Below, one piece after another: positions 1 through 64,000 of a stretch of 64,000 nucleotides of DNA. The notes under the pieces were generated by a model. That model ran no database searches, was not told the origin of the DNA, and worked only from the letters and a program-made list of their open reading frames with translations. Every line of letters begins with the position of its first letter. Position 1 is the stretch's first letter. The stretch is from an uncultured Bacteroidales bacterium (GTDB lineage: Bacteria > Bacteroidota > Bacteroidia > Bacteroidales > FEN-979): positions 36,678-100,677 of the forward strand of contig CAIQUS010000187.1 of NCBI GenBank assembly GCA_903875045.1, in the 5' to 3' direction. Position numbers and translations under genes: made by a program.

Positions 1-137
1 CGGTGGTTCAGCTTTTTCAGCAGAGCGACCGTTATAATTTACCAGTGCTGGAGAATGGGAAATATATCGGTTTTATTTCCAGGGCAAACGTTTTTTCCCA
101 ATACAGGGCGTTGTTGAGGAAGTTTTCGGATGATTAA
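1..137 (+). CDS. 3' end of a CDS entering from the left edge; CBS-domain-like C-terminus
   Basis: The frame starting at nt 3 is open and reads VVQLFQQSDRYNLPVLENGKYIGFISRANVFSQYRALLRKFSDD, then TAA at 135-137. 'LPVLENGKYIGFISRANV' resembles a CBS motif. The fragment is too short for a firm call. Confidence 0.35.
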   Translation, partial: VVQLFQQSDRYNLPVLENGKYIGFISRANVFSQYRALLRKFSDD

Positions 138-163
138 TCCCTCCCTTTGCAGGGAGGGATTAA
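134..163. terminator. Perfect 13-bp stem / 4-nt loop hairpin between convergent gene ends
   Basis: ttaatccctccct-ttgc-agggagggattaa lies between the stop at 135-137 (+) and the stop at 174-176 (-). There is no U-tract on either side. Confidence 0.45.
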
Positions 164-173
164 GGGAGGAGTA

Positions 174-3086
174 CTAATACCCAAACACATCCTTTAACTC
201 AAGTGCGTTCACCGGTCCGTAAGTGGAGAGTGTTTTCACATCCAGGTCCGATTTTTTACCAAGCACCAGAATGGTGAAGTTTTTATTCTTAATATACTTC
301 TGCTGAAAAACTTTCAGGTCGGCAAAGGTCATTTTCGGTACCTTCTCAAACACATCCTTGCGGATATCATAGGTAAGACCGAATTTGGTGGCATTGATAT
401 AATTGAATAACACCTGCTCTTTTGTAATGCGTTCCGTTCGGATTTTATTGATAATCGCCTCACGGGATGAGTTCAACGCTTTTTCACTTTCCGGCATATT
501 GTTAAACAAACCTGTCATGGCTTTCATGGCTTCAGGCAGTTTGTCGATTTGTGTTCCAATGTATGAGAAAAGGTAGAAATTCTGGTATGGTTGCTGAGGC
601 GTTCTGTAACCGGCATAAGCACTGTATGCAAGGCCTTTTGACTCACGGATCTCCTGAAAAACGATCGAATTCATGCTGCCTCCGAAATATTCATTGAAAA
701 GGCGTACCACCGGAATAAGCGCTTTGTCGTAACCATCCGATTTGGAAAGCATCACGATTTCAGCCTGCTTCATATCGTAATCGACTGTATACACTTTGGA
801 AACATCTGTTGGCTTCTGTTCAAATTTCAAGCCTGCAGGAACTGGCTTTAATGTTCCAGGCACACGATGTTCTTTATTCAGCAAGGCTGTCAGGTTATTC
901 GTATTCTCCGGCCCGTAATAGAGCACTTTATGCTGATAACCATTCAATCCCTTTATCAGGACAACCAGAGCTTCTGCTTTGAGTGCATCCAGTTCAGCGG
1001 CTGATAAAATATTGGTCGCCGGCGATTTTGGACCATACACGCCATAATTATACATCCCCTGCCATAAAATGGTTTGCTTTGAAAGTTTGTCATCCTCCCT
1101 GCGTTTCTTGATGTCGGCGACTAAATTGTCCACGGCCGGTTTGTTTGGAATGGCATCCGAAAGCAACTGTTCAAAAAGTGCTACCGATTTGGCCATATTT
1201 TCGCTCAATCCCGTCAAAGACACCCAAACCTCCACATCCGAACTGTTCACGTTAAATGAACAGCCAAGTTTATAAAACTCTTCCTGAACCTGTTTGGGTG
1301 AGTATTTTGTTGTTCCCAGGTACTTGAGGTAATCAAGGGCAATACCAAGCTCGCGGTTGCTGTTGGTACCCATATCAAAGATATAGTACAATGAAAAGGT
1401 GCTGTTCTCCGTATTTTCTTTGTACAGAACCGGAATATTATCTTTTATTGTGAACTTTTTAATGTCTTTTGCATAGTCAATAAAAACCGGTTCGATCATT
1501 TTACCTGGTTCTGCCACGATTTTTTTCAGGAAAGCTGACTCTTCATCACGGTTCATGGTTACAGGGGTAATTTGCGGCTTGATGATCTTTGCCGTTTCCT
1601 TCGCCTGGCCATTTCGTTTGTACACGATCACATAATTGTCTCCATAGTTTTTATTGGCAAAATCGATGACATCTTTTTTGGTGATCTTTGAAAGACGGTT
1701 AACATTGTTCACAATCTCAGCATGGGGAATCTCTTTAATAAATTCATCCGCCAATTCCATGGTACGTCCGAAATTACCCTCGTACTTCTTTATTTCGGCG
1801 AGTTTAAGATCATTGATGATGGCAGGAATGAGCCAGTCGGGGAATTCACCCTTTTTAACCAGTTCGATCTGTGACATGATGAGATCTTTCACCTCTTCAA
1901 GCGACTGGTCATTTTTGGCTTTCCCTGAAAAAATATTCACAGAATAATCTTTCAGCACATAGGAAAAAGCGCTGGCTTCCAGCACCTTTTGTGCCTGGTT
2001 GAGATTCAGGTCCATTAAACCGGCACTGCTGTTGCTTAAAACCATGTTGCACACAGTTACAAGGTCAGCATCTTTGGTGTCGGCCCCGCCCAACCTGTAG
2101 CCAATGGTAACGGATTCGGCATCAGGGCCAACAACCACTTTCACAATCGACCTGGTGATCGGAGATTCAACGGCGGGTACATAAGGAGTAACCGGCTTGG
2201 AAACCATTTGTCCGAAAGTTGCATCAACCTGCTTGATTACTTCATCGGGATTGAAATCGCCTGAAAGCACAATGGCCATATTGTTTGGGACATAACGCGA
2301 TGCAAAATAGTTTTTCAGGGAAGTCAGCGAAGGATTTTTTAAATGCTCAACCGTTCCAATTGTTGTTTGGGTGCCATACGTATTCTTCGGAAATAAACCA
2401 GCAAACAAGTCTTCAAAAACCTTGTCATCGTCATTGTCAAGACTCATGTTTTTCTCTTCATACACTGTTTCAAGTTCCGTATGAAACAACCGGAAGATCG
2501 GGTCTTTGAACCGCTCCTGCTCAATTTGCAGCCATTGGCTGATTTTATTGGAGGGGATATCGTTGATGTAAATAGTCTCCTCAAATGAGGTAAAGGCATT
2601 GGTTCCCTTCGCCCCGATTACCGACAAGAGTTTGTCATATTCATTGGCAATGGCAAATGTGGAAGCAATCCCCGACAAGCTGTCAATTTCATGATAGATT
2701 TTTTTTCGCTGAAGCGTATCCAGTGTTTTTTTGTACACCTCAAATTTATATTCAATCTGATCGAGCAACACCCTTTCCTTCACAAAATCTTTGGTTCCAA
2801 AATCATCCGTGCCCTTGAACATCATGTGCTCGAGGTAGTGCGACATTCCGGTATTGTCGGAAGGATCATTTTTGCTCCCTGTTCGCACGGCAATCGCTGT
2901 TTGAATACGCGGTGCGTCTTTGTATACTGTGAGATACACCTTCAGCCCGTTACTCAATGTATAAATCCTGGCCTTGAGCGGATCACCCTTGACCGTGTCG
3001 TATTTATACGATTTCTGCGCCATGGTGCCGAAGGCCATAACGAACAATAATGAAATCATTGTAAATTGTGCAATCGCTTTTTTCAT
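174..3086 (-). CDS. M16 (pitrilysin/insulinase) family zinc peptidase, secreted
   Basis: 970-aa ORF. It has an N-terminal signal peptide (MKKAIAQFTMISLLFVMAFGTMAQ) and the inverted zinc motif HxxEH in 'SHYLEHMMFKGT'. The length fits a tandem M16 active/inactive domain pair. Confidence 0.9.
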   Translation of the reverse strand: MKKAIAQFTMISLLFVMAFGTMAQKSYKYDTVKGDPLKARIYTLSNGLKVYLTVYKDAPRIQTAIAVRTGSKNDPSDNTGMSHYLEHMMFKGTDDFGTKDFVKERVLLDQIEYKFEVYKKTLDTLQRKKIYHEIDSLSGIASTFAIANEYDKLLSVIGAKGTNAFTSFEETIYINDIPSNKISQWLQIEQERFKDPIFRLFHTELETVYEEKNMSLDNDDDKVFEDLFAGLFPKNTYGTQTTIGTVEHLKNPSLTSLKNYFASRYVPNNMAIVLSGDFNPDEVIKQVDATFGQMVSKPVTPYVPAVESPITRSIVKVVVGPDAESVTIGYRLGGADTKDADLVTVCNMVLSNSSAGLMDLNLNQAQKVLEASAFSYVLKDYSVNIFSGKAKNDQSLEEVKDLIMSQIELVKKGEFPDWLIPAIINDLKLAEIKKYEGNFGRTMELADEFIKEIPHAEIVNNVNRLSKITKKDVIDFANKNYGDNYVIVYKRNGQAKETAKIIKPQITPVTMNRDEESAFLKKIVAEPGKMIEPVFIDYAKDIKKFTIKDNIPVLYKENTENSTFSLYYIFDMGTNSNRELGIALDYLKYLGTTKYSPKQVQEEFYKLGCSFNVNSSDVEVWVSLTGLSENMAKSVALFEQLLSDAIPNKPAVDNLVADIKKRREDDKLSKQTILWQGMYNYGVYGPKSPATNILSAAELDALKAEALVVLIKGLNGYQHKVLYYGPENTNNLTALLNKEHRVPGTLKPVPAGLKFEQKPTDVSKVYTVDYDMKQAEIVMLSKSDGYDKALIPVVRLFNEYFGGSMNSIVFQEIRESKGLAYSAYAGYRTPQQPYQNFYLFSYIGTQIDKLPEAMKAMTGLFNNMPESEKALNSSREAIINKIRTERITKEQVLFNYINATKFGLTYDIRKDVFEKVPKMTFADLKVFQQKYIKNKNFTILVLGKKSDLDVKTLSTYGPVNALELKDVFGY

Positions 3087-3213
3087 TGGAATTTGATTAG
3101 GTGGTTTGGAAAATAAGTGGGAAATTTGTGTTGAACTGCAAAGATAGCTAAAACATTCACAACTGGAAAGCAGTTGGTTGTCGCAGTGTTAACCAGTGTA
3201 CAATTATTATTTC

Positions 3214-5328
3214 ATGACGAAAAAAGCACCGGTCCTTTTTGTTTTGTTACTCTATATTGCCATTCCTGTGCAGTCTCAATGGTTTTGGCAAAACCCAAAA
3301 CCACAGGGCAATTCGCTGCTGTCCATTTACTTTATCAGTGCAACGGAGGGTTGGGCATGCGGGAGCAACGGGACCATCATTCATACCAACAACGGAGGTA
3401 TTGGATGGGAACCTCAATCAAGCAACATTCTGGCAACATTGAATTCAGTTTTTTTTATCGATCCGATGAACGGATGGATCGTAGGCAGCTACCCGAATTC
3501 ATGGGAGTTAATACTGAAAACCACTGATGGGGGCAACACCTGGGATAAAGTGCTGGATGCCTCAACCAACACCCCGCTTCGTGATGTCTGGTTTACAGAT
3601 GTCAGCAACGGATGGGTAGTCGGGTCTTCCGGTGAAGTAAAATACTCCACCGACGGAGGATTGACCTGGTGGAATAAACTCATTCCAAATATTCAGAATC
3701 AAAGCCTTGGATCGGTATTCTTCCAGAACAATTTAAAAGGATGGATTGTCGGTTCCAATGGAACCATCCTGAGAACCAATGATGGCGGGCTGTTATGGAC
3801 AGCAGTTGCATCGCCGGTAACCAAATCGCTCAACAGCATTTGTTTTTCCTCAGCCTTAAAGGGGACCATCTGCGGAGATGAAGGAACAATACTTTCAACT
3901 CAGGATGGAGGGGCTAACTGGATTGAAAACGTAAGCGGTACAACCGGAAATCTATCAAAGGTTTCCTTTGCTTCACCCGACACGGGGTTAATAACCGGGT
4001 CTGTGATCCTCCGTTCAGTAGATGGAGGAATGAGCTGGCAGAATGTAAATTCATCCCCGGGGTATATCATCGGGTGTATGCCGGCACCTGACATCGCTTA
4101 CGGAGCCGGGCCAAACGGACATCTTGTAAAGAGTGACAACGGCGGACTTACCTGGTATGATTTGAGTTCCGGAACGAATACGGGTCAGATCAGGGATGCA
4201 TATTTCCTCAACGAAAATAAAGGATGGCTGCTCGAGGATGGCAATAAAATCCTGTTCACCAACAATGGAGGGGATAGCTGGACCGGCATTGATACCACCA
4301 CTTTTTTTTCAGATGCTTTTATTTTTCCCGATAACCTCAACGGATGGGCTGCCGGTACCAGGCAAATTTCACATACGGCAAATGGCGGTCATTCGTGGAA
4401 CATCCAGTTCCAGGATCCTGGGTATACACTTGATTTACGTGACATCTTTTTCACCGATGCAAACCATGGATGGGCTGCCGGAACTGATACCATCGTTCGT
4501 ACAACGAACGGGGGCGCTTATTGGGAAAAACTTCCTGTGGGCCCCATAACCCCTTTCGCAGTGTTCTTTAGTGATCAAAACAGAGGATGGATCGTTGGGG
4601 ATGCCGGTAAAATTATGAAATCAACCGATGGCGGGGTTACCTGGGCCCTCAAACCCAGCGGTACCATCGCCGAACTGCATGATGTAACCTTTTCAGATCC
4701 GAACCATGGATGGGCGGTCGGTTACCGATGGATGGGTGGCTATACCAGTGTGGTACTCCGAACATCGAACGGGGGAGAAACATGGGATTCCCAGGAATTG
4801 CCAGGGGGACAGTGGCTCTATTCTGTTTCCTTTTCCGATTCACTGAATGGATGGATCAGTGGTTCCTATGGTCGCATTTTCCATACGCAGGATGGAGGGA
4901 TCACCTGGTCACAGCAGGCCAATTTAACCGACAGTTACCTCGTTACCATTTGTTTCGTCAATGCAAATACTGGCTGGGCCGCAGGATCTTACGGGACTAT
5001 TTTAAAAACTACAAATGGTGGGATTGTCGGCATTAAACCTCCTGAAATTGTGAGCAGCAAGGGAATTCTGTCAGTTTATCCAAATCCGGTCAGCTCAACA
5101 GGCATTATCCGCTATCAACTTGGACGGCTATCTTTGGTCAGCCTAACCCTGTTTGACATTGCCGGATGCCCGGTTAAAACCATTGTCAACGTAATACAAC
5201 CCAAAGGAAATTATGCAATCGGTCAAGATTTTTATGATCTTCCCCCAGGATTTTACTTCTGCAGAATACAATTCGACGGTTATTCTGAAACGAAAAAAAT
5301 TTGTGTTATCCACCATTCAATAAAATAA
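3214..5328 (+). CDS. BNR/Asp-box repeat beta-propeller protein (Ycf48-like) with T9SS C-terminal sorting domain
   Basis: It has many repeats of the S/TxDGGxTW type (TDGGNTW, TDGGLTW, NDGGLLW, QDGGANW, VDGGMSW, and others). The C-terminus 'SVYPNPVSSTGIIRY...FYFCRIQFDGYSETKKICV' is typical of a Por/T9SS CTD. I chose the ATG at 3214 (MTKKAPVLFVLLLYIAIPVQSQ, a signal peptide) over the track start at 3196. Confidence 0.85.
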   Translation: MTKKAPVLFVLLLYIAIPVQSQWFWQNPKPQGNSLLSIYFISATEGWACGSNGTIIHTNNGGIGWEPQSSNILATLNSVFFIDPMNGWIVGSYPNSWELILKTTDGGNTWDKVLDASTNTPLRDVWFTDVSNGWVVGSSGEVKYSTDGGLTWWNKLIPNIQNQSLGSVFFQNNLKGWIVGSNGTILRTNDGGLLWTAVASPVTKSLNSICFSSALKGTICGDEGTILSTQDGGANWIENVSGTTGNLSKVSFASPDTGLITGSVILRSVDGGMSWQNVNSSPGYIIGCMPAPDIAYGAGPNGHLVKSDNGGLTWYDLSSGTNTGQIRDAYFLNENKGWLLEDGNKILFTNNGGDSWTGIDTTTFFSDAFIFPDNLNGWAAGTRQISHTANGGHSWNIQFQDPGYTLDLRDIFFTDANHGWAAGTDTIVRTTNGGAYWEKLPVGPITPFAVFFSDQNRGWIVGDAGKIMKSTDGGVTWALKPSGTIAELHDVTFSDPNHGWAVGYRWMGGYTSVVLRTSNGGETWDSQELPGGQWLYSVSFSDSLNGWISGSYGRIFHTQDGGITWSQQANLTDSYLVTICFVNANTGWAAGSYGTILKTTNGGIVGIKPPEIVSSKGILSVYPNPVSSTGIIRYQLGRLSLVSLTLFDIAGCPVKTIVNVIQPKGNYAIGQDFYDLPPGFYFCRIQFDGYSETKKICVIHHSIK

Positions 5329-5388
5329 CCCGTCACGCGTCACCCTGTCACCCGTCACCTTGTCACCCCTCATCCGTCACCCGTCACC
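5329..5388. repeat. Tandem 7-8-nt array, core GTCAC(C), about 8 units
   Basis: cccgtcac gcgtcac cctgtcac ccgtcac cttgtcac ccctcat ccgtcac ccgtcac cc fills the entire spacer between the stop at 5326-5328 (+) and the gatD stop at 5389-5391 (-). Confidence 0.9.
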
Positions 5389-6774
5389 CTACTTATGAAA
5401 CTTCCTGATAAACTCTTCCACCTCCGGCACCCCGCCCTGGTAGATGAGGTAACCGTTGTAAGGCTCGCGCGGTGTGATTTCGCTGTTGATAGGCGTTAGC
5501 ATGATCTCTTTTACCCTGGCCAGATCGGAGGTTTGCCCAAGTGCCCAGCTCAGCTTGATAAATGCTGTTTCCGGGAGCATGTTTTCTGCCGGAATGATCC
5601 CCTTGGCCATAAGGTCACGCCCTGTGTCATACACAAACATGTGAACATATCCCCACAAGGTTTGCACCGTCATGTAAATAGCCACACCCTTCGCAATAGC
5701 CCGTTCAATGGCAGGGTAAATAGGCTTGTTCACGTGTCCCAAACCAGTACCGATGATGATGATCCCTTTGTACCCGGCATCAACCAATGCGTCTATCACA
5801 TCCGGCTGCATGTTGGTATAATAGTAGATCATGGTCACCTTTTCTTCATAATAGGGCATGATGGTCACATTCCGGTCGGTCCGCCGCCGTTTGTAATCAT
5901 GTTTGATGGGTACCACACCCTGCCGGCTGACAGTGGCAATGGGGGTATCGCCGATGGTACGAAAGGTAGACCGGTAGGATGAATGCATTTTCCGGACACG
6001 GGTCCCTTTATGCAGAAAACCATATTCATCGGAGGTAGGACCAAACATACAAACCATTACCTCTGCTATATCTCCATGCGCGGCAGCCGTGGCAGCATGC
6101 ATCAGGTTCAGCGCAGCATCGGAACTTGGCCGGTCGGAAGAACGCTGCGACCCGACCAAAATGATGGGAACCGGTGAGTTTTGCACCATGAAAGTCAAGG
6201 CAGCAGATGTGTAATGCAGGGTGTCTGTCCCATGCCCGATAATGATGCCGTCAATCCCCTTTTCAATCTCATGTCCGATAGCGACAGCAAGTTTTTTATA
6301 CTGCTCAGGCCCCATATTTTCACTGAAAACTGCAAACAGTTTTTCAGTCGTCAGGTTGCAGATATCAGCCAACTCCGGAACAGCACCATACAACTCCCCA
6401 GGTGAAAATGCAGGAATCACAGCACCGGTGCGGTAGTCTAGCCGGGAGGCAATGGTGCCTCCTGTCCCCAGCAATTTCACATTCGGCTTATCCTTGGAAT
6501 AGGGAAACTCCTTCTCCGGGATTTTATAAACCGCTTTTTTATAACCTAGTTCAACAATGTCGGTGATGCCATCAATGGCGACACCAATATTATATCCTGT
6601 AAAAATCTTTAAGACCAGGTGCTTATCATCGGTATTTTCGGCCCTTGGCAATATGGTACCTTCAAAAACACCCCGGCTGCTCTCAACCTTGACCTTCGCC
6701 CAAACCCTGGCATTGAATTTTTGTAGTACTGCGAGTGCCCGTCCTTTGTATCCCTGGAAAATATCTTCGCTCAT
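5389..6774 (-). CDS. gatD: Glu-tRNA(Gln) amidotransferase subunit D-like (asparaginase-domain protein, archaeal GatD type)
   Basis: 461 aa. An N-terminal extra domain of about 90 aa precedes a type-I L-asparaginase domain with 'GTGGTIAS' and 'HGTDT' motifs. It lies 30 nt downstream of a GatE-like gene. Confidence 0.75.
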   Translation of the reverse strand: MSEDIFQGYKGRALAVLQKFNARVWAKVKVESSRGVFEGTILPRAENTDDKHLVLKIFTGYNIGVAIDGITDIVELGYKKAVYKIPEKEFPYSKDKPNVKLLGTGGTIASRLDYRTGAVIPAFSPGELYGAVPELADICNLTTEKLFAVFSENMGPEQYKKLAVAIGHEIEKGIDGIIIGHGTDTLHYTSAALTFMVQNSPVPIILVGSQRSSDRPSSDAALNLMHAATAAAHGDIAEVMVCMFGPTSDEYGFLHKGTRVRKMHSSYRSTFRTIGDTPIATVSRQGVVPIKHDYKRRRTDRNVTIMPYYEEKVTMIYYYTNMQPDVIDALVDAGYKGIIIIGTGLGHVNKPIYPAIERAIAKGVAIYMTVQTLWGYVHMFVYDTGRDLMAKGIIPAENMLPETAFIKLSWALGQTSDLARVKEIMLTPINSEITPREPYNGYLIYQGGVPEVEEFIRKFHK

Positions 6775-6783
6775 AATCAGATA

Positions 6784-6815
6784 GTGAGTGTTAAGTGTTA
6801 AGTATTAAGTGTTAA
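6784..6815. repeat. Tandem heptamer array GTGTTAA, about 4.5 units, overlapping the gatE stop codon
   Basis: gtga gtgttaa gtgttaa gtattaa gtgttaa. The last codons and the TAA of gatE (6805-6807) are encoded by the array. Confidence 0.85.
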
Positions 6816-8772
6816 GGCTGATTTTTTGACTGAGTTCTTTGAGGGAAATGTTGCCCGTAGCCAGTTTGTTCAGGTTTCCCATCACCCAGCGCAGCCCGGC
6901 TGAATCATCGTGAGAGGTTCTGATATCCTTATATTTTTTCACAAGGAACGGCACTTTCTCAAGAATTTCCTCTTTGGTCACCTCACGGAAGTTGAGGGTA
7001 ATCAGGATTGACTCGAAATCCATCTTCGGATGTTGGTAAAGATGAAACAGCATTCGTTTTGCAATCGCAATATCCATCTTGCGGTCAACCAGGAATTTGA
7101 GCAATCCGAACACCTGATCAAACGAAAAATCGGGCAAGGGGGGATATTGTCCCTGCAGATGTTTCAATGTATGGGCAAGCAATCCGGAGGTAAACCTCGC
7201 CGGTATATGGAGTTCGGTCTGTGCTTTTTCAAGCAAAGGAACCAGGTTGTTCTTTAATAAGTAGGTATGCGTATCTTCCGGAACATTCCATTCCATCAGT
7301 TGTCCGATGCGCTCTGAAACCAGTTTGGGAAGCCGTTTCACTGCTTCGTCAATATCTGCATCTTCAAGTGGTATGGGTGCCGAATCGGTATCGGGATACA
7401 TACGGTCGGCACCAGGCAGTACTCGTTCGAAAATGGTGGTACCATCTTCAAACGACTTCCTGGTTTCATTCGGCACACCAGTAAAAGCCAACCGGCAGCG
7501 CTCTTCGATTGTTTCAAGGGCTGTTTTAATATCTTCCTCCGGCCCCCAGAAAATCAGCTGGGCATCACCATCCTTGCTACCAAGCAGGGATTGAACTTTT
7601 GTCCATGCCTTTTCGCCCACTACATCCTCAAACATTTCGGAATGTACCATGTTGGGTTTCTCAATGCAGGCAATCACTTTTAACCGGTCGGAGAAATCAT
7701 CGGCAAACATCTTCCCGGGCTGGGTAAAATGCGACAGTATTCCGTGGAAATGTGGCAGGTTCACAAGATACACCTTGAGTGTTGAACTTTTGGGGACTCC
7801 AAGGTTTTCCAGTTTAAAATCTTTCGCTCTTGCTTCCTTAGCAACCATTTTCCAGTTTGCCGGGTCTTTGATCGATTTGTTCAGAATATCTTTGATCGCA
7901 AGCAAAGCCCATTGCCGGTATGCTTCATTATGGGTGAGCTCCGGCATCCAGTTGTTGTGGGCAACACCTTTGATTTCAACACGGGTCCCGCCTTTGCAAC
8001 TCACATTCACATCGGCACGGGTAGAACCAATGCCACTTCTGACCTTCCCTGTACTGCGATTCAGAAACCTGATGTAGTCAGCGCCCTCTTTCACTTCATC
8101 CGGATTTTTAAACTCAGGATAGGTAACTGTTTCAATGAGCGGCATACCCAGGCGGTCGGTTCTGTAAATGCGTACATGGCCGATGTCGGACACTTCCCTG
8201 CAGGAATCCTCCTCCAGGCTAAGCTGAATGAGGCGAACTGTTTTATGTTTCAACTGAATCTCCCCTTCAATCCCTATGATGGCAGTTCGCTGAAAACCTG
8301 TAGGGATGGAACCATCAAGGTATTGTTTCCGGGTGATGTGCACCTCCCCTACCACTTTCAATTTCGACAGCAGTGAAATATCGATGGCATGTGATAGCGC
8401 TTCCCTGTTGAGTGGGAATGGCGGGGTATCATCCACATCGTATGTGCAAGCCGTCTCATTTTTGATGCGGTAAATGATATTTTTTCTCGTCCTGAATTCC
8501 ATCAGTGCAGTGCCATCATACTCTCCGAGTTCGCTCAAAGTCGGTCGCATGTGCCGGATCAGTTCGGCATCAAAATCATCTGCTTTCTGAAAAATTCCGG
8601 CAGGACAATGGCAGAAAAGCTTTTCTTTGGTCTTTAATTGCTGGTGAACTTCAAGTCCCGACATAAAACCTATGCGGTCATAGTCAGCCTGGGTGGCATT
8701 TTTTCTAGGGACATATCCAATTTTTTGCTGTGTTTCGGCATGGTTGCGCCTGGCATCGAAAATATGTTTCAT
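6805..8772 (-). CDS. gatE: Glu-tRNA(Gln) amidotransferase subunit E-like (archaeal GatE type)
   Basis: 655 aa. The N-terminus 'GFMSGLEVHQQLKTKEKLFCHCPAG' matches the GatB/GatE signature. The length and the inserted domain fit GatE rather than GatB (about 480 aa). It has a C-terminal YqeY/GatB-like tail and is paired with a GatD-like gene. Confidence 0.75.
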   Translation of the reverse strand: MKHIFDARRNHAETQQKIGYVPRKNATQADYDRIGFMSGLEVHQQLKTKEKLFCHCPAGIFQKADDFDAELIRHMRPTLSELGEYDGTALMEFRTRKNIIYRIKNETACTYDVDDTPPFPLNREALSHAIDISLLSKLKVVGEVHITRKQYLDGSIPTGFQRTAIIGIEGEIQLKHKTVRLIQLSLEEDSCREVSDIGHVRIYRTDRLGMPLIETVTYPEFKNPDEVKEGADYIRFLNRSTGKVRSGIGSTRADVNVSCKGGTRVEIKGVAHNNWMPELTHNEAYRQWALLAIKDILNKSIKDPANWKMVAKEARAKDFKLENLGVPKSSTLKVYLVNLPHFHGILSHFTQPGKMFADDFSDRLKVIACIEKPNMVHSEMFEDVVGEKAWTKVQSLLGSKDGDAQLIFWGPEEDIKTALETIEERCRLAFTGVPNETRKSFEDGTTIFERVLPGADRMYPDTDSAPIPLEDADIDEAVKRLPKLVSERIGQLMEWNVPEDTHTYLLKNNLVPLLEKAQTELHIPARFTSGLLAHTLKHLQGQYPPLPDFSFDQVFGLLKFLVDRKMDIAIAKRMLFHLYQHPKMDFESILITLNFREVTKEEILEKVPFLVKKYKDIRTSHDDSAGLRWVMGNLNKLATGNISLKELSQKISLNT

Positions 8773-8894
8773 TTTATCAGCGGAAATAGTTTAATGAGTG
8801 CTCAAATTTACCCATTTTGTGAATAGCATGGTTGAATTGTTCATTAATTTTGGTAACATTGACTTTAGTATCTTTGCAATTCCATTCGGGATCC

Positions 8895-10409
8895 ATGTTA
8901 AAAAAAACGCTGTACATATTTATCCTTCTCCTGCAGATGCATTTCGAAGCATTTTCCCAGGAACAGGAGAAGACAAAGATTCAGTATTCCGGCAACGTCT
9001 GGGAATTTAACAAGGATGTGTATCCTGATGGCCCAAGGATCCTGGGCAATGTGGTGATGAATCACGACAGCGCCTTTCTTTATTGCGACAGTGCCTATGT
9101 GAATGAAACAGAAAATAAGGTTATTGCTTATGGAAATGTGCGTATTAAGCTGAGCGACACCCTCAACCTGTACAGCGATTCGCTGAGGTACGACGGAAAC
9201 ACAAAAATTGCCAATGCCTTTAGCAATGTAAGGCTCGTCGACAACCAAACCACGCTGACAACCGACACGCTGGTCTATAACCGCAATACCCGGATTGCAC
9301 AATATGATTATTGGGGGAAAATCGTCAGTGATAAAAACGTCCTTGTGAGCCTTCACGGCTACTATTATACAGACAGGAAGGAATTTTTCTTTAAAAAAAA
9401 GGTGATCATGATCAACCCCGATTGCAACATGTACTCTGACACCTTAATGTACAATACAGTGACCGAAATGGCCTATTTCTACGGGCCATCACACATCATC
9501 AGCAAAGATAAACTGGATTCCATCTATTGTGAAAACGGATGGTATAACACACGGTTGGATGTAGCCCGTTTCCGCGACCGGGCCCGCATTTATCACGAAG
9601 CAACCTATCTCACCGGCGACAGCATGTATTACGTTCGAAAGATCGGTTTCGGACAGGTGTTTCGGAAGGCCTTGATTGTTGATACCGTTCAGAACATCGT
9701 TTTGATGGGAAATTACGGGGAGATGCAGCGCGAACAAGGGTTTGCCTTCATGACTGACAGTGCTGTGTGTGTATTGGTCGAAAAAAAAGACTCACTTTTT
9801 TTGCATGGCGACACTGTTCGTGCAACATTTGATACCGCTCAGAACATCAAAAAGGTATTTTGTTTTTATCAGGTAAAATTCTTCCGTCATGACCTGCAGG
9901 GGATGTGCGATTCTTTAACCTACACCAGCAAGGATTCGTCCATGACCATGTATCATGAGCCTGTAATCTGGTCGGATTCCAACCAGCTCTCGGCCGATTC
10001 CATCAGGCTCACCATGCGTAATGGCGAGGCAGACTCCCTGAAGCTTTACAATTCAGCCTTTATCATCTCAAAAGATGATACCGGCAGTTTTAACCAGATC
10101 AAAGGGAGAAATGTGTTTGCGAAATTCCGCAACAACGAGCTATACAAGATCAATGTGCTTGGAAATGCCCAGACAATTTATTTTGCAAGGGAGGAAGATA
10201 AGAGCCTTATTGGAATTAACATGGCTATTTCGAGCGACATGCTGGTCTTTCTGGAGAAAAATAAATTAAAATCAATCACATACATCAACAAACCTGAAGC
10301 ACACCTTTTTCCCGAAAAAGCAGTTCCTGAAAATGAACGAAAACTGAAAAACTTCAAGTGGGAGGAAAAACGCCGTCCCCTCAAAAAACAAGACATCTTC
10401 ATCTGGTAA
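8895..10409 (+). CDS. OstA-like (LptA/LptD N-terminal-like) repeat protein, exported
   Basis: The signal peptide starts at the ATG at 8895 (MLKKTLYIFILLLQMHFEAFSQ). It has repeated 'GNV.....D....CD.A.Y' OstA-like modules. The assignment rests on family resemblance only. Confidence 0.6.
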   Translation: MLKKTLYIFILLLQMHFEAFSQEQEKTKIQYSGNVWEFNKDVYPDGPRILGNVVMNHDSAFLYCDSAYVNETENKVIAYGNVRIKLSDTLNLYSDSLRYDGNTKIANAFSNVRLVDNQTTLTTDTLVYNRNTRIAQYDYWGKIVSDKNVLVSLHGYYYTDRKEFFFKKKVIMINPDCNMYSDTLMYNTVTEMAYFYGPSHIISKDKLDSIYCENGWYNTRLDVARFRDRARIYHEATYLTGDSMYYVRKIGFGQVFRKALIVDTVQNIVLMGNYGEMQREQGFAFMTDSAVCVLVEKKDSLFLHGDTVRATFDTAQNIKKVFCFYQVKFFRHDLQGMCDSLTYTSKDSSMTMYHEPVIWSDSNQLSADSIRLTMRNGEADSLKLYNSAFIISKDDTGSFNQIKGRNVFAKFRNNELYKINVLGNAQTIYFAREEDKSLIGINMAISSDMLVFLEKNKLKSITYINKPEAHLFPEKAVPENERKLKNFKWEEKRRPLKKQDIFIW

Positions 10410-10410
10410 C

Positions 10411-10456
10411 CAATTTCACCATTTCACCATTTCGCAATTTCACCATTTCGCTATTT
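10411..10456. repeat. Tandem 7-9-nt array ATTTCAC/ATTTCGC, about 6 units
   Basis: caatttcac catttcac catttcg caatttcac catttcg ctattt fills the spacer between convergent stops at 10407-10409 (+) and 10455-10457 (-). Confidence 0.9.
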
Positions 10457-11420
10457 AAAACACCGAAACCTTCACATACTTCGTCGGGTTCTTCTTAATG
10501 TCCTCCAGCAACAGATTGAGGTCGCGTGCAGCTTTTTCAACCTCCTTATAAAGTTGTTCATTGTTTAGGAGCTGGCCAACAGACCCTTCACCTTTGTTGA
10601 TTTTCTGAAGAATCAGATCAAGATCGCCAACAGCTTTGTTAACCTGTGCGATCGTATTGGGAATTTTCGCCTTGACAAGTGAATCGCTCAGATTTGAGAA
10701 ATTGGACAGAATATTGGTGATTTGATCATTATTTTGCTTGAGGTTGCTGCTGATCGATTCAACATTGCTGATGATTTTTGAGAGGTTCTTGCGCTGTGAC
10801 CCCATCAGGGTATCCAGGTTCTGAGTGGTGTGGGCGATGTTACCGAGTGCTTGCTTCACATGTTCAATGGCTTCTACCAGGTTATCACGGGTATTTTTGT
10901 TGAGAACCTGCTGAACGATGGTTGCAATGCTGTCGATGGAGCCGATGAGGCTTTCGGCTTTTGTTTTCAGCGGAAGAAGTTGTTTGTTAACCTCCTGCCC
11001 GAGGGTTGCTTCCGTTTGTGACAGCAAAGTATCGCCGGAGACAGCCATTTCTTTTGAATCGCCGGGAACGATTTCGACTTCCGGGGCACCCAGCAGGCTT
11101 GAACTGAATATGCGGGCACTGGAATTTTTCGCAATGGGATAATCGCCCAGAATATAGAGCTCGACGATTATTTTTTGCGGGTTTTGCGGATCGAAATAGA
11201 GTTTCTTTACCTGCCCTACCTTCAGCCCCTTGATTGAAACAGGATTGGCTGCCACCAACCCGTTCACCTGATCATAAACGGCATAAAACTTACGGCTGGT
11301 TTTAAGTAACTCAAGCCCTTTCAGGAACATAAGCCCCCATATCAGGATTGCCGTTGCAATCACAAAAACAACACCTACTTTAATCTCTTTCCTGATTTTC
11401 ACGTCAACCTTTTTATGCAA
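10455..11420 (-). CDS. mlaD: MlaD/MCE-domain protein
   Basis: It has a single N-terminal TM helix, then the MCE-domain signature 'VNGLVAANPVSIKGLKVGQVKKL', and a long coiled-coil C-terminus. Confidence 0.8.
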   Translation of the reverse strand: MHKKVDVKIRKEIKVGVVFVIATAILIWGLMFLKGLELLKTSRKFYAVYDQVNGLVAANPVSIKGLKVGQVKKLYFDPQNPQKIIVELYILGDYPIAKNSSARIFSSSLLGAPEVEIVPGDSKEMAVSGDTLLSQTEATLGQEVNKQLLPLKTKAESLIGSIDSIATIVQQVLNKNTRDNLVEAIEHVKQALGNIAHTTQNLDTLMGSQRKNLSKIISNVESISSNLKQNNDQITNILSNFSNLSDSLVKAKIPNTIAQVNKAVGDLDLILQKINKGEGSVGQLLNNEQLYKEVEKAARDLNLLLEDIKKNPTKYVKVSVF

Positions 11421-11437
11421 ACTTACAAATAAAATAA

Positions 11438-12586
11438 TTATCTCTTCAGGAGCGCATCGGCCTCTGCCTGTGATATTCGTTCTTCATTCCTGAATATCAC
11501 AATAAACGCATCCTTTACATCCATCTCTTTCACCACAGCAAGCAGATGCCGGGCTGCAGCCAGATCTGTCTCATTGCCAACCGTATATTTATATAATCCT
11601 CCATGACGGTACATCCGAACGTCATTAAACCTGGATAGTTCAGGGGCATTCGTATCTAATTCCTTAGGTTTTGCGGCTACCTGTACCCTGAAAAATAACT
11701 TATCAGAATTCCCCTTCTGCTGAGTTGCCGGTTCAACGATTGTGTCAGGTACCTCAGCTTTTCCAGGTTGAACATCCGCCCCGGCGATTTTCTTAAAGGC
11801 CTTGTAAATAGCGGTTGCGATAAAATCCTGTCCCTTTGGTGACATTAAAAACTTTTCTTCATCCGCATTGCTGAGATATCCCGCTTCAACCAAAACGCTT
11901 GGCATGGCTGTTTTGTATAAAACCAGGAAGCCCGCCTGTCTGACCCCACGGTTATTCATTCCAACCTTTCCCTCCATTTGTGCCTGTATTGCGGCGGCGA
12001 AATCAGTACTTTTATCAAGGTTTAAATTCTGGTTCAATGAAAAAATGATATATGATTCATCGGAATTGGGATCAAAACCATCGTAACTTGACTGGTAATC
12101 AGACTCAAGCAAAATGGAAGCATTTTCAAGCTTGGCAATTTTCAGGTTTGCCTCCGACTTATGCAGTCCCATTACATACGTTTCAGCGCCTTTGAGCGAA
12201 TGATTGTTGTTGGCATTGCAATGAATGGATATAAACAGGTCTGCTTTGGCATCATTAGCAATGTCAGCCCGCCGGTAAAGTTCCACAAAATAATCCTTGT
12301 CGCGGGTATAGATCACACGCACATTCTTCATCGATCGCTGGATAAGGATTCCAAGTTTCAGCGCAATGGCGAGATTGAGATTCTTCTCCTTTGCGATTTG
12401 TCCAAGTGCACCCGGATCGTGTCCGCCATGCCCTGCATCGATCACTACCGTGTGAATGGAACCTGTGCGCTGCGCCTGAAGGGCTCCGCAAAGAACCATG
12501 CAGATTAGTGCCTGAAAACACCAGATAGGTCGCAGCATCCGTGGTTTTGAATTGTTAAAGTATCTTAAAAAAGGTCCTGGTTTCAA
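11438..12586 (-). CDS. N-acetylmuramoyl-L-alanine amidase (Amidase_3) with C-terminal SPOR-like domain
   Basis: 'VVIDAGHGGHDPGA' and 'ISIHCNA' are Amidase_3 motifs. The C-terminal stretch of about 80 aa (FRVQVAA...YKYTVG) is SPOR-like. The more likely start is the ATG at 12538 (MLRPIWCFQALICMVLCGALQAQ). Confidence 0.85.
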   Translation of the reverse strand: MKPGPFLRYFNNSKPRMLRPIWCFQALICMVLCGALQAQRTGSIHTVVIDAGHGGHDPGALGQIAKEKNLNLAIALKLGILIQRSMKNVRVIYTRDKDYFVELYRRADIANDAKADLFISIHCNANNNHSLKGAETYVMGLHKSEANLKIAKLENASILLESDYQSSYDGFDPNSDESYIIFSLNQNLNLDKSTDFAAAIQAQMEGKVGMNNRGVRQAGFLVLYKTAMPSVLVEAGYLSNADEEKFLMSPKGQDFIATAIYKAFKKIAGADVQPGKAEVPDTIVEPATQQKGNSDKLFFRVQVAAKPKELDTNAPELSRFNDVRMYRHGGLYKYTVGNETDLAAARHLLAVVKEMDVKDAFIVIFRNEERISQAEADALLKR

Positions 12587-12697
12587 TTATTTTGATTAGT
12601 TTTGGAACCCGAAGAATAACGGTCTTCAACGCCTTTTTATTCTGAATTTTTAAAGTAAACAAAGATAGAACATTAACCTCAGAATTCAGAAAAGAAG

Positions 12698-15406
12698 TTG
12701 TTAACGAAATTATTAACAAGGTCTTTCCATTCTACGCTTCTTTTGGTCCTTCTCTTCCTGCAAATCACAGATGTGGTTGCCCAGGATACGATCCGGCAAC
12801 CAAAGGGAGATGCTGTTTTAGTGCCCACCGGACAGATTGACATCGTCAGTCCTGATTCCCTGAAATTTGATTCCGTCCGTTTAGATTCCATCAACGCCAA
12901 TGCTCAAACAACAGACTCAATTTCTGCTGCCAGCCTGCTGAAAAAACAGAAGAAAAAAACCAAGCTTGATGCCCAGGTTGATTACGCATCAGAGGATTCG
13001 CTTCGCTTTGAGATCAAAGGGCAAAAGGTTTTCCTGTACAAGGTTGCCAAGATAAAATATCAGGACATCTCACTGAATGCCGACTATGTAGAGATCGATT
13101 TTGTTAAAAATGTCGTTTATGCAACCGGGGCAAAAGACTCTATCGGTAAGGATGTCGGAACACCAGAGTTCAATGACGGAAGCCAAAGTTTCAAATCAAA
13201 GGCCATCAATTACAATTACACCACAAAAAGGGGATATATCAACACCGTATTCACCAAACAGGATGAGGGTTACCTCCATGGCACCGTGGTAAAAAAAATG
13301 GAAAACAATATAACATACATAAAATCTGGATCATACACCACATGCGACCTTGAAGAGAATCCGCATTTTGCATTCAAATTCAGCAAGGGGAAAGTAATTC
13401 CCGGGAAACGGGTGATCACCGGACCAGCATATATGGATATTGCCAATGTAGCAACCCCGTTGCTGATTCCCTTTGGTTTTTTCCCGAACAAATCAGGTCA
13501 GCGGTCGGGGATTCTCATACCAACTTACGGTGAATCCAATAACCGGGGATTTTATTTTGAAAACTTCGGATATTACTGGGCTGCCAGTCAGTACCTGGAT
13601 GTAACCGTGCTGGCCGACATTTATACCCGTGGCAGCTGGGCCATCAAACCTACCATCAGATATAATAAAAGGTACCATTACAACGGATCCTTCAACTTCA
13701 GTTATGCAGTCAATATTCTTGGCGCCGCCGATTCACCTGATTATCAGAAAAGTAAAGATTTTCAGATTCGCTGGGTACACAGTCAGGACGGGAAAGCCAG
13801 GCCTCATAGCAGTTTTTCGGCCAATGTGAACATTGTCAGCAATACCTTTAACAAGTATAATCTTTCATCAAGTACTCAATCTTACTTATCCAACACATTT
13901 CAGTCAAGTGTCAACTATTCCACCAGTTTTTCCAATAAATATTACCTGAACCTCAACTTCAACCACAGTCAGAACACCCTGAACAAAACCATTAACATCA
14001 CCCTTCCGCAGGTTTCGTTTTCAGTGAATCAGTTTTATCCCTTCCGCCGGCAGAATCCTGTCGGGAAGATGCGCTGGTATGAACAAATCAGCATGAAATA
14101 CAACATGGATGCAGAGAACCGTTATAATACCACTGATTCAACCTTCCTGAAAGGCAAATGGGCCGACTCCATGCAAAACGGCATGCGACATTCCTTTCCC
14201 ATCAGTGGGACCTTCCGGATTCTGAAATTTCTCAACTGGTCCAATTCCATGAATATTACCGACAGAATGTACCTGAGCACCATCCGGAAACAATATATCG
14301 ATACTGTTTTCTTGTCGGGCGATTCAATTTCAATCAGGCGTGATCTGGAAACAAGACAGATTTCCGGTTTTGCCAATGCTTTTGACTTCAGTGTGTCATC
14401 TTCGTTAAACACCCGAATCTATGGGATGTACCAATTCAAGGGAAATGGGTTGATCCGTGCCATCCGGCACATGGTAACTCCGTCTGTCTCATTTTCCTAT
14501 ACCCCCAACTGGGGTGCCCCGGGAATCGGTTACTGGCAGGAAGTGGCCAACGATCCCAAAACAGAAGCCACCCGCTACTCCGTTTTCGAGAGGGGAGTTT
14601 ACGGAAGTCCGCCCGGCCAGAAATCGGGAATAGTCTCATTCGGCATCAGCAACAACATTGAACTCAAAGCAAGAAACCGCAAAGATACCATCAGCGGAAT
14701 CAAAAAAATACCCCTTATCGATGATCTGACAATCCGGTGTTCTTACGACATCGCCCGCGATTCGGTAAACTGGTCGCCCATTACCCTGAGTGGCCGCAGT
14801 TCAATCATCAAAGGATTAACCATTCAATATGGCAGTACCTGGAACATCTACACCCGTGATTCACTTGGCAGATCGACCAACACAACTGAGTGGAAAGCCA
14901 ACCACCGGCTGATCAGGCTCGACAATACAACCTGGGATGCCGGTTTCTCCTATTCATTATCCTCGGAAAAAATAAAAGGAAAAAAAACCACTGATAAGGG
15001 AACGCCACAGGAAAGGCAAGACATAGTTGACTATTACGATTACTATGTCGACTTTGATATTCCATGGAGTTTTTCGATCAATTATAATTTCCATTATGGC
15101 AAACCCTGGGATAATAATGTAAAAAAACGTGTCCAGCAGATAACCCAGACCCTCGGATTCAACGGCCAGTTGAACATCACCCCAAAATGGAAAATCACAC
15201 TGACAACCGGCTGGGATTTTGTGCATAATGAACTTTCCTACACCTCCATCGACGTGTATCGCGACTTGCATTGCTGGGAGATGCGGTTTGGATGGGTCCC
15301 GAAAGGCGGCCAGCAAAGCTGGAATTTCTCGATAAACGTAAAGGCATCTATTCTTCAGGACCTGAAACTCAATAAAAAGAAAGATTTCCGGGACTATGGA
15401 AACTAA
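12698..15406 (+). CDS. lptD: Bacteroidetes-type LPS-assembly protein LptD-like outer-membrane protein
   Basis: 902 aa with a TTG start and a signal peptide. An OstA-like N-terminal region is followed by a long region rich in beta-strands and aromatic residues. The envelope-gene context (amidase, MlaD, OstA-like) supports the call. Confidence 0.65.
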   Translation: MLTKLLTRSFHSTLLLVLLFLQITDVVAQDTIRQPKGDAVLVPTGQIDIVSPDSLKFDSVRLDSINANAQTTDSISAASLLKKQKKKTKLDAQVDYASEDSLRFEIKGQKVFLYKVAKIKYQDISLNADYVEIDFVKNVVYATGAKDSIGKDVGTPEFNDGSQSFKSKAINYNYTTKRGYINTVFTKQDEGYLHGTVVKKMENNITYIKSGSYTTCDLEENPHFAFKFSKGKVIPGKRVITGPAYMDIANVATPLLIPFGFFPNKSGQRSGILIPTYGESNNRGFYFENFGYYWAASQYLDVTVLADIYTRGSWAIKPTIRYNKRYHYNGSFNFSYAVNILGAADSPDYQKSKDFQIRWVHSQDGKARPHSSFSANVNIVSNTFNKYNLSSSTQSYLSNTFQSSVNYSTSFSNKYYLNLNFNHSQNTLNKTINITLPQVSFSVNQFYPFRRQNPVGKMRWYEQISMKYNMDAENRYNTTDSTFLKGKWADSMQNGMRHSFPISGTFRILKFLNWSNSMNITDRMYLSTIRKQYIDTVFLSGDSISIRRDLETRQISGFANAFDFSVSSSLNTRIYGMYQFKGNGLIRAIRHMVTPSVSFSYTPNWGAPGIGYWQEVANDPKTEATRYSVFERGVYGSPPGQKSGIVSFGISNNIELKARNRKDTISGIKKIPLIDDLTIRCSYDIARDSVNWSPITLSGRSSIIKGLTIQYGSTWNIYTRDSLGRSTNTTEWKANHRLIRLDNTTWDAGFSYSLSSEKIKGKKTTDKGTPQERQDIVDYYDYYVDFDIPWSFSINYNFHYGKPWDNNVKKRVQQITQTLGFNGQLNITPKWKITLTTGWDFVHNELSYTSIDVYRDLHCWEMRFGWVPKGGQQSWNFSINVKASILQDLKLNKKKDFRDYGN

Positions 15407-15413
15407 TAATCAA

Positions 15414-15438
15414 AAATCGTAAATTAATAAACGTAAAT
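15414..15438. repeat. Degenerate heptamer array of the AAATCGT family, about 3.5 units
   Basis: aaatcgt aaattaa taaacgt aaat lies immediately before the ridA ATG at 15439. Confidence 0.5.
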
Positions 15439-15819
15439 ATGAAAAAGATCATCTCAACCCCCGATGCACCAAAAGCAATCGGTCCTTACAGTCAGGCCAT
15501 TGAGGTTAATGGCACCTTATACATTTCCGGGCAGATTCCGATTGATCCGGCGACAGGAAAATTTGTGGAAGGCGGCATCACAGAGCAAACTGAACAAGTG
15601 ATGAAAAACATCGGTGCCATATTAAAGGCAGCCGGGTTTGACTATTGCGATGTGGTAAAATCAACCTGTTTGCTAAGCGATATGGATCATTTTGCTTCCA
15701 TGAACGCGGTTTATGGAAAGTTCTATCACGAAAATCCGCCTGCACGGGCAGCTTATGCGGTTGTTAAATTGCCAATGGGCGCTTTGGTGGAAATCGAAAC
15801 AGTGGCTTGCCGGTCATAA
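15439..15819 (+). CDS. ridA: RidA/YjgF/UK114 family reactive-intermediate deaminase
   Basis: 126 aa. 'APKAIGPYSQA...GQIP.DP.TG', 'QT.QV..N' and 'PARA...V..LP.GA.VEIE' are hallmarks of the family. Confidence 0.92.
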   Translation: MKKIISTPDAPKAIGPYSQAIEVNGTLYISGQIPIDPATGKFVEGGITEQTEQVMKNIGAILKAAGFDYCDVVKSTCLLSDMDHFASMNAVYGKFYHENPPARAAYAVVKLPMGALVEIETVACRS

Positions 15820-16563
15820 AACCGTGAACTTTCCCATCACAACCATTTTCTCTTCCGCCATCATCTTCCAGTAATACAGTCCCGATTTGAATCCTTTTGT
15901 TTTCAGATTGAACGAACTGACCTGATTGAGCGCCACTTTTGATACGGTAATTCCGTGATTATTCAATATGACCAGATAAAGTGGCACCTGTTTGTTGTAT
16001 GACTGCCATACAAATTTTATCTCCGTGCCAATGTGAATGCTGACATTTACATTCGGGGAAATCAATTTAAACTGATCTGAACGGGATCCGGTACCAACCA
16101 ACACTTCATATTCGGCCAATGATTCAAAATTATTTTTGGTCAGATCCTTAGGGATTCGCTGATCACCGGGGAATATGACATTCCGTTTGCCAGAATCGAC
16201 CTGTACCTTTTGCCCCTCCTGACCGGCATACTTCGGTAAACCGACCGGAGTTGTTTCTGCACTGGACCGAACCAGATAAAAAACTCCGAAAATCGAGGAA
16301 AGCACCAGTATAGAAGCTATCATCAAAAAAATATCCAGCAGCCATTTTCCCCCGGAATTTTTCCGGGAAGCTGCTCTGATTTTTTTCATCAGGTCCTGAA
16401 GCTCAAAATCCATTAAAAACCTGTTCAGACAGGCATCTATATATACTTCTGAACGGAGCAACGGATCGGCAAGCATCTTGTTCTCAAACAGAGCCTTTTC
16501 ATACTCATCGAGTTCATCATTGTTATATCGATCGATCCAATCATCTGACATTTCGGCTTCCAT
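15814..16563 (-). CDS. Putative anti-sigma factor (single-pass membrane protein)
   Basis: 249 aa. A short cytoplasmic N-terminus precedes one TM helix (LLDIFLMIASILVLSSIFGVFYLV). The start overlaps the 3' end of the upstream sigma-factor gene, which suggests translational coupling. Confidence 0.55.
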   Translation of the reverse strand: MEAEMSDDWIDRYNNDELDEYEKALFENKMLADPLLRSEVYIDACLNRFLMDFELQDLMKKIRAASRKNSGGKWLLDIFLMIASILVLSSIFGVFYLVRSSAETTPVGLPKYAGQEGQKVQVDSGKRNVIFPGDQRIPKDLTKNNFESLAEYEVLVGTGSRSDQFKLISPNVNVSIHIGTEIKFVWQSYNKQVPLYLVILNNHGITVSKVALNQVSSFNLKTKGFKSGLYYWKMMAEEKMVVMGKFTVL

Positions 16564-17152
16564 GGTGTTTTATGAATTGGTCACATTCGGGGTCTTTGAT
16601 AATTTTTTTTCGCAGCATTTTTTTACAGGAATATTTACGTGTTTTTACATATACTTCATCTTTGTATTTCAAGAGCTTCGCAATCTCCCTGTACGGGATT
16701 TTTAAGCAGTAAAGCTGGAGCAAACGCCTGCATTCCACAGGTAACTGCATGAGATTTTTATGGAACAAACGCTGTTGTTCCAGGTTTTGCTCTGTAGGAT
16801 CATGGTCTTCAGTGACATATTCAGCCGGTTCCTCCTGCACCTCACATTCGGCATGGTAAATCAATTTGTATCTGCGCTCAAGTCTCTGTAGCCAAAGGTT
16901 TTTGCAGATCGCAGTGAAATATGTTTTCAGGCTGCATTCCAATTTGAATGGCTCTGTCTGGATCCGGTTGTATAATACAATTAAACCATCATGAAACAAA
17001 TCCTCCCCGTCCTGGTGTGTACCGGAATTATGCAACAGGTGATGCCGTACAATGGGGAAAAATTCCTGATATAAAAAGTCAATGTAACTGCTATTCCTTT
17101 GCCGCAGTCCTGCAATAAGGTCTTCATCCGAATATTGGAACATCATAAGCAC
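16541..17152 (-). CDS. Sigma-70 family (ECF-like) RNA polymerase sigma factor
   Basis: 203 aa. The region-2-like segment is 'DGEDLFHDGLIVLY' and the region-4 HTH-like segment is 'LKIPYREIAKLLKYKDEVYVKTRKYSCKKML'. Confidence 0.75.
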   Translation of the reverse strand: MLMMFQYSDEDLIAGLRQRNSSYIDFLYQEFFPIVRHHLLHNSGTHQDGEDLFHDGLIVLYNRIQTEPFKLECSLKTYFTAICKNLWLQRLERRYKLIYHAECEVQEEPAEYVTEDHDPTEQNLEQQRLFHKNLMQLPVECRRLLQLYCLKIPYREIAKLLKYKDEVYVKTRKYSCKKMLRKKIIKDPECDQFIKHHGSRNVR

Positions 17153-17348
17153 AATTTCTTTGGGTTAATCCGTAATTATTCAAAAGGTGCTCCAATTGTT
17201 AATAACTTTTTATTGCTGTTTTTGATTGCCGGAAATTCAACATGGTAAATAATTCATGTGTATCGCGACTTTTGACGCTTTAATTGCAATATTTGTAGTA
17301 AATTTATAGCATTATTCTGACAATGCCAATTAAACGAAAATTTTACTG

Positions 17349-18056
17349 ATGGAGAAAAAAACCAAAAGTATCACCATTACGCAATATGATTATATTATCA
17401 GAAATGTGAATGACGAGGAGGTTGACATTCACGGGCATCCGAATCATTACAGTGAATATGATCAGGACGGGCGTCCGCTGAAAGAAATCAAGTACAGCCG
17501 CTCAGGGGATTTTGAAGAGATGCTGGAATATGGTTATGATGATCATGGCAACATTGTGCGCGAGTCATATTATCCCTCAGAAAATGAAATTGCCGAGGAG
17601 AAAACTTTCGTTCGCGATGATACGGGTAAAATCCTCCGCGGTCTGAAGCAATACCAGGATGGATCGCTTGACACAATAACCTATGAATACAATGATTCCG
17701 GACAGCTGGTTAAACGGGTCACGACAACAGATGAAGACGAAATCGAACAGGTTGAAACATTTGAATGGAAAAATGAAGAACTTGTCAATCATCAAATCGT
17801 TGACGGATCCGGTGAATCAATTTTGGAAAATGATGTCACCAACATCAAACCAAGTCAGTCCCGGATTACACAAAATGAAAAAGGCCAGGTAATTACAGAA
17901 GAGGAACTGGATGAAGACGGCGAGGTTTTTATGACCGTGAACCGAAGATATGACGATGATGACCGAATTGATGAGGTAGAGGTTTTTATCGATGGACAGG
18001 GACGGGCAATCAGCCGCCATTATTATCTTAAATATGAATATACTTTCTTTGAATAA
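17349..18056 (+). CDS. Acidic cytoplasmic protein with YD/RHS-like short repeats
   Basis: 235 aa with no signal peptide. It has repeats of the form (Y)xxDxxGxhh: 'EYDQDGRPLKEIKY', 'YGYDDHGNIVRESYY', 'RDDTGKILRGLKQY', 'YEYNDSGQLVKRV', 'IDGQGRAISRHYY'. Confidence 0.6.
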   Translation: MEKKTKSITITQYDYIIRNVNDEEVDIHGHPNHYSEYDQDGRPLKEIKYSRSGDFEEMLEYGYDDHGNIVRESYYPSENEIAEEKTFVRDDTGKILRGLKQYQDGSLDTITYEYNDSGQLVKRVTTTDEDEIEQVETFEWKNEELVNHQIVDGSGESILENDVTNIKPSQSRITQNEKGQVITEEELDEDGEVFMTVNRRYDDDDRIDEVEVFIDGQGRAISRHYYLKYEYTFFE

Positions 18057-18073
18057 TCAACTTAATTGACTGC

Positions 18074-19069
18074 ATGAAAAGTTATCTCCTTATTCTCATA
18101 AGTTTGATTTTCCTGATTCCCTTTTCGGGATGTAAAAAAAAATCATTTGACCCCTCCGGAAAAAGTCGTGAAGATTTTATAGGAAACTGGAAAGGTAGTA
18201 TCTCTACCTTTAAAAACAACCAGTTACTAAAGGAAAGCGGCACGGTGTCCATTTATGCCGATGCCACGACCAAAGCACTTTCCGGCATACTTTTCATGAA
18301 AGCAACGAACGTGTTTCACGAATTTCAATTTGTTAACGGCACCTTGTATTTCAAGGTCATCAACAATGATCCGGGAAACCCGATTTGTCAGAACTGGAGC
18401 CTGGAAGGCTATGCGGTCTTTTCATCGGAAACCACCCTCGACATCCGAATCACCGGGAATGAATGCGGTCAGTTGGGCAGTGAATATGTGAACTGGGCAG
18501 GAATCCTCGTACAGGACCAGGTCTCACCCGATTCAGTCAAATATAACCATTTTGCAAAAACCGGTAATTCGTGGACGTATAAAGTTACCTTGAAGAGCGG
18601 CGATTCATGCCAGGTTGTCAAGCAGATCAGCCAGGAAACGGTCACTTATCTTTTTAGCGGATCTGCTGCACAAACCTGCGGATGGACTGGACAGAACAAC
18701 ACTTTCAAATGGAATGTTTCCCCGACAGGCTTTTCAATCGTCAATGATTCAACCCTGAGTATTAAACCATTTCTTTTTCCGATCAATGCAAAGCAGGGGG
18801 TTGTATACCGTAACTATATAAACAATGACACAACTACTGTTACCCTGCTCGATACCAACGTTTTGGTAACAACGCTTGCCGGTAACTTTACCTGTGTACG
18901 CTTCAGATATACGGAACCGGTTTATGCAGATACCTCGAAGACGACCAAAATTTCAAGAACAGCCTACCTTTGGATAAATAACAGGTACGGCGTTATTAAA
19001 CATGAGGTTGTCAATCCGGTTGATTCTACAGATGTACAACTTCAGATTCTGACCACAAAGAGTTTCTAG
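18074..19069 (+). CDS. Lipoprotein of unknown function
   Basis: The signal peptide with lipobox is 'LILISLIFLIPFSGC'. It lies 17 nt downstream of the preceding ORF. Confidence 0.7.
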   Translation: MKSYLLILISLIFLIPFSGCKKKSFDPSGKSREDFIGNWKGSISTFKNNQLLKESGTVSIYADATTKALSGILFMKATNVFHEFQFVNGTLYFKVINNDPGNPICQNWSLEGYAVFSSETTLDIRITGNECGQLGSEYVNWAGILVQDQVSPDSVKYNHFAKTGNSWTYKVTLKSGDSCQVVKQISQETVTYLFSGSAAQTCGWTGQNNTFKWNVSPTGFSIVNDSTLSIKPFLFPINAKQGVVYRNYINNDTTTVTLLDTNVLVTTLAGNFTCVRFRYTEPVYADTSKTTKISRTAYLWINNRYGVIKHEVVNPVDSTDVQLQILTTKSF

Positions 19070-19075
19070 TGGAAA

Positions 19076-21076
19076 TTAAAAAAGGCCACTGATCAAATTG
19101 TCTTCAACAAGGTTAGGTAGTGTCACCGTCAATCCTGGTTCAACCTGCATTGCCCGTTTAATCGCAAAGATGGCCTCATCATTTCTTGCCCAGGCACGGC
19201 GGGCAATCCCGTTATTCACGTCCCAATGAAGCATTGAACCTAACCTTCTGGCTGCATCGTCAGTACCATCCAGGAGCATGCCAAATCCACCGTTGATCAC
19301 TTCGCCCCAGCCGACACCACCGCCGTTATGAATGGAAACCCAGGTGGCACCGCGGAAACCATCACCGATGACATTCTGGATAGCCATATCAGCTGTAAAA
19401 CCTGATCCATCATATATATTAGAGGTTTCCCTGTAAGGTGAATCAGTGCCGGAAACATCATGATGATCGCGTCCGAGGACAATGGGAGCCGATATCCGCC
19501 CTGTTTTGATCGCCTCGTTAAATGCAGCAGCGATTTTTGTACGGCCTTCGCAGTCGGCATAGAGAATACGGGCTTGTGACCCCACAACCAGCTTGTTTTT
19601 ACCAGCTTCGCGAATCCAATGAATATTGTCGCGCATCTGCATTTCAATCTCCTTTGGGGAAGTCTCGGCAATTTGCTCCAGAACGGTAGCGGCAATCTGG
19701 TCGGAAACCTGCAGATCTTCCTGTTTTCCGGAGGTACAAACCCAACGGAAAGGCCCAAACCCGTAATCGAAGAAAAGCGGTCCCATGATATCCTGAACGT
19801 AGGAAGGATAAATAAAGCTCCCATCGGGTTTCAGCACATCCGCGCCGGCACGGGAAGCCTCAAGGAGAAAAGCATTGCCATAATCCCAAAAATACATGCC
19901 ATTTTCAGCCATCCTGTTTATGGCATCCACCTGGCGACACAGCGATTCCTCCACCGCAATCCTGAATTTTTCAGGATCCCTGACCATGAGCATATTTGAT
20001 TCCTCAAAGGTGAGACCCACCGGATAATAGCCTCCCGACCAGGGATTGTGCAATGATGTTTGATCAGATCCCAATTCAATCTGTAATTGATGCGCAGCGA
20101 AATACTCCCATAAATCAACAACATTTCCCTGGTAAGCAAGTGAAACCGGTTCGCGGTTGCATACCGCCTGCATCATCCGGCGCACAAGTTCATCCAGATC
20201 GGTAAAGACTTCATCTACCCATCCCTGTTCATGCCGTTTTTTTACCACCATCGGATTGATTTCAGCAACCACCGCAATGGCGCCGGCAATTACGGCTGCT
20301 TTGGCCTGTGCACCCGACATACCTCCCAACCCTGAAGTGACGAAAACCGTTCCTCCAATTGTGTCGGCAGAAACTTTTCGGGCAGCATTTAAAATGGTAA
20401 TGGTCGTACCATGTACGATTCCCTGGGGCCCGATATACATATATGATCCGGCAGTCATCTGACCGTATTGGGTAACACCAAGGGCATTGAACTTTTCCCA
20501 GTGATCAGGTTTTGAATAATTTGGAATCATCATGCCATTGGTCACAACCACACGGGGGGCTTCACGGTGTGAGGGAAAAAGTCCCATCGGGTGGCCGGAA
20601 TACATCACAAGGGTTTGTTCATCGGTCATGGTGGCCAGGTACTTCATTGTAAGCAGGTATTGTGCCCAATTCTGGAACACTGCACCATTTCCACCATAGG
20701 TTATCAATTCATAGGGATGCTGGGCCACAGAAGGGTCAAGGTTGTTCTGGATCATCAGCATGATCGCAGCAGCCTGAAGCGACTTATGCGGGTATTCATA
20801 TATATTACGGGCAAACACCTGGTAAACCGGCCGGAAACGATACATATATATACGACCATATTTTTTTAGCTCATCGGCAAATTCCGGTGCCAGTATGGCA
20901 TGGTGTTTCGGATCGAAATACCGGAGCGCGTTTCTCAAAGCCAGCAGTTTCTCATCAGCTGAAAGAATATCCTTTCTTACAGGGGCATGGTTTGCCGCAG
21001 CATCATAAGGTTGCAACTCCGGCAACTCCGCAGGGATGCCAAGAAGAATGGTACTTTTAAAATCATTTGTTTCCAT
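19076..21076 (-). CDS. hutU: Urocanate hydratase (long form)
   Basis: 666 aa. The urocanase signatures are 'TYGGNGAVFQNW', 'GLGGMSGAQ', 'GRDHHDVSGTDSPYRETS' and 'VSIHNGGGVGWGE'. Confidence 0.93.
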   Translation of the reverse strand: METNDFKSTILLGIPAELPELQPYDAAANHAPVRKDILSADEKLLALRNALRYFDPKHHAILAPEFADELKKYGRIYMYRFRPVYQVFARNIYEYPHKSLQAAAIMLMIQNNLDPSVAQHPYELITYGGNGAVFQNWAQYLLTMKYLATMTDEQTLVMYSGHPMGLFPSHREAPRVVVTNGMMIPNYSKPDHWEKFNALGVTQYGQMTAGSYMYIGPQGIVHGTTITILNAARKVSADTIGGTVFVTSGLGGMSGAQAKAAVIAGAIAVVAEINPMVVKKRHEQGWVDEVFTDLDELVRRMMQAVCNREPVSLAYQGNVVDLWEYFAAHQLQIELGSDQTSLHNPWSGGYYPVGLTFEESNMLMVRDPEKFRIAVEESLCRQVDAINRMAENGMYFWDYGNAFLLEASRAGADVLKPDGSFIYPSYVQDIMGPLFFDYGFGPFRWVCTSGKQEDLQVSDQIAATVLEQIAETSPKEIEMQMRDNIHWIREAGKNKLVVGSQARILYADCEGRTKIAAAFNEAIKTGRISAPIVLGRDHHDVSGTDSPYRETSNIYDGSGFTADMAIQNVIGDGFRGATWVSIHNGGGVGWGEVINGGFGMLLDGTDDAARRLGSMLHWDVNNGIARRAWARNDEAIFAIKRAMQVEPGLTVTLPNLVEDNLISGLF

Positions 21077-21101
21077 AAAACAAAGCTAAATTATCCCAAC
21101 C

Positions 21102-21163
21102 AAATCGTAAATCGTAAATCGTAAATCGTAAATTGTAAATCGTAAATCGTAAATCGTAAATCC
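21102..21163. repeat. Tandem heptamer array AAATCGT, about 9 units
   Basis: (aaatcgt)x4 aaattgt (aaatcgt)x3 aaatcc lies between the sigma-factor stop (21164-21166) and the hutU start (21076). Confidence 0.95.
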
Positions 21164-21772
21164 TTATATCCTTTCCTCTGCCGGTTTAAGTATCTGATAC
21201 AAAAACTCCCTCGCCCGGAAAAGTTGCGCTTTTACTGTACCAAGCGGCAAATTGAGTTCCACGGCGATTTCCTCATAAGACCATTCTTTAAAATATCTCA
21301 GCTCAATCATCAGGCGGTAGTGAGGTTTGAGTTTCTCGACCACATCATGCATGAGCTGGATTTTCTGTTTTTCAATGATCTTCTCTTCCGGATCAAGGCC
21401 TGTGGATGGTATATTGGATGTTGCATTGGATGATTCTCCATCCTCATCAAAAAAGTTATCTGAAAAAAGAATGCGCTTATTCTTTCTTAAAAAATCGATA
21501 CAGTTGTTTGCTGCAATTTTAAAAAGCCATGTACTGAAGGCGAAGTCGGGTGTATATTGCTTTATATTTTTAAAAGCCTTCCCAAAAGCTTCGATGGTGA
21601 GATCATCGGCATCAGTGGCATTGCTGGTCATCTTGAGCATCATGAAGTAAAGTGAATCGCGGTATTGCTTCAGCAATTCAGCATACGCCTGCTGATCGCC
21701 GTGATCACGTGCCCTTTGAACCAGGAAATAATCACGCTGTGCCTTTTCGGTGAGATGCTCCGCTACTTCCAT
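21164..21772 (-). CDS. ECF-type RNA polymerase sigma-70 factor
   Basis: 202 aa. The region-2 segment is 'DADDLTIEAFGKAF...FSTWLFKIAANNCIDFLRK' and the region-4 segment is 'SYEEIAVELNLPLGTVKAQLFRARE'. Confidence 0.9.
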   Translation of the reverse strand: MEVAEHLTEKAQRDYFLVQRARDHGDQQAYAELLKQYRDSLYFMMLKMTSNATDADDLTIEAFGKAFKNIKQYTPDFAFSTWLFKIAANNCIDFLRKNKRILFSDNFFDEDGESSNATSNIPSTGLDPEEKIIEKQKIQLMHDVVEKLKPHYRLMIELRYFKEWSYEEIAVELNLPLGTVKAQLFRAREFLYQILKPAEERI

Positions 21773-22896
21773 CTGGTAGGCTTGTGTATGATGTTGGAGA
21801 TCAAAATACCTGCATTGAACAGGAGTAGCAATATTTCAAAGACCGGCAGAAATGGGACCAGGTCCTTTTCATTCAACACATGCATGCACTTTCCGAGAAC
21901 AATGTACTGAGTAATCAAGCGGAGGATAAAAATGCCCAGCACTGGTATGATTGACCAGTTGAATGCAAGCAGAAGAATAAATAAGGTATAAAAGGAAACC
22001 AGGCTGAATGCGTATAACCCCAACAGGATTTTGTGTTTAAGTTTATACAGATGGCTGGTTGATAGATGCCGCTTTTTCTGAGTGATCCAATTTTCCACAG
22101 TTTGTTTTGGATCCGACAGGGTATAGCTCCCCGGGTGTACCATGATAGCCGTATTGGAACGATTGGCAACCCTGTTGATAAAAAGGTCGTCATCACCTGA
22201 CCGCACACGGTAATGAGCAATGAACCCCTGATTATTATAAAAAACCTGCTTTAGGTAGGATAAATTCCTGCCAACACCCATGTATGGAATACCCGCCAGT
22301 GAATATGAAAGGTATTGGGTTGCTATATGGGCTGTATCGTACCGGATCAGTTTATTGAGCAAACCAGGGCTGCGGTAATAGGGACCATATCCCAATACAA
22401 CTTCAGTTTTTGGCATAAATGCCGATTGCATATGCCGGATCCAGTCCTTGGATGCTGGTTTACAGTCAGCATCCGTTAACAATACCAAATCGTATTTGGC
22501 TGATTTAATGCCAATGGAAAGTGGAAATTTTTTTCCGGAGAAGAAATTAAGGTCCTCCCTGATAATAACAGTAGAAAGGTGAGGATACTTTTCCTCCAGA
22601 CTGGTCAGCAGGTATTGTGTATCATCATCAGATGAATGGTTGACTACCAACACTTCATAGTCCGGGTAATCCTGTTCAAGGATTAACGGAAGGGTTTCCT
22701 TTAAATGGTGATATTCGTTGTGGGCACAAATCACAACCGAAACACCTTTAAGGCCGCTTGTGCCGCCGGATTGTTTGTACCGTCCAAGCCGCCAGAAAAT
22801 TATCCAGTAATAGATTAGTTGAAAAATAAAGACAAAAGCAAAAAAGCCTAACAAAATAAGTGGCAACAATTGTCTATTTATCAGAATATCAATCAT
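21763..22896 (-). CDS. Family 2 glycosyltransferase with C-terminal TM helices
   Basis: 'VSVVICAHNEYHHLKETLPLILEQDYPDYEVLVVNHSSDDDT' and 'LTDADC' are GT2 motifs. It overlaps the downstream sigma-factor gene by 10 nt. Confidence 0.85.
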   Translation of the reverse strand: MIDILINRQLLPLILLGFFAFVFIFQLIYYWIIFWRLGRYKQSGGTSGLKGVSVVICAHNEYHHLKETLPLILEQDYPDYEVLVVNHSSDDDTQYLLTSLEEKYPHLSTVIIREDLNFFSGKKFPLSIGIKSAKYDLVLLTDADCKPASKDWIRHMQSAFMPKTEVVLGYGPYYRSPGLLNKLIRYDTAHIATQYLSYSLAGIPYMGVGRNLSYLKQVFYNNQGFIAHYRVRSGDDDLFINRVANRSNTAIMVHPGSYTLSDPKQTVENWITQKKRHLSTSHLYKLKHKILLGLYAFSLVSFYTLFILLLAFNWSIIPVLGIFILRLITQYIVLGKCMHVLNEKDLVPFLPVFEILLLLFNAGILISNIIHKPTRWK

Positions 22897-22975
22897 TAAA
22901 CAGAATTAAATTTTTTCGGCACAAAGTTATCAATTCTCTTTTTAAAAAAACCGTTTTTGTGAATAAAATGAACGT

Positions 22976-24160
22976 GTGGTTGAAAAGAAGAACCCTTACC
23001 TTTGCTGCAATTTTCACAACAACTGCATTTTGGAATTCGAAATTTCGCATCGCGATCACGTTACCTCCGCCCGCGCCGGTATCCTCACCACAGATCACGG
23101 GACAATTGAATCGCCCTTTTTCATGCCTGTAGGAACGGCAGGAAACGTAAAAGCACTACATATCAAAGATTTGCGCGAGGAGATCAAAGCCCAGATCATG
23201 CTTTCCAACACCTACCATTTATATCTCAGGCCCGGTATTGATATTATCTCTGCTGCCGGAGGGCTGCATAGGTTCAATGGTTGGAATAAGCCTATTCTAA
23301 CGGATAGCGGTGGATACCAGATTTATTCATTGAGCGCCATTCGTAAATTCACCGACGATGGCGTTGTTTTTCAATCTCACATCGATGGTTCGAAACATGT
23401 TTTCACGCCTGAAAGTGCTATAGATGTCCAGCGGCAACTGGGTGCGGATATCATTATGGCGTTTGACGAATGCACCCCCTACCCTTGCGATGAAGATTAT
23501 GCCCGAAAGTCAATGAAACGTACACATTATTGGCTTACCCGTTGCATAAAGCACTTCGGGCAAACAGAATGTCCGCATGGTTATACACAAAGCCTGTTTC
23601 CCATTGTGCAGGGTAGCGTGATCCCGGCACTTCGTGTTGAATCGGCCAGGTTCATTGCAGACCAGGGGGCTCCCGGCAATGCGATTGGCGGGTTATCAGT
23701 AGGAGAACCAGCCAGCATGATGTACGATATGACTGCTTTGGTGTGCAGTATACTTCCCGATGATAAACCGCGTTACCTGATGGGTGTGGGCACACCGGCA
23801 AACATTCTAGAAAGCATTGCGCTTGGCGTGGATATGTTTGACTGTGTGATGCCCACGCGTAACGGACGAAACGGAATGCTTTTTACGCGAAATGGCATCA
23901 TAAACATTAAAAATGAAAAGTGGAAAAGTGATTTTTCACCATTGGAAGCAGATGGCGAAGTATTTGCCGACCTGCAGTATAACAAGGCTTTCCTCAGGCA
24001 TTTGTTCGTCTCAAAAGAAATCCTCGCTGCCATGATCGCCACCATGCATAACCTTGGGTTTTATATGTGGCTGATGAAAGAAGCAAGGGCACAAATTATG
24101 ATGGGTTCGTTTGGGGTGTGGAAAGAGGCAATGGTGAAGAAACTGATGCAGAGATTATAA
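22976..24160 (+). CDS. tgt: Queuine tRNA-ribosyltransferase (tRNA-guanine transglycosylase)
   Basis: 'ARAGILTTDHGTIESPFFMPVGT', 'LTDSGGYQ' and 'GLSVGEP' are Tgt motifs. There is no in-frame ATG near the conserved N-terminus. The real start may be the TTG at 23030 (MEFEISHRD...). Confidence 0.92.
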   Translation: MVEKKNPYLCCNFHNNCILEFEISHRDHVTSARAGILTTDHGTIESPFFMPVGTAGNVKALHIKDLREEIKAQIMLSNTYHLYLRPGIDIISAAGGLHRFNGWNKPILTDSGGYQIYSLSAIRKFTDDGVVFQSHIDGSKHVFTPESAIDVQRQLGADIIMAFDECTPYPCDEDYARKSMKRTHYWLTRCIKHFGQTECPHGYTQSLFPIVQGSVIPALRVESARFIADQGAPGNAIGGLSVGEPASMMYDMTALVCSILPDDKPRYLMGVGTPANILESIALGVDMFDCVMPTRNGRNGMLFTRNGIINIKNEKWKSDFSPLEADGEVFADLQYNKAFLRHLFVSKEILAAMIATMHNLGFYMWLMKEARAQIMMGSFGVWKEAMVKKLMQRL

Positions 24161-24163
24161 AGG

Positions 24164-24211
24164 GGTGGGCAAGTGGGCGAGTGGGCAGGTGGGCTGGTGA
24201 ACTGGTAAACA
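24164..24211. repeat. Tandem octamer array GGTGGGCA, about 6 decaying units
   Basis: ggtgggca agtgggcg agtgggca ggtgggct ggtgaact ggtaaaca lies in the tgt to lptF/G spacer. Confidence 0.85.
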
Positions 24212-24225
24212 TGTGAGCGGGTAAG

Positions 24226-25302
24226 ATGAGGACAATTGACATTTATATTATTAAAAAATTCCTGGGGACTTTTTTCTTTACCCTTGTCCTGCTGATTTTT
24301 ATTGTCATCGTTTTCGATATTTCTGAAAAAATTGATGATTTCCTTCGCCATGATGCACCGGTTAACGCAATTATTTTTGAATATTATCTCAATTTCGTAC
24401 CCTATTTCATCAACCTGTTCAGTTATTTGCTCACCTTCATCGCGGTGATCTTTTTCACCTCCCGGATGGCTTCCGATTCTGAAATAATTGCCATTCTCAG
24501 CAGTGGCATCAGTTTCAGGCGTATGTTGTTCCCTTATTTTATTTCGGCGGTGGTGCTTGGTCTGCTCTCATTTATTCTGGCAAATTTTATCATTCCATAC
24601 ACCAACAGGAGCATGTTTGCCTTTGAAAAGCAATACATCAACGATCCGAAAGAATTCACTGACCAGAACATACACAAACAGATCAGTCCGGGTACATTCA
24701 TATATCTTGAAAATTTCAATATCCACAACAAAACAGGCTGGAAATTTTCGCTCGAAAAATTCGATGGAAGAACATTGATCTACAAGCTGAACGGAGAACG
24801 ACTTGAATGGGACAGTTTACGTTTGCGGTGGCAAATTTCAAATTTTTATTACCGGCGCATGAATGGGATGGAGGAGTCAATTACCAAAGGGATGAAACTC
24901 GATACTGTCCTGCCCTTTAAACCAGCCGATTTTACGGAAGATATTGAAGAGGTGAAAATCATGAATTACTTCATGCTGCGCGACCATATTAAGGATAAGG
25001 AGCTCAGGGGGGATCGCGATGTGATAAAGTACAAGGTTAAAAAGTACGAGCGGATTGCTTTTCCCTTCGCAACACTCATACTGACATTAATCGGTGTTTC
25101 TGTTTCAAGCAGAAAGGTACGTGGCGGTATTGGATTTCACCTCGGGCTGGGACTGGCCCTTACCTTTATTTACATACTTTTCATGCAGATATTTACTGTC
25201 TTTGCCACCTTTGGCGACCTCCCTCCTCTCATAGCCGTATGGATACCTAACATTATTTTTTCGTTCATTGCGTTCTTCCTTTACAGAATAGCACCGAAGT
25301 AA
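24226..25302 (+). CDS. LptF/LptG family LPS export permease
   Basis: 358 aa with YjgP/YjgQ topology: three N-terminal TM helices, a periplasmic beta-jellyroll region, and three C-terminal TM helices. The N-terminus 'IDIYIIKKFLGTFFFTL' is typical. Confidence 0.85.
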   Translation: MRTIDIYIIKKFLGTFFFTLVLLIFIVIVFDISEKIDDFLRHDAPVNAIIFEYYLNFVPYFINLFSYLLTFIAVIFFTSRMASDSEIIAILSSGISFRRMLFPYFISAVVLGLLSFILANFIIPYTNRSMFAFEKQYINDPKEFTDQNIHKQISPGTFIYLENFNIHNKTGWKFSLEKFDGRTLIYKLNGERLEWDSLRLRWQISNFYYRRMNGMEESITKGMKLDTVLPFKPADFTEDIEEVKIMNYFMLRDHIKDKELRGDRDVIKYKVKKYERIAFPFATLILTLIGVSVSSRKVRGGIGFHLGLGLALTFIYILFMQIFTVFATFGDLPPLIAVWIPNIIFSFIAFFLYRIAPK

Positions 25303-25360
25303 TAAAAATACAAAACGGGAAGATCAATCTGAAATTCAATCTATTAACCTCGTATTACAC

Positions 25361-26170
25361 CTATTTGGAAATCCAAATAAAGTCATTGGGAAAACAAGCT
25401 TCGATCTTTGGAGTTTCTTCAAACAACCCATATACTGCAGAACCACTGCCGCTCATGGAGGCATAAATTGCACCGGAATCGTATAACTTCTGTTTGATCT
25501 CCCCTATCACTGGATATTTCGCAATAACCGGTTTTTCAAAATCATTCACAATTTTTTCTTTCCATGCCGTTATTGGCAACCCGACCATCTCTTTCAACGA
25601 TTGTTCCGGTATGGCCGGGACAACCCACTTATAGGCGTCGGATGTAACAACATGTATATCAGGGATAACTATCACAAGAAATAGTCCTGAGAGATCAAGG
25701 GAAACAGGTTCAAACTGATCTCCCCTCCCACTGGCAAACACAGGAAGATTTTCAATAAAAAAAGCACAGTCGCTTCCTGAACGGGATGCGTATTTTTTTA
25801 ATCTGTCTGAATCAAGGTTGAGTGAAAAGAGGTTATTCAACATCCGTAAAGTAAAAGCACCGTTGGAGGAGCCACCACCCAAACCACTCCCCATCGGAAT
25901 GGTCTTATGCAAATGCATTTTCACATCGGGCAATTTAAACTCTTTGTGCAACAAATTAAATGCCTTAATACAAAGATTGGTTTCCATTTTACCCGGAATG
26001 GTTAACCCTGAGGAGCTAAATTGAAAAACTCCGTCTGATGCCGGATTAATTTCAAGGGCATCGCATAATGGTACCGGATAAAATACTGTTTCGATATTGT
26101 GAAACCCATCGGCACGCTTGCCAACGATATTCAGACCGAGGTTGATTTTGCAATTTGGAAATTGAATCAT
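25361..26170 (-). CDS. ispE: 4-(cytidine 5'-diphospho)-2-C-methyl-D-erythritol kinase
   Basis: 'KINLGLNIVGKRADGFHNIETVF' and the GHMP-kinase motif 'PMGSGLGGGSSNGA'. Confidence 0.92.
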   Translation of the reverse strand: MIQFPNCKINLGLNIVGKRADGFHNIETVFYPVPLCDALEINPASDGVFQFSSSGLTIPGKMETNLCIKAFNLLHKEFKLPDVKMHLHKTIPMGSGLGGGSSNGAFTLRMLNNLFSLNLDSDRLKKYASRSGSDCAFFIENLPVFASGRGDQFEPVSLDLSGLFLVIVIPDIHVVTSDAYKWVVPAIPEQSLKEMVGLPITAWKEKIVNDFEKPVIAKYPVIGEIKQKLYDSGAIYASMSGSGSAVYGLFEETPKIEACFPNDFIWISK

Positions 26171-26185
26171 GGTGTCAAAATACTA

Positions 26186-27346
26186 TTAATTTTCGTCCGG
26201 ATATTTCACTGGCCGTGAAAATGAAGGATTTTTGATAAACGAAGTGTCGGTAAGCGTGAGCAGAAATGATTTCAGATCGGCGAGTTTCGGTGGCGACAGC
26301 CTGATCCCATGGGTTGTGATGTGATGCATCAACGGGCTGATCGATGGTGACCAAACCAGATTTCCGTTGTAGAAACCGAGAACCTCGTCGATGGTTTTAT
26401 AACGTCCATCATGCATATATGGTGCTGTGTAGGCAAGATTTCGCAACGTAGGCGCTTTATATGCTCCAACATCGATCAGGTTCCCTGTTACCGAAAACCG
26501 GTCGGCCGGATCCGGAAAGAGAGAATCTTTCCCGTTGTTATAAAAGAGACCAGTGGTAAAGAGGGGGTTTCCGTCACCACCATGACAATGGAAACAATCG
26601 CCACCCTGTTCGGTCATAAAAAGCACATAACCATTCCGTTCCGATGTTGTCAGCTGAACTTCGCCCTTCATAAACCGGTCAAATTTTGAATTGGCTGAAA
26701 TCAGGGTACGAACAAATTGGGCAATAGCCCGTCCAATGTTTTTCACGGTAACCCGGTCGGACCCAAACGCTTTTTTAAATAGTTCCGGATATCCTTTCAG
26801 TGATTGGAAAAGTGCGGCAACCTTTGATGTATCACCCTGCATTTCATGGGGGGCAACAATGGCCATCCAGGTTACATCCTCAAGGTTACGCATCGAAGGT
26901 GTAGGATTCGCTGCGGAAACCTTTCCGTTCCATAAATAACCGGATGGTGACCACACCAGGTTTATCATAGGCATCATGAAATGTGGGGTTCGAATACCAG
27001 TTAACCCAAAAGGGTGTCCGCCCACAAATCGCGGATGGTCAATTCCACATTCAAATGAACGGGATTGAAGGTGACAGGTGGAACAACTCATCAGCGAATC
27101 AGGATTTGTTCGTCCCGACAACCGCCCGTCATAAAAAAGTAACCTCCCGAGTGCAATGCCTTCCACAGTCATTGGATTATCAGCCGGAATATTTAATGCT
27201 GTGGGAAAAAATTTCGGAATTTCAATGGTGTAGGGGGTTGGTTTGGAAACAGCAACATAAGCCTGATCTTTCCGGCAGGCTATACACGACAAGATTAAAA
27301 AGGAAAGGGCCAGTTTCAGTGAATTGTTAAATGCAAAATGTAACAT
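26186..27346 (-). CDS. Di-haem cytochrome c peroxidase (CCP/MauG family), lipoprotein
   Basis: It has two CxxCH motifs (CSTCH, CFHCH). I trimmed the start to the ATG at 27346 (MLHFAFNNSLKLALSFLILSCIAC). The longer track ORF reads through a heptamer array. Confidence 0.88.
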   Translation of the reverse strand: MLHFAFNNSLKLALSFLILSCIACRKDQAYVAVSKPTPYTIEIPKFFPTALNIPADNPMTVEGIALGRLLFYDGRLSGRTNPDSLMSCSTCHLQSRSFECGIDHPRFVGGHPFGLTGIRTPHFMMPMINLVWSPSGYLWNGKVSAANPTPSMRNLEDVTWMAIVAPHEMQGDTSKVAALFQSLKGYPELFKKAFGSDRVTVKNIGRAIAQFVRTLISANSKFDRFMKGEVQLTTSERNGYVLFMTEQGGDCFHCHGGDGNPLFTTGLFYNNGKDSLFPDPADRFSVTGNLIDVGAYKAPTLRNLAYTAPYMHDGRYKTIDEVLGFYNGNLVWSPSISPLMHHITTHGIRLSPPKLADLKSFLLTLTDTSFIKNPSFSRPVKYPDEN

Positions 27347-27361
27347 GCAACCTATAACATC

Positions 27362-27390
27362 CAAAATCCCAAATCCCAAATCCCAAATCC
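27362..27390. repeat. Tandem heptamer array CAAATCC, 4 units
   Basis: caaaatcc caaatcc caaatcc caaatcc lies between the ung stop (27397-27399) and the ccp start. Confidence 0.9.
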
Positions 27391-27396
27391 TGCCAA

Positions 27397-28077
27397 TCAT
27401 GAAAGCCTCCAATCTATTTCATCAACGCCCCTCTGTCTGAGCAAATTGTTGACCTGTGAAAAATGGCGGCAACCAAGAAAGCCCCGATGGGCCGACAATG
27501 GTGAAGGGTGTACCGATGTCAGAATAAAATGACGGGATGTGTCAATCAACGATTTTTTCGCAATGGCATAGTTGCCCCATAACATGAATATCAATCCTTC
27601 GCGCTGCTCCGACAGGTTTTTGATTGCTGCATCTGTGAAGGTCTCCCAGCCATGGTTCTGATGGGATCCTGCCTGGTTTTCACGAACGGTTAATGTTGCG
27701 TTGAGGAGTAATACACCCTGATCCGCCCATTTGGTAAGGTTCCCGTGTGATGGTTCTTCTAAACCAAGGTCTGACTTAAGCTCCTTTAATATATTGACAA
27801 GTGAAGGCGGTTTTTGAATGCCATGAGGGACCGAAAAACACAACCCGTGGGCCTGACCGGCACCATGGTAAGGATCCTGACCTAATAACACTACTTTTAC
27901 TGCATCGAACGGGGTATGATTAAACGCATTGAAAATCAATGAGCCGGCTGGAAAAATCCTGTATTTCTTCTTTTCTTCCAATAAAAATAATTTCAACTCT
28001 CTGAAATAATCTTTATTGAATTCCTCATGCAGAGCATGTTTCCAACTTATTTCAATAACAGGGTCAACTTTTTCCAT
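27397..28077 (-). CDS. ung: Uracil-DNA glycosylase (family 1)
   Basis: 'VVLLGQDPYHG', 'GVLLLNATLTV' and 'HPSPLSA' are Ung motifs. Confidence 0.95.
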   Translation of the reverse strand: MEKVDPVIEISWKHALHEEFNKDYFRELKLFLLEEKKKYRIFPAGSLIFNAFNHTPFDAVKVVLLGQDPYHGAGQAHGLCFSVPHGIQKPPSLVNILKELKSDLGLEEPSHGNLTKWADQGVLLLNATLTVRENQAGSHQNHGWETFTDAAIKNLSEQREGLIFMLWGNYAIAKKSLIDTSRHFILTSVHPSPLSAHRGFLGCRHFSQVNNLLRQRGVDEIDWRLS

Positions 28078-28152
28078 AGGTTATTAACTTTCTATCGTTG
28101 ATAACTTTACACAATAAATAGCAAAAATACTTGTTCGTATTCATATAAGCAG

Positions 28153-28160
28153 TAACTTTG
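28153..28160 (+). promoter_or_regulatory. Candidate Bacteroidetes -7 promoter box (TAnnTTTG)
   Basis: TAACTTTG lies 35 nt upstream of the ATG at 28195, in an AT-rich divergent intergenic region. Confidence 0.4.
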
Positions 28161-28194
28161 CAATCTAAATAAACGAAAATCAGGGGTAAACATT

Positions 28195-28317
28195 ATGAAA
28201 AAGATCCTATTTTTTATAATAATCGTATTTCTGTCAGGTATCGTCACATCCTGCACTTCAAATCAGCATTGTGCAGCATACGGTGAAAAGCAAAGATACC
28301 AAATGGAGCGTCGTTAA
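28195..28317 (+). CDS. Possible 40-aa small lipoprotein (below the ORF-track length cut-off)
   Basis: I translated it by hand: MKKILFFIIIVFLSGIVTSCTSNQHCAAYGEKQRYQMERR*. It has a signal peptide and a Cys lipobox and is preceded by a TAnnTTTG box. Confidence 0.4.
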   Translation: MKKILFFIIIVFLSGIVTSCTSNQHCAAYGEKQRYQMERR

Positions 28318-28406
28318 AGAGCTTTTCCATTTTTTTTTTGGGATAATGGGAGGCTTTGGCTTCCCATTTCTTTTGTACCTTTGTCATTTCCTGTTTTCTG
28401 CTTTTG

Positions 28407-29183
28407 ATGAAGAAAGTCATTATAGCCCTGTCGTTGCTGCTTTTTACAGCAACAAGTTATTTTGCCAGTGGGCAATCTGAGTCCAGATTGGATTCCATTT
28501 CTGAAAAAGTGTTACTTGAAAAACAATGGAGCATCGGCGCCCTCCTTCATACAAATGGCTGGGGATTAAAGTTTCGCAAAGGGCACAATGTAACTGCGTT
28601 ACGACAATTTATGTGGGAAATTGAATTTTCCACCTATAAATCATCCAAGGAAGTACGCAGTATAAACCCCTATTTTTCCGATTCACGCTCCTATTTTTAT
28701 GGTAAACTGAATTACGTTTGGTTTTTCAGAGGTGGGGTTGGGCAACAGCAAATCCTCAATCGCAAACCCTATTGGGGAGGTGTTCAGCTAAGTTGGATAT
28801 ATTATGGAGGTTTTTCTCTTGCTGTTACGAAACCAGTATATCTCTATATCATCCATTTTAACAATGGCTTCACCGACTATGAAGTCCGGGAAGAAAAATA
28901 CAACCCTGAGATTCATTTCGTTGATAATATTTATGGCAGGGGTTCTTTCCTCGCCGGAATAACGAAGGTTGGATTGCATCCGGGTGTTTATATTAAAACC
29001 GGATTGGATTTCGAATTCGGGGTAAAAAACAGACAAATCAACGCATTGGAAGTAGGTGCAATTTTCGACTACTCGCCCATTCCGGTTGCCATCATGGCAT
29101 ACAATCCTAAACAAAGCTTTTTTCTTACTTTATACCTGAGTGTGATGTTTGGCAAAAGATACAACAGATATGGTATCAAATAA
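28407..29183 (+). CDS. Exported protein of unknown function (possibly a beta-barrel)
   Basis: The ATG at 28407 gives MKKVIIALSLLLFTATSYFASGQ, a signal peptide. The rest has an alternating aromatic and beta-strand character. Confidence 0.6.
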   Translation: MKKVIIALSLLLFTATSYFASGQSESRLDSISEKVLLEKQWSIGALLHTNGWGLKFRKGHNVTALRQFMWEIEFSTYKSSKEVRSINPYFSDSRSYFYGKLNYVWFFRGGVGQQQILNRKPYWGGVQLSWIYYGGFSLAVTKPVYLYIIHFNNGFTDYEVREEKYNPEIHFVDNIYGRGSFLAGITKVGLHPGVYIKTGLDFEFGVKNRQINALEVGAIFDYSPIPVAIMAYNPKQSFFLTLYLSVMFGKRYNRYGIK

Positions 29184-29206
29184 GGTGGTGATTTTTTGAT
29201 TCCCGG

Positions 29207-29971
29207 TCACAGGATATACTCAATCTCTTTATGGTAAAAGAGAAGCGTTTTCCCTTCGCGGTTTTCTACTTTTAGCCGGCCTGCCAAATCCACTCCCCTG
29301 ATTTTTCCTTCCAATAACTCCCCCCCGGATGAAAAAGTTCGCCATTGTCCGAACCCAAGGAGATTTTGATCAAATTCTAAATCATAAACATCTGTGTCCG
29401 TTTGTTTCAGCACAGAATAGCGATGATCGAGAAACCTGCATAATGACAAGAGTGCATCCTTCAGCATTGTTTCGTGCCTGAGAATGTGAATGAACGAAAC
29501 CGGGTTTGGAATGTCGGGCGCAAAGCGGGTTTGGTTGATATTCACTCCGATACCTGCCAGGGAGGTCTCAAGAATGGCACCCATGATGCTATTTTCGATC
29601 AGGATTCCACCGATTTTCTGATTGCCGGCATATAAATCGTTCGGCCATTTTATAGAAATTTCCGGATTTGTTTGCCCGGATTCTGGAATATACAGATAGT
29701 GACGCAAAAAATCAACAGCACCGAGTGCAATGGCTTTGTTGAGTTGGAACTGACGGTCGGGTGGCAGGAACCGGGGGTGAAGACAAATCGTGCATGTAAG
29801 GTTTTTCCCTGACTCACTGATCCAGCTATGATCATGCTGACCGCGGCCTGCATATTGATTGTGTGCCCAAACTACCGTGCCGTCTTCAAATTCTGCAGAC
29901 CTGAAAACCTGACTGGCATAGGCATTGGTTGAATCAATATTGTCAAGTTCAATAACTCTTTCACCAATCAT
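29207..29971 (-). CDS. birA: Biotin--[acetyl-CoA-carboxylase] ligase (no HTH domain)
   Basis: 'QYAGRGQHDHSWISESGKNL' matches the GRGRxGRxWxSxxG motif and 'IKWPNDLY' matches KWPND. Confidence 0.88.
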   Translation of the reverse strand: MIGERVIELDNIDSTNAYASQVFRSAEFEDGTVVWAHNQYAGRGQHDHSWISESGKNLTCTICLHPRFLPPDRQFQLNKAIALGAVDFLRHYLYIPESGQTNPEISIKWPNDLYAGNQKIGGILIENSIMGAILETSLAGIGVNINQTRFAPDIPNPVSFIHILRHETMLKDALLSLCRFLDHRYSVLKQTDTDVYDLEFDQNLLGFGQWRTFSSGGELLEGKIRGVDLAGRLKVENREGKTLLFYHKEIEYIL

Positions 29972-30021
29972 TGTTTAGGGTTTGACGGATTATTCAACTG
30001 GGGCATCCACGTATCCGACAG

Positions 30022-31068
30022 TTATACCGGTTTTGAATAAAATTTCACTTTGATCCATAAGGCTACATTCACCAGTGCTATCAATACCGGAACCTCCACC
30101 AATGGCCCGATAACAGCGGCAAAAGCCTCTCCTGAATTAATGCCGAAAACAGCAATTGCAACGGCAATCGCCAGTTCAAAATTGTTACTTGCTGCCGTAA
30201 ACGAGAGGGTTGCCGACTGCTCATAAGTAGCTCCCACCCTTTTGCTCATCCAGAATGAAAGAAGGAACATGATGACAAAATAGATGCTCAGCGGGATGGC
30301 AATCCTGACAACATCCAGTGGGATTTTAACGATATATTCACCTTTCAATGAGAACATCACCAGGATGGTAAACAGCAGTGCAATAAGCGTCAACGGACTG
30401 ATTTTGGGTATAAACTTCGTATGGTACCACTCCTTGTTTTTGATCCGGACCATGATGAAGCGGGTTAGAAATCCTGCCAGAAAAGGAATTCCAAGGTAAA
30501 TAAAAACACTCTCAGCAATCTGTTTGATTGTAATGGCTGCAACGGCGCTGTTTGTCGGAAGCCCAAACCAGGCCGGGAAAACCGCAATGAACAAATAAGC
30601 ATACACGGAGAAAAGAAGGACCTGGAAGATGGAGTTGAAGGCAACCAGTCCGGCACAATATTCATTATCTCCCTTTGCCAACTCGTTCCAAACGATCACC
30701 ATGGCGATGCACCGGGCCAAACCGATCAGGATTAATCCGTACATGTAATCGATGTTGAACTGCAGGAATATGATTGCAAGAAGGAACATGACAACCGGGC
30801 CGATCAGCCAATTCTGTACCAGCGATAAGCCCAGGATCTTGGTGTTTTTGAAAACATCTCCAAGCTCTTCATATTTGACTTTAGCCAATGGCGGATACAT
30901 CATTACAATAAGTCCGATGGCAATGGGAATATTCGTTGTTCCTGATGACATTGCGTTCCAGAAACCGGCAATACCGGGAAAAAGCCAACCCCAGCAAACT
31001 CCGATAGCCATGGCTAAAAAGATCCATAATGTAAGATAGCGGTCTAAAAATTTTAGTCTTGTCTTCAT
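30022..31068 (-). CDS. acr3: ACR3 family arsenite efflux transporter
   Basis: 348 aa, about 10 TM helices. '[18 protein letters not shown]...', '[19 protein letters not shown]' and 'LARCIAMV' are ACR3 hallmarks. Confidence 0.9.
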
Positions 31069-31106
31069 AGATGTATTTATTTAAAAATCATTTATTGATA
31101 AGTCAA

Positions 31107-31808
31107 TCAGATGCTTAAAAGTAAATAGAATCCAAAGCCGATCAATGCAATTCCTCCTATATATTTTACAACTGTCACAATCGTGGAAAGTGTCTTTGAT
31201 ATCTTACCCACTCCAAGGCTGACACCTACAATCATTGCTGCAAGCGGAAGGCCAAACCCTAAAGCAAAGGTGGTTAACATCATGAATCCCCATACTGCGC
31301 TGCCTTTGACAAAAGATGCAGCCAGGATAACCGGAAAAAACGGGTTACAACATGAATTGCAGGCAGCTGACAATCCTCCGACTGCAAGACCGAAAAGGAT
31401 GTCAGTAAAGATATTTTGCTGCGACACTTTTGTTTTAATTTCAAACCCCGGCAATTTAAAAGGAACCAATTCCAAGGAGTACAATCCAAAAATAATGGCG
31501 ACCAACCCCGCGGCAATTTTCCAATAACTGCCCAATGAATCGCTGATCCACTTTCCGGCAAAACCGAACAGTGCACCTATCACGGACATCGAAATAATTG
31601 TGCCAATGAGGAATGCAAATCCTTTCCAGAATAACATTTTGGATTTACCGGTAACCGGACTTGCCCCTGAATATCCCGCGACAACGCCAATAATTGCAAA
31701 ATTACATGCACAGGTAAATACACTGAGTATCCCCATCACAAGAACAGCAATCAATATCATGATTGATGCATGCTCATTGCTTAAAACCTGGTTGATCCAT
31801 GTGTCCAT
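31107..31808 (-). CDS. CcdA/DsbD-transmembrane-domain-like protein
   Basis: 233 aa, about 6 TM helices. It has membrane-embedded cysteines: 'FTCACNF' in TM1 and 'AACNSCCNPFFP' in a central TM helix. Confidence 0.65.
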   Translation of the reverse strand: MDTWINQVLSNEHASIMILIAVLVMGILSVFTCACNFAIIGVVAGYSGASPVTGKSKMLFWKGFAFLIGTIISMSVIGALFGFAGKWISDSLGSYWKIAAGLVAIIFGLYSLELVPFKLPGFEIKTKVSQQNIFTDILFGLAVGGLSAACNSCCNPFFPVILAASFVKGSAVWGFMMLTTFALGFGLPLAAMIVGVSLGVGKISKTLSTIVTVVKYIGGIALIGFGFYLLLSI

Positions 31809-31815
31809 CCTTCAA

Positions 31816-32106
31816 TTATTTAGGGCAACATGAAGAACCTTTGGTTGTATCACAGGTCGCATTCTTCGTAGTATCGTAACCTGTGGTAAATTGCGGCGGA
31901 CAACAACTTTCTTCAACGGCAGCTGGCACGGGTTTATTGACAAGCTTAAATACAATCACCCCGATGGCAGCCAGCAGAACGATTGCAAAAACTATTTTCG
32001 GAGTAATGTTGTTCTTTTTAGGCGGACAGCAGTTCCCCTCGCAATTGCAATCGATTTGCTTGTCACTATTTTCAGCCTGATTTTTTGTTTTGACCATATC
32101 TTCCAT
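31816..32106 (-). CDS. Small single-pass membrane protein with vicinal-cysteine clusters on both sides
   Basis: 96 aa. The order is 'CNCEGNCCPP', a TM helix (IVFAIVLLAAIGVIVF), then 'SCCPPQ...C...SSCCPK'. I do not recognise a family. Confidence 0.55.
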   Translation of the reverse strand: MEDMVKTKNQAENSDKQIDCNCEGNCCPPKKNNITPKIVFAIVLLAAIGVIVFKLVNKPVPAAVEESCCPPQFTTGYDTTKNATCDTTKGSSCCPK

Positions 32107-32119
32107 TGCAATAGTTATA

Positions 32120-32167
32120 ATTTCGCTATTTCACTATTTCACTATTTCGCTATTTCGCTATTTTTCT
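32120..32167. repeat. Tandem octamer array ATTTCGCT/ATTTCACT, 6 units, overlapping the arsC-arsM stop
   Basis: atttcgct atttcact atttcact atttcgct atttcgct atttttct. The TAG stop at 32158-32160 lies inside the array. Confidence 0.92.
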
Positions 32168-33387
32168 CCCGAAACAGTGATACTGAAAATCCCTGTTCCT
32201 CCATTTTTAAACTCGGCCAACTCCTTGTCAGAAAGATAATTATTCAGGATTTCATCCGGAATGGTAATCGCTTTTTGCTTGTGAACCTTCACATGTGAGA
32301 ATCCAAACTTGGCAACAATTCCAAGATATGTTTCCATTTGAATAGCACCAGAAACACAACCTGCATACATTTCAGCATCCTGTTTGAGTTTTACCGGAAG
32401 AATTCCTTTGATAACAACATCCGAAACGCAGAAATGGCCTCCCATTTTAAGAACACGGAATATTTCTGAAAAAGCTTTATCCTTATCCGGAACGAGATTC
32501 AGAACACAATTCGACACCACCACATCCACTGTGTTATCAGCCAAAGGCATACTTTCGATATCGCCTTTTACAAAATCAACATTTGAATATCCGAGTTTCT
32601 TATTATTGGTGATGGCTTTTTCTATCATCTCGTCTGTAAAGTCCAGTCCGGTTACTTTCCCGGAATCACCAACGAGTGCCCGGGCAACAAAGCAATCGTT
32701 ACCTGCGCCGCTTCCAAGGTCCAGGACATAGTCCCCTTTTTTAATTCCGGCGAAATCTGTGGGAATTCCACAGCCCAGACCCAGGTCCGCATCAGGATTA
32801 TATCCCTGGCTTTTTGAATAATCTTCACTGAAAATCGTGTAATCCACGTCGCCACAGCAAGATGTCGTCCCACAACAGGAGGATTGATTTTGCTCTTTAG
32901 CCTGATTGGCAATGGCACCGTACTTTTCTTTAACAATCTCTTTTAACTGATTTGCCTTCTGATCCATTTCGGCTTTGATCCTGTCAGCATACAGTGCATG
33001 GAATCCTGCTTTGATTTCATCACGAACCCTGCGATAAACGGGTATCACTTCTTCAACCACCCCGATCGCATCAGCCGGATCATCAAAACCTATATGCAGC
33101 CGGTTTATAACTTCTCCTACAAAAGCAGGACAGGTTTCAAGAGCTCCTCCACAAACTGTAATGACATAATCGAAAGGATCCACCAGGAATACATCAACAC
33201 TTTTTGGTTTATTCCCGGAGATGTCAATCCCGACTTCTTTCATTACTGCCACAGCATAGGGATTTGCCTGTGATGCAGGGTGAGTCCCGGCTGAATATAC
33301 TTCAAGGCGTGAATCGAAAGATTTTAAAAAACCTTCGGCCATCTGGCTCCGGCATGAGTTGCCGGTACAAAGAATTAGAATTTTCAT
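32158..33387 (-). CDS. arsC-arsM: Fusion of LMW-PTP-type arsenate reductase (ArsC) and As(III) S-adenosylmethionine methyltransferase (ArsM)
   Basis: From the ATG at 33387, 'MKILILCTGNSCRSQMAEGF' carries the CX5R P-loop of Trx-coupled ArsC. A linker follows, then the ArsM part: 'SSCCGTTSCCG', 'GLGCGIP', the SAM motif 'VLDLGSGAGND', and 'YAGCVSGA'. The 27-aa N-terminal extension in the track (HYHIITLSHHHINTLSNHHI) is a translated octamer array. Confidence 0.88.
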   Translation of the reverse strand: MKILILCTGNSCRSQMAEGFLKSFDSRLEVYSAGTHPASQANPYAVAVMKEVGIDISGNKPKSVDVFLVDPFDYVITVCGGALETCPAFVGEVINRLHIGFDDPADAIGVVEEVIPVYRRVRDEIKAGFHALYADRIKAEMDQKANQLKEIVKEKYGAIANQAKEQNQSSCCGTTSCCGDVDYTIFSEDYSKSQGYNPDADLGLGCGIPTDFAGIKKGDYVLDLGSGAGNDCFVARALVGDSGKVTGLDFTDEMIEKAITNNKKLGYSNVDFVKGDIESMPLADNTVDVVVSNCVLNLVPDKDKAFSEIFRVLKMGGHFCVSDVVIKGILPVKLKQDAEMYAGCVSGAIQMETYLGIVAKFGFSHVKVHKQKAITIPDEILNNYLSDKELAEFKNGGTGIFSITVSGEK

Positions 33388-33459
33388 GATGTGATGATTT
33401 GATAATGTGTTGATGTGATGATGTGATAATGTGATGATGTGATAATGTTTTGATATACT
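33388..33459. repeat. Tandem octamer array GATGTGAT/AATGTGAT, 9 units
   Basis: gatgtgat gatttgat aatgtgtt gatgtgat gatgtgat aatgtgat gatgtgat aatgtttt gatatact abuts the arsC-arsM start codon. It is the reverse complement of the array at 40972-41051. Confidence 0.92.
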
Positions 33460-33461
33460 GG

Positions 33462-33492
33462 TTTTCAATTTTCAATTCTCAATTTTCAATTG
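33462..33492. repeat. Tandem heptamer array TTTTCAA, about 4 units
   Basis: ttttcaa ttttcaa ttctcaa ttttcaa ttg abuts the arsR stop (33494-33496). Confidence 0.88.
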
Positions 33493-33493
33493 A

Positions 33494-33829
33494 TTACCTG
33501 CATTCATACTCCGACCCCATATTGATTTCGTTGAAGAAGCAGTTAGCCATCGTTACCAGTTCATCTACTTTTTGGGGATTCAGGCAGTAGTTTACCTTTA
33601 CGCCATCTACTGTACCCTGTATCAAACCTGCTTTTTTCAATTCAGTAAGATGCTGGTTAATGGTGGTCCGGCTCAAGGGCAATTCATCGGAGATATCTCC
33701 GGTTATACACACCTTTGTCTCCGCCAGGTATCGCAGTATTGCCAGCCTGGCGGGATGTGCCAGTGCCTTAAAAAGGACGGCGGATGAATTTAACTTTGAA
33801 TCGAAGAGACTTGTTTTGGAGGAAGCCAT
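33494..33829 (-). CDS. arsR: ArsR/SmtB family metalloregulator
   Basis: 111 aa. '[17 protein letters not shown]' and the winged-HTH segment '[21 protein letters not shown]' are typical. 'KVCITGDIS' carries a Cys near the alpha3 site. Confidence 0.9.
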
Positions 33830-33830
33830 T

Positions 33831-33886
33831 TTGATTTACGATTTGCGATTTACGATTTACGATTTACGATTTACGATTTACGATTT
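33831..33886. repeat. Tandem heptamer array ACGATTT, 8 units (reverse complement of the 21102-21163 unit), overlapping the ABC-ATPase stop
   Basis: ttgattt acgattt gcgattt (acgattt)x5. The last codons (..NRKS) and the TAA (33864-33866) of the upstream gene lie inside the array, and the array ends 1 nt from the arsR ATG. Confidence 0.95.
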
Positions 33887-34541
33887 TCCCTTCATTCAGG
33901 TGCAGCTTCATCGTTCCATATTCTGCTGCAACCGGGCTGTGTGTAACCATCATGATGGTGATTTTATTCTCCTGGTTAATTTTTCTCAGGAAGTCCAATA
34001 TCTCCAGGGAGAGTGTTGGGTCTAAATTACCTGTTGGTTCGTCTGCCATGATGATCGATGGCCGATGAACAATGGAACGGGCAATTGCTACCCTCTGTTG
34101 CTGTCCTGCAGATAATTCCCTTGGCAAATGTTCCATCCTGTCTGATAAACCAACATAGTCAAGAATTTCTCCGGCACGTTTGATTTGCTCTCTGCGAGCT
34201 ATTTTTTCGAGCGCCAGCGGAATCATCACATTCTGTATCGTTGTCAGGTACGGGATAAGGGCAAAACTCTGAAGGATATATCCGACCGATTTTTTCCGGA
34301 TATCAGTAAGGTGCTTGTCACTGATATTGTCGATCCTTTTTCCATCAAAAAAGACCGTTCCGGAAGTGAGCCTGATCAGGCCGAACAACGAGAGCAGGAG
34401 CGTGCTTTTCCCGGATCCGGAAGGACCGGTAACCGTTACAAAATCCCCCTTTCCAACCGTGAAGGAAACGTGATCAAGTGCATTGATCAACCCACCATGA
34501 TGATGGTATTGCTTCAAAATATTTTCTCCTTTTAATATCAT
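33864..34541 (-). CDS. ABC transporter ATP-binding protein (MacB/LolD/FtsE-like)
   Basis: Walker A is 'GPSGSGKST', the signature is 'LSAGQQQRVAIAR', and Walker B is 'IIMADEPTGNLD'. Confidence 0.9.
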   Translation of the reverse strand: MILKGENILKQYHHHGGLINALDHVSFTVGKGDFVTVTGPSGSGKSTLLLSLFGLIRLTSGTVFFDGKRIDNISDKHLTDIRKKSVGYILQSFALIPYLTTIQNVMIPLALEKIARREQIKRAGEILDYVGLSDRMEHLPRELSAGQQQRVAIARSIVHRPSIIMADEPTGNLDPTLSLEILDFLRKINQENKITIMMVTHSPVAAEYGTMKLHLNEGKIVNRKS

Positions 34542-34544
34542 GGG

Positions 34545-35765
34545 TTAATCCTCCTGCAGGTTTGAGTGTGGATCAAATTTAGCTGCGAGATAAGTAGGGA
34601 AAAGTGAACCTGCCAGAGAAATTGCGACAGATAAAAGGACAGACCAAAAAAGGTACAGATATACTGGTTTTACAATAATACCGGCAAGATAGGGTCCTAA
34701 AATAACCCCGGCCAGTGTACCCAGAATAAAACCAAGGATACCTCCTGCAACTCCAAGAATCAGTGCCTTTAACAGGAACATCTTGTAAATCGTTGACCGT
34801 TCGGCTCCCATCATTCTGAGGATGCCAATTTCCCTTTTCCGTTCATTGACGTTTGCCCAGATGTAATTACCGATTGAAATGCCTCCGACAAAAAAGATGA
34901 TGATCAGCATGACAAGCGTAATTTTTTTCATCAGCTGGTTGGTTTCTATCTGGGTTGAAACGATCTGACCGATAGTTGTTACCCTGGTGTCGGGAAGAAT
35001 GTTCCTTAATTGTCCTAATAATCCCTCGGAGATAGCATTGCAGCATCCCATGATTTCAATGGCGGAAACCTGGTTTTCAAGTTTTAGAAGTGTTTGAACA
35101 TCTTTCAGGTTCGCAAAGATCCGGTCGTCATCCACTGTTCCGGTCTCTGAAAGAATTTTAACAACCTTGAATTCCTTGCCCACAATATTGATCTTACTAT
35201 TTGCGGAGAGTTTTAACCGCTGTGCAACCTGCGAACCTACCAGACAATCTTCGCTATAAAGCGTGTCGATTGCTTTTCGTTGCAGTTTTTTATCCTCCAT
35301 CCCGTGCGATTGATTTGCAGTCTGGGTGGGTGCACAGGCCGTTTTCAACTCGGCACCCATTAATCCGGATGATTGCCACAAGGGTTTGGATGCAATTTCG
35401 CTCTTGGGGAGAATGCCGGTCAATACCACTGATTGATCCCCCACTTTAACCCTTCGGGTTAATTTTGGCGACATGTTATCAACACCTGCAATGGTGGAGG
35501 TAAGAATACGTTCAACGTAATCCATGGGTAAGGTTGGGGCATCGATATCTGAAGTGTAATAGTCATCAATGCTGGCAGCCTGAGGCAGAACAAGTATATT
35601 GGCCCCAAGATTATCAAGGTTCCTGGCAACATTTTGTTCTGAGACAATGGAAACGCTTTGAATGGCAACGATCACGGCAATACCAAGTGTGATGGCCAAT
35701 AACCCGGTAATTAACTGAGATTTTCGTTTCCATAATTCGATCAGGACAAGTTTCGAAATTGTCAT
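34545..35765 (-). CDS. ABC transporter permease, FtsX/MacB type with large periplasmic domain
   Basis: 406 aa. TM1 is followed by an extracytoplasmic domain of about 230 aa and then three C-terminal TM helices with the FtsX-like 'REIGILRMMGA' motif. Confidence 0.85.
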   Translation of the reverse strand: MTISKLVLIELWKRKSQLITGLLAITLGIAVIVAIQSVSIVSEQNVARNLDNLGANILVLPQAASIDDYYTSDIDAPTLPMDYVERILTSTIAGVDNMSPKLTRRVKVGDQSVVLTGILPKSEIASKPLWQSSGLMGAELKTACAPTQTANQSHGMEDKKLQRKAIDTLYSEDCLVGSQVAQRLKLSANSKINIVGKEFKVVKILSETGTVDDDRIFANLKDVQTLLKLENQVSAIEIMGCCNAISEGLLGQLRNILPDTRVTTIGQIVSTQIETNQLMKKITLVMLIIIFFVGGISIGNYIWANVNERKREIGILRMMGAERSTIYKMFLLKALILGVAGGILGFILGTLAGVILGPYLAGIIVKPVYLYLFWSVLLSVAISLAGSLFPTYLAAKFDPHSNLQED

Positions 35766-35795
35766 AGCAAGGGTAGTTTAGGGAAAAGAGATTAT

Positions 35796-36539
35796 TTATT
35801 TACAGCCGCCTGCCGGTGCGCCACCGGGACAACACCCTCCTGCCGGTGCCTTTTTTGCAGAGGCAACAAGCGTGTTGACATCCGTGATTCCGTTATGAGT
35901 CCCGATCACCTGACCCGATTTATTGATCACATAAGTTACAGGCTCTTTTGCATTTAAATCGCACTTCAGCGTTTGCAACAATTTAGCCTCTTTCTTATCA
36001 TCCAGGTCTATTTTTATCGTCACGCTTTTGTTGTCCATTTTGCCGCATGCCATAGCACAGTTATCCATGGCCTTGTCGTGACTGGTCATCGTTTCTTTGT
36101 AAGCCACCACATAAACTGATTTGCCTTCATTGATTGCTTTAAGAAGCTCCGAAGTTTTTGGTGTAGGTACCATTTCAATTAGTTTCGCAGCCGTTGCTTC
36201 TTTTAATGGAAGACCACCGGCGACCGTACTGTTTTTATCCAAAACAAGGATCAATGGCATGGGAGCACCTGCTAAACGATACTTTGCCACAAGCTCATTG
36301 TTGGCTGCATCCGTTGTGTTCATTTTAATGATGACCGATGATGATTTAAGGGCACTCTTTGCTTCATTGGCAATTGAAAAAGCCTTGTCAGTGTCAGCGC
36401 CATTTGTATTATATGCGACAAGAAATACCGGTTTGCAAGCCTTACCGGCTTTTTCAATTTCAGTTGTAACTTGTGCGTTAACGTTGCTCATTCCTGTCAC
36501 AAACAGCAACAGAATCATAATGCTTTGAATCTTTTTCAT
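35796..36539 (-). CDS. Exported protein: two tandem modules of about 95 aa plus a C-terminal Cys/Gly/Pro tail
   Basis: The signal peptide is MKKIQSIMILLLFVTGMSNVNAQ. The internal duplication is 'KPVFLVAYNTNGADTDKA...VIIKMN' versus 'KSVYVVAYKETMTSHDKA...VTIKID'. The tail is 'APAGGCCPGGAPAGGCK'. Confidence 0.6.
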   Translation of the reverse strand: MKKIQSIMILLLFVTGMSNVNAQVTTEIEKAGKACKPVFLVAYNTNGADTDKAFSIANEAKSALKSSSVIIKMNTTDAANNELVAKYRLAGAPMPLILVLDKNSTVAGGLPLKEATAAKLIEMVPTPKTSELLKAINEGKSVYVVAYKETMTSHDKAMDNCAMACGKMDNKSVTIKIDLDDKKEAKLLQTLKCDLNAKEPVTYVINKSGQVIGTHNGITDVNTLVASAKKAPAGGCCPGGAPAGGCK

Positions 36540-36561
36540 GGTTTTGAGATTTGGTATGGCG

Positions 36562-36590
36562 CAAATATACGTTATATTTTACAATAACGT
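36562..36590 (-). promoter_or_regulatory. Candidate internal promoter (-7 box TATATTTG) overlapping a 7-8-7 inverted repeat
   Basis: On the minus strand, ACGTTAT-tgtaaaat-ATAACGT is followed directly by TATATTTG, about 22 nt upstream of the ATG at 36539. Confidence 0.4.
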
Positions 36591-36629
36591 AATAATACGT
36601 CATATCTTTTTATAAACATTTTTATGATT

Positions 36630-37601
36630 TTATTCAGATATGGTATTTGCCTGTCTGCGGGCCTGAATGGAAATAAAATCGATTTTCTTTGTCAATCTTA
36701 ATGAGAGTGCATATCCAAACGACATTTGTATCCCGTTATAATATTTATATAATGGTACATCTCCAAAAACCGAAAGATACCAGTTGTATTTAAAGGCATA
36801 AGTAAGCTGGGGAGTGAAACAGGTCACATTATAACCCGAAGATTCTACAATCTCTTTGTTTTCCCGGATGGCTTTCGCCCGGTATTCATTTCGTATCTGG
36901 AGGTCAAGACTGAGGTTCTTAATGATTTTATAATTAAAGTACAGGGCCCCGATCCATTGCTCGCCATATTGGTAATAAAAATTTTCTGATTCAATCAGCT
37001 GGGCATACTCATAGGAAATAAATCCGGCAAGTGCCATTTTTTTTCCGACCCCCTTTGAGATAAATATGTTGCCAATGTATTTGAAACTTCCCGATGATGG
37101 CTGAACAGAGATTGGGAGTTTAACATGATCCACCTCCTGGTCAAATACTCCGATCGGAAATTTCATTCCGACAGAGGGCGATATGGTAAACCGCGCTTTG
37201 GCGTTGCTGTAAAGATTGAATTTCAGGTACAATGCTGCATCACCAAGACCATAACCCCGCATGGGATCCTGCCCATCGGTATGAAGGGTTTTGTTGAAAA
37301 AGTATCCCAGGTCACCCATTACGGTCAGCCATTTGGTAACCCCATAACCCAGTTGAAGTTCTGTATAGTTGACATTCGCTGTTTGTGTGAAGTTTAAATC
37401 ACGATAGGGCGAATCATTGTGATAGAATTGTTCGGAATGACTGTAACGGTATGTCAGCGCTGCAGTGAGTACCCTTGACTGCAAGGCAGGTTGCTCTGCA
37501 TCACTGATGAAAGGGTTTCCTGATGCACAGCATTGGGCCATGACCCGGGTACCCGTCAGATGAAAAATGAGAACCATTGATAAAGCTGCATTTCGAACCA
37601 T
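36630..37601 (-). CDS. Outer-membrane beta-barrel (porin/transporter-like) protein
   Basis: It has a signal peptide and alternating amphipathic beta-strands rich in Y, F and G. The family is not firmly identified. Confidence 0.5.
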   Translation of the reverse strand: MVRNAALSMVLIFHLTGTRVMAQCCASGNPFISDAEQPALQSRVLTAALTYRYSHSEQFYHNDSPYRDLNFTQTANVNYTELQLGYGVTKWLTVMGDLGYFFNKTLHTDGQDPMRGYGLGDAALYLKFNLYSNAKARFTISPSVGMKFPIGVFDQEVDHVKLPISVQPSSGSFKYIGNIFISKGVGKKMALAGFISYEYAQLIESENFYYQYGEQWIGALYFNYKIIKNLSLDLQIRNEYRAKAIRENKEIVESSGYNVTCFTPQLTYAFKYNWYLSVFGDVPLYKYYNGIQMSFGYALSLRLTKKIDFISIQARRQANTISE

Positions 37602-37624
37602 GGAAGATATTGTGCTGGTGAAAT

Positions 37625-37975
37625 TTAAGGATGGTAATGGGTTGTTACCCGGATCATGATGGTGTCGGATACCTCTCCGGTGTCGTTAAACACCCGACAG
37701 GTAATTGTGTTCAGTCCCACGCAGCATTCGCCTGCTGCATATTTGATGGTTTTCCCGCTTCCTCTGAAATCGCCATGATTGGCCTCCCAGCCATATTGCA
37801 AATTTGAACCGGTTGCCTCAACAGTGATAATGGTCGTATCCCATGCCTCGATCGGGTTAAGTGTAGCAGTCAGGCTCTGTAACCGGATATCACCAGCCGA
37901 TTTTTCAGTTGTGGCTTTGGAGCACGAAACCAGAATTAGGGTGGACAACACGAGAAGGATAATCATTCTATTCAT
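37625..37975 (-). CDS. Small lipoprotein of unknown function
   Basis: The lipobox is 'LSTLILVSCSK'. 116 aa, rich in beta-strand. Confidence 0.55.
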   Translation of the reverse strand: MNRMIILLVLSTLILVSCSKATTEKSAGDIRLQSLTATLNPIEAWDTTIITVEATGSNLQYGWEANHGDFRGSGKTIKYAAGECCVGLNTITCRVFNDTGEVSDTIMIRVTTHYHP

Positions 37976-38003
37976 ATTTGCGTTTTAAGAAATGGAATGG
38001 CAG

Positions 38004-39020
38004 TTAATAAATCGCATTAAAAAGAAATCCAACGAAAATAATTCCTATAGTTACAACTCCGACAAAAGTCAGGAGTAACCTCATTTTAAGAACCTTTCTG
38101 AGGATGATCATTTCAGGCAAGGATAAGCCGATAACGGCCATCATAAACGCCAGTGCAGTACCCAGGGGAACCCCCTTTTCAATCAGCACACTCACGATCG
38201 GAATGATCCCTGCTGCGTTCGAATACAGGGGAACCCCAATCAGTACAGACAGAGGCACTGAATACCAGGTCGATTTCCCCATGAGATTGGCCATGAAGCT
38301 CTCCGGAACATATCCATGGGCTGCTGCACCAACAGCAATACCAGCAACTATATATAACCAGACTTTGCCAACGATTTCTCTCACTGCATTGTAGCCGGCT
38401 TGTATTCTGTCGTCGAGGTGGATTTTTTCTTCCTCCTCTGATGAATGATCTGCTTTAATTTCATAAACCCAACTCTCAACATGTTTTTCAAGCTTGAGTT
38501 TCCCAATGACCCAACCTGCAGAAATGGCAATAACCAGTCCTGTAGCAACATAGATTGCTGCAACTTTCCAGCCAAACATACCGAACAGAAGGATTACCGC
38601 CACTTCGTTGATCATGGGTGCGGCAATCAGGAATGAAAAGGTCACTCCCAACGGAATGCCTGATTCAACAAAACCAAGAAACAAAGGTATGGCCGAACAT
38701 GAGCAAAATGGTGTTACGATCCCAAGCATGGAGGCCATCACATTCCCCGTGAAAAGTGATTTCCCTTCCAGCGCCTTCCGGGTTCTTTCCGGTGTAAAAA
38801 AACTGCGGATGATCCCCACCACGAAAATGATCAGCACCAGCAAAAGGAGTACCTTGGGCACTTCAAAGATGAAGAACCTCAATGCTTCTGTAAGATGCTG
38901 ACCCTTTGGCAATTGAATAACACCATCAACGATCCAGTCTGCAACAGATTGCAGATTAATATATGTCAGAATCCATAGTCCCAGGAGTATGATTGGCCAG
39001 AGCCATTTGAATGATTTCAT
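38004..39020 (-). CDS. Permease of the UPF0718/DUF318 family (ArsP-like organoarsenical permease candidate)
   Basis: It is a multi-TM protein with the conserved 'TPFCSCSAIPLF' motif. This family commonly co-occurs with arsR and small redox-active disulfide proteins. I trimmed the start to the ATG at 39020 (MKSFKWLWPIILLG). The longer track ORF overlaps the upstream gene. Confidence 0.75.
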   Translation of the reverse strand: MKSFKWLWPIILLGLWILTYINLQSVADWIVDGVIQLPKGQHLTEALRFFIFEVPKVLLLLVLIIFVVGIIRSFFTPERTRKALEGKSLFTGNVMASMLGIVTPFCSCSAIPLFLGFVESGIPLGVTFSFLIAAPMINEVAVILLFGMFGWKVAAIYVATGLVIAISAGWVIGKLKLEKHVESWVYEIKADHSSEEEEKIHLDDRIQAGYNAVREIVGKVWLYIVAGIAVGAAAHGYVPESFMANLMGKSTWYSVPLSVLIGVPLYSNAAGIIPIVSVLIEKGVPLGTALAFMMAVIGLSLPEMIILRKVLKMRLLLTFVGVVTIGIIFVGFLFNAIY

Positions 39021-39081
39021 GTTTATTCTTAGCGTTATAATTCGTTTTTCGTAGAAAGACGAAATTGTCGGGGAAAAAAAA

Positions 39082-39501
39082 TCAAGCCTTTTTATTTCGA
39101 GGCTTGAGCTGACACATACAAGATCCCGACAATTTTTCACTTTTATCAATTACCAGGGGCATTTCATCCCGCTCCCACTCCACCAGTCCGCCGGCAAGAT
39201 TTGCTATTCTGCCTGCAAGACCGTTTAACATGAGCAGTTTTACTGCCTCCTTGCTGTGCAATCCTGCCGCATCGGCAAAAATCATGGGTTTATCCATTGG
39301 CAAATACGCATAATTCTCCTCCAACATGCTGAAAGGGCAATAAATCACCTCAGGAACATCAAACATCTTAAACCTGCTCAGCGCCTCTTCTCTCACATCA
39401 ACAATCACCGCCCCTTTCTTACATAAAGAAAATGCCTTGTGAGGCGTCACATTCATGATCCCCGCACTAAAAAATCCCCCATTGAAAAACCCCTCTTCCA
39501 T
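39082..39501 (-). CDS. Rhodanese-homology domain protein lacking the catalytic Cys, with a C-terminal CxC tail
   Basis: It is rhodanese-like: 'AVIVDVREE...F' and 'GG...W'. The active-site loop position reads 'FADAAGLHS', with no Cys. The tail is 'SGSCMCQLKPRNKKA'. Confidence 0.6.
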   Translation of the reverse strand: MEEGFFNGGFFSAGIMNVTPHKAFSLCKKGAVIVDVREEALSRFKMFDVPEVIYCPFSMLEENYAYLPMDKPMIFADAAGLHSKEAVKLLMLNGLAGRIANLAGGLVEWERDEMPLVIDKSEKLSGSCMCQLKPRNKKA

Positions 39502-39509
39502 TAATCCCT

Positions 39510-39557
39510 CAAATTTTCAAATCCTCAAATCCTCAAATCTCCAAATTTCCAAATCAA
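39510..39557. repeat. Tandem octamer array CAAATCCT, 6 units
   Basis: caaatttt caaatcct caaatcct caaatctc caaatttc caaatcaa lies between the stop at 39562-39564 and the rhodanese start at 39501. Confidence 0.92.
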
Positions 39558-39561
39558 TTTG

Positions 39562-40272
39562 CTATATAAAGAAAATGACAATGTAATATATTCCAACCAC
39601 GATAAATAAAACCGCTACCACCCTTCGGAACCATAATTCAAAGATTTTGATCTGATTATATAATTTACCTACGTTCCCCACAGCATAAGCAAGTAACCAT
39701 GCAAAAATAATGACTGGCAGACCGGTTGCAATGGCAAAAACAACCGGTAAATACAAACCACTAAGACTGGTAATCGTTATTGGGATGAGTATGGCGAAAT
39801 AAAGAACCCCGCTGTAGGGACAAAATGCCATTGCGAAGACCATACCCAAAAACAAAGTGCCCCAATAACTACGTTTGCTGTGTTCTCCAATTTTTTCAGT
39901 CAGTCCAGAAAACCCGGGAAATTTAATCCTGATAAAGTCGAGCATTAAAAGGCCAATTACGATCAGCAATGGTCCAAGGACTTTTTCCCCCCATCCCTGG
40001 AAAAGCATGGTTATATGCATTTTGCTGGCACCAAAAAACAGGATAACCCCCAAACCGGTATATGATATCGCACGTCCCAGAGTATATACCAACCCCTTGA
40101 TAAATACCCGTTTACGATTTTCAATGTCGCGGCTGATAAACCCGATGGCCGAAATGTTGGTTGCCAATGGGCATGGACTGATAGCTGTCATTAGCCCAAG
40201 AATGAACGCCGTGAGCGCGCCATACTGAGAATTGTCAAGAATCGTTTGGAGGTACTGCATATTTATTATCAC
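39562..40272 (-). CDS. DsbD_2/CcdA-like transmembrane thiol-disulfide transfer protein
   Basis: 236 aa, about 6 TM helices. The conserved 'AISPCPLATN' motif is in TM1 and a second Cys-Pro ('AFCPYSG') is in a central TM helix. Confidence 0.7.
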   Translation of the reverse strand: MIINMQYLQTILDNSQYGALTAFILGLMTAISPCPLATNISAIGFISRDIENRKRVFIKGLVYTLGRAISYTGLGVILFFGASKMHITMLFQGWGEKVLGPLLIVIGLLMLDFIRIKFPGFSGLTEKIGEHSKRSYWGTLFLGMVFAMAFCPYSGVLYFAILIPITITSLSGLYLPVVFAIATGLPVIIFAWLLAYAVGNVGKLYNQIKIFELWFRRVVAVLFIVVGIYYIVIFFI

Positions 40273-40273
40273 A

Positions 40274-40705
40274 TTATTTTAAGAACCCGTCGATTGCTTT
40301 TTTTATCTCTGCCTTCAGCTTTGCCGGACTATCGTTGGCATACATAAAGCCTTTATCAGTCAGGTCGACCCGTTTATCCCCTGAGATGACGATGAGTGTC
40401 TGGCCTTCGATTTTATACTTTGCTCCAATTGCTTCCCCAGCTTTTTCATCCAGGTTGATACTTTTAAAAGAAATCTCTCCGCTTTTCACCTGAGCTGCAA
40501 ATTGAGTTTCGACGGCCTCACTGGAAACTTTCTCTACATTGTTGCATGTCGTGCAACGTCTGGTGAAATGGAAATAATAGACTGTAATACTTTTGCCTGT
40601 CCCAATGGAAGGTGGTCCGAATGAAGCCGATGAAGTACTGGCGTAGCTGAATATATTTCCCGTTGCCATGGCAAGAAGAAATAATAACCCGATGATCCTT
40701 TTCAT
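40274..40705 (-). CDS. Exported CxxC protein (thioredoxin-fold-like module)
   Basis: It has a signal peptide and the motif 'VYYFHFTRRCTTCNNVE'. The module resembles the two CxxC-less modules of the 35796-36539 protein. Confidence 0.55.
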   Translation of the reverse strand: MKRIIGLLFLLAMATGNIFSYASTSSASFGPPSIGTGKSITVYYFHFTRRCTTCNNVEKVSSEAVETQFAAQVKSGEISFKSINLDEKAGEAIGAKYKIEGQTLIVISGDKRVDLTDKGFMYANDSPAKLKAEIKKAIDGFLK

Positions 40706-40715
40706 ACCTGGTTTA

Positions 40716-40949
40716 TTATTTGGTTAATAATTGCTTTAATTCTTCGGAGGTGGGAATACGACCTTTCAACACCACCTTCTCATCAACAACCAGGGCAGGT
40801 GTCGACATTACACCATATTTCATGATCTCCATGATGTCATCTACCTTGATTATAGTAGCATTGATCCCATTTTGCTCAACCACGTCATGGGTGAGTTTGA
40901 CCAGCGTATTGCATTTTGCACAACCCGGACCTAAAACCTTAATTTCCAT
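40716..40949 (-). CDS. Small thioredoxin-family protein (redox-active disulfide protein 2 type)
   Basis: 77 aa. 'MEIKVLGPGCAKCNTL' carries the CxxC motif, and '...VMSTPALVVDEKVVLKGRIPT' is also typical. Confidence 0.88.
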   Translation of the reverse strand: MEIKVLGPGCAKCNTLVKLTHDVVEQNGINATIIKVDDIMEIMKYGVMSTPALVVDEKVVLKGRIPTSEELKQLLTK

Positions 40950-40971
40950 TTTTTATAAAATTTTAAAACAA

Positions 40972-41051
40972 CAATCAATCAAATCATCAAATCATCAAAT
41001 CACCACATCATCAAATCATCACATCATCACATCATCACATCATCACATTAC
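40972..41051. repeat. Tandem octamer array CAAATCAT/CACATCAT, 10 units
   Basis: caatcaat caaatcat caaatcat caaatcac cacatcat caaatcat (cacatcat)x3 cacattac lies between the arsR stop (41054-41056) and the trx start (40949). Confidence 0.95.
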
Positions 41052-41053
41052 CC

Positions 41054-41362
41054 TCATTTCCTGAAAAACCCATCCAGCATCCCCCTGGCCTCTTCCCAGT
41101 TCTCCTTGTTAATACAATATTTAATATAAGGCGGATTGATCTCGCCCTGGATTAGTCCTGACTTTTTCAACTCCTTCAGATGTTCAGACAGCGTGGACCG
41201 TGCAATCGGTATATCTTCAGCCATATCGCCGCTGTAACAACACTTATCTATGTTATCAGCCAGAAAGCCAAGAATGAAGACCCGCGCCGGATGAGCCAGT
41301 GCTTTCGCATACCTGGCCATCTTTTTCTGGGATTCTGTATAGTATTTCTTTGCAGGGGTCAT
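41054..41362 (-). CDS. arsR: ArsR/SmtB family metalloregulator (second copy)
   Basis: 102 aa. '[16 protein letters not shown]' and the HTH segment 'IARSTLSEHLKELKKSGLI' are typical. 'KCCYSGD' carries a vicinal Cys pair. Confidence 0.9.
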   Translation of the reverse strand: MTPAKKYYTESQKKMARYAKALAHPARVFILGFLADNIDKCCYSGDMAEDIPIARSTLSEHLKELKKSGLIQGEINPPYIKYCINKENWEEARGMLDGFFRK

Positions 41363-41373
41363 CTCATTTTGTA

Positions 41374-41399
41374 TTTCGTAGAATAACGAAACAAATATA
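41374..41399 (-). promoter_or_regulatory. Candidate island promoter (-7 box TATATTTG) and 6-6-6 inverted-repeat operator
   Basis: The minus strand reads TATATTTG (41392-41399), then TTTCGT-tattct-ACGAAA (41374-41391), ending 11 nt before the arsR ATG at 41362. Confidence 0.45.
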
Positions 41400-41510
41400 T
41401 TGTTTTTTTTAATGCGATGGTATTTTTTTTATTAACCAGAATAATGCCACGGGAAGTCCTCATCCAAATAGCCGATAAAAACCTCCGGATTTTCTCTGTG
41501 ATTAACGATA

Positions 41511-41831
41511 TTAAAGAGAATCAGGCTTATGATGAGTTAGCGTGTACCCCAATGCGACAACGGCCTTAAGCGTTGCAATGGCTGTTTGCCGATCATACGA
41601 TTTTTCTTCCTCCGACAATTCTTCATAAGGAACCAATCCGGGATGTAGTTTTCGAATATCGTCGCGAACAGGGCCATATCTCCAGCCATCCTCCGCACGT
41701 TTTCCGGCCCATACATCGTGAACGCACCTGGCTATTTTTTCAATATGCTCAAGGATGACTTTTGGTAACTGAATCTCTTCTGAGTTCACGGAGGCAGAGA
41801 TGTTGACCGGGTCTGTTGTTTTCATTTTCAT
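41511..41831 (-). CDS. Stand-alone RyR (ryanodine-receptor repeat) domain protein
   Basis: 106 aa. 'IEKIARCVHDVWAGKRAEDGWRYGPVRDDIRKLHPGLVPYEELSEEEKSYDRQTAIATLKAVVALGY' matches the RyR-domain consensus (He.W...GW.YG...HP.LVPY.EL.E.EK..DR). It lies 12 nt downstream of the preceding gene. Confidence 0.85.
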   Translation of the reverse strand: MKMKTTDPVNISASVNSEEIQLPKVILEHIEKIARCVHDVWAGKRAEDGWRYGPVRDDIRKLHPGLVPYEELSEEEKSYDRQTAIATLKAVVALGYTLTHHKPDSL

Positions 41832-41843
41832 AATTTCTCACAG

Positions 41844-44054
41844 TTATGGGTAAATGCTATTCCGGACCTCGCATTCAGATTCGATCACCGGGATGCTGCA
41901 TACCAGCCTTCGGTCGATATCCTTGTAATATTCATTGAGATTTTCATACGCAACAAGACATGGATGGATCATTTGTATTTTGTGGCTTTTCACAAATTTC
42001 TCATGTTCTTTTTTCAGGATACTGTAACTTGAATCTTTCGAGTGTTCGTCCCCTGGATTGTACGCTTTCCATGCAAGATTGGATGTTCTCACAGATTCAG
42101 CAACAATCTGTTCCGTTGGGACATCATAGCCCATCAGAAGAGCAGCAACGTTCCATCGTGCGTGTTCAAGCTCAGCCAATAATGCTATATTTTCATTGGT
42201 AAAGTATTTTTGAAGATTGCCTGCAGTTGCCTTATCTGCTCCAACTGCACGGAGTTTGACCGGAATAGATGCAGCATTGTATCGGTTGGACCATTTATGC
42301 CTTTCCGGCAAATCATCCCAGTATTCTTGCATTTTAGTAAGATCGGACGCATTAAACTTGTCGGGCAATGAATTTTTTGACCAATAAAAATAGTTCACAG
42401 CCATTGCCTTGAATGTGGTATCAAGAGAGAAGTCGAAACTATCGTTCAACATCCCAAATGCTTTGACATGGCGATACTGATTGTCAATTTCTTTATCAGG
42501 CCTCAGGAGTGAAACCACCGAGTGAGATGTTTCCTGCCTGACCAGCACCCTGACTTTTCTTTTATACAAGAGATTTGGCAGAAAAAGTCCTGCTGCCAGG
42601 TTGGCTGACAGATTGTTGAAACACAGGGAAATGGTAGTCAAAGCATCAGGATCACTGGTCCAGTCCAGCAATTTCTCCCTCATGGGAAGACTTTCAAAAT
42701 GGCCTTTGACAAATCGAAGTGAAATGTTTATAAATGGCAGTTTCCCGGTTTTAAAATAATTATCGCCGGTGAAAAGATCTTCATAGCTTACATCCACTGA
42801 TTCATAGAAGGACTGGAACCTTGTTGCGAAATAGTCCCGTTCCCGATCGGCATCGGAATCGATAAATGTAATTTGTGTTTTTCTGTGACTGTAGTTGGCA
42901 AAATGGCCCAGTTTTGCTGCCTCCACCCCGAGGGCAAGTCCCATTTTTGTCATGCCCGCGACTAACAGGTGCACATACTTGTCTGAATCCTGCGTAATAG
43001 GTTCAAAATCAAGCGGTGGGAAAGCTTCCTCAACAGGCCTGCGATCCAGAAAGACCTTTTGTGCCCAGTTTTCATAAAAGCTGAAAGAGTTGATCACGAT
43101 ATTTGCTGTAGTTCCTGAACCGGAAGGTAATGTGCGGACATCGCCGAACTGATAGGCGGCAATGGTTGTTTGTGAATCAAACATAACCTCGCAATTGAGC
43201 TTCTTTCCCGAATTCATGAGTATGTTCTCAGCAAGCCTATCTATTTTAGCGAGACATGCGTTGTTCTTTGAATCGTGCGCTGATTCATTCTCTTCCCCGA
43301 GGATGAATATCCGGCGTGTCAGATGTATGTGCGTTCGGTTTAAGTCATTGGCAGAAGTTCTGTCCCCGAAAAGAATGACGATCCGTTTCATATCCTTCCT
43401 GGTAAATTCAGATGAAAGGATTCTCCTTACCTCCGGAACATTTCTCTCCGTCATCAATACAATACGGTATTTTTCATAATCCCTGCGTCCGATCAACTGC
43501 CTGATCAGGCCATGAACTGCAGGGCTGTATCCAAGAATCAACAGATGGTCTTCATAACGATAGTTCACCATACCCTCCCGAACCAGGGCAACCCGCTGAT
43601 CAAATACATTGGTGATCGTAGATATTAACAGCCCTCCAAAGGCAAATGTTCCTGAAAGAGTCAGCAAGAGTGCGAATAATCGGCTCCAGCCATCTACATC
43701 ACCTGTCGCAGCATCTTTTCCCGCGGCTATACCCACCATGTGCTGGTTGCCCGGATCGATCATTTGAGCTATAACACTCCAGCCAAGGTCAGGTATTTCA
43801 CGGTTGAGTACAATTTCTTTTCCAAAAAAAGAAATAGAAAAAGCGAGGATCAGCCAAATCAGATAGACCGCTGCAAAAACAGTCAGCAGCACAAGCAGTT
43901 GTTTGATAGCCGGGCCCGAAACAGCCTGATCGAACCTGTAAGTAATAAAATCGGCACCCCTGCTAAATACGCTATATTTATTTTTTCTCATCTTATACCT
44001 TATAAAGACCCGGGATTCCCTGAGAATTAACAGTAATCCTTTCATGCAATTCAT
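41844..44054 (-). CDS. Membrane protein: CASTOR/POLLUX-like 2-TM pore region, two Rossmann/RCK-like segments and a C-terminal RyR-like domain
   Basis: The first TM helix is LLVLLTVFAAVYLIWLILAF. The pore-like loop 'WSVIAQMIDPGNQHM' can be compared with the ADSGNHA filter of CASTOR/POLLUX. The second TM helix is LFALLLTLSGTFAFGGLLI. It has 'HLLILGYSPAVHGLIRQL' and 'HLLVAGMTKMGLALGVEAAKL' segments. The C-terminus 'LAELEHARWNVAALLMGY...IHPCLVAYENLNEYYKDIDR' is an RyR-like domain with an insertion. The more likely start is the ATG at 43991 (MRKNKYSVF). Confidence 0.7.
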   Translation of the reverse strand: MNCMKGLLLILRESRVFIRYKMRKNKYSVFSRGADFITYRFDQAVSGPAIKQLLVLLTVFAAVYLIWLILAFSISFFGKEIVLNREIPDLGWSVIAQMIDPGNQHMVGIAAGKDAATGDVDGWSRLFALLLTLSGTFAFGGLLISTITNVFDQRVALVREGMVNYRYEDHLLILGYSPAVHGLIRQLIGRRDYEKYRIVLMTERNVPEVRRILSSEFTRKDMKRIVILFGDRTSANDLNRTHIHLTRRIFILGEENESAHDSKNNACLAKIDRLAENILMNSGKKLNCEVMFDSQTTIAAYQFGDVRTLPSGSGTTANIVINSFSFYENWAQKVFLDRRPVEEAFPPLDFEPITQDSDKYVHLLVAGMTKMGLALGVEAAKLGHFANYSHRKTQITFIDSDADRERDYFATRFQSFYESVDVSYEDLFTGDNYFKTGKLPFINISLRFVKGHFESLPMREKLLDWTSDPDALTTISLCFNNLSANLAAGLFLPNLLYKRKVRVLVRQETSHSVVSLLRPDKEIDNQYRHVKAFGMLNDSFDFSLDTTFKAMAVNYFYWSKNSLPDKFNASDLTKMQEYWDDLPERHKWSNRYNAASIPVKLRAVGADKATAGNLQKYFTNENIALLAELEHARWNVAALLMGYDVPTEQIVAESVRTSNLAWKAYNPGDEHSKDSSYSILKKEHEKFVKSHKIQMIHPCLVAYENLNEYYKDIDRRLVCSIPVIESECEVRNSIYP

Positions 44055-44385
44055 TTACAATGCCCCATATCCGGGGAGCCGGGACTGTCCGGAAAAAGAG
44101 CATCGAATGATGGCAGGTGCCTCTCATCCTCCCGACGCATGAACAAAAATAGGAAATAATCTTAACTATTTTATCCCATGAACAAAAACGGGCTATTACA
44201 ATATTTTGACTGATCCTTTTTATCCCTTGACATTCATCATAATATTAACAATTTCATCTGTAAGCTTTTCAGGTCACCAGGATTCAATTTCACACAGGTT
44301 GCATTGTTAGAAAAGAAGGCGTTTTGGCAGCTCGCATACGAGTTGAAAAAATCAAAGACAAACAGTATTTCAAAACTTTTTCTTC

Positions 44386-44685
44386 ATGATCAAACAAATT
44401 ATCCGTATCTTGTCGAATGCCATAGATTTTATGGTCGAAAAAACTGATCGAATTATGAAAAAGGACACCTTGGAGTACAGGATGATGCAGGAGCGGCAAC
44501 GGTTAAAAGTTTCCGATTCAAAAATATTGATGGGGTCAACGAAAGACAAGTATCCGGTTGTCCTTGATGGCGGCAGAACCATCATATTTATTGACGATAA
44601 AAGTAAGGAGTCGGAAACAAGAAAAAGGTATGATGCACGGCTGGGCAACGGGCTTATTACCTCATTAAACAAACCCAAAACATAA
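44386..44685 (+). CDS. Hypothetical basic 99-aa protein
   Basis: This is ORF evidence only. It sits isolated in a gene-poor stretch and I recognise no motif. Confidence 0.35.
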   Translation: MIKQIIRILSNAIDFMVEKTDRIMKKDTLEYRMMQERQRLKVSDSKILMGSTKDKYPVVLDGGRTIIFIDDKSKESETRKRYDARLGNGLITSLNKPKT

Positions 44686-45212
44686 CCATCACCCCAACGC
44701 AAATAAACGTCAATGGGTATAACAGGGGTTGTTTACACTGATTCGTGCTTAGCTGCTCAAATCATGTGAGTTCTTCGATCTGCTGGTATATTTATCAGGA
44801 TGGCGGGTTATAAGAAAAAATAATCGTAATACTTTTGACCCCGTCAACCCCGATAACCAGATAGTGGATCGTACCGTCCCACATTAATCTTTACCTGATA
44901 ATCCGCCCTGTTTGAGATAGAGTTGATGGTGGTGTCAAGGATGGACAGAAAGTTTAAATGAACTGATCCTACGCCGTGACATGCCTGTCATTCTGGCTGT
45001 AAACACAAAACTGGTTGATCAGATTATCGAAAGTTGCAATTGCAGGAGCCTTTAACCATTGAAGCAAAAAGCACAACCTCCGGTGAAGCTTTTCAGGAAA
45101 TCCTCCAATCCACCAAATTACTGTAAAATCAAATGATTTCACCCAGCTTTTTTAAAACACCCGGTGGGGAAAGGTTGAATTTATGATCATGGGTTTCCCT
45201 CGCAGCGTGCGC

Positions 45213-46826
45213 TTAAGGTTCAATAATTATTTTCTGTATTGCTTTTTCAGAGGGTGTTTCAAGGGTAATGAAATAGGCACCTTCTGATAGATTCATGATG
45301 TTTTGTGTCAGTGAGTTTTTACCCGGTTCCAGGTTTTTCAGTACAGATCTTTTCAATACTCTTCCGTTCGCATCACCAATGGTTAGCGTAACTTCTGAAT
45401 TATTCTCCAGATTAAAATTAAACTCGAATTTTTGATTTTCAATATCCGGGTATACCTGAAGATGCAGCGTGCCGATACTTTGTGGGTTCAGTTTATGAAT
45501 TCCTAACTTAGAATTCTTTACGAGGTTAATTTTAAAAATCTGGCTGCCTGCACTACTCTGAGAACCGTCATTCATCCAGAAAATATTGGCAGCCGAACTA
45601 TGAATGCCTCCAAAGATATAGCCAACCAGGGTCGTATCTGAAGTAAAGTCATCTAACTTCAATACTGCATTGTTGTATTCAGGCAGATTTGAAGCTGGAA
45701 TAAATTCTGAACTTGCACCTAAAAAAGCAGGCATCTCAACAGGTAATTTATATTCAGCCATGACTCCGCTTCCGTTTCTGGTTACCCTGGCTATGGTTTT
45801 CACAAATGGAACATTGTTATTCTGGACCAGGATGCCGGCGCTGTCATAGTATTGGGCAATACCGCCAAAAAAAACATTGTGCATTTCATTCGCACTGGCG
45901 CTATACAATGGAATATGTGCACAATGGTAATGATTATAGAATTGCGAAAAAGCATTGTTCGGCGAATACCCGGTACTGTCGATATTTACACAATTCGTGT
46001 ATGGCAAATCTGCCGCAACCTGAAATACGCCGGAAAAAGCAGTCAAACCCTCCTGACCATTGGGCATAATTTGTGAAACTACATTATAATCACGCCGATG
46101 CAGATTGATTGAATCTACTATTGGGACCAGATGTGTCACCGATAAATTTGTTCCATCATCAGCAATATTAAACCTCCTGATCGAATTTGTATATTCCTGC
46201 ACATAGGATGGATGGCCCATAGGGTTATACCTGCCGTCAAACCGTTGACCACCCGTGAGGTAGTATGTATTGTATATTTTGTTCAGATAGCCACCGGTTA
46301 CGGCAAAAAGTTCATCTGTTATCTGTCGGAAATAGGAGTTGAACGAAGTCCCGCTGATGATGGCGTTGATTACATCTGGTATTTTTACGACAGTTAAATA
46401 AGGATAGGTAATATGGTCATCTGCAGTAATACTATACCCGTATCCTCCAATGATATACAGATCATCCCCGGCCTGGTGAAATTCCATGTTGGTCGAGCTT
46501 AATTGTTCCTGAATTCCGGCAGGCAGCGTCGATAACGGAGCAGACCAAATTTGCTGCCTTTCAGGATCAATCACTAAAAGTCGTGTATTTTGTCCTGCTG
46601 AATCAAACGTGGCCCAGGGCTGACGTCGATGCAAGCCGTCTATTCGTCCTCCAATGAGAAGCCATTTGTCATGATACTGTCCAAAACCGAATGCTTGCAG
46701 ACCAGTCAGGCCACTAATATTCATAGGCTCTATCGCAATTTGAAACGGAGCAGTCTGAGCGCTCATCATCATGGAACAGACGAGTACTAAAAAGAAAATA
46801 ATGCTGATTTTCGTTCTTTTCATCAT
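45213..46826 (-). CDS. Secreted beta-propeller-like (Kelch/galactose-oxidase-like) protein with T9SS C-terminal sorting domain
   Basis: The signal peptide is MMKRTKISIIFFLVLVCSMMMSAQ. It has repeated 'GG' blade-like segments (LLIGGRIDG, YIIGGYGY, YLTGGQRFDG, VFFGGIAQYY, YIFGGIHS). The C-terminus 'LQVYPDIENQKF...GAYFITLETPSEKAIQKIIIEP' is CTD-like. Confidence 0.7.
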   Translation of the reverse strand: MMKRTKISIIFFLVLVCSMMMSAQTAPFQIAIEPMNISGLTGLQAFGFGQYHDKWLLIGGRIDGLHRRQPWATFDSAGQNTRLLVIDPERQQIWSAPLSTLPAGIQEQLSSTNMEFHQAGDDLYIIGGYGYSITADDHITYPYLTVVKIPDVINAIISGTSFNSYFRQITDELFAVTGGYLNKIYNTYYLTGGQRFDGRYNPMGHPSYVQEYTNSIRRFNIADDGTNLSVTHLVPIVDSINLHRRDYNVVSQIMPNGQEGLTAFSGVFQVAADLPYTNCVNIDSTGYSPNNAFSQFYNHYHCAHIPLYSASANEMHNVFFGGIAQYYDSAGILVQNNNVPFVKTIARVTRNGSGVMAEYKLPVEMPAFLGASSEFIPASNLPEYNNAVLKLDDFTSDTTLVGYIFGGIHSSAANIFWMNDGSQSSAGSQIFKINLVKNSKLGIHKLNPQSIGTLHLQVYPDIENQKFEFNFNLENNSEVTLTIGDANGRVLKRSVLKNLEPGKNSLTQNIMNLSEGAYFITLETPSEKAIQKIIIEP

Positions 46827-47226
46827 GTAAAGTGGATACAGTTAATGTTACCTGGGCATTTTGAGTGGTGTTGGTGACAAATTTATAAAATCCCGGCAGG
46901 AACCTATGATTCAATAACGTTTATCTTCGGCATCTCAGAACAAAAAAACAAATCCTACATGTTTGTGAACCCGCCGGAGCTGGATATGTTCTTGCCAGTT
47001 TCCATAGCGTTTTTTGTTGTAATTACAGCCATCCAATTGATAGCCCACAAGGTGCCGAGGTTTATTAAACAAATAAAAAATCATACATCTTTGTATTTGC
47101 CATAGGGGATGTGGCTGCCCTCGAAGGGTCTGAATGGATCGCAAAACAAGGGCAATTTGGTTTGGAGGCAATCCGGCGTTGCAAGTAAAAGTCAATTAAT
47201 TGATATCCTCAAGCAGCACATTTGAT

Positions 47227-48093
47227 TTACTGCCGGGGTGCAATAGTAAACTTGTGCGATATTTTAAATGGAGTATTCTGGGGTTGATGACCCTCTCCAT
47301 TTTGAGCATGAGCGCTGCCTGATCCACTTCCACCACCTCCATCTCCACCATGTTTGCCACCCATACCGCCGGAACCTCCACCACCGCCCTTACCCCCTGA
47401 ATGCTTACCACTGCCCTTGCCGCCTTGTTTATTTGGCACGCCTGGATCGCCATCTTTCCCTTTACTATTGATCACGAATTCAAATGTGGCGAACTTTGCC
47501 GTTCGCAGATCCTCTATGAAGTCAGCCATGGGGATTGCCATTTCAAGAGACAGGGCTCCTGTATGGTCATAGGCAATGGCTGTTTCAATACCCTTTGGTA
47601 GTGAATCATGACGGAATAATCCGTTTATATCTTCATTGAAACCATTCATTTTAAGTGAAGCAGTGAAGGTGCGTGGTTGTTGCTTTCCTTTTACAATAAT
47701 TTGCCCATTGGATTCAACGGCCTGATATGGAAAATATATCTGACAGGATTTTTTTTTCTTTCCAGTGATTGTAATATTGATGACCAAACCATTATGCAAT
47801 ACGTTCAACTGTGTCGACTGCTCTACCAATTGGACACAAAAATACAATCTCACAGAATCATTAGCGATTGCATATATGACATTCGCCTCTGAACTGTTAT
47901 AAAACGTACCTGATGGCCAGTCGGTCAACCGGCCATCTATCCTGATATCCCTATTATAATAAAAAGGGTATTTACTCCCTTCGGTATTTAAACTTAGATT
48001 GTTCCTGCTGAATGCAGTAAAATATGTGAATGATAGCGCAATCGTTATTGATAGCAAAAGGGCAGGACGAGCAGACACGGTTATTTTTTTCAT
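47227..48093 (-). CDS. Exported protein with a Gly/Lys/His-rich low-complexity tail
   Basis: It has a signal peptide and a beta-rich domain of about 200 aa ('IDGRLTDWP'). The tail is 'GGKGSGKHSGGKGGGGGSGGMGGKHGGDGGGGSGSGS'. Confidence 0.65.
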   Translation of the reverse strand: MKKITVSARPALLLSITIALSFTYFTAFSRNNLSLNTEGSKYPFYYNRDIRIDGRLTDWPSGTFYNSSEANVIYAIANDSVRLYFCVQLVEQSTQLNVLHNGLVINITITGKKKKSCQIYFPYQAVESNGQIIVKGKQQPRTFTASLKMNGFNEDINGLFRHDSLPKGIETAIAYDHTGALSLEMAIPMADFIEDLRTAKFATFEFVINSKGKDGDPGVPNKQGGKGSGKHSGGKGGGGGSGGMGGKHGGDGGGGSGSGSAHAQNGEGHQPQNTPFKISHKFTIAPRQ

Positions 48094-48290
48094 GGAACAA
48101 AATTAGATATCCTGTCATATATGGATATTATGATATTTTAATAAAGATGTTCAAGATTTTAACAAAAATGTGATTCAACGAAAAACGACTTCTCCGTCAT
48201 CTGAAAGCTGGAAGACTCTTTGCCACTAACACATTAAAATCTTATACAAGTAAACTAAAATATCATAATAGTTATATGTATACATGTATA

Positions 48291-48298
48291 TACTTTTG
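48291..48298 (+). promoter_or_regulatory. Candidate -7 promoter box (TAnnTTTG)
   Basis: TACTTTTG lies 46 nt upstream of the ATG at 48344. It is preceded by the AT-rich palindromes ATGTATACAT and GTATATAC. Confidence 0.35.
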
Positions 48299-48343
48299 TT
48301 CTCGAAGAATGCATTCTCACTAACCCTTCTAAAACTATCTATC

Positions 48344-49087
48344 ATGAAAGCAAGAAAAAATTTAGCCATCGGAATGTTCCTGGTTATGGGCGTATCATAT
48401 ATGGTACTGTCCCTGAACGGATGCTCAAAAGAAACCACTGCTGTACCAACATCAGCAGACTCCCAGTATAAGGAAGACATCCTTAACTACACGCTTGCCG
48501 ACACCTCTATTACAGGTTGTTTATCTTGTGTTGATTCATTGCCGTTTGAATCATTAAACACTTCTGAAGCTGAAGCCCTTGTTTTTATGAGGGAAGAGGA
48601 ACTTCTTGCACATGATGTTTATCTTACACTCAGCCAACTTTACACCAAACCGATCTTCAGAAACATCACCCGAAGCGAGCAGCGACATACAGATGCAATC
48701 AAGGCGCTGCTAACCAAATACTCGTTGGTTGATCCTGCAGCGAACCATGTAACGGGCACTTTCACGAACCAGGATCTTCAAACTTTATACAATTCACTGG
48801 TAACCCTTGGTTATAGTTCCTTACTTAATGGGCTTATAGTAGGCGCCACGATCGAAGATCTGGATATAAAAGATCTGAGGGATCATTTGCTGACCATTGA
48901 CAACCAGGATATCACATGCGTTTTCAACAACCTCATGCGCGGCTCACGCAATCATCTGCGTTCATTTTATGCCAATATTAAATTCACAGGTGGCACCTAT
49001 ACTCCGCAATACCTGACACAGGAAGATTTTGACGCGATCGTGAATTCGAAACATGAAACCGGCACAGGAAATTGCCACTGTAACTAA
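48344..49087 (+). CDS. DUF2202 (ferritin-like superfamily) lipoprotein
   Basis: The ATG at 48344 gives MKARKNLAIGMFLVMGVSYMVLSLNGC, a lipobox. 'MREEELLAHDVYLTLSQLY...FRNITRSEQRHTDAIKALLTKY' is the characteristic DUF2202 pattern. Confidence 0.8.
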   Translation: MKARKNLAIGMFLVMGVSYMVLSLNGCSKETTAVPTSADSQYKEDILNYTLADTSITGCLSCVDSLPFESLNTSEAEALVFMREEELLAHDVYLTLSQLYTKPIFRNITRSEQRHTDAIKALLTKYSLVDPAANHVTGTFTNQDLQTLYNSLVTLGYSSLLNGLIVGATIEDLDIKDLRDHLLTIDNQDITCVFNNLMRGSRNHLRSFYANIKFTGGTYTPQYLTQEDFDAIVNSKHETGTGNCHCN

Positions 49088-49110
49088 CTCGTAATACCAG
49101 GAATGCTTTT

Positions 49111-49147
49111 GTGCCGGGGAGCAATGTGCTCTCCGGCACATTTTTTT
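49111..49147 (+). terminator. Rho-independent terminator
   Basis: gtgccggggagc-aatg-tgctctccggcac forms a 12-bp stem with one mismatch, followed by TTTTTTT. It lies 24 nt after the stop at 49085-49087. Confidence 0.75.
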
Positions 49148-49153
49148 CAACTT

Positions 49154-49390
49154 TTAACAAGCGCAGGGACGGTTGACCATGAAATAACCGAAAAATCCAC
49201 CGAATGCAATACTGGCATACGGATTACTCGTAATGGCGCAGGTTCCAGAAGCACATCCGACAAAATAATAATATAAAAAACCTCCAATCCCACCTATTAC
49301 GGTGAAAAATACCGGCTTCCAGAATGTCCAGGTCTTAAGTCTTTCCCTGATTGGCAATGGCTCTGTGTTGGTCTTGCATGTTTCTGACAT
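49154..49390 (-). CDS. Small two-TM membrane protein with Cys motifs
   Basis: 78 aa. It has 'FVGCASGTCAI' and a C-terminal 'RPCAC'. The two hydrophobic helices are Gly-rich. Confidence 0.6.
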   Translation of the reverse strand: MSETCKTNTEPLPIRERLKTWTFWKPVFFTVIGGIGGFLYYYFVGCASGTCAITSNPYASIAFGGFFGYFMVNRPCAC

Positions 49391-49648
49391 GATAATTTGC
49401 TTTTAAAACAATCTGTTAACTACTTGTTTGATTCGGTGTTTGAATGATCTATATTTCAAAAACCGATTTCATTTGCAAAGTAACGAATAAAATTTGAATT
49501 GGTGATGTTTATGCGCTTTATTTTGGCACAATGTTTGACATATACAGAACATGACATGTAAAAACTTAAACTTATACTACAAACAAATTTAACACACATT
49601 CTGACTGCTTCAGGTCATCAGCAACTTATTGAAGAGAATGAAAACGTA

Positions 49649-49921
49649 ATGATCTGCTGTGGAAGGATGGGTCCTAGGTGCATCCCGATATATGGCATCA
49701 TGGAAGACCTGGAACCGGATTACCCCCATGTTAAATACGCCGATATGGAATTTGACAACCCGGAATCACATCCGATTCGAAATGCACCCGAGTGCAAAGG
49801 TTTTATGGGAATTCCATTTACACTCTATTACAAGAATGGAAAACTCGTAAAAGCAACTTCCAGCATCCAGTCGATGCCGCAGGTAAAATCAATCCTCGAT
49901 GCACAATTCGATAAAAAATAG
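49649..49921 (+). CDS. Thioredoxin-fold protein with an atypical active-site spacing; possibly N-terminally truncated or using a non-ATG start
   Basis: '..VMICCGRMGPRCIP...MGIPFTLYYKNGKLV' is thioredoxin-like (cis-Pro 'IP', then beta-strands). It has C-x6-C instead of WCGPC. The frame is open back to 49562 but has no ATG there. Confidence 0.5.
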   Translation: MICCGRMGPRCIPIYGIMEDLEPDYPHVKYADMEFDNPESHPIRNAPECKGFMGIPFTLYYKNGKLVKATSSIQSMPQVKSILDAQFDKK

Positions 49922-50031
49922 CAATAAAAATCAGAGACGCCAGATCCTCTGCAGGCAAGGAGAAAGTTTTTCATGGGTTTAGTGATTGACTCTTTACTGC
50001 GGGGATCTGATGCGGCCTCTTAAAAGAAAAC

Positions 50032-50482
50032 ATGATGCCAGAGATATTCGATATCATTATTATTGGTGGAGGTCCTGCCGGCATTTATGCTTCCCTCGCC
50101 CGCATGAAGACGTTTATTTAGAATGAGGGAACAGTCGGGGTCAGCTCGTGTTAACCCACGAGATTGCAAATTACCCGGGAGTTGAGTCAACCAGCGGCTT
50201 TCAGCTGGGCAACATCATGAAAAAGCAGGTCCTGACCTTTGGCTGTAAAATCAGGTCAAATATTCAGGTCACTGCTTTTGAATATTCCGCAAATCCGAAG
50301 ATGGTTGAGATCAACGGCAACGAACAATTCTTTGGCAGGACTGTCATTCTGTCACCGGGAGGAGCGCCAAGGGTGATTCATGTACCAGGAGAGGCTGAAT
50401 TCAAAGGTCGCGGTGTACCACTGCTGTTGCAGACGGCACGATTGCAGCCTTGAGTGCCATTGAGTATTTACGGACAAATTAA
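50032..50482 (+). pseudogene. trxB: Thioredoxin-disulfide reductase (trxB) remnant with frameshifts and a large internal deletion
   Basis: Frame a reads MMPEIFDIIIIGGGPAGIYASLARMKTFI*, a FAD GxGxxG motif. Frame b reads GQLVLTHEIANYPGVESTSGFQL...ILSPGGAPRVIHVPGEAEFKGRGV. Frame c then reads TTAVADGTIAALSAIEYLRTN*, the C-terminal TrxB motif. The CATC redox centre and the NADPH domain are missing. The remnant spans about 450 nt, against about 930 nt for an intact gene. Confidence 0.8.
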
Positions 50483-50619
50483 TCGTTTGCATGTATCTGA
50501 TCGTATGAGGATGTTTCAAATTAAAAGAGTTGCAACAATGATTTTTTTTCTCGCGCTTGCAGCATTGTATTTTTATAGTTTAATTTCTTAACCTGAAACT
50601 TGAGCCTTATGAAAAAAAC

Positions 50620-50811
50620 ATGGGAACCATCTACATCGCAATCAGGTTGGTGATTGCAGCCATAGTAATCATCCTGTATCTCACACATGTAATTTCAGGA
50701 ACCATTGCAATTATTTTACTGATCTCTGCAGGAATTTTCATCCTGACGGGCTTATTGAGTTTCTGCCCTCTATATCTGCCTTTTGGGATTAGCACCCGGG
50801 GTAAGAAATAA
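50620..50811 (+). CDS. DUF2892 (YgaP-like) small membrane protein
   Basis: 63 aa with two TM helices. It has the 'LLSFCPLYLPFGISTR' motif typical of the family. Confidence 0.65.
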   Translation: MGTIYIAIRLVIAAIVIILYLTHVISGTIAIILLISAGIFILTGLLSFCPLYLPFGISTRGKK

Positions 50812-51263
50812 AAGCAAAATTTTTTCGGTTTTTACGATTTAACCTTATGCGAAGGAATGACCTCCGCCTTTTGTCGCTTTACACTTATCATTCCCGGGAA
50901 ATTTTTTATGAAAATATGACTTACACTTTATAACCTGCTCTTCATAAGCTTGCTGGCCTCTACCCAGCTACCGGCACCAATGGACACATTTGATATCACC
51001 ACTCACGCCATGCAGTTCCCGTATCCTTATAAAAAGTGGGGTTTTCAGGTGTCTGCCGGACTCTCGATGGTCAAACCTCCGGAAGATCTGCAGGAAAGTG
51101 CCACTCAGGCACCATTGGCTAAGATGACAGAATTGAAATTTAGGGGATTAATGCGTTCGAGTCACGCTTCATTACAGGCCATTGGTAAAGGGTATCCGGG
51201 TGGCAAATCAGGTGGCACATGAAATAAAAAAAGGTTCCAGAAACTCTGAAACCCTTGATTTTA

Positions 51264-51341
51264 CTGGTCGGGGTAGCAAGATTCGAACTTGCGACCTCCT
51301 GCTCCCAAAGCAGGCGCGATAACCGTGCTACGCTATACCCC
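51264..51341 (-). tRNA. tRNA-Pro (anticodon TGG), CCA encoded
   Basis: The reverse complement is CGGGGTATAGCGTAGCACGGTTATCGCGCCTGCTTTGGGAGCAGGAGGTCGCAAGTTCGAATCTTGCTACCCCGACCA. It has a 7-bp acceptor stem, an anticodon stem CCTGC/GCAGG with loop TTTGGGA, and a T-arm GCAAG-TTCGAAT-CTTGC. Confidence 0.92.
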
Positions 51342-51480
51342 GAAATAAATTGATAATTGAAAATTAACAATTGAGAACGACAACTTCTTTTTCCTATCCT
51401 TTCAAAATCCCTGCAAATGTAAGTATTTATAAGGAATTTAGTGATTTTTATTTTTTATTATTAAACACTGCTTTCTTTTG

Positions 51481-51567
51481 CGGAGAAGGGGGGATTCGAA
51501 CCCCCGGTACAGTTTCCCGTACGACAGTTTAGCAAACTGTTGGTTTCAGCCACTCACCCACCTCTCC
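51481..51567 (-). tRNA. tRNA-Ser (anticodon GCT), class II with long variable arm
   Basis: The reverse complement is GGAGAGGTGGGTGAGTGGCTGAAACCAACAGTTTGCTAAACTGTCGTACGGGAAACTGTACCGGGGGTTCGAATCCCCCCTTCTCCG. It has an anticodon stem ACAGT/ACTGT with loop TTGCTAA and a T-arm GGGGG-TTCGAAT-CCCCC. Confidence 0.9.
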
Positions 51568-51623
51568 AATACTGTTTATCCGTTTTTAAGGGCTGCAAAG
51601 ATAGGAAATCATTTTATACTTAC

Positions 51624-51661
51624 AAAAAAAAACGCAGAACCCCTTTCCCGGGGGTTCTGCG
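51624..51661 (-). terminator. Rho-independent terminator of the 51699-58379 gene
   Basis: The minus strand reads CGCAGAACCCC-(7 nt)-GGGGTTCTGCG, an 11-bp perfect stem, followed by T9. It lies 38 nt after the stop. Confidence 0.85.
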
Positions 51662-51698
51662 CCTGACATGCAATTATATATCAAATAGTTAACTCATT

Positions 51699-54600
51699 TC
51701 ACCTCGTCACAATCAACTTGAACGATTCAATCAGGTTACCGGAAATCACTTTAACGAAATAGAGTCCGGGAGTTAACGGGGGAAGTGTGACCTTGTGATC
51801 GCGCGCGCCTCCGTAGGTGGTTGAATAAATCATGTTACCGCGTAAATCGAACATTTCAACCCGGACATTCCCGGATCGCATGTCGCCTTTGTTTAACAGT
51901 GTGAATACGCCGGTGGTCGGGTTCGGGTAAAGTGAGAACGTTAGCGATGCAGGCAGTGCCTCTGCCGGTATTGCCTCATCCTGACCTGCCACCATAGCCG
52001 GCATTGTGGGCAGTATGATACCGCAGTAGCCATTGGTCGTGGTGATATATCCATGCAAATACCCTCCCGCTTCAACCGTTGCTCCCGGAAGGTATGAGAT
52101 CCTCTCGCCGGCAATCATAACCGCACTTGCCCCTGTTCTGACTATAAAAGTGCTGCCCCCGCCTGCCACCGTGATGGTGTTGGTGGCATCAAAGCAAAGA
52201 GACAGTGGTCCGGTCATGCCTCCGGTAACAGTTTGGTTGACTGGCACCATGATCATCGTGATCGTGTTGGATGTGGCAGGATTCCCGGTGATGCAAGGAT
52301 AGTTGGATGTCATCTCACATGTAACATGGTCATTGTCATCGGGTATGTAGTTATATGCAGGCCCTGTTCCAACGTTGCTCCCGTTCACCTTCCACTGGTA
52401 AGTGGGGAATGGCCCTCCATTCACCGGTGTTGCAGTGAAATTCACAATGTCTCCCGGAGGCGAAGGGTTGGCCGATGCCGACACCGTGACACTTACCGGA
52501 AGTAAAGGATTTACTGTTAGAAGAACACTGCTGACTTTAGTGGTACCAAGGGCATCTGTTACTGTCACAGAATAGTTGGTAGTTGTTAACGGACTGGCAA
52601 GCGGATCAATGATGCTTGTATTTGACAATCCTGCTGCAGGACTCCATGCATAGCTATATGGAGCAACACCTCCGGCAGGAACTGCATTTAACTGCGATGT
52701 ACTCCCGGCGCAAATAGTCCCGGGGGTAGCCGTTGGCGTCGAAAGCAGCGTTGGAACCCAGTCAACGATGTTGTACGGATCATACTCGAATGCCGTACCG
52801 GCGTATGCTCCTGTATAATCAACAAAATAGACATGGCCGGCACCCACCGCCTTGTAAACATTGAATGTTCCACCCCACGTGTTGGTTGGGAAGTTTGCAT
52901 TTCTGACAACAAACACCTGGCTGTTGTTAACAACCATCATGGCAGCAAAACCAGTAATTCCATCCTGGAAAGTACAGCTCTTAAACGCATGTGCCGGATC
53001 TACTGATGACCCGAGCTGGAGAAACAAACCATTGGCTGACGTGTTTTTAATCAATGCATAATCAGCCGCAATGGTGCCGCCCGACAGTACGTTAAAATCA
53101 TAGTATGCAGTTGGAACATTTGCTCTGACAGTAACCTGGTTTGCGGCCGTACCATTCAACTCAAGGCGCCCGCCAGAATTAATACTCAATGTTCTGGTGT
53201 CAGTGAGTATGAGCGATGATGCGGGTGATAAAGACAAATAACCTGCATTATTCACATTGATATTGCCGGTTACCAACAGGCTGTTTCCATTCAGAAAGTA
53301 GTAACCCTGATTGACTGTGAAGTTGCCACTGTTCTGACAGGTTGCGTAACCGATCTGATTTACAGAATATCCGATTCCCTTGTTTACAAGAATATTGCGA
53401 AAATATCCGGTTACACCGGAATATGTCAGGTTGGAGTGCTCAGAACCTACAAATTCAACAGTATTTGCAACCGCGGAGGTGTGAAATGCACCTGTAGAAG
53501 CAACCGTGAAATCACTGTACACTGCATGAGACAACCCGGAGACGAAATCTTCCCAGATACCATTCGAGATCAGAATGTCGGCGGTACATGTAATATTGTC
53601 AGAAGGTCTGAATTTCCCTGCAGTCTTATTAATAGTCAGGTTGCGAAATTCTTCAGCAGTAGCAGAAGTTGTAAGCATCTGATCGAGATTGCCGTTGAAA
53701 ATTACCGTTGAATTATTTCCCGGATAAAAGCCAAAGTTTGAGGCATAACCCGTGTTGGCATTTGTCCAGTTTTTCCCTACACTGACCTGGGGTCCATAAC
53801 TATCAGCAACATTCAACCCTGCATTCAGGTCGATTGTCAGATTGCCGGATACAGTGAGATTCGCGGGTGACCTGAATTTCATTGTTCCATCGATCAGATG
53901 AAGGTCATTTGTAACTGAAACACTGTTCCAAACCTCCAATGCATCGAATGAAGCATAAGTTTTATTGAGGCTAAGGTTATAGAATGTTTCAGAAGACAGA
54001 ACATCGGCGGCCAGCGGTCCGTCAAATTCGACGGTTCCGGTGCCTTCCGTAAATCCGGATGTGCCCACAAGATTGTTCCAGTTCCGCCCGACTTTGATCG
54101 AAGCCGGGGCAATAAGGGTTCCTGCCTGAATAACTAAATCTCCTGTTAAAACCAGGTTTGAACTTGAAGTTACAACACTTGACGCAACAATGTCAGTCAG
54201 ATCTCCTTCCCTGTTGTAGAAAACCTCCTCAGAACCAGCCTGGGAAATATCTAAAACAGCTGGCTTGTTGATTACAAGATTTGCAAATGTACTCCCCAAT
54301 CCCTGGCTTATAAATGCTTCTGCAGTACCATACATTTCAAAAGTACCTCCTGCAGGGTTGAAATCAGTTCTCGTACCGGCCAGTCGGCCATCTGTTCTGA
54401 TAATACCACCCGTAATTGATTCAGTGAGGGTTGCAGCAGTGTTATAGATATAAATCCCATTGTTCTTAAAATCAAGAATTCCATTTGACATTTCAATTAG
54501 CGCATTATCCATATAAGGCCAGTAACTCGCCCCTGCTCCACCGGTAACTGTCATTGTCCCGCCATAAATATGAAGCTCACCATGCAAGTCCGTGAATTGA

Positions 54601-57600
54601 CCGGCGTCCTGGGTGATGTTCAGCGAACCTCCCGGATTAACCCAAAAGGTACCAAAAAGTCCGCTGTCAACAAGGTCAAGGGCGGTGAATGTGCCTGCAA
54701 TCACATCAATACCACCTGTGGTCCAGTCATATTGGTTACAGATAACAGTATTTGCTGCATTGTTGACACGAAGGGCTGCTCCCATATTGGCTTCAATAAT
54801 ATTGAATGTTTCGCTTGAAACATAATTATGACTTGCCCCGTTGAATATCACCCTGCTTGTTCCTTCAGCAAAACCGGATGTTCCCACTGTATTGGTCCAG
54901 TTTCCTGCAACTGTCAGCGTGGTAGCACCCGGGCTGAAAGTTCCCTGGTCTATTGTCAGATTGCCGGCAACAGTTAGATTGGTGGCAGCGGTTGTCGTAC
55001 CAGACGAACTGAACCTGATATTGTTAATCACTCCGGTTCCTGTTCCATAGTTGCCGGCACTTTGTGTAGTTCCATCGAAAACTAACGTACCCGTGTTGGA
55101 TAAACCGGTAAAATCGAAATTACCAAACATCGCCAAGTTGCCTTTAAGGATTATATCCTGACTCGAATAACTGCTTAAGTTACAGGAGAAATCAGTAAAG
55201 AGAGTACCATTAACAGTAAGCGGTTGGGTAGAAAGATTGCTTACCCTGAGCCAGTCTGTGCCGGATTTGTAGCTCATAACGTTTGGCAAAGCACAGGCGG
55301 CGCTGTATGATCTGATCCAATTTATACCTGCTCCGGCGAAAAAGACCGAACCTGAAGCGAGGTTGGCAGTTGCACCCGGATTAAAGTTCCAGTCTCCATA
55401 AACCCAGAAAATACCGTTGGCAGTAAAGTTTGCTGTTGAACCTGAATTCCAGGCAACGTTCCCTAACGCCCTGATCACCCCTGCAGGATCTGTAAGACCC
55501 AATTGACCATTGATGGTCAAATCGTTGCTGATCGAGAGTTCCATTGTTTGCACTTCGAGTTGTGCTCCGGCGCCAATCGATAAACTGCTGCATTCCTCTT
55601 TTAGAAAAGGAGCATAATTATCGACATAAACAGGCTGATACCCTACATTGTTAACATATACAGGTTCGTCAATCGTTGGAATATGTCCAAGGGACCAGTT
55701 GGCTGCATGGTGCCAGTAATGGTTGAAACCGCCAACCCAGTAATTCGGTAAGGCAGCAGTGACGTTGATTGTGTAATCTTCTACTTCTCCATACGAAGTT
55801 ATACCACATGGATCAACGACTCCTGTATAGGTAATCCTTACCCTCATCACCTTGGTACCCAATGTGGTTGAGAGCGGTGGATCTATGGTGGCAGTATATG
55901 GTCCAAGGCCCGGGGTTACGGCGACAGCAATGGTTTCATTGGCATCTGAGAAATCACCATCATCATTCCAATCCACCCACACCCCACACTGATCTCCTGA
56001 ATAAGGACTTCCATTGGTAACGATTAACGAAGCCGGTGAATTAAGCGGTAAACTTGCTGAAAGACTTGTGTAATCGGAGTACTTTCCGCATCCTGACGTG
56101 TTGTTGATGGAACCAATAAGTACATTGGAAATGTGCTCAAAACAACCACCTTCTGCTTCACAATGTGATAAAACATTGATGGTATAATCTTCTGTTTCAC
56201 CATACGATGTATTACCGCAACTCGTGTGAGCTCCATAACTCAGCCGAACCCGCATGGTGGTATAACCAGTGAGTGCTGTTGGCGGAGCTGCAATGCTGAC
56301 CGAATATGCCGGGCCGGCACCTGTACCAAGGGCAAACTCTTCTCCTGCATCGGCAAAATCTCCATCCTGGTTCCAGTCCACCCAGGCTTTACCCTGATCA
56401 CCGGAATAACCATTAATTGTAACCGACAGTGTCTCACTTGTTCCCTGAATTATTTTGTTGACCATTCCCGTAAAATCACCAAATCCCCCGGGCGATCTTC
56501 CGGATGTATTGCTAATAGTTCCCATAGCGACGTGGCTGATATATTCCAGGCTACTCCAGTATGTCGACCTGGCATTGCAGTAAGTATCGGCAGGTATTGT
56601 TCTCATGCCATTGACGATGAGGGCATAAGCCTGCAAACCGCCAGAAAGCGTACCGCTATGATTGATACGTATTGTATAGTAGCCGGCCACAGGAGAAAGC
56701 ATGTTCACGCTTTCCACGTTATCCCGGAAATTGTCACCTTTTGTCGCAGCGACAGAAGGTGATGCCGGATTGAGAATCCATGGCATATTCGTCGAAGTAC
56801 CAATAACCCTGACATCCAGGTCATTCACCAGCATGAGGGTACCTGGATTCAGTGACGCTGCAGGCGGTGTTCCGGCTGGATCTGTCCAGCAGAGGGTAAC
56901 ATTGATCGGAGTCAGTCCGTCTGAATAGTATGTATAATCTGTTGTTTGTCCATTCACCAGAACAGCCTGTACAATTAAACCACCCTGGGTATTGTCGGCA
57001 GCAATCAAACCTGCGGCACCTGTTGCATTCAGTAAGCCCCAACCATTCTGATAATCCGGTCCGTTGGAAGGCCCGGCTTCATTGGCCGTATTGATTACCA
57101 GTCCCTTTATAGCAGCTGCACTCATGGTTCCACCTTTAAGCGACTTGTAGTAATCCTGCAAAAGGACAAGGGTGCCTGTAGTGTTGGGGGTGGCCATGGA
57201 TGTTCCGTCCAGAGTGGTATACAGTGTATTACCGGCATCAGTAGTGGAATAAACGCCAACCCCGTTTGCAACCAGGTCTGGTTTTATCCTGCCGTCATCA
57301 GTTGGCCCCCAACTGCTGAAGGTACTCTGCACTACATCAGTTGCTGCTGTCCAGCCACCAGCGATATCATTGACAGCGCCGATGGTAAGGATGTTTTTCG
57401 CCACTCCTCCCTGCTCTATACAGTCGTATCCGTCGCTGCCACCATCCTGCTCACGCACGGCATTCGACGCAACCCAGTTGGTTCCGTTGTAAACATAATG
57501 ACTCCCGCTAAAGGCGTCATTTCTATCATTGCCGGATGCTTTAACAATCAAATAATTGGGCGCATTAAATGCAATCTGATCCCAGGCCTGAGAATTCGAA

Positions 57601-58379
57601 TCATAAAACCCGAAGAGATAATCTTCCGTTGCACTGATGCCCGGGTTTCCCCACCAATACATATTTCCACCACTTGAGTTCCACCCTCTGTTCAATCCAT
57701 AGGAGTGATTCGACAAGGTCAATCCACCAGCCGCTTCAGTTGCCATTTCAGCATTATCATTCGTCCATTCATAAGCATGCAGAAGCGCCTCCGTTGCCAT
57801 GCCATGTGCTGAAGCTACCTGTCCTTCCGCGATCATCGTACCCGCCACATGGGTCGAGTGATAACTGGTTGCAGCCGGAACATCCATTTGTGTCACCCTG
57901 GTCCCGGTTCCATTGTTAAATTCCTGGTGCGTAGTCAAAACGCCACCGCCATCCCATTCACCAACAAGATAGCCACTGCCGTTCAGGTTTAAGCCGGTTG
58001 ACCCGCCAACCCAGATATCATCCGTATTGGTTGACCTCGCGGCATTCAGGTTAGTTGTGCCGTAGGCCTGAGGAAATCCCTTGCTGTCAATGTACATTAT
58101 TTCGCTAACGCCTTCCGGGGTTTCCTGCCGGATTACCCAGCCCCTTTCCTTCGCAACACGCTCAACTTCAGCACGTTGAATCAGGTATTTTTGCTGAAAT
58201 GCTTCAGCCAGTTTTAATAGGACTTCCTTCTGGGGATTAGTTTGATTGGTCAGGGTTCTGTTTTGAGAATGGACATGCGACATGCCATAAAACCCTATGA
58301 TAATGAAGATGATTGTATATTTTCGCATCATGATGAATCGGATTAGATGGTTAAACTTAAATGCTAAATTTCGCATCAA
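51699..58379 (-). CDS. Giant secreted S8 (subtilisin-family) peptidase with two GEVED-type domains, a long beta-helix-like repeat region, Ig/PKD-like domains and a T9SS CTD
   Basis: The S8 triad context is 'GEWDGGGV' (Asp), 'HSTHVAGTM' (His) and 'DGTSMATPNTTG' (Ser). 'YGETEDYTINV' and 'YGEVEDYTINV' are GEVED motifs. More than 1000 aa consist of G/N/T-rich repeats of about 20-25 aa. The C-terminus 'LYPNPTTGVFTLL...GLYFVKVISGNLIESFKLIVTR' is a T9SS CTD. The likely start is the ATG at 58331 (MMRKYTIIFIIIGFYGMSHVHSQ). Confidence 0.85.
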   Translation of the reverse strand: MMRNLAFKFNHLIRFIMMRKYTIIFIIIGFYGMSHVHSQNRTLTNQTNPQKEVLLKLAEAFQQKYLIQRAEVERVAKERGWVIRQETPEGVSEIMYIDSKGFPQAYGTTNLNAARSTNTDDIWVGGSTGLNLNGSGYLVGEWDGGGVLTTHQEFNNGTGTRVTQMDVPAATSYHSTHVAGTMIAEGQVASAHGMATEALLHAYEWTNDNAEMATEAAGGLTLSNHSYGLNRGWNSSGGNMYWWGNPGISATEDYLFGFYDSNSQAWDQIAFNAPNYLIVKASGNDRNDAFSGSHYVYNGTNWVASNAVREQDGGSDGYDCIEQGGVAKNILTIGAVNDIAGGWTAATDVVQSTFSSWGPTDDGRIKPDLVANGVGVYSTTDAGNTLYTTLDGTSMATPNTTGTLVLLQDYYKSLKGGTMSAAAIKGLVINTANEAGPSNGPDYQNGWGLLNATGAAGLIAADNTQGGLIVQAVLVNGQTTDYTYYSDGLTPINVTLCWTDPAGTPPAASLNPGTLMLVNDLDVRVIGTSTNMPWILNPASPSVAATKGDNFRDNVESVNMLSPVAGYYTIRINHSGTLSGGLQAYALIVNGMRTIPADTYCNARSTYWSSLEYISHVAMGTISNTSGRSPGGFGDFTGMVNKIIQGTSETLSVTINGYSGDQGKAWVDWNQDGDFADAGEEFALGTGAGPAYSVSIAAPPTALTGYTTMRVRLSYGAHTSCGNTSYGETEDYTINVLSHCEAEGGCFEHISNVLIGSINNTSGCGKYSDYTSLSASLPLNSPASLIVTNGSPYSGDQCGVWVDWNDDGDFSDANETIAVAVTPGLGPYTATIDPPLSTTLGTKVMRVRITYTGVVDPCGITSYGEVEDYTINVTAALPNYWVGGFNHYWHHAANWSLGHIPTIDEPVYVNNVGYQPVYVDNYAPFLKEECSSLSIGAGAQLEVQTMELSISNDLTINGQLGLTDPAGVIRALGNVAWNSGSTANFTANGIFWVYGDWNFNPGATANLASGSVFFAGAGINWIRSYSAACALPNVMSYKSGTDWLRVSNLSTQPLTVNGTLFTDFSCNLSSYSSQDIILKGNLAMFGNFDFTGLSNTGTLVFDGTTQSAGNYGTGTGVINNIRFSSSGTTTAATNLTVAGNLTIDQGTFSPGATTLTVAGNWTNTVGTSGFAEGTSRVIFNGASHNYVSSETFNIIEANMGAALRVNNAANTVICNQYDWTTGGIDVIAGTFTALDLVDSGLFGTFWVNPGGSLNITQDAGQFTDLHGELHIYGGTMTVTGGAGASYWPYMDNALIEMSNGILDFKNNGIYIYNTAATLTESITGGIIRTDGRLAGTRTDFNPAGGTFEMYGTAEAFISQGLGSTFANLVINKPAVLDISQAGSEEVFYNREGDLTDIVASSVVTSSSNLVLTGDLVIQAGTLIAPASIKVGRNWNNLVGTSGFTEGTGTVEFDGPLAADVLSSETFYNLSLNKTYASFDALEVWNSVSVTNDLHLIDGTMKFRSPANLTVSGNLTIDLNAGLNVADSYGPQVSVGKNWTNANTGYASNFGFYPGNNSTVIFNGNLDQMLTTSATAEEFRNLTINKTAGKFRPSDNITCTADILISNGIWEDFVSGLSHAVYSDFTVASTGAFHTSAVANTVEFVGSEHSNLTYSGVTGYFRNILVNKGIGYSVNQIGYATCQNSGNFTVNQGYYFLNGNSLLVTGNINVNNAGYLSLSPASSLILTDTRTLSINSGGRLELNGTAANQVTVRANVPTAYYDFNVLSGGTIAADYALIKNTSANGLFLQLGSSVDPAHAFKSCTFQDGITGFAAMMVVNNSQVFVVRNANFPTNTWGGTFNVYKAVGAGHVYFVDYTGAYAGTAFEYDPYNIVDWVPTLLSTPTATPGTICAGSTSQLNAVPAGGVAPYSYAWSPAAGLSNTSIIDPLASPLTTTNYSVTVTDALGTTKVSSVLLTVNPLLPVSVTVSASANPSPPGDIVNFTATPVNGGPFPTYQWKVNGSNVGTGPAYNYIPDDNDHVTCEMTSNYPCITGNPATSNTITMIMVPVNQTVTGGMTGPLSLCFDATNTITVAGGGSTFIVRTGASAVMIAGERISYLPGATVEAGGYLHGYITTTNGYCGIILPTMPAMVAGQDEAIPAEALPASLTFSLYPNPTTGVFTLLNKGDMRSGNVRVEMFDLRGNMIYSTTYGGARDHKVTLPPLTPGLYFVKVISGNLIESFKLIVTR

Positions 58380-58530
58380 AATAATTCAAGTATTATAGTA
58401 CTTTTATAATTAAAGCACCAAAGATAAGTTATTCTCCTTATGAAATCATAAAAAAATGTGAATTATTCTGTGTTATTATCTCAAAAATGGCCACGAATTA
58501 ATCAAGACCTGGTAGCATATTGTCACACGC

Positions 58531-58567
58531 AAAAAACGCAGGCCACCTTATAAAAAGGTGGCCTGCG
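58531..58567 (-). terminator. Rho-independent terminator of the 58603-64000 gene
   Basis: The minus strand reads CGCAGGCCACC-(9 nt)-GGTGGCCTGCG, an 11-bp perfect stem, followed by T6. It lies 36 nt after the stop. Confidence 0.85.
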
Positions 58568-58602
58568 TCAGGCATGATGATCGTTGGGTTCTTTGCCAGG
58601 TA

Positions 58603-61600
58603 TTACCGCGTCACGATCACTTTGAACGACTCAATCAGGTTTCCGGAAATCACTTTAACGAAATAAAGTCCGGGAGTTAACGGGGGAAGTGTGACCTTGT
58701 GATCGCGCTCACCTCCGAAATTGGTTGAATAAACCATGTTGCCCCGCAAATCGAACATTTCAACCCGGACATTCCCGAATCGCACGTCGCCTTTGTTTAA
58801 CAGTGTGAATACGCCAGTGGTCGGGTTAGGATAGATCGAAAACATCTGAGCATCTGCCATTGGCCCGGTTGTTGATTCACCTTCACCTGCTACAATAGCT
58901 GGTGCTGGGGCGGGTGCAAAGCCACAATAATTGTTGGTTGTCGCAATATACCCATGCATATACCCTCCATTCTCAACGGTTGTTCCAGGGAGGAATGAGA
59001 TTTTCACTCCTGCGATAAATACCGCACTTGCCCCGGTTTTAACAACAAAGACATCACCACCTCCCGCAACAGTAATGGTATTGGAAGCATCAAAGCAGAG
59101 CGAAAGGGGCGCATTAATTGTACCGGTTTCAGTTCTGGTTGCTGGAATAACAATCATGGTAATTACATTTGATATTACAGGATTTTCACTTGAACAAGCA
59201 TAACTGGAAGTCATCTCACAGGTTACCTCATCGTGGTTACCCGGCTTATAAAAGTAGGTAGGTCCGGTACCAACAGGGGAACCGTTACGTTTCCAAACGT
59301 ATGTTGGCGATCCGCCTCCGTTGAATGGAGTAGCAGTATAATTCACAAAGTCGCCGGGGACAGATGGGTTGGCTGATGCAGCTATCGTAACTGATGGAGT
59401 GAGCACAGGAAGAACTGTTACTGTAACATTTCCGGTTCCAATTGTCGCGAGACCATCAGTAACCTGAACCGTATAAATGGTAGTGACAGATGGAGTGGCC
59501 ACCGGATTCTCAAGAGCTGCATCCGACAAACTACCTGCCGGAGACCAGGCATAAGTGTATGGACCAACCCCTCCTGAAGCAACAGCATGCAATTGAGAAG
59601 GTGAACCCGGGCAGATTGCGGCAGGTGTTGCTGTGGGAGCTGCAATCAGGGTTGGCACCCACTGTAACCGGTTATTCACGTCATTATCATTTGCTTCACC
59701 GGACCATAAGCCTGAGTAATCAACAAAGTAGACAAAACCAGCATTCACTGTTTTTGTTACATTGGATGCGCCTCCCCATATATTTGTCGGGAATACTGCA
59801 TTCCGGATTGTCCTGGTCTCGCTGTTATCAATGGTCAGCAACGTTCCTCCACTGGCGCCATCCTGGAAAGTACAACCTTTAAAAGAATGTGCAAGATCGA
59901 TGCTGCTACCCGATTTAACATTGATTCCGCTGATGCCCATGTTTTTAAATATACAATAATCGGCAGCAATGGTCCCTCCGGAATTAACATTGAAGTTGTA
60001 TCTTGCCGAGAACGTGTTGGCTCTGATATTGACTTTATTACCAGAAGTTCCTGCAACATCGATGCGCCCGCCGGAGTTGATGTTTAGCGTTCTTGTATCT
60101 GTCAGAGCCAGAATAGAGGCTGCCGGTAAGGTTAAAATACCGGTATTGTTCACTGCAACGTCACCTGTAACGATCAGAAAGTTTCCGCCAAGGTTGTATG
60201 TACCGGTTCCAACGGTGAGGTTCCCGCCAAATTGGGTATATATGTCGGTTGCCTGAGTTACACCATACCCAACTGTTTTGTTGACCAGCAGGTTTCGGAA
60301 ATACCCGAGAACGCCGGAATAGGTCAAAACAGAGTTCTGGCCTCCCTTGAATTCAACGGTGTTGGCGATAGAGGTGGTGAGGAACGATCCGGTAGATGCC
60401 ACAGTAAAATCACCAAAAACAGAATGTGTAAGCCCGTTTAGATTGTCTTCCCAACTGCCTCGCTGGATCAGGATATTCCCGTAGGTTTGTGTGTTATCGT
60501 TGGGTCTGAATGATCCTGTTGTTTTATCTATTTTCAAATTATTAAAGTCCTCTTGCGCACAGGCTGTGGTAAGGGATTGATCTGCCGCTCCGTTAAATGT
60601 CACAGTGGAGTAATTACCGGGAGCAAAACCATGTTCACTTGTATGATCAGCATTTGCATTGGTCCAATTCCTTCCAACCGTAATCTGTGGTCCGGATAAA
60701 GAAGAAGGATAGTAATCACTCGCATTCAACCCTCCTCCCAAATCAATGCTCACATTTCCTGTAACATCGAGCCTGGCAGGATCCTTCAATTTCATACTGC
60801 CGTCAATATTGTGAAGGTCGTTGGAAACGGTTACATCATGGAAAAGCTCTAACCCATCGGATAATGCGTACGTTTTGTTCAGGTTCAGGTTATAGAATGT
60901 TTCTGCCGACAGAACATCCGCCGCAAGGGCACCATTGAACACGACCGTACCAGTACCTTCGTTGAAACCGGCACTACCAACCAGGTTATTCCAGTTGCCT
61001 CCCACGTAGATTGTTTTATCTCCTGCTGCAAGTGTGCCGGCTATAAAAGTGAGATTGCCTTTGATCGTAAGATCATTATATACCTGGTATGAAGATCCTG
61101 GTTTGTTAACGATCACATCATTAAGAAAGTTGTCGGAGGTAACCTGAACATAGTTACCTGCACTGGCATTGATAAATTCGACTGTTCCACCTGTCGGTTG
61201 AAAAACTCCGGGCAAAGTGGCAGTAAAAGTTTTGCCAAACTTCATGGTGCCTCCGGTAATCTGATCGTTGAAGGTACCGGAAAGGAAAACATTACGGTAT
61301 GGAAATTCAACCAAACCGCTTGAAACCTGGAACGTTCCTGATAAAGTTAAATTACTGAGACTGTAATCGTTTGTAAAAGTTCCACCAGAACCATCGAGAA
61401 CGCCTGTATTGGGGAAAATAAAATCGCCGTGTACAAGCGCAGAGGCTCCACTTTGAATACTTAAAGTGCCATCAAGTGTAAAGTTGCCGTTTACTAATAT
61501 ATCAGCTCCCGAATAAACCGTAAATGAAGCTGTATTTTCAATATTCAAATTCCCTCCAATCAGCCAGTCCACATTTGTATACCAGGTTGCCCCGGCAGCA

Positions 61601-64000
61601 AAAGTACAGTTACCGGTAACTCTTACCGGATAATATACGCTGGAATTGTCCATGCTTTTTGAGGAAGCAATAGCTTTGAAATTGCCAAATTCCGCATCGG
61701 AATCTTCAGGAGAAATACTAGACTTAACTACAGCAAGATTTGGTACCGATAACGTGGCATTAGTCCCATTAAGAAAATTCCAATAGTTTACGTCAATCTC
61801 ACCATTATTGATATTATCATTGGAACCTGAATTCCAATTAATAGACGAACATGTAAGTTTATCGGCAGCATTCGTCATTTTAAGGGTGGCAGTGTTAATA
61901 TGTACATCACCTGTAACATTAACGGTGCATGTATTCAGGTCAAATGTTCCGGATTGAACTGTCAAGTCACCGGTAAGTGTAACCAATGAACCTGTTGCTG
62001 ATGCGGTGTTTGACAATGGCTGCTCAATAAGGTTGCCTTCTTTGTCGGACAAGGGGTTAGTACCAGAACTTATATCCGTCACACTTTTATTAATCAAAAG
62101 GTTGTAGAGGCTGCATCCGGCACCCGTTGATACAGCGGCATCAACAGAACCATACATTTCAATGGTTCCTCCGGTTGGCGCAAAAGTAGACCTTTGGTTG
62201 TCAAATTTTCCTACAGTTCGAATGGTGCCGGCTGTAACGGTTGAAGTAAAACTGTACGGGCCTAAATTATAAACGCGAATGCCTCTGGTTTTGAAATCGA
62301 GGATACCGCCACTCATTGTCAGTGAAGCATTTGATGCAAAAGACCAGTCGCTGTCAGTGGTTCCTCCGTAAACATTAAAATTGCCGCCATAAATATACAG
62401 GTTACCATCCAGATCGACATACCCATCGTAATTGGACAAATTGATCGTACCTCCCGGATTCAAGTAGTAGTTTCCATAAAGGCCATCATCAACCAGATTA
62501 TTTGCCGTAAAGATTCCTGTTAGCACATCCACGGCACCAGCTGTCCAGTCATAATTCTGGCAGGTTACGGTTCCTCCGTTCACCCGGAATGCCCCTCCCA
62601 GTGTTTTATTCACTTCTACCGTATTAAACGTTTCAGTGGAACAATACTGATGAAAATTTCCACCATTAAACACCACTTTCCCGGCACCTTCCGTAAAGCC
62701 CGCAGGGCCAACTGTATTGGTCCAGTCTTTCCCAACCTCAACTATATTGTTCATGGGATCAAAAACACCACTCTCGATCAAAAGATAGCCTTTAACGGTT
62801 AATGTATTCGACCAGGTATTATCAACACTGGTCGTTCCTGTAGGACTGATGATGATGTTGTAGAAGTAATCGCCAACGTTGGGTTTTATCGATTGATTTA
62901 CCCCGTTGAACACCATGGTTCCATAGTTGAACAGAAAATGGTAGTTATTCTGAAATTCTCCATTCAGAATCAGGGAGTGGGTTGAATAGCCACCAAAAGT
63001 AGCATTCGTATGCGTATACAAATTTCCATTGACAGTGAGGTCCTGCGTTGAAAAGAAACTCAATCCAAGGATATTTCCCGTAGTTTTATAACTTCCAAGA
63101 TTGTGAAATGCTGAATTTGCTGAATTTGTGATGATATAATTTGTCGTGCTTCCGGCAAAATCCACATTCCCGTTGGCCAATTGAACATTTGAGCCACTGG
63201 CGAAGGTCCAGTCTCCATATACCCACATGACGGTTGCAGCCGTGAAGTTAGCAGTTGATCCGCTTTGCCAGGTAACATTGCCATTCACCGTCAAAACCCC
63301 GGCTGCATTATCCATGGCCAGCTGACCTGAGATATTCATGCTTCCGGTAACATTCAGATTACCTGCGTTTACTTTCATCATCGTACCTGTACCCATTGTA
63401 ATATCGTTACAGGTGGCAGTGCCCGAATATACGATTGGATAATAGGTATAACCTGTGTTAATCGTGACATCTGTAGTGGAAATAGGAACAATGTTCGCAC
63501 TCCAGTTCGCCGGGGTGAACCAGTTATTGCTTACTGTTCCAAGCCAGCTGCCTGCAGGTTCTGTCAAACTGAGATAGAAAGTCTGGGTAGTAGCTGAGGT
63601 ACTCTCACAATCCGCTAAAATATAATAGGTTGTTCCCTGGATCATCGGGAATGGTTGAGGAGAAGTTCCTACTCCGTTCAGGTCGTCAATGCATGTCCAT
63701 CCTGTTGAGCTGCAGGAAGTGGCGGTTCTGTACAAATAGTCAACATAATTCCCTCCACTTGCTGCTGAAACGACGATACTATAATTACCTGAGGCGGGCG
63801 CTACAAAACTGTAAACGTGTTCCCTGCCGGGACAATAAAAACCACAAGGGGAGGCCGAAGACGTGAACCAGGCGCCATTTCCACCTCCGGAATAGGTATG
63901 AACATTTCCTACACCAGTTCCGGCAATGGTAGTAATATTACCAGCTTCACAGGGATTGTAGAAAATATAAAACTGATGGTTATCTTCAATAAAGTCTTCA
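58603..64000 (-). CDS. Giant T9SS-sorted beta-helix-like repeat protein, paralogue of 51699-58379; 5' end lies beyond the window
   Basis: The track start at 63735 is only an internal TTG. I read the same frame by hand from 63736 to 63999 and found no stop (EDFIEDNHQFYIFYNPCEAGNITTIAGTGVGNVHTYSGGGNGAWF...). The C-terminal region of about 790 aa is collinear with the neighbouring gene, and the CTD is nearly identical to it. Confidence 0.85.
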   Translation of the reverse strand, partial: EDFIEDNHQFYIFYNPCEAGNITTIAGTGVGNVHTYSGGGNGAWFTSSASPCGFYCPGREHVYSFVAPASGNYSIVVSAASGGNYVDYLYRTATSCSSTGWTCIDDLNGVGTSPQPFPMIQGTTYYILADCESTSATTQTFYLSLTEPAGSWLGTVSNNWFTPANWSANIVPISTTDVTINTGYTYYPIVYSGTATCNDITMGTGTMMKVNAGNLNVTGSMNISGQLAMDNAAGVLTVNGNVTWQSGSTANFTAATVMWVYGDWTFASGSNVQLANGNVDFAGSTTNYIITNSANSAFHNLGSYKTTGNILGLSFFSTQDLTVNGNLYTHTNATFGGYSTHSLILNGEFQNNYHFLFNYGTMVFNGVNQSIKPNVGDYFYNIIISPTGTTSVDNTWSNTLTVKGYLLIESGVFDPMNNIVEVGKDWTNTVGPAGFTEGAGKVVFNGGNFHQYCSTETFNTVEVNKTLGGAFRVNGGTVTCQNYDWTAGAVDVLTGIFTANNLVDDGLYGNYYLNPGGTINLSNYDGYVDLDGNLYIYGGNFNVYGGTTDSDWSFASNASLTMSGGILDFKTRGIRVYNLGPYSFTSTVTAGTIRTVGKFDNQRSTFAPTGGTIEMYGSVDAAVSTGAGCSLYNLLINKSVTDISSGTNPLSDKEGNLIEQPLSNTASATGSLVTLTGDLTVQSGTFDLNTCTVNVTGDVHINTATLKMTNAADKLTCSSINWNSGSNDNINNGEIDVNYWNFLNGTNATLSVPNLAVVKSSISPEDSDAEFGNFKAIASSKSMDNSSVYYPVRVTGNCTFAAGATWYTNVDWLIGGNLNIENTASFTVYSGADILVNGNFTLDGTLSIQSGASALVHGDFIFPNTGVLDGSGGTFTNDYSLSNLTLSGTFQVSSGLVEFPYRNVFLSGTFNDQITGGTMKFGKTFTATLPGVFQPTGGTVEFINASAGNYVQVTSDNFLNDVIVNKPGSSYQVYNDLTIKGNLTFIAGTLAAGDKTIYVGGNWNNLVGSAGFNEGTGTVVFNGALAADVLSAETFYNLNLNKTYALSDGLELFHDVTVSNDLHNIDGSMKLKDPARLDVTGNVSIDLGGGLNASDYYPSSLSGPQITVGRNWTNANADHTSEHGFAPGNYSTVTFNGAADQSLTTACAQEDFNNLKIDKTTGSFRPNDNTQTYGNILIQRGSWEDNLNGLTHSVFGDFTVASTGSFLTTSIANTVEFKGGQNSVLTYSGVLGYFRNLLVNKTVGYGVTQATDIYTQFGGNLTVGTGTYNLGGNFLIVTGDVAVNNTGILTLPAASILALTDTRTLNINSGGRIDVAGTSGNKVNIRANTFSARYNFNVNSGGTIAADYCIFKNMGISGINVKSGSSIDLAHSFKGCTFQDGASGGTLLTIDNSETRTIRNAVFPTNIWGGASNVTKTVNAGFVYFVDYSGLWSGEANDNDVNNRLQWVPTLIAAPTATPAAICPGSPSQLHAVASGGVGPYTYAWSPAGSLSDAALENPVATPSVTTIYTVQVTDGLATIGTGNVTVTVLPVLTPSVTIAASANPSVPGDFVNYTATPFNGGGSPTYVWKRNGSPVGTGPTYFYKPGNHDEVTCEMTSSYACSSENPVISNVITMIVIPATRTETGTINAPLSLCFDASNTITVAGGGDVFVVKTGASAVFIAGVKISFLPGTTVENGGYMHGYIATTNNYCGFAPAPAPAIVAGEGESTTGPMADAQMFSIYPNPTTGVFTLLNKGDVRFGNVRVEMFDLRGNMVYSTNFGGERDHKVTLPPLTPGLYFVKVISGNLIESFKVIVTR

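Follow-up and report, generated by a model that had tools for sequence, protein, structure and literature searches.

What are the tandem 7-8-nt repeats that occupy so many gene spacers in this Bacteroidales DNA, and how might they have arisen? The window (the whole 64,000-nt stretch analysed, part of a Bacteroidota MAG) was run through Tandem Repeats Finder (TRF), with an array taken as a repeat of period 7 or 8 and a score cut-off of 30. A sequence-only reading had proposed 13 arrays. Twelve were found within ±3 nt (3.8-8.9 copies, 78-96% matches), while 15414-15438 contains only ~3.5 imperfect AAATCGT-like units, falls under TRF score 30 and is therefore marginal. A further array, overlooked in that reading, lies at 51347-51374. 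The total is 13 arrays of period 7-8 and at least 3.5 copies, compared to ~0.03 expected by chance (1 array in total across thirty simulated windows from a 3rd-order Markov model). The tandem 7-8-nt arrays are thus confirmed as real, and are as follows (window coordinates, no strand assigned).

Array 1, 5328..5390: ACCCGTC/CCCTGTCA, 7- and 8-nt units mixed, ~8.6 copies; occupies the entire 60-nt spacer between the convergent stop codons of a BNR/T9SS protein and GatD; member of the clade-wide CCYGTYC family.
Array 2, 6787..6816: AGTGTTA x4.3, in the co-directional gatE-gatD spacer; contains the gatE stop codon, with the gatD start 12 nt away.
Array 3, 10411..10456: ATTTCACC x4.6-5.7, with higher-order periods of 16 and 24; occupies the 45-nt convergent OstA_2 / MlaD spacer.
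Array 4 (marginal), 15414..15438: ~3.5 degenerate AAATCGT-like units, in the spacer between LptD stop and RidA start.
Array 5, 21102..21162: AAATCGT x8.7, 96% matches; abuts the ECF-sigma stop codon, with the urocanase start 25 nt away.
Array 6, 24164..24211: GTGGGCAA x4.5, degenerating to GTGAACTG; tgt stop 3 nt before, lptF/G start 14 nt after.
Array 7, 27359..27390: ATCCCAA x4.6; 6 nt past the UDG stop and 12 nt ahead of the likely CCP start (27346).
Array 8, 32120..32167: ATTTCGCT x5.5-6; contains the arsC-arsM stop codon, with the next start 13 nt off.
Array 9, 33386..33459: ATGATGTG x7.9-9, with a higher-order period of 24; adjoins the arsC-arsM start codon.
Array 10, 33462..33492: TTTTCAA x4.3; ArsR stop codon 1 nt away; adjoins array 9.
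Array 11, 33831..33886: GATTTAC x7.7, which is the array 5 unit AAATCGT in reverse complement; codes the final 7 codons and stop of an ABC ATPase, with the ArsR start 1 nt away.
Array 12, 39507..39557: TCAAATCT x5.9; 4 nt from the DsbD_2 stop and 5 nt from the rhodanese start.
Array 13, 40972..41051: ATCACATC x8.9-10, which is the array 9 unit in reverse complement; 2 nt past the ArsR2 stop and 22 nt ahead of the Trx_3 start (40949).
Additional array, 51347..51374: AAATTGA x4.0, in the tRNA-Pro / tRNA-Ser spacer.

Composition and placement of the arrays

As the sequence-only reading had described, the arrays are not AT-only (35% GC vs 44% window-wide), do not form hairpins (MFE mostly 0 to -3 kcal/mol, mean z-score 0.07) and have no spacers between units, so are not CRISPR-like. 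Units of 7 and 8 nt are mixed within single arrays, and TRF reports higher-order periods of 15/22, 16/24 and 24; both are the expected outcome of multi-unit duplication. Two canonical G-quadruplex motifs occur in the window, one within an array (24164-24211) and the other at 3348-3372. Beside array 7, the segment 27331-27367 resembles a relic of the AAAATGC array found in the same spacer of relatives.

The arrays are non-random, essentially intergenic and located at gene boundaries, where they take up 64-100% of their spacers. Hence they do fill, or nearly fill, these spacers as proposed; in the case of array 13 this is because the following 266-nt ‘gap’ holds a 77-aa thioredoxin gene. The view that no gene body contains an array holds for ORF interiors, where all TRF matches are of 2.5 copies or fewer, but not for ORF 3' ends: arrays 6787, 32120 and 33831 extend 10-23 nt into the upstream ORF and provide its stop codon. 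The terminus of the ABC ATPase (...KIVNRKS*) is in fact translated from array 33831. In many cases an array ends within 0-25 nt of a start codon. In the 5-41 kb region, arrays occupy 12 of 17 spacers (30 nt or longer) that are convergent or co-directional, and 0 of 7 divergent spacers (Fisher p=0.025).

Period bias, unit families and turnover among relatives

We surveyed 1.42 Mb around tgt from 84 Bacteroidota genomes for units repeated in tandem 3 times or more. Period 7 was by far the most frequent (102), followed by period 8 (47), with few repeats of period 5 (9), 6 (8), 9 (12) or 10 (1). The same bias was seen in 80 unrelated metagenome contigs (period 7, 91; period 8, 22; period 6, 13; period 9, 5). 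Periods 6 and 9 would be tolerable within genes yet are rare everywhere, and the bias therefore stems from the generator rather than from selection on coding sequence. This sharp preference for 7 over 8 points to a specific generating bias, in keeping with the specific generating mechanism that had been put forward as a possibility. The suggestion of a lineage-specific feature, in contrast, does not stand: similar arrays are common, if patchily distributed, across Bacteroidota, with patchiness even within a genus (12 in 21 kb of Pedobacter sp. Hv1, 0-1 in other Pedobacter), and also occur in metagenome contigs of 33-68% GC.

Placement in the survey is likewise biased to gene edges. About 89% of arrays (132/149) are non-coding, even though 0.89 of the sequence is taken up by ORFs. 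Arrays lie a median of 6 nt from the upstream stop and favour spacer edges beyond the effect of spacer size (KS p=9e-7). They abut stops more often than starts (37 vs 23; 12 vs 4 in roomy spacers). The avoidance of divergent spacers seen in the window was not repeated (6.3% occupied vs 7.6% of co-directional spacers), and in divergent spacers the arrays often lie 6-19 nt from one start.

Units are diverse, with 114 canonical units among the 149 survey arrays. No strand bias in the mRNA sense was detected for co-directional spacers (G>C in 33, C>G in 37), nor any bias in stop triplets (sense in 34 arrays, antisense in 33). Arrays within 30 nt upstream of starts do show C>G in the mRNA sense (26 vs 11, p=0.02, uncorrected for multiple tests), and units are slightly less self-complementary than shuffled versions (79/121, p=1e-4). 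Together these hint at some selection on what starts tolerate nearby. Viral contigs contained no excess of (AAATCGT)4 over composition-matched control heptamers (8 hits vs 8, 6 and 30).

Comparison of syntenic relatives reveals turnover, as orthologous spacers are either array-free and 0-25 nt long or bear different or drifted units. In L086 (85% Tgt identity) the syntenic 21 kb contains no arrays, with spacers of -4 to 27 nt. The sigma-to-urocanase spacer of the window is occupied by AAATCGT units, that of L085 by CCCGTCCG and that of L209 by TCACCCG, while L084, L213 and L001 are array-free at this spacer; the 25 nt preceding the urocanase start are conserved in relatives and remain intact despite the adjoining array. 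Conversely, L001 has 117-192 nt at spacers that span only 15-23 nt in the window, with arrays making up the whole difference.

Unit families are genome- and clade-specific, and present in both orientations. Units are shared within a genome in 16.3% of cases vs a 3.6% background, and 8 of the 30 arrays from five related genomes belong to the CCYGTYC family, again in both orientations, vs 0 of 129 elsewhere. AAATCGT is present in both the core region and the ars island, the latter being missing at this locus in L085. L001 carries two copies of a 100-nt composite block, [AGGCTKC]n-[CTCTATC]n, and a 23-nt spacer in L085 already holds 2.5 units of the clade family. Flanks of arrays that share a unit display no common similarity, terminal repeats or target-site duplications.

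Origin of the arrays

The best explanation, with a probability of roughly 0.6, is that the arrays are STRR-like or LSSR-type heptamer/octamer microsatellites, produced by period-biased slippage with occasional inter-locus copying and surviving in unconstrained DNA. Arrays would originate and grow through strand slippage, or through misaligned re-priming, as DNA is replicated or repaired, a process presumably most efficient by nature at 7-nt and next at 8-nt units, and single-base indels could interconvert the two periods. An existing unit may occasionally seed other spacers of the same genome in either orientation, which would lead to a small, drifting ‘library’ of unit families per genome or clade. 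As neither 7 nor 8 is divisible by 3, selection would purge arrays within genes, while other useless DNA would be lost through deletion bias. Arrays could thus survive only in the unconstrained stretch that separates a stop codon from the functional signal following it, and for this reason would seem to ‘fill’ minimal spacers. A conserved locus-specific function is not envisaged, although side effects on downstream gene expression are possible.

We infer slippage, inter-locus copying and neutrality from these patterns; two signatures of slippage did not emerge, as adjacency of identical variants is not significantly raised (0.556 vs 0.522, p=0.15) and edge units are not more degenerate. Nor was copy-number polymorphism seen: in three lineages, every independent assembly has the same arrays, although these are possibly the same strains and a consensus hides minor variants. 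Purely local slippage is hard to reconcile with the persistence of families across genomes whose neutral sites are presumably saturated, and with the 2.5-unit L085 spacer. These observations need either inter-locus copying or selection on sequence.

The sequence-only reading had proposed roles in punctuation, protein or RNA binding, tuning of spacing or insulation. None obtains positive support, given the random orientation, the diverse units and the array-free L086. It is nevertheless possible, though unlikely, that arrays serve as cis-acting sites where abundant single-strand-binding proteins land on RNA or ssDNA, tuning downstream translation initiation or mRNA stability. Candidates in these SD-less Bacteroidota hosts are cold-shock-domain proteins, ribosomal protein S1 and RRM proteins (~7 nt footprint). 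Cold-shock domains have a 7-nt footprint. The proximity of many arrays to starts, including those of divergent survey spacers, is consistent with such a role, as is the G-poor mRNA sense of start-proximal arrays, their lack of structure and the slightly reduced self-complementarity of units. In addition, S1, Csp or CsrA binding was proposed for TAACTGA repeats (MacGregor, PMC4679880), and in Nostoc deletion of heptamer repeats is reported to alter promoter-reporter regulation (preprint 10.1101/2022.06.06.494920). However, units are extremely diverse and randomly oriented to transcription overall, two arrays fill convergent stop-to-stop spacers without a downstream start, stop-abutting arrays outnumber start-abutting ones, and the orthologous genes of L086 and L213 do without arrays.

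A dedicated period-specific generator, be it an enzyme adding or copying 7-8-nt units at particular sites or a tiny mobile satellite, appears rather improbable. It would account for the unit libraries, their two orientations and the patchy phylogenetic spread, exemplified by Pedobacter and by the many arrays of the window vs none in L086. The duplicated composite block in L001 and the family proto-array in the 23-nt spacer could be explained in the same manner, and transposition has also been suggested for heptamer-derived satellite families (PMC6749651). The unrelated flanks of same-unit arrays nevertheless argue against mobility, no candidate enzyme gene is linked to the arrays within the window, and the occurrence of the same bias at 33-68% GC and in viral contigs better fits a universal property of replication.

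It is very unlikely that the arrays act as transcript punctuation or insulators, i.e. as factor-dependent (e.g. Rho-type) termination or processing sites or as gene-uncoupling spacers. Termination would do harm within apparent operons (gatE-gatD, ars genes), and this is where most arrays lie. Relatives whose spacers are 0-25 nt do without arrays, and array sequences are too diverse for a single factor. No rut-like C>G sense bias is found past stops (G 104 vs C 63 in units) and orientation is random. This is despite arrays starting 0-7 nt past stop codons, the position expected of a terminator, and convergent spacers consisting entirely of array. Also in favour of this role, the genome has almost no hairpin terminators, as terminator-like hairpins are at chance level (22 vs 19.8 expected; 26 vs 20.1) with none in spacers, and inverted same-unit pairs, found in a convergent or intergenic spacer of L209 and L033, could fold into long hairpins.

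Arrays do disturb short-read assembly, as some short contigs terminate in or beside them (L212 ends within one), but the chance that they are assembly or consensus artefacts is negligible, given gap-free alignment over arrays 8-11 and 13 of assemblies from different ENA samples and assemblers (L081 and L083 100% identical to the window, L088 with 1 base different, L082 differing at contig ends only), such arrays in isolate genomes (e.g. Pedobacter sp. Hv1, Pontibacter sp. H259) and those published for finished genomes (PMC4679880).

Relation to described repeat classes

The sequence-only reading could name no matching element class. The arrays are not an unnamed class, as over-represented intergenic tandem heptamers and octamers of bacteria have been reported before (PMC4692102, PMC4060949, PMC4679880, PMC6749651). 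The arrays are a Bacteroidota example of a known, if poorly understood, class of bacterial simple repeats, and not a new kind of element. They resemble the LSSR5-11 class (Mrazek 2007, as cited in PMC4692102) and the ‘7n3’ and ‘8n3’ patterns of Huang & Mrazek 2014 (PMC4060949): 7-8-nt units in at least 3 copies, well over chance and concentrated between genes. Heptamers are the commonest in that class too, an excess for which PMC4692102 credits Mrazek 2007 with an explanation by slippage tied to the polymerase footprint. ‘7n3’ is over-represented in Bacteroidetes, with a median category of 0.75 (Huang & Mrazek 2014, PMC4060949, Table 2). These studies are statistical surveys, with no description of ORF-edge placement, unit libraries or turnover at orthologous spacers; density is also high here, with an array every ~2.7 kb and arrays in two-thirds of the eligible spacers.

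Cyanobacterial STRR (short tandemly repeated repetitive) sequences of heterocystous Calothrix and Nostoc, as cited in PMC4692102 (ref. 39), are similarly dispersed, mostly intergenic tandem heptamers (the Calothrix heptanucleotides), with a few unit families common to related genomes and both orientations. They belong to another phylum; STRR1-3 units were not found in tandem here, many more unit types occur per genome, and in the window 8-nt units are nearly as frequent as 7-nt.

TAACTGA repeats of Beggiatoaceae, cyanobacteria and five Bacteroidetes (MacGregor 2015, PMC4679880) are also intergenic heptamer arrays, often few nt from ORF boundaries. In Bacteroidetes they occur beside other heptamer arrays. 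Indels between strains are in steps of 7 nt, and equivalent spacers are array-free in relatives. In BOGUAY, however, one dominant unit lies ‘forward’ just upstream of starts (PMC4679880), whereas the units described here are diverse, randomly oriented and more often stop-adjacent, with no tandem TAACTGA.

The GGGNATC/GGGGAYT G-quadruplex heptamers of Xanthomonas and Nostoc (Rehm et al. 2015, PMC4692102) are ~90% intergenic, nearer the upstream ORF end than the downstream ORF, rarer between divergent genes and of different length among related species. In the window there is no dominant G-rich unit, and only array 24164-24211 contains a canonical G-quadruplex. Contingency-locus SSRs of host-adapted pathogens share short tandem units prone to slippage; they consist of 1-5-nt units within ORFs or between promoter elements, and expression is switched by their copy number. 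The arrays described here have units of 7-8 nt, are located outside ORFs and promoters, and showed no polymorphism among assemblies.

Finally, prokaryotic satellites (Subirana & Messeguer 2019, PMC6749651) provide a further example of described tandem heptamers and octamers, including the genome-wide heptamer-derived Chloroflexus (GATAGRA)n and Burkholderia 6-8-nt repeats. In comparison, the present arrays are tiny, at 25-80 bp, and linked to gene boundaries, but in both cases related genomes share unit families that are differentially amplified, and the satellite ‘library’ model may, by analogy, apply to the arrays.

Arrays in the window and the genes around them

Tandem Repeats Finder (TRF), run on the whole window, recovered 12 of the 13 arrays reported by the sequence-only reading to within ~3 nt, with a period of 7 or 8, 3.8–8.9 copies and 78–96% matches. 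The remaining one (15414–15438) consists of ~3.5 imperfect AAATCGT-like units and falls under the TRF threshold, and a further array at 51347–51374 (AAATTGA x4, between tRNA-Pro and tRNA-Ser) had been overlooked. The arrays are non-random: 13 with a period of 7–8 and at least 3.5 copies compare with a total of one in 30 third-order Markov simulations of the window. Their units are contiguous, without spacers, and their GC content of 35% (window 44%) agrees with the earlier description of them as not AT-only. Hairpins are not formed, the minimum free energy (MFE) being mostly 0 to -3 kcal/mol with a mean z-score of 0.07. Variants of 7 and 8 nt are mixed in single arrays (e.g. CCCGTCA with CCCTGTCA in array 1, which begins at 5329), and several arrays display higher-order periods of 15/22, 16/24 and 24.

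None of the window arrays is located in an ORF interior, all intra-ORF TRF hits having no more than 2.5 copies. The arrays occupy 64–100% of their spacers after three corrections of gene models: the cytochrome c peroxidase (CCP) start was placed at 27346, the Tgt start at 23030, and 40716–40949, previously read as spacer, was recognised as a 77-aa thioredoxin gene. Two arrays exactly fill convergent stop-to-stop spacers, with the others located between co-directional genes. Each begins 0–7 nt from a stop codon or overlaps one; three overlap the 3' end of the upstream ORF by 10–23 nt and supply its stop codon, and the C-terminus KIVNRKS-stop of an ABC ATPase is read from an array. The observation made from the sequence alone is confirmed.

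Besides LptD_2 and OstA_2, the genes of the window include four whose products have a C-terminal T9SS sorting domain. The nearest matches to the Tgt of the window are proteins of 'Bacteroidales/Bacteroidota' MAGs, with 75% identity to OY820914.1 and 83–89% to metagenomic relatives, and the window is accordingly assigned to a Bacteroidota MAG.

Gene content around the arrays (window coordinates)
5389–8772, minus strand: archaeal-type Glu-tRNA(Gln) amidotransferase pair, GatD (500 bits, cutoff 310) and GatE (gatE_arch, 394 bits, cutoff 319.55), with an array between the genes
30022–41362, minus strand: arsenic/redox island with ACR3, an ArsC(LMWP)-ArsM fusion, two ArsR, an ArsP-like permease, two DsbD_2 genes, thioredoxins and rhodanese
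44055–45212 (1.2 kb): no Pfam-hit ORF, Rfam match or arrays
49088–51264 (2.2 kb): likewise no Pfam-hit ORF, Rfam match or arrays; adjoins tRNA-Pro and tRNA-Ser
51699–63735, minus strand: two giant T9SS-tailed proteins of 2226 aa (subtilase S8, GEVED) and 1710 aa

GatDE, usually regarded as archaeal, is present here in an otherwise Bacteroidota genome. The arsenic/redox island holds 6 of the 13 arrays, one of them belonging to an AAATCGT family also found in the core region; the relative L085 does not have the island at this locus, BPL being followed by acetyl-CoA synthetase. The stretches at 49088–51264 and 44055–45212 may be degraded or unannotated genes, or the remnant of an integrated element. 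No arrays occur in 51699–63735 because the two giant T9SS-tailed genes occupy 12 kb.

The arrays have practical effects on sequence data. They lead ORF callers astray by lengthening 5' ends and providing stop codons; the longest-ORF call at 32158–33468 is extended at its 5' end in this manner. They break short-read assemblies and appear to fragment metagenome assemblies, and could serve as strain-typing markers. At least one short-read contig, L212, terminates within an array, L083 (a contig of another assembly, matching the window) stops ~55 nt past array 9 (33386–33459), and an array of L084 (16060–16115) lies ~110 nt from the contig end.

Period, placement and orientation across genomes

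We surveyed the tgt neighbourhood of Bacteroidota at 84 loci, together 1.42 Mb, by TRF for repeats of at least three copies. The resulting period spectrum has sharp peaks at 7 and 8.

Survey arrays by period
5 nt: 9
6 nt: 8
7 nt: 102
8 nt: 47
9 nt: 12
10 nt: 1

The distribution across genomes is patchy. Rich genomes carry 8–15 arrays in 13–21 kb (L001, Mucilaginibacter L005, Bacteroidales L028/L031/L038, L037, Pontibacter L047 and Pedobacter sp. Hv1, L051), and the majority carry 0–2, congeners of the rich ones included. An exact search for (AAATCGT)4 matched at least 120 metagenome contigs; among the matches listed, GC ranged from 33% to 68%, other 7–8-nt arrays occurred at 0.28 per kb, and the period spectrum resembled that of the survey (7 nt, 91; 8 nt, 22; 6 nt, 13; 9 nt, 5). 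The arrays are confined neither to the lineage of the window nor to Bacteroidota, and the proposal of a lineage-specific feature is set aside. What stands of the earlier interpretation is that the arrays depart from randomness, are placed at gene boundaries and bear the mark of a specific generating bias, as seen in the preference for period 7, then 8. A special role for AAATCGT is rejected in view of its spread over contigs of such different GC among the matches listed and of the number of x4 arrays in viral contigs, 8 compared with 8, 6 and 30 for composition-matched controls. The control heptamer (AATCAGT)4 matches a group of viral contigs (L240–L269, e.g. IMGVR_UViG_3300044824_000335), each with 3–5 or more (AATCAGT) arrays in both orientations and one dominant heptamer family.

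Outside the window, too, arrays avoid ORF interiors: 132 of the 149 survey arrays lie outside them, though ORF coverage is 89%, as do 168 of 206 in the metagenome set. In co-directional survey spacers, arrays are separated from the upstream stop by a median of 6 nt and from the longest-ORF start by 22 nt, the latter a lower bound given the crude gene calling of the surveys (greedy choice of the longest ORF), which also leaves some 'internal' arrays inside spurious ORFs. Where spacers leave at least 100 nt of free room, edge placement far exceeds the uniform expectation (KS p=9e-7), and where co-directional spacers have 60 nt or more to spare, 12 of 20 arrays are found beside the stop and 4 of 20 beside the start. 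None of the seven divergent spacers in the window contains an array (p=0.025); a general avoidance of such spacers is rejected, with survey occupancy at 6.3% for divergent compared with 6.8% for convergent and 7.6% for co-directional ones.

The units are diverse (114 canonical units in the 149 survey arrays) and slightly less self-complementary than shuffled ones (79 of 121). Array orientation relative to transcription is random, co-directional spacers containing 33 arrays with G>C and 37 with C>G. This, together with the lack of C>G bias downstream of stops, discounts Rho-utilisation-like C-rich RNA. The idea that arrays provide stops in every reading frame behind genes is similarly discounted, stop triplets being present in the sense unit of 34 of 58 arrays and in the antisense unit of 33, with 31.6 expected. 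The Bacteroidota promoter motif TTTG (TTTG / TAnnTTTG) is found on the sense strand of three of the seven co-directional arrays inspected by eye.

Turnover, shared units and the origin of the arrays

Six syntenic lineages, found via Tgt homologues, cover the region 13–30 kb of the window.

Syntenic lineages (contig handles) and identity of their Tgt to that of the window
L084: 88%
L085: 87%
L213: 86%
L086/L087: 85%
L209–L212: 84%
L001: 75%

The sigma-to-urocanase spacer contains (AAATCGT)8.7 in the window, (CCCGTCCG)6.6 in L085 and (TCACCCG)7.7 in L209; it is unique sequence in L084 and only 15 nt in L213, and the genes overlap in L086. All array versions directly abut the sigma stop codon and leave the ~25 nt ahead of the urocanase start conserved. 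The tgt-to-lptF/G spacer likewise carries GTGGGCAA in the window, CCCGTTCA in L085 and GTCCGCCT in L209, and is array-free with 13–21 nt in L084 and L213. Reverse cases are also seen, window spacers of 15 and 23 nt measuring 192 and 117 nt in L001, with the extra length made up of two or three adjoining arrays. Other arrays persist between lineages: the UDG-to-CCP spacer has AAAATGC in L084, AAAGTGC in L209 and an apparent remnant at 27331–27367 of the window, and the hyp254/BPL spacer has GGACAGGC, GGACAAGC and GGACAGGT in L084, L211 and L213, respectively. L086 contains zero 7–8-nt arrays in 21 kb, with spacers of -4 to 27 nt. Judged from these comparisons, arrays are insertions into spacers that are otherwise minimal, and within the span of genus-level divergence they are gained, lost, replaced and subject to drift. 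Such turnover at orthologous spacers argues against a conserved, locus-specific function. As to length, independent assemblies are identical but probably represent the same strains, and among more distantly related genomes the presence, unit and copy number of arrays vary. No strain-level copy-number polymorphism was found among the retrievable assemblies of the window, P0011 and P0034 lineages, a result uninformative on mutability.

Extra genes in relatives sit exactly at spacers that bear arrays in other lineages (L086 11235–12980, L213 12401–13198 and L001 15074–16010), the inserted genes being PMT_2, which separates tgt from lptF/G, and MbnP, which separates CCP from UDG. This small sample may hint at array-bearing spacers as recombination or insertion hot spots. 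In L084, a 53-nt tandem repeat (1846–2054, 3.9 copies, 92% matches) adjoins two 7–8-nt arrays in the spacer after a gene for a T9SS-tailed protein.

Units are shared between spacers. AAATCGT is present in arrays 4 (15414–15438), 5 (21102–21162) and, as reverse complement, 11 (33831–33886), i.e. in both the conserved core (array 5) and the ars island at 30–41 kb (array 11), as well as in L085. Array 9 (ATGATGTG) is the reverse complement of array 13 (ATCACATC, 40972–41051), and array 3 (ATTTCACC, 10411–10456) is close to array 8 (ATTTCGCT, 32120–32167). Overall, 16.3% of within-genome array pairs have a common unit compared with a 3.6% background (no more than one mismatch, any rotation or strand). 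The CCYGTYC(R/G)/CCCGTCA family, defined post hoc, is represented by 8 of the 30 arrays of five related genomes and by none of the 129 arrays elsewhere, an excess that remains without the defining arrays; it occurs in both orientations and in different spacers, and L085 has 2.5 units of the clade family already in a 23-nt spacer. In L001, a 100-nt composite [AGGCTKC]n-linker-[CTCTATC]n is found at two spacers 4 kb apart (13727–13918 and 17783–17899) in identical order and orientation, which suggests array blocks can be copied between loci. The behaviour of these unit families parallels that of cyanobacterial STRR families and the satellite 'library', and implies some copying between loci, or sequence selection, beyond local slippage. 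Inverted pairs of same-unit arrays occur within one spacer in L209 (10415–10541, (TTCACTG)3 ... (AGTGAAC)3.4) and in L033 (985–1064, AATTATC / TTGATAA); these could fold into long hairpins, and Rehm et al. report similar 'paired repeats' in Xanthomonas.

We infer a joint origin by period-biased slippage, occasional copying and selective confinement beside ORF ends, to which we assign a probability of roughly 0.6. Arrays would be created and expanded by period-biased slippage or misalignment in replication or repair, with an optimum at 7 nt and then 8. They would occasionally be copied to other spacers in either orientation, and would be confined to the bases beside ORF ends by anti-frameshift selection, deletion bias and leader or promoter constraint, being otherwise presumably neutral. 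Two features expected of classic slippage, degenerate array edges and identical variants lying next to each other, were not significant or uninformative, in part because TRF trims array edges.

An unlikely alternative is that arrays act as landing pads for single-strand-binding proteins with a 7-nt footprint, tuning translation. It is favoured by published proposals and by the G-poor bias of arrays located up to 30 nt upstream of a start (26 G-poor in mRNA sense versus 11, p=0.02, uncorrected), the sole hint of selection in the orientation data. Bacteroidota leaders are SD-less and unstructured, which fits this bias; orientation overall is random. Somewhat less likely again is a dedicated generator or mobile process. 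The shared units would be expected of such a process; shared sequence or terminal repeats, which would indicate a mobile element, were looked for in the flanks of the same-unit arrays 5/11 and 9/13 and none were found. Improbable, in a similar vein, is a dedicated system in which a 7–8-nt-specific copying or adding activity, or an array-binding protein, has the arrays as its visible output rather than passive slippage. If true, such a system would seed unit 'libraries' close to stop codons and act as punctuation at the borders of genes in compact Bacteroidota genomes lacking hairpin terminators, and gain and loss between close relatives would explain the patchiness. Still harder to credit is a role of the arrays in terminating transcription or insulating genes where hairpin terminators are lacking; in its favour, terminator-like hairpins in window 5000–44999 are at chance level, with zero in spacers. 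The arrays themselves are without hairpins, and a hairpin or hairpin-terminator reading of them is rejected. Convergent genes in that same region lie 0–60 nt apart, without hairpins. An artefact is barely conceivable, since contigs of other ENA assemblies match the window gap-free across arrays 8–11 and 13, and the arrays are therefore not assembly artefacts.

The window and its syntenic relatives amount to a compact natural experiment, with gene order constant and arrays present, absent or of different units; period preference, ORF-edge placement and clade-specific unit libraries are all visible in them.

Relation to known repeat classes

Several described classes can be set apart. The arrays behave like cyanobacterial STRR, but the STRR1–3 units, which we take to be CCCCAGT, TTGGTCA and CAACAGT, are absent in tandem from the window, and the host is a member of the Bacteroidota (T9SS tails, LptD_2, Tgt relatives) rather than a heterocystous cyanobacterium. 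CRISPR arrays have repeats of 23–50 nt with unique spacers of comparable length, in contrast to the contiguous 7–8-nt units seen here. REP/BIME/MITE elements are imperfect palindromes or possess terminal inverted repeats, with hairpin potential, whereas the arrays have MFE near 0, z ~0 and no shared flanks. An Rfam search of the window returned two tRNAs only, with no known RNA family at the arrays. Contingency-locus SSRs sit in an ORF or a promoter spacer, where their copy number acts as a switch of expression, and are polymorphic in populations, whereas these arrays show no polymorphism among assemblies, lie outside ORF interiors and are absent from the divergent (promoter) spacers of the window. 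The TAACTGA system (MacGregor 2015) consists of direct repeats oriented forward just upstream of starts; the window contains seven single copies of TAACTGA and zero in tandem, and its arrays are randomly oriented. G4-forming GGGNATC-type repeats (Rehm 2015) have a G3-4 tract in every unit. A G3+N1-7 x4 motif is found only in array 6 (24164–24211; motif at 24162–24193) and in none of the other 12, and GGGAATC in tandem is absent from the window.

The sequence-only reading could name no matching class; the window arrays do fit one, the published heptamer/octamer SSRs, and reveal no new kind of element. A heptamer SSR excess in bacteria was reported by Mrazek et al. 2007, as cited in PMC4692102, which also credits them with the idea that the excess reflects the stretch of DNA occupying the active site of the polymerase and cites three tandem heptanucleotides in Calothrix PCC 7601. 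G-rich heptamers of Xanthomonas and Nostoc are ~90% intergenic, nearer the upstream ORF end and rarer between divergent genes (PMC4692102). Within Bacteroidetes, '7n3' is over-represented (Huang & Mrazek 2014, PMC4060949, Table 2), and TAACTGA and other heptamer arrays in five genomes are absent at the same spacers in close relatives (MacGregor 2015, PMC4679880). Subirana & Messeguer 2019 (PMC6749651) describe heptamer-derived satellite families and suggest transposition, and according to a Nostoc preprint (10.1101/2022.06.06.494920), heptamer repeats close to start codons affect regulation. Why heptamers are in excess in the intergenic DNA of bacteria has been asked since the discovery of cyanobacterial STRR and the 2007 SSR survey, and array-rich and array-free sister lineages make the question testable in Bacteroidota.

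The window arrays have defining features of the generic heptamer/octamer class. They share with prokaryotic long SSRs (5–11-nt units) the head-to-tail iteration of at least three copies without spacers, the over-representation relative to a random-sequence model and, together with the survey arrays, the intergenic excess. With cyanobacterial STRR they have in common dispersed heptanucleotide families held by related genomes, represented here by AAATCGT and CCYGTYC.

Follow-up and report, generated by a model that had tools for sequence, protein, structure and literature searches.

We describe a two-gene module on a 64-kb stretch of DNA (64,000 nucleotides; henceforth the window) from an uncultured Bacteroidales bacterium, which encodes a predicted channel-like protein combining a pore, two RCK domains and an RyR-like C-terminal domain, along with a free-standing RyR-repeat protein. 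Given that the pair adjoins TIR immune genes in related bacteria, it probably supplies the signal-gated channel of a Thoeris-like system. On balance we favor its interpretation as a candidate nucleotide-gated cation channel with an RyR-fold partner, together forming the effector/sensor arm of a Thoeris-like TIR anti-phage system. Such a system built around a channel/RyR pair is probably undescribed; the TIR-operon setting of the relatives and the accompaniment of the channel by RyR genes in a survey of 85 loci are new here.

The features of the locus are collected in Table 1. Both ORFs lie where a preliminary description of this DNA had placed them, and the gap between them is exactly the 12 nt that it gave; this spacing implies co-transcription and probably coupled translation, and the pairs of relatives either overlap or are separated by 4-30 nt. 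The ORF list also offers an in-frame ATG at 44054 for the channel-like gene, giving an ORF of 736 aa (41844..44054, minus strand). However, the resulting 21 additional residues are present in none of 41 aligned homologs, all of which begin at the position of ATG 43991, as does the database gene model (P0001, 715 aa). The gene-poor stretch said to flank the pair is real and is the probable promoter region of the channel gene; the count of promoter-like sites within it is not above chance. Neither a six-frame HMM search nor tblastn with 16 neighbor proteins from related loci as queries, 9 of them TIR proteins, detected any TIR, TPR or RyR remnant in this stretch, the latter giving no significant match. 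The downstream "accessory island" proves to consist of an ArsR/thioredoxin/DsbD/rhodanese/permease operon.

Table 1. Coordinates of the gene pair and of the predicted domains of the channel-like protein (715-aa numbering)
Feature	Residues	Position	Strand	Basis or remark
Gene-poor stretch upstream of channel gene		44055..45212	.	no ORF >110 aa
Channel-like gene		41844..43991	-	715 aa + stop; start most likely ATG 43991 (ORF list, database gene model, homolog alignment)
TM1, outer pore-domain helix	28-55	43827..43910	-	AF2 helix; aligns to S5 of BK/Slo1 (profile search)
Pore helix GWSVIAQMI and filter-like loop DPGNQHM	66-85	43737..43796	-	alignment, AF2, profile
TM2, inner helix	101-138	43578..43691	-	AF2, alignment, profile
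RCK1, Rossmann-like lobe	~146-320	43032..43556	-	Pfam, profile, Foldseek
RCK2, second Rossmann-like lobe, VHLLVAGMTKMGLALG	~336-525	42417..42986	-	AF2, Foldseek
C-terminal RyR-like domain	597-715	41847..42203	-	hhalign, HMM, PDB profile
Helical-hairpin insertion in RyR-like domain, ~50 aa	622-672	41976-42128	-	
Intergenic spacer		41832..41843	-	12 nt; reads AATTTCTCACAG on the + strand
Small RyR gene		41511..41831	-	106 aa, free-standing single RyR repeat

The preliminary description had divided the large protein into a two-TM pore with a non-K+ filter, two RCK-like segments and a split RyR-like C-terminus, and profile searches and structure prediction uphold this four-part architecture. The motifs that it quoted are all found, namely DPGNQHM at residues 79-85, HLLILGYSPAVHGL at 149-162, HLLVAGMTKMGLALG at 341-355, EHARWN at 609-614 and IHPCLVAYENLNEYYKDIDR at 675-694. 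The AF2 monomer model of the 715-aa protein (pLDDT 86.2, pTM 0.80) places two helices (69-78 and 80-85) between the two TM segments; this predicted re-entrant element, a pore helix followed by a loop, aligns on the pore helix and TVGYG filter region of BK in a search with the family profile. Across the channel family, conservation is highest in the filter-like loop and the inner helix. In the alignment of 41 homologs (A1), P80 and G81 of the loop are invariant and D79 and N82 are conserved in at least 90%, while the inner helix contains a conserved FGGLLIST glycine hinge with invariant G114, G120, L121 and S124. The pore topology fits the 2TM/1P P-loop superfamily, with profile alignments to the S5-pore-S6 region of BK and Kv4 and Foldseek matches to GsuK and MthK. 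The K+ signature T-V-G-Y-G is absent and its place is taken by DPGNQHM, which is invariant or near-invariant across the 41 homologs, suggesting that the channel-like protein is not a K+-selective member of this superfamily.

RCK1 is detected directly by Pfam (PF22614, Slo-like_RCK; residues 169-278 of the 736-aa ORF, 26.3 bits, cut-off 24), and also matches BK RCK1, DMI1 (5.9e-5) and CASTOR (1.5e-4) in profile comparisons and GsuK, BK and CASTOR in Foldseek. RCK2 shows a beta-alpha-beta pattern over residues 339-512 of the AF2 model and is covered by the 500-700 columns over which Foldseek aligns the model with tandem-RCK channels. An intact GxGxxG dinucleotide-binding motif, as occurs in NAD-binding KTN/RCK domains, was not found in either lobe; RCK1 instead reads ILGYSPAV and RCK2 AGMTKMG, with only single glycines conserved in the alignment, a single invariant one in the degenerate motif of RCK1. 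The best Foldseek matches of the entire model are GsuK (E 1e-8), hSlo1, MthK and the gating ring of LjCASTOR; against PDB the family profile recovers the BK pore and RCK1 (4e-6), DMI1, and an RyR chimera (5.7e-7), the last through the C-terminal domain. By its sequence affinities and modeled fold, the large protein is thus predicted to be built like a tetrameric P-loop channel with two tandem RCK domains per subunit; in GsuK, BK and CASTOR such domains make up the gating ring on the cytoplasmic side.

The small protein is a canonical single RyR repeat, as the preliminary description had proposed: PF02026 matches it over profile positions 5-90 of 91 (93.8 bits, E 7.8e-27). In the large protein, the Pfam RyR model had no match to the C-terminal domain at E<=0.01, and this domain was recovered as RyR-like by profile-profile comparison: hhalign aligns it with the small RyR proteins at 95.4% (E 1.7e-8). 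The small-RyR HMM directly matches the C-terminus in 25 of 90 family members (best 1.7e-7; window protein 7.8e-4). When modeled in isolation (pLDDT 93.3), the best Foldseek matches of this domain are RyR repeats at non-significant scores (E>=0.84, TM 0.44-0.59), a structural resemblance that is only suggestive. Taken together, the channel C-terminus appears to be a diverged RyR repeat interrupted by the ~50-aa insertion.

Recent work has assigned functions to this fold in phages, where RyR-fold proteins bind or cleave cADPR-type immune signals (2026 preprints PMC13232231; 10.64898/2026.06.04.730250). The earlier statement that no function was known is therefore outdated for the RyR fold; it still holds for bacterial RyR proteins. 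[quoted passage not shown] The pocket residues are H75/W78/H100/D117 in RyDEP (PMC13232231), and a pocket formed by H129/W132, H154 and D171 has a Kd of 43 nM for 3'cADPR and of <1 uM for 2'cADPR and cADPR (10.64898/2026.06.04.730250). The equivalent positions are H38, W41, H63 and D80 in the small protein of the window, with spacing identical to that in RyDEP, and H610, W613, H676 and D693 in the large one. Alignment A3, which combines small proteins with three channel C-termini and the characterized RyR Tad sponge gp68, shows all four residues as invariant; in alignments A1 and A4 they are invariant or nearly so. Both RyR modules thus retain the H/W/H/D pocket that contacts 3'cADPR in RyDEP and RyR Tad.

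To place the pair in context, we surveyed 85 related loci, mostly from Bacteroidales. An RyR gene lies within 5 kb of the channel in 58-63 of them (68-74%) and within 100 bp in 40, which bears out the proposed co-conservation of the two genes; the stop and start codons of such pairs often overlap, and no small RyR gene is found beside the channel in the other 22-27 loci. In some relatives the RyR partner is a variant with its own TM segment, and in one case (L055) a canonical RyR repeat is naturally fused to the N-terminus of the channel. This adjacency, the membrane-anchored variant and the fusion all support the proposed cooperation of the small protein with the channel. The same neighborhoods also contain fusions of the RyR domain with Peptidase_C39-like domains and with further proteins of 720-740 aa, a versatility that is typical of signal-sensing modules.

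TIR genes occur within 5 kb of the channel in 30 of the 85 loci (35%). They are densest right beside the channel, with 15.6 per 100 kb at distances of up to 1 kb, and thin out to 2.7, 1.9, 1.5 and finally 0 per 100 kb (at 7.5-10 kb); of the 37 that lie within 5 kb, 32 share the strand of the channel. TIR genes were also present within ~4 kb around all seven homologs that we inspected, close and distant alike. In the clade of the window itself (>=44% identity), five of six loci have a TIR gene; the sixth (L004) is truncated where its contig stops, and a sister contig (L005) supplies one. In the relatives the TIR genes belong to the same operon as the channel and are often fused to or adjoin TPR, WD40, WG-repeat, Sel1 or STAND modules. 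Across 42 associated TIR domains the FISY motif and the catalytic glutamate of "WV..E" are conserved in at least 80%, and these domains align with type X ThsB. Further neighbors in the relatives include TPR/STAND, SIR2-TIR, AbiEii, type I restriction and peptidase-RyR fusion genes, and the distribution of the channel is patchy with variable flanks. Pfam scans of the same-strand neighbors of the 55 loci without a TIR gene within 5 kb added only three DUF4062 (TIR-like) genes, and the PADLOC models matched neither protein of the pair.

These observations suggest a mechanism in which, upon infection, a TIR protein would convert NAD+ into a cADPR-type nucleotide that binds the RyR pocket or pockets. 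The small RyR protein and the single C-terminal repeat of the channel would form a two-repeat module resembling Repeat12 of the animal ryanodine receptors; we infer that the two RyR modules pair physically. The RCK ring would then transmit ligand binding to the pore, and the resulting cation flux would depolarize the cell and stop phage growth. Alternatively, the TIR proteins of the relatives, being large and multidomain, could be NAD+-depleting effectors rather than makers of a signal. As there is no TIR gene in the window, the copy found there would have to sense either a signal that originates from another part of the genome or a different adenine nucleotide, and given that animal Repeat12 binds ATP and ADP, the ligand of the channel/RyR pair need not be an immune signal. 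A bolder proposal, which we put forward only tentatively, is that bacteria have a complete pathway leading from TIR through a cADPR-type nucleotide and an RyR domain to the opening of an ion channel. The family would then be a new Thoeris type with an RyR-fold sensor and, as effector, an RCK-gated cation channel that is not K+-selective, the free RyR subunit completing a two-repeat ligand site. On this view the RyR repeat would have originated in ligand sensing by an immune ion channel, and the effect of cADPR on the ryanodine receptors of animals, which is disputed, would be a relic of the bacterial pathway that acts through Repeat12.

Searches of the full 64-kb window with tblastn and six-frame HMMs found no TIR gene or remnant, which goes against the Thoeris-like reading. 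This result, along with the 65% of loci that have no TIR gene nearby, would instead suit a stand-alone housekeeping nucleotide-gated cation channel that matches ion flux to metabolic state, its RyR modules acting as sensors of an adenine nucleotide of the cell (ATP/ADP, ADPR or NAD-derived), comparable to GsuK with NAD+/ADP and Repeat12 with ATP. TIR operons would have recruited such a cassette in some lineages only, and the window copy would be unrelated to phage defense. The same conclusion could be drawn from the Bacteroides-type loci, where genes of housekeeping function (inositol monophosphatase, PfkB kinase, S41 peptidase) lie on both sides of the pair and many copies are TIR-less, as well as from the large size of the family (963 clusters at E<=1e-30), the description of animal Repeat12 as an ATP and drug site, and the closest solved fold being that of the multi-ligand channel GsuK, crystallized with NAD and ADP. 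We nevertheless consider it, though a serious rival, rather unlikely, as TIR genes are strongly enriched right beside the channel and are found throughout the window's own clade, the other neighbors are typical of conflict systems, the patchy distribution and variable flanks do not suggest a housekeeping role, and phage RyR proteins bind cADPR isomers with nanomolar affinity through the very same residues.

A different question concerns the role of the small RyR protein alone, which, compatibly with the Thoeris-like explanation, might be a host-encoded brake rather than a partner of the channel. As a homodimeric sponge or RyDEP-like glycosidase it would buffer or destroy the cADPR-type signal, setting the activation threshold and preventing self-killing in the manner of ring nucleases in type III CRISPR, and the channel would sense the signal via its own C-terminal domain. 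H38 and D80 indeed match the catalytic dyad of RyDEP (H75 and D117), with the ligand residues kept; the known single-repeat RyR proteins, including the Bacteroides thetaiotaomicron ortholog, form dimers; and the loci without a small RyR gene indicate that the channel can exist alone. However, these residues are equally conserved in non-catalytic sponges and animal RyRs, and so give no indication of catalysis, while the L055 fusion and the TM-anchored partners argue for a single complex at the membrane. Moreover, functional RyR modules comprise two repeats and the channel by itself provides a single one, and we accordingly regard a brake as somewhat doubtful. Far less probable is that the large protein is no channel and that its two helices merely anchor a cytoplasmic Rossmann/RyR signaling or enzymatic protein, with the DPGNQH loop serving another purpose such as periplasmic metal or ligand binding. 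The missing K+ filter signature, the degenerate GxGxxG motifs and the low confidence of the loop after the filter (pLDDT ~56 in the AF2 monomer) could be read in this way. Against it, profiles and Foldseek align the pore helix, loop and glycine-hinge inner helix with the pore domains of BK, Kv and GsuK; the conservation of the family peaks exactly in the loop and inner helix; and CASTOR and DMI1 conduct cations with a similarly non-canonical filter.

The preferred reading, a signal-gated channel of a Thoeris-like system, can be compared with several known systems. The multi-ligand-gated K+ channel GsuK of Geobacter sulfurreducens (PDB 4GX0-4GX5) has the same layout, each subunit carrying a 2TM pore and then two tandem RCK domains, and as best Foldseek match aligns over 500-580 columns; this layout is also that of the RCK-gated MthK/BK-Slo1 group, the family profile aligning across the BK pore and RCK1. 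Yet GsuK, MthK and BK have the TVGYG K+ filter in place of the DPGNQH loop, lack an RyR domain or RyR partner, and are only 10-17% identical to the window protein. The plant nuclear-envelope channels CASTOR/POLLUX/DMI1 have a filter reading A-D-x-G-N-H-A, close to the D-P-G-N-Q-H of the window family; a literature search on the two motif strings found nothing. They differ in being eukaryotic and in having more TM helices and no RyR module. Of the resemblance to these channels that had been suggested from the sequence, the part concerning the RCK ring stands (profile matches; Foldseek 6o7a/6o7c/6o6j), whereas Pfam Castor_Poll_mid had no match in the large protein at E<=0.01 and the likeness of the filters is a putative one.

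In Thoeris type X (Yirmiya et al., bioRxiv 10.64898/2025.12.03.692087) a TIR gene likewise adjoins a membrane ion-channel-like effector (ThsK), and the two systems would share the concept of a TIR-made nucleotide that opens or assembles a membrane effector. The type X TIR is the short ThsB, whereas the TIRs near the window family are long multidomain proteins. In the text of the type X paper (10.64898/2025.12.03.692087) and the available parts of its tables, RyR, RCK and TrkA are unmentioned. On the basis of gene order and a TLTYGGF loop, we infer that ThsK corresponds to the 208-aa neighbor of type X ThsB in a Vibrio sp. JCM 19052 locus (L091), a protein with this K+-channel-like loop and neither RCK nor RyR domain. 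Homology of the window channel family (alignment A1) to this putative ThsK was rejected, the hhalign probability being 0.16%.

With RyDEP of mycobacteriophage DyoEdafos and the RyR Tad of Pectobacterium phage CB1 (gp68) the pair shares the PF02026 fold and the His/Trp/His/Asp pocket, the small protein being 32.5% identical to gp68 (E 2e-5, tblastn). The phage proteins are soluble counter-defense factors, whereas the window family has the fold encoded on the chromosome in an operon with a channel, either within the channel protein or as its partner, and on the defense side of TIR operons rather than in a phage anti-defense locus. The small protein is further related (E ~1e-24; 3nrt/6uag) to a "putative ryanodine receptor" from B. 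thetaiotaomicron (PDB 3NRT, 4N05, 6UAG, 6UG4, 6UG5), which was crystallized as open and closed dimers under titles giving no function or ligand, and which a literature search found in no paper tying it to a channel or TIR. In a B. thetaiotaomicron MAG locus (L028) a near-identical RyR gene product (E ~1e-60 over the full length) is encoded 4 nt upstream of a channel homolog. Finally, although animal RyRs are six-TM Ca2+ release channels of 5,000 aa with tandem repeats and no RCK ring, and their pore domains are not specifically related to that of the window family, the small protein matches the Repeat12/Repeat34 repeats of RyR1-3 with E ~1e-42 (summed over four repeats), and in animals as in the window family the fold goes together with a cation channel.

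Both open reading frames of the gene pair are intact, lie on the same strand and were found where the preliminary description had placed them; all the motifs that it quoted were likewise located in the two window proteins (see table). For the large gene we adopt the start giving a product of 715 residues, which is that used by the database gene model (P0001) and by all 40 aligned homologues. The closest genome match to this protein shows an identity of only 54%. A separate operon coding for an ArsR regulator, thioredoxin, DsbD, rhodanese and an ArsP permease starts 148 nt downstream of the pair, and this operon, along with a phosphatase-methyltransferase fusion gene elsewhere in the window, resembles an accessory region for arsenic/redox functions. 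Upstream of the channel gene there is a stretch of 1.16 kb with no convincing gene, followed by the gene for a T9SS-secreted protein. T9SS cargo genes such as this one place the organism in the Bacteroidota. Scans for promoters and terminators in the vicinity of the pair gave no higher counts than shuffled sequence.

Features of the window, of its channel-like protein (715-residue numbering, AlphaFold2 model) and of related or comparison loci
Source	Feature	Position	Strand	Remarks
Window	Large ORF	41844..44054	-	736 aa counted from first ATG; 715-aa form from ATG at 43991
Window	Small ORF	41511..41831	-	106 aa; begins exactly 12 nt past stop of large gene
Window	Operon directly downstream of pair	38004-41362	-	ArsR-family regulator, thioredoxin_3, 143-aa unknown protein, DsbD_2, rhodanese, ArsP_1 permease
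Window	Low-molecular-weight phosphatase (arsenate-reductase-like) fused to SAM methyltransferase	32158-33468	-	
Window	99-aa ORF in gene-poor stretch upstream of channel gene	44386-44685	+	Opposite strand to channel gene; no Pfam match
Window	Three proteins bearing the Por_Secre_tail sorting domain of T9SS	45213-46826, 51699-58379, 58603-63735	-	One is an S8 subtilase of 2226 aa that has GEVED domains; in another, of 1710 aa, no further domain was recognised
Channel-like protein	N-terminal amphipathic helix	before TM1		
Channel-like protein	TM1	28-55		
Channel-like protein	Short pore helix	69-78		
Channel-like protein	DPGNQHM loop	79-85		Followed by variable outer loop
Channel-like protein	Long inner helix	101-138		Conserved FGGLLIST hinge
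Channel-like protein	Two Rossmann-like lobes	~146-320 and ~336-525		
Channel-like protein	Helical C-terminal domain	last element		
L055 (Paraprevotella MAG)	836-aa single ORF	9614-12124		Canonical RyR repeat (residues 16-105) joined to channel N-terminus; Pfam 1.2e-33
L094 (MT836850.1)	Phage-database match to small RyR protein	7040-8493		RyR gene, then channel homologue broken off at contig end
L093 (MT837259.1)	Phage-database match to small RyR protein	11052-11351		
L071, L086	Second 723-743-aa protein beside channel gene	14804-16975, 12145-14376		RyR-like domain at C-terminus, slightly below Pfam cut-off (26.9 and 25.8 bits)
L051-L053, L063, L067, L069, L070, L079, L081-L083	Peptidase_C39-like-RyR fusions	e.g. 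L053: 7006-7998; L063: 13237-14388		330-384 aa; RyR repeat canonical and C-terminal
L001, L002, L003 (window's clade)	Defence-type genes flanking TIR-channel operons	1-835, 8820-12032, 8928-12446		AbiEii with DUF6922, type I restriction HsdR, SNF2/DUF3670 helicase
L091 (Vibrio sp. JCM 19052, type X Thoeris)	Presumed effector	2740-4468		208 aa; K+-channel-like TLTYGGF loop; ThsB-type TIR genes on both sides

Profile comparisons, AlphaFold2 modeling and Foldseek searches all bore out the channel-like RCK/RyR architecture first read from the sequence, and show that the layout of the large protein is that of an RCK-gated P-loop channel. Its model, computed from a 41-sequence alignment, is confident (pLDDT 86.2, pTM 0.80) and in Foldseek searches of the PDB retrieved GsuK first (E 1e-8), followed in turn by human Slo1/BK, MthK and the Lotus CASTOR gating ring. 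These channels share the RCK ring, with two RCK domains per subunit in GsuK, BK and CASTOR. Likewise, the family profile matched the BK pore and RCK1 (E 4e-6), with DPGNQH falling on the TVGYG region, as well as DMI1 (5.9e-5), CASTOR (1.5e-4) and Kv4 pore domains (~1e-2). In the Pfam scan Slo-like_RCK alone was recognised, barely over the cut-off. The strongest conservation in the family is at P80 and G81 of the loop and at G114, G120, L121 and S124 of the inner helix, and the pore reading fits because peaks in these two elements are what is expected of a pore. Across the family the K+ signature is missing and the GxGxxG motifs of the RCK domains are degenerate. A literature search for the CASTOR filter strings found none. 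Five longer homologues of 1185-1463 aa (P0301, P0304, P0307, P0308 and P0323) carry an FGE-sulfatase (SUMF1-like) domain after the RyR-like domain.

The 106-aa protein consists of one RyR repeat of textbook form (Pfam E 7.8e-27), matching animal RyR repeats at ~1e-42 and the Bacteroides thetaiotaomicron protein of PDB entries 3NRT and 6UAG at ~1e-24. The C-terminal domain of the channel-like protein was not recognised as RyR in the Pfam scan; it was related to six small RyR proteins by hhalign (probability 95.4%, E 1.7e-8), and the family profile matched an RyR chimera in the PDB at 5.7e-7. Moreover, an HMM of the small proteins directly recovered the C-terminus in 25 of 90 family members (best 1.7e-7), the best scores being those of relatives that lack an insertion of about 50 residues in this domain. 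Modeled in isolation, the domain is again confidently predicted (pLDDT 93.3), and the top Foldseek matches are nearly all RyR repeats, at non-significant E-values of at least 0.84, so that the structural likeness of the model is only suggestive.

To our knowledge, RyR repeats had long been recognised in bacteria and phages with no function attached to them until 2026. Two preprints of mid-2026 now describe phage RyR-fold proteins acting on cADPR isomers, which are products of TIR immune proteins (PMC13232231; 10.64898/2026.06.04.730250). RyDEP binds and cleaves 2'/3'cADPR via H75 and D117; its W78 sits on the adenine and its H100 on the phosphates (PMC13232231). RyR Tad (gp68) sequesters 3'cADPR (Kd 43 nM), 2'cADPR and cADPR with H129/W132, H154 and D171 (10.64898/2026.06.04.730250). 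The small window protein has H38, W41, H63 and D80 in exactly the spacing of RyDEP, and their counterparts in the channel C-terminus are H610, W613, H676 and D693. These four positions do not vary when the sequences are aligned with gp68 and with the C-termini of three distant channels. The small window protein thus carries, and the large one very probably carries in diverged form, an RyR fold with an intact predicted nucleotide pocket.

The two genes are conserved as a unit. Scanning of a single genome for each species recovered relatives in 270 genomes, nearly all of Bacteroidales (Bacteroides, Phocaeicola, Alistipes, Tannerella, Prevotellaceae and Muribaculaceae), and a search of 1.84 billion representative proteins gave 963 clusters at E<=1e-30. 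Across 85 non-redundant loci an RyR-domain gene is by far the most frequent neighbor of the channel. Such a gene is at most 5 kb away in 58-63 loci and at most 100 bp away in 40; it is almost always on the same strand, upstream or downstream, and frequently overlaps the channel gene. In Bacteroides-type loci the partner has a C-terminal TM segment of its own, and in a Paraprevotella MAG (L055) a single ORF is a probable natural fusion of the two genes, with an assembly frameshift as the alternative. The adjacency, the TM-bearing partners and this fusion support the earlier proposal that the two proteins act together, though not as proof that their RyR modules pair. In a B. thetaiotaomicron MAG the small gene adjoining the channel is near-identical to that of the crystallised 3NRT/6UAG protein, the PDB titles of which mention open and closed dimers; a search for literature on these structures found none. 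Two loci, L071 and L086, have beside the channel gene a further large protein that may be a divergent paralog or another effector. The nearest phage-database matches to the small protein (48-51% identity) are on two contigs from human fecal viromes labelled 'UNVERIFIED Bacteriophage sp.' (L093 and L094), which are either a mobile element or phage bearing the pair or bacterial contaminants.

Examination of gene contexts revealed a second association. In all seven homologue contigs looked up, which span close (37-54% identical) and distant (27-29%) homologues, TIR-domain genes occur on the same strand within ~4 kb, fused to or adjoining TPR, nSTAND1-TPR, WD40, WG-repeat, Sel1 or SIR2 modules. 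We then surveyed the 85 loci with a home-made TIR HMM, cross-checking cluster representatives with Pfam. TIR genes are enriched next to the channel, their density per 100 kb being 15.6 at 0-1 kb, 2.7 at 1-2.5 kb, 1.9 at 2.5-5 kb, 1.5 at 5-7.5 kb and 0 at 7.5-10 kb; a TIR gene lies within 5 kb in 30 of the 85 loci (35%), which are phylogenetically related and hence not independent events. In the window's own clade five of six loci have one, and the sixth is broken by a contig end, a sister contig of it having a TIR gene. Both the FISY strand and the catalytic glutamate are conserved in the associated TIR domains. Gene order varies, from channel-RyR-TIR-TPR (L001) to TIR-TPR-x-channel-RyR (L003), and defence-type genes flank the operons of three loci of this clade, consistent with defence islands.

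Further recurrent neighbors are TPR proteins, an M48 peptidase with a zinc ribbon, a 190-aa protein and fusions of a Peptidase_C39-like domain with RyR. The fusions are encoded 0.5-1 kb downstream of the channel gene, usually preceded by the conserved 190-aa protein, which has no Pfam match and is found in 16 loci, always on the same strand. They could be a second RyR-sensed effector. In them RyR is mounted on another kind of putative effector, as sensor domains are in other signaling defence systems.

The architecture of the channel-like protein, the intact pockets of both RyR modules, the conservation of the pair and the enrichment of TIR genes are observations; to these we add a proposed mechanism, which for the family we regard as somewhat probable. 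Upon infection, a TIR protein would produce a cADPR-type nucleotide that is taken up by one or both RyR pockets. The small subunit and the C-terminal repeat of the channel might together form a Repeat12-like two-repeat module, from which binding would be relayed by the RCK ring to the inner-helix gate. The DPGNQH pore would then pass cations, with loss of membrane potential and abortion of the infection. For the window copy, which has no TIR gene, we place the same mechanism nearer to even chances. The likely role of the pair is considerably more interesting than could be seen from the sequence at the outset, while still unproven.

The defence role is weakened for the window locus because a TIR gene is absent there: tblastn with 16 neighbor proteins of related loci (nine of them TIR) found no TIR gene or remnant in the window, and none was detected by Pfam in the flanking ORFs or by a six-frame HMM search of the gap and the entire 64 kb. 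A 14-aa tblastn match at 44120-44161 (E 4.3) was dismissed as noise. PADLOC and NCBIfam models gave no meaningful match to the window pair. In 55 of the 85 loci there is no TIR gene within 5 kb, and several Bacteroides species have the pair between housekeeping genes. A Pfam scan of 120 same-strand neighbors in TIR-less loci found no TIR, recovering STAND/TPR and housekeeping families and three proteins of DUF4062, a family reported as TIR-like NADases (10.64898/2026.05.01.722283). The main rival, a stand-alone channel sensing adenine nucleotides, would account for the pair without TIR genes, whereas the TIR enrichment speaks for the signaling mechanism; we judge the stand-alone channel improbable. 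Alternatively, the associated TIR proteins may be effectors that deplete NAD+, and not makers of a signal. A little less doubtful than the stand-alone channel, and compatible with the TIR-RyR-channel mechanism, is a role of the small protein in setting the threshold, as a signal sponge or as a glycosidase. The dyad residues do not discriminate here, as sponges and animal RyRs keep them too.

If the TIR-RyR-channel pathway is true, TIR signaling immunity would acquire both a sensor domain and a class of effector that are new to it, and a function would be provided for some 1,000 clusters of unannotated Bacteroidales membrane proteins, one of which has a partner with crystal structures already (3NRT, 6UAG). 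A direct action of cADPR on animal ryanodine receptors has long been in question, and on this the pair would bear directly as a small, tractable model for an RyR repeat linking nucleotide binding to channel gating. It would also suggest that the phage RyR sponges are a captured host sensor. Should the stand-alone channel be correct instead, it would still be unusual, as a nucleotide-sensing cation channel in bacteria that are abundant in the gut.

The working proposed here resembles that of Thoeris systems whose effector is in the membrane. The window copy, however, lacks the defining feature of such systems, the presence of a TIR gene within the operon. The family also proved distinct from type X Thoeris, whose effector is the ion channel ThsK: the small channel beside ThsB in a type X locus, retrieved via its ThsB sequence (L091), is unrelated to the family, with an hhalign value of 0.16% for the presumed ThsK against it. 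RyR, RCK and TrkA are absent from the text and the examined parts of the tables of a December 2025 survey of TIR systems, and the phage RyR preprints (PMC13232231; 10.64898/2026.06.04.730250) contain no discussion of channel- or TIR-linked RyR proteins in hosts. A search of the literature for an earlier RyR-TIR or RyR-Thoeris link in bacteria returned nothing beyond these two preprints. Since ThsK is unrelated and the examined parts of the survey, the preprints and the other literature searched hold no RyR-channel-TIR link, we rate the system as a new sensor and effector variant, in which the RyR fold is on the host side, tied to an ion channel and adjoining TIR genes in many genomes, and which would bring a host RyR sensor and a new class of effector to TIR-linked nucleotide signaling.
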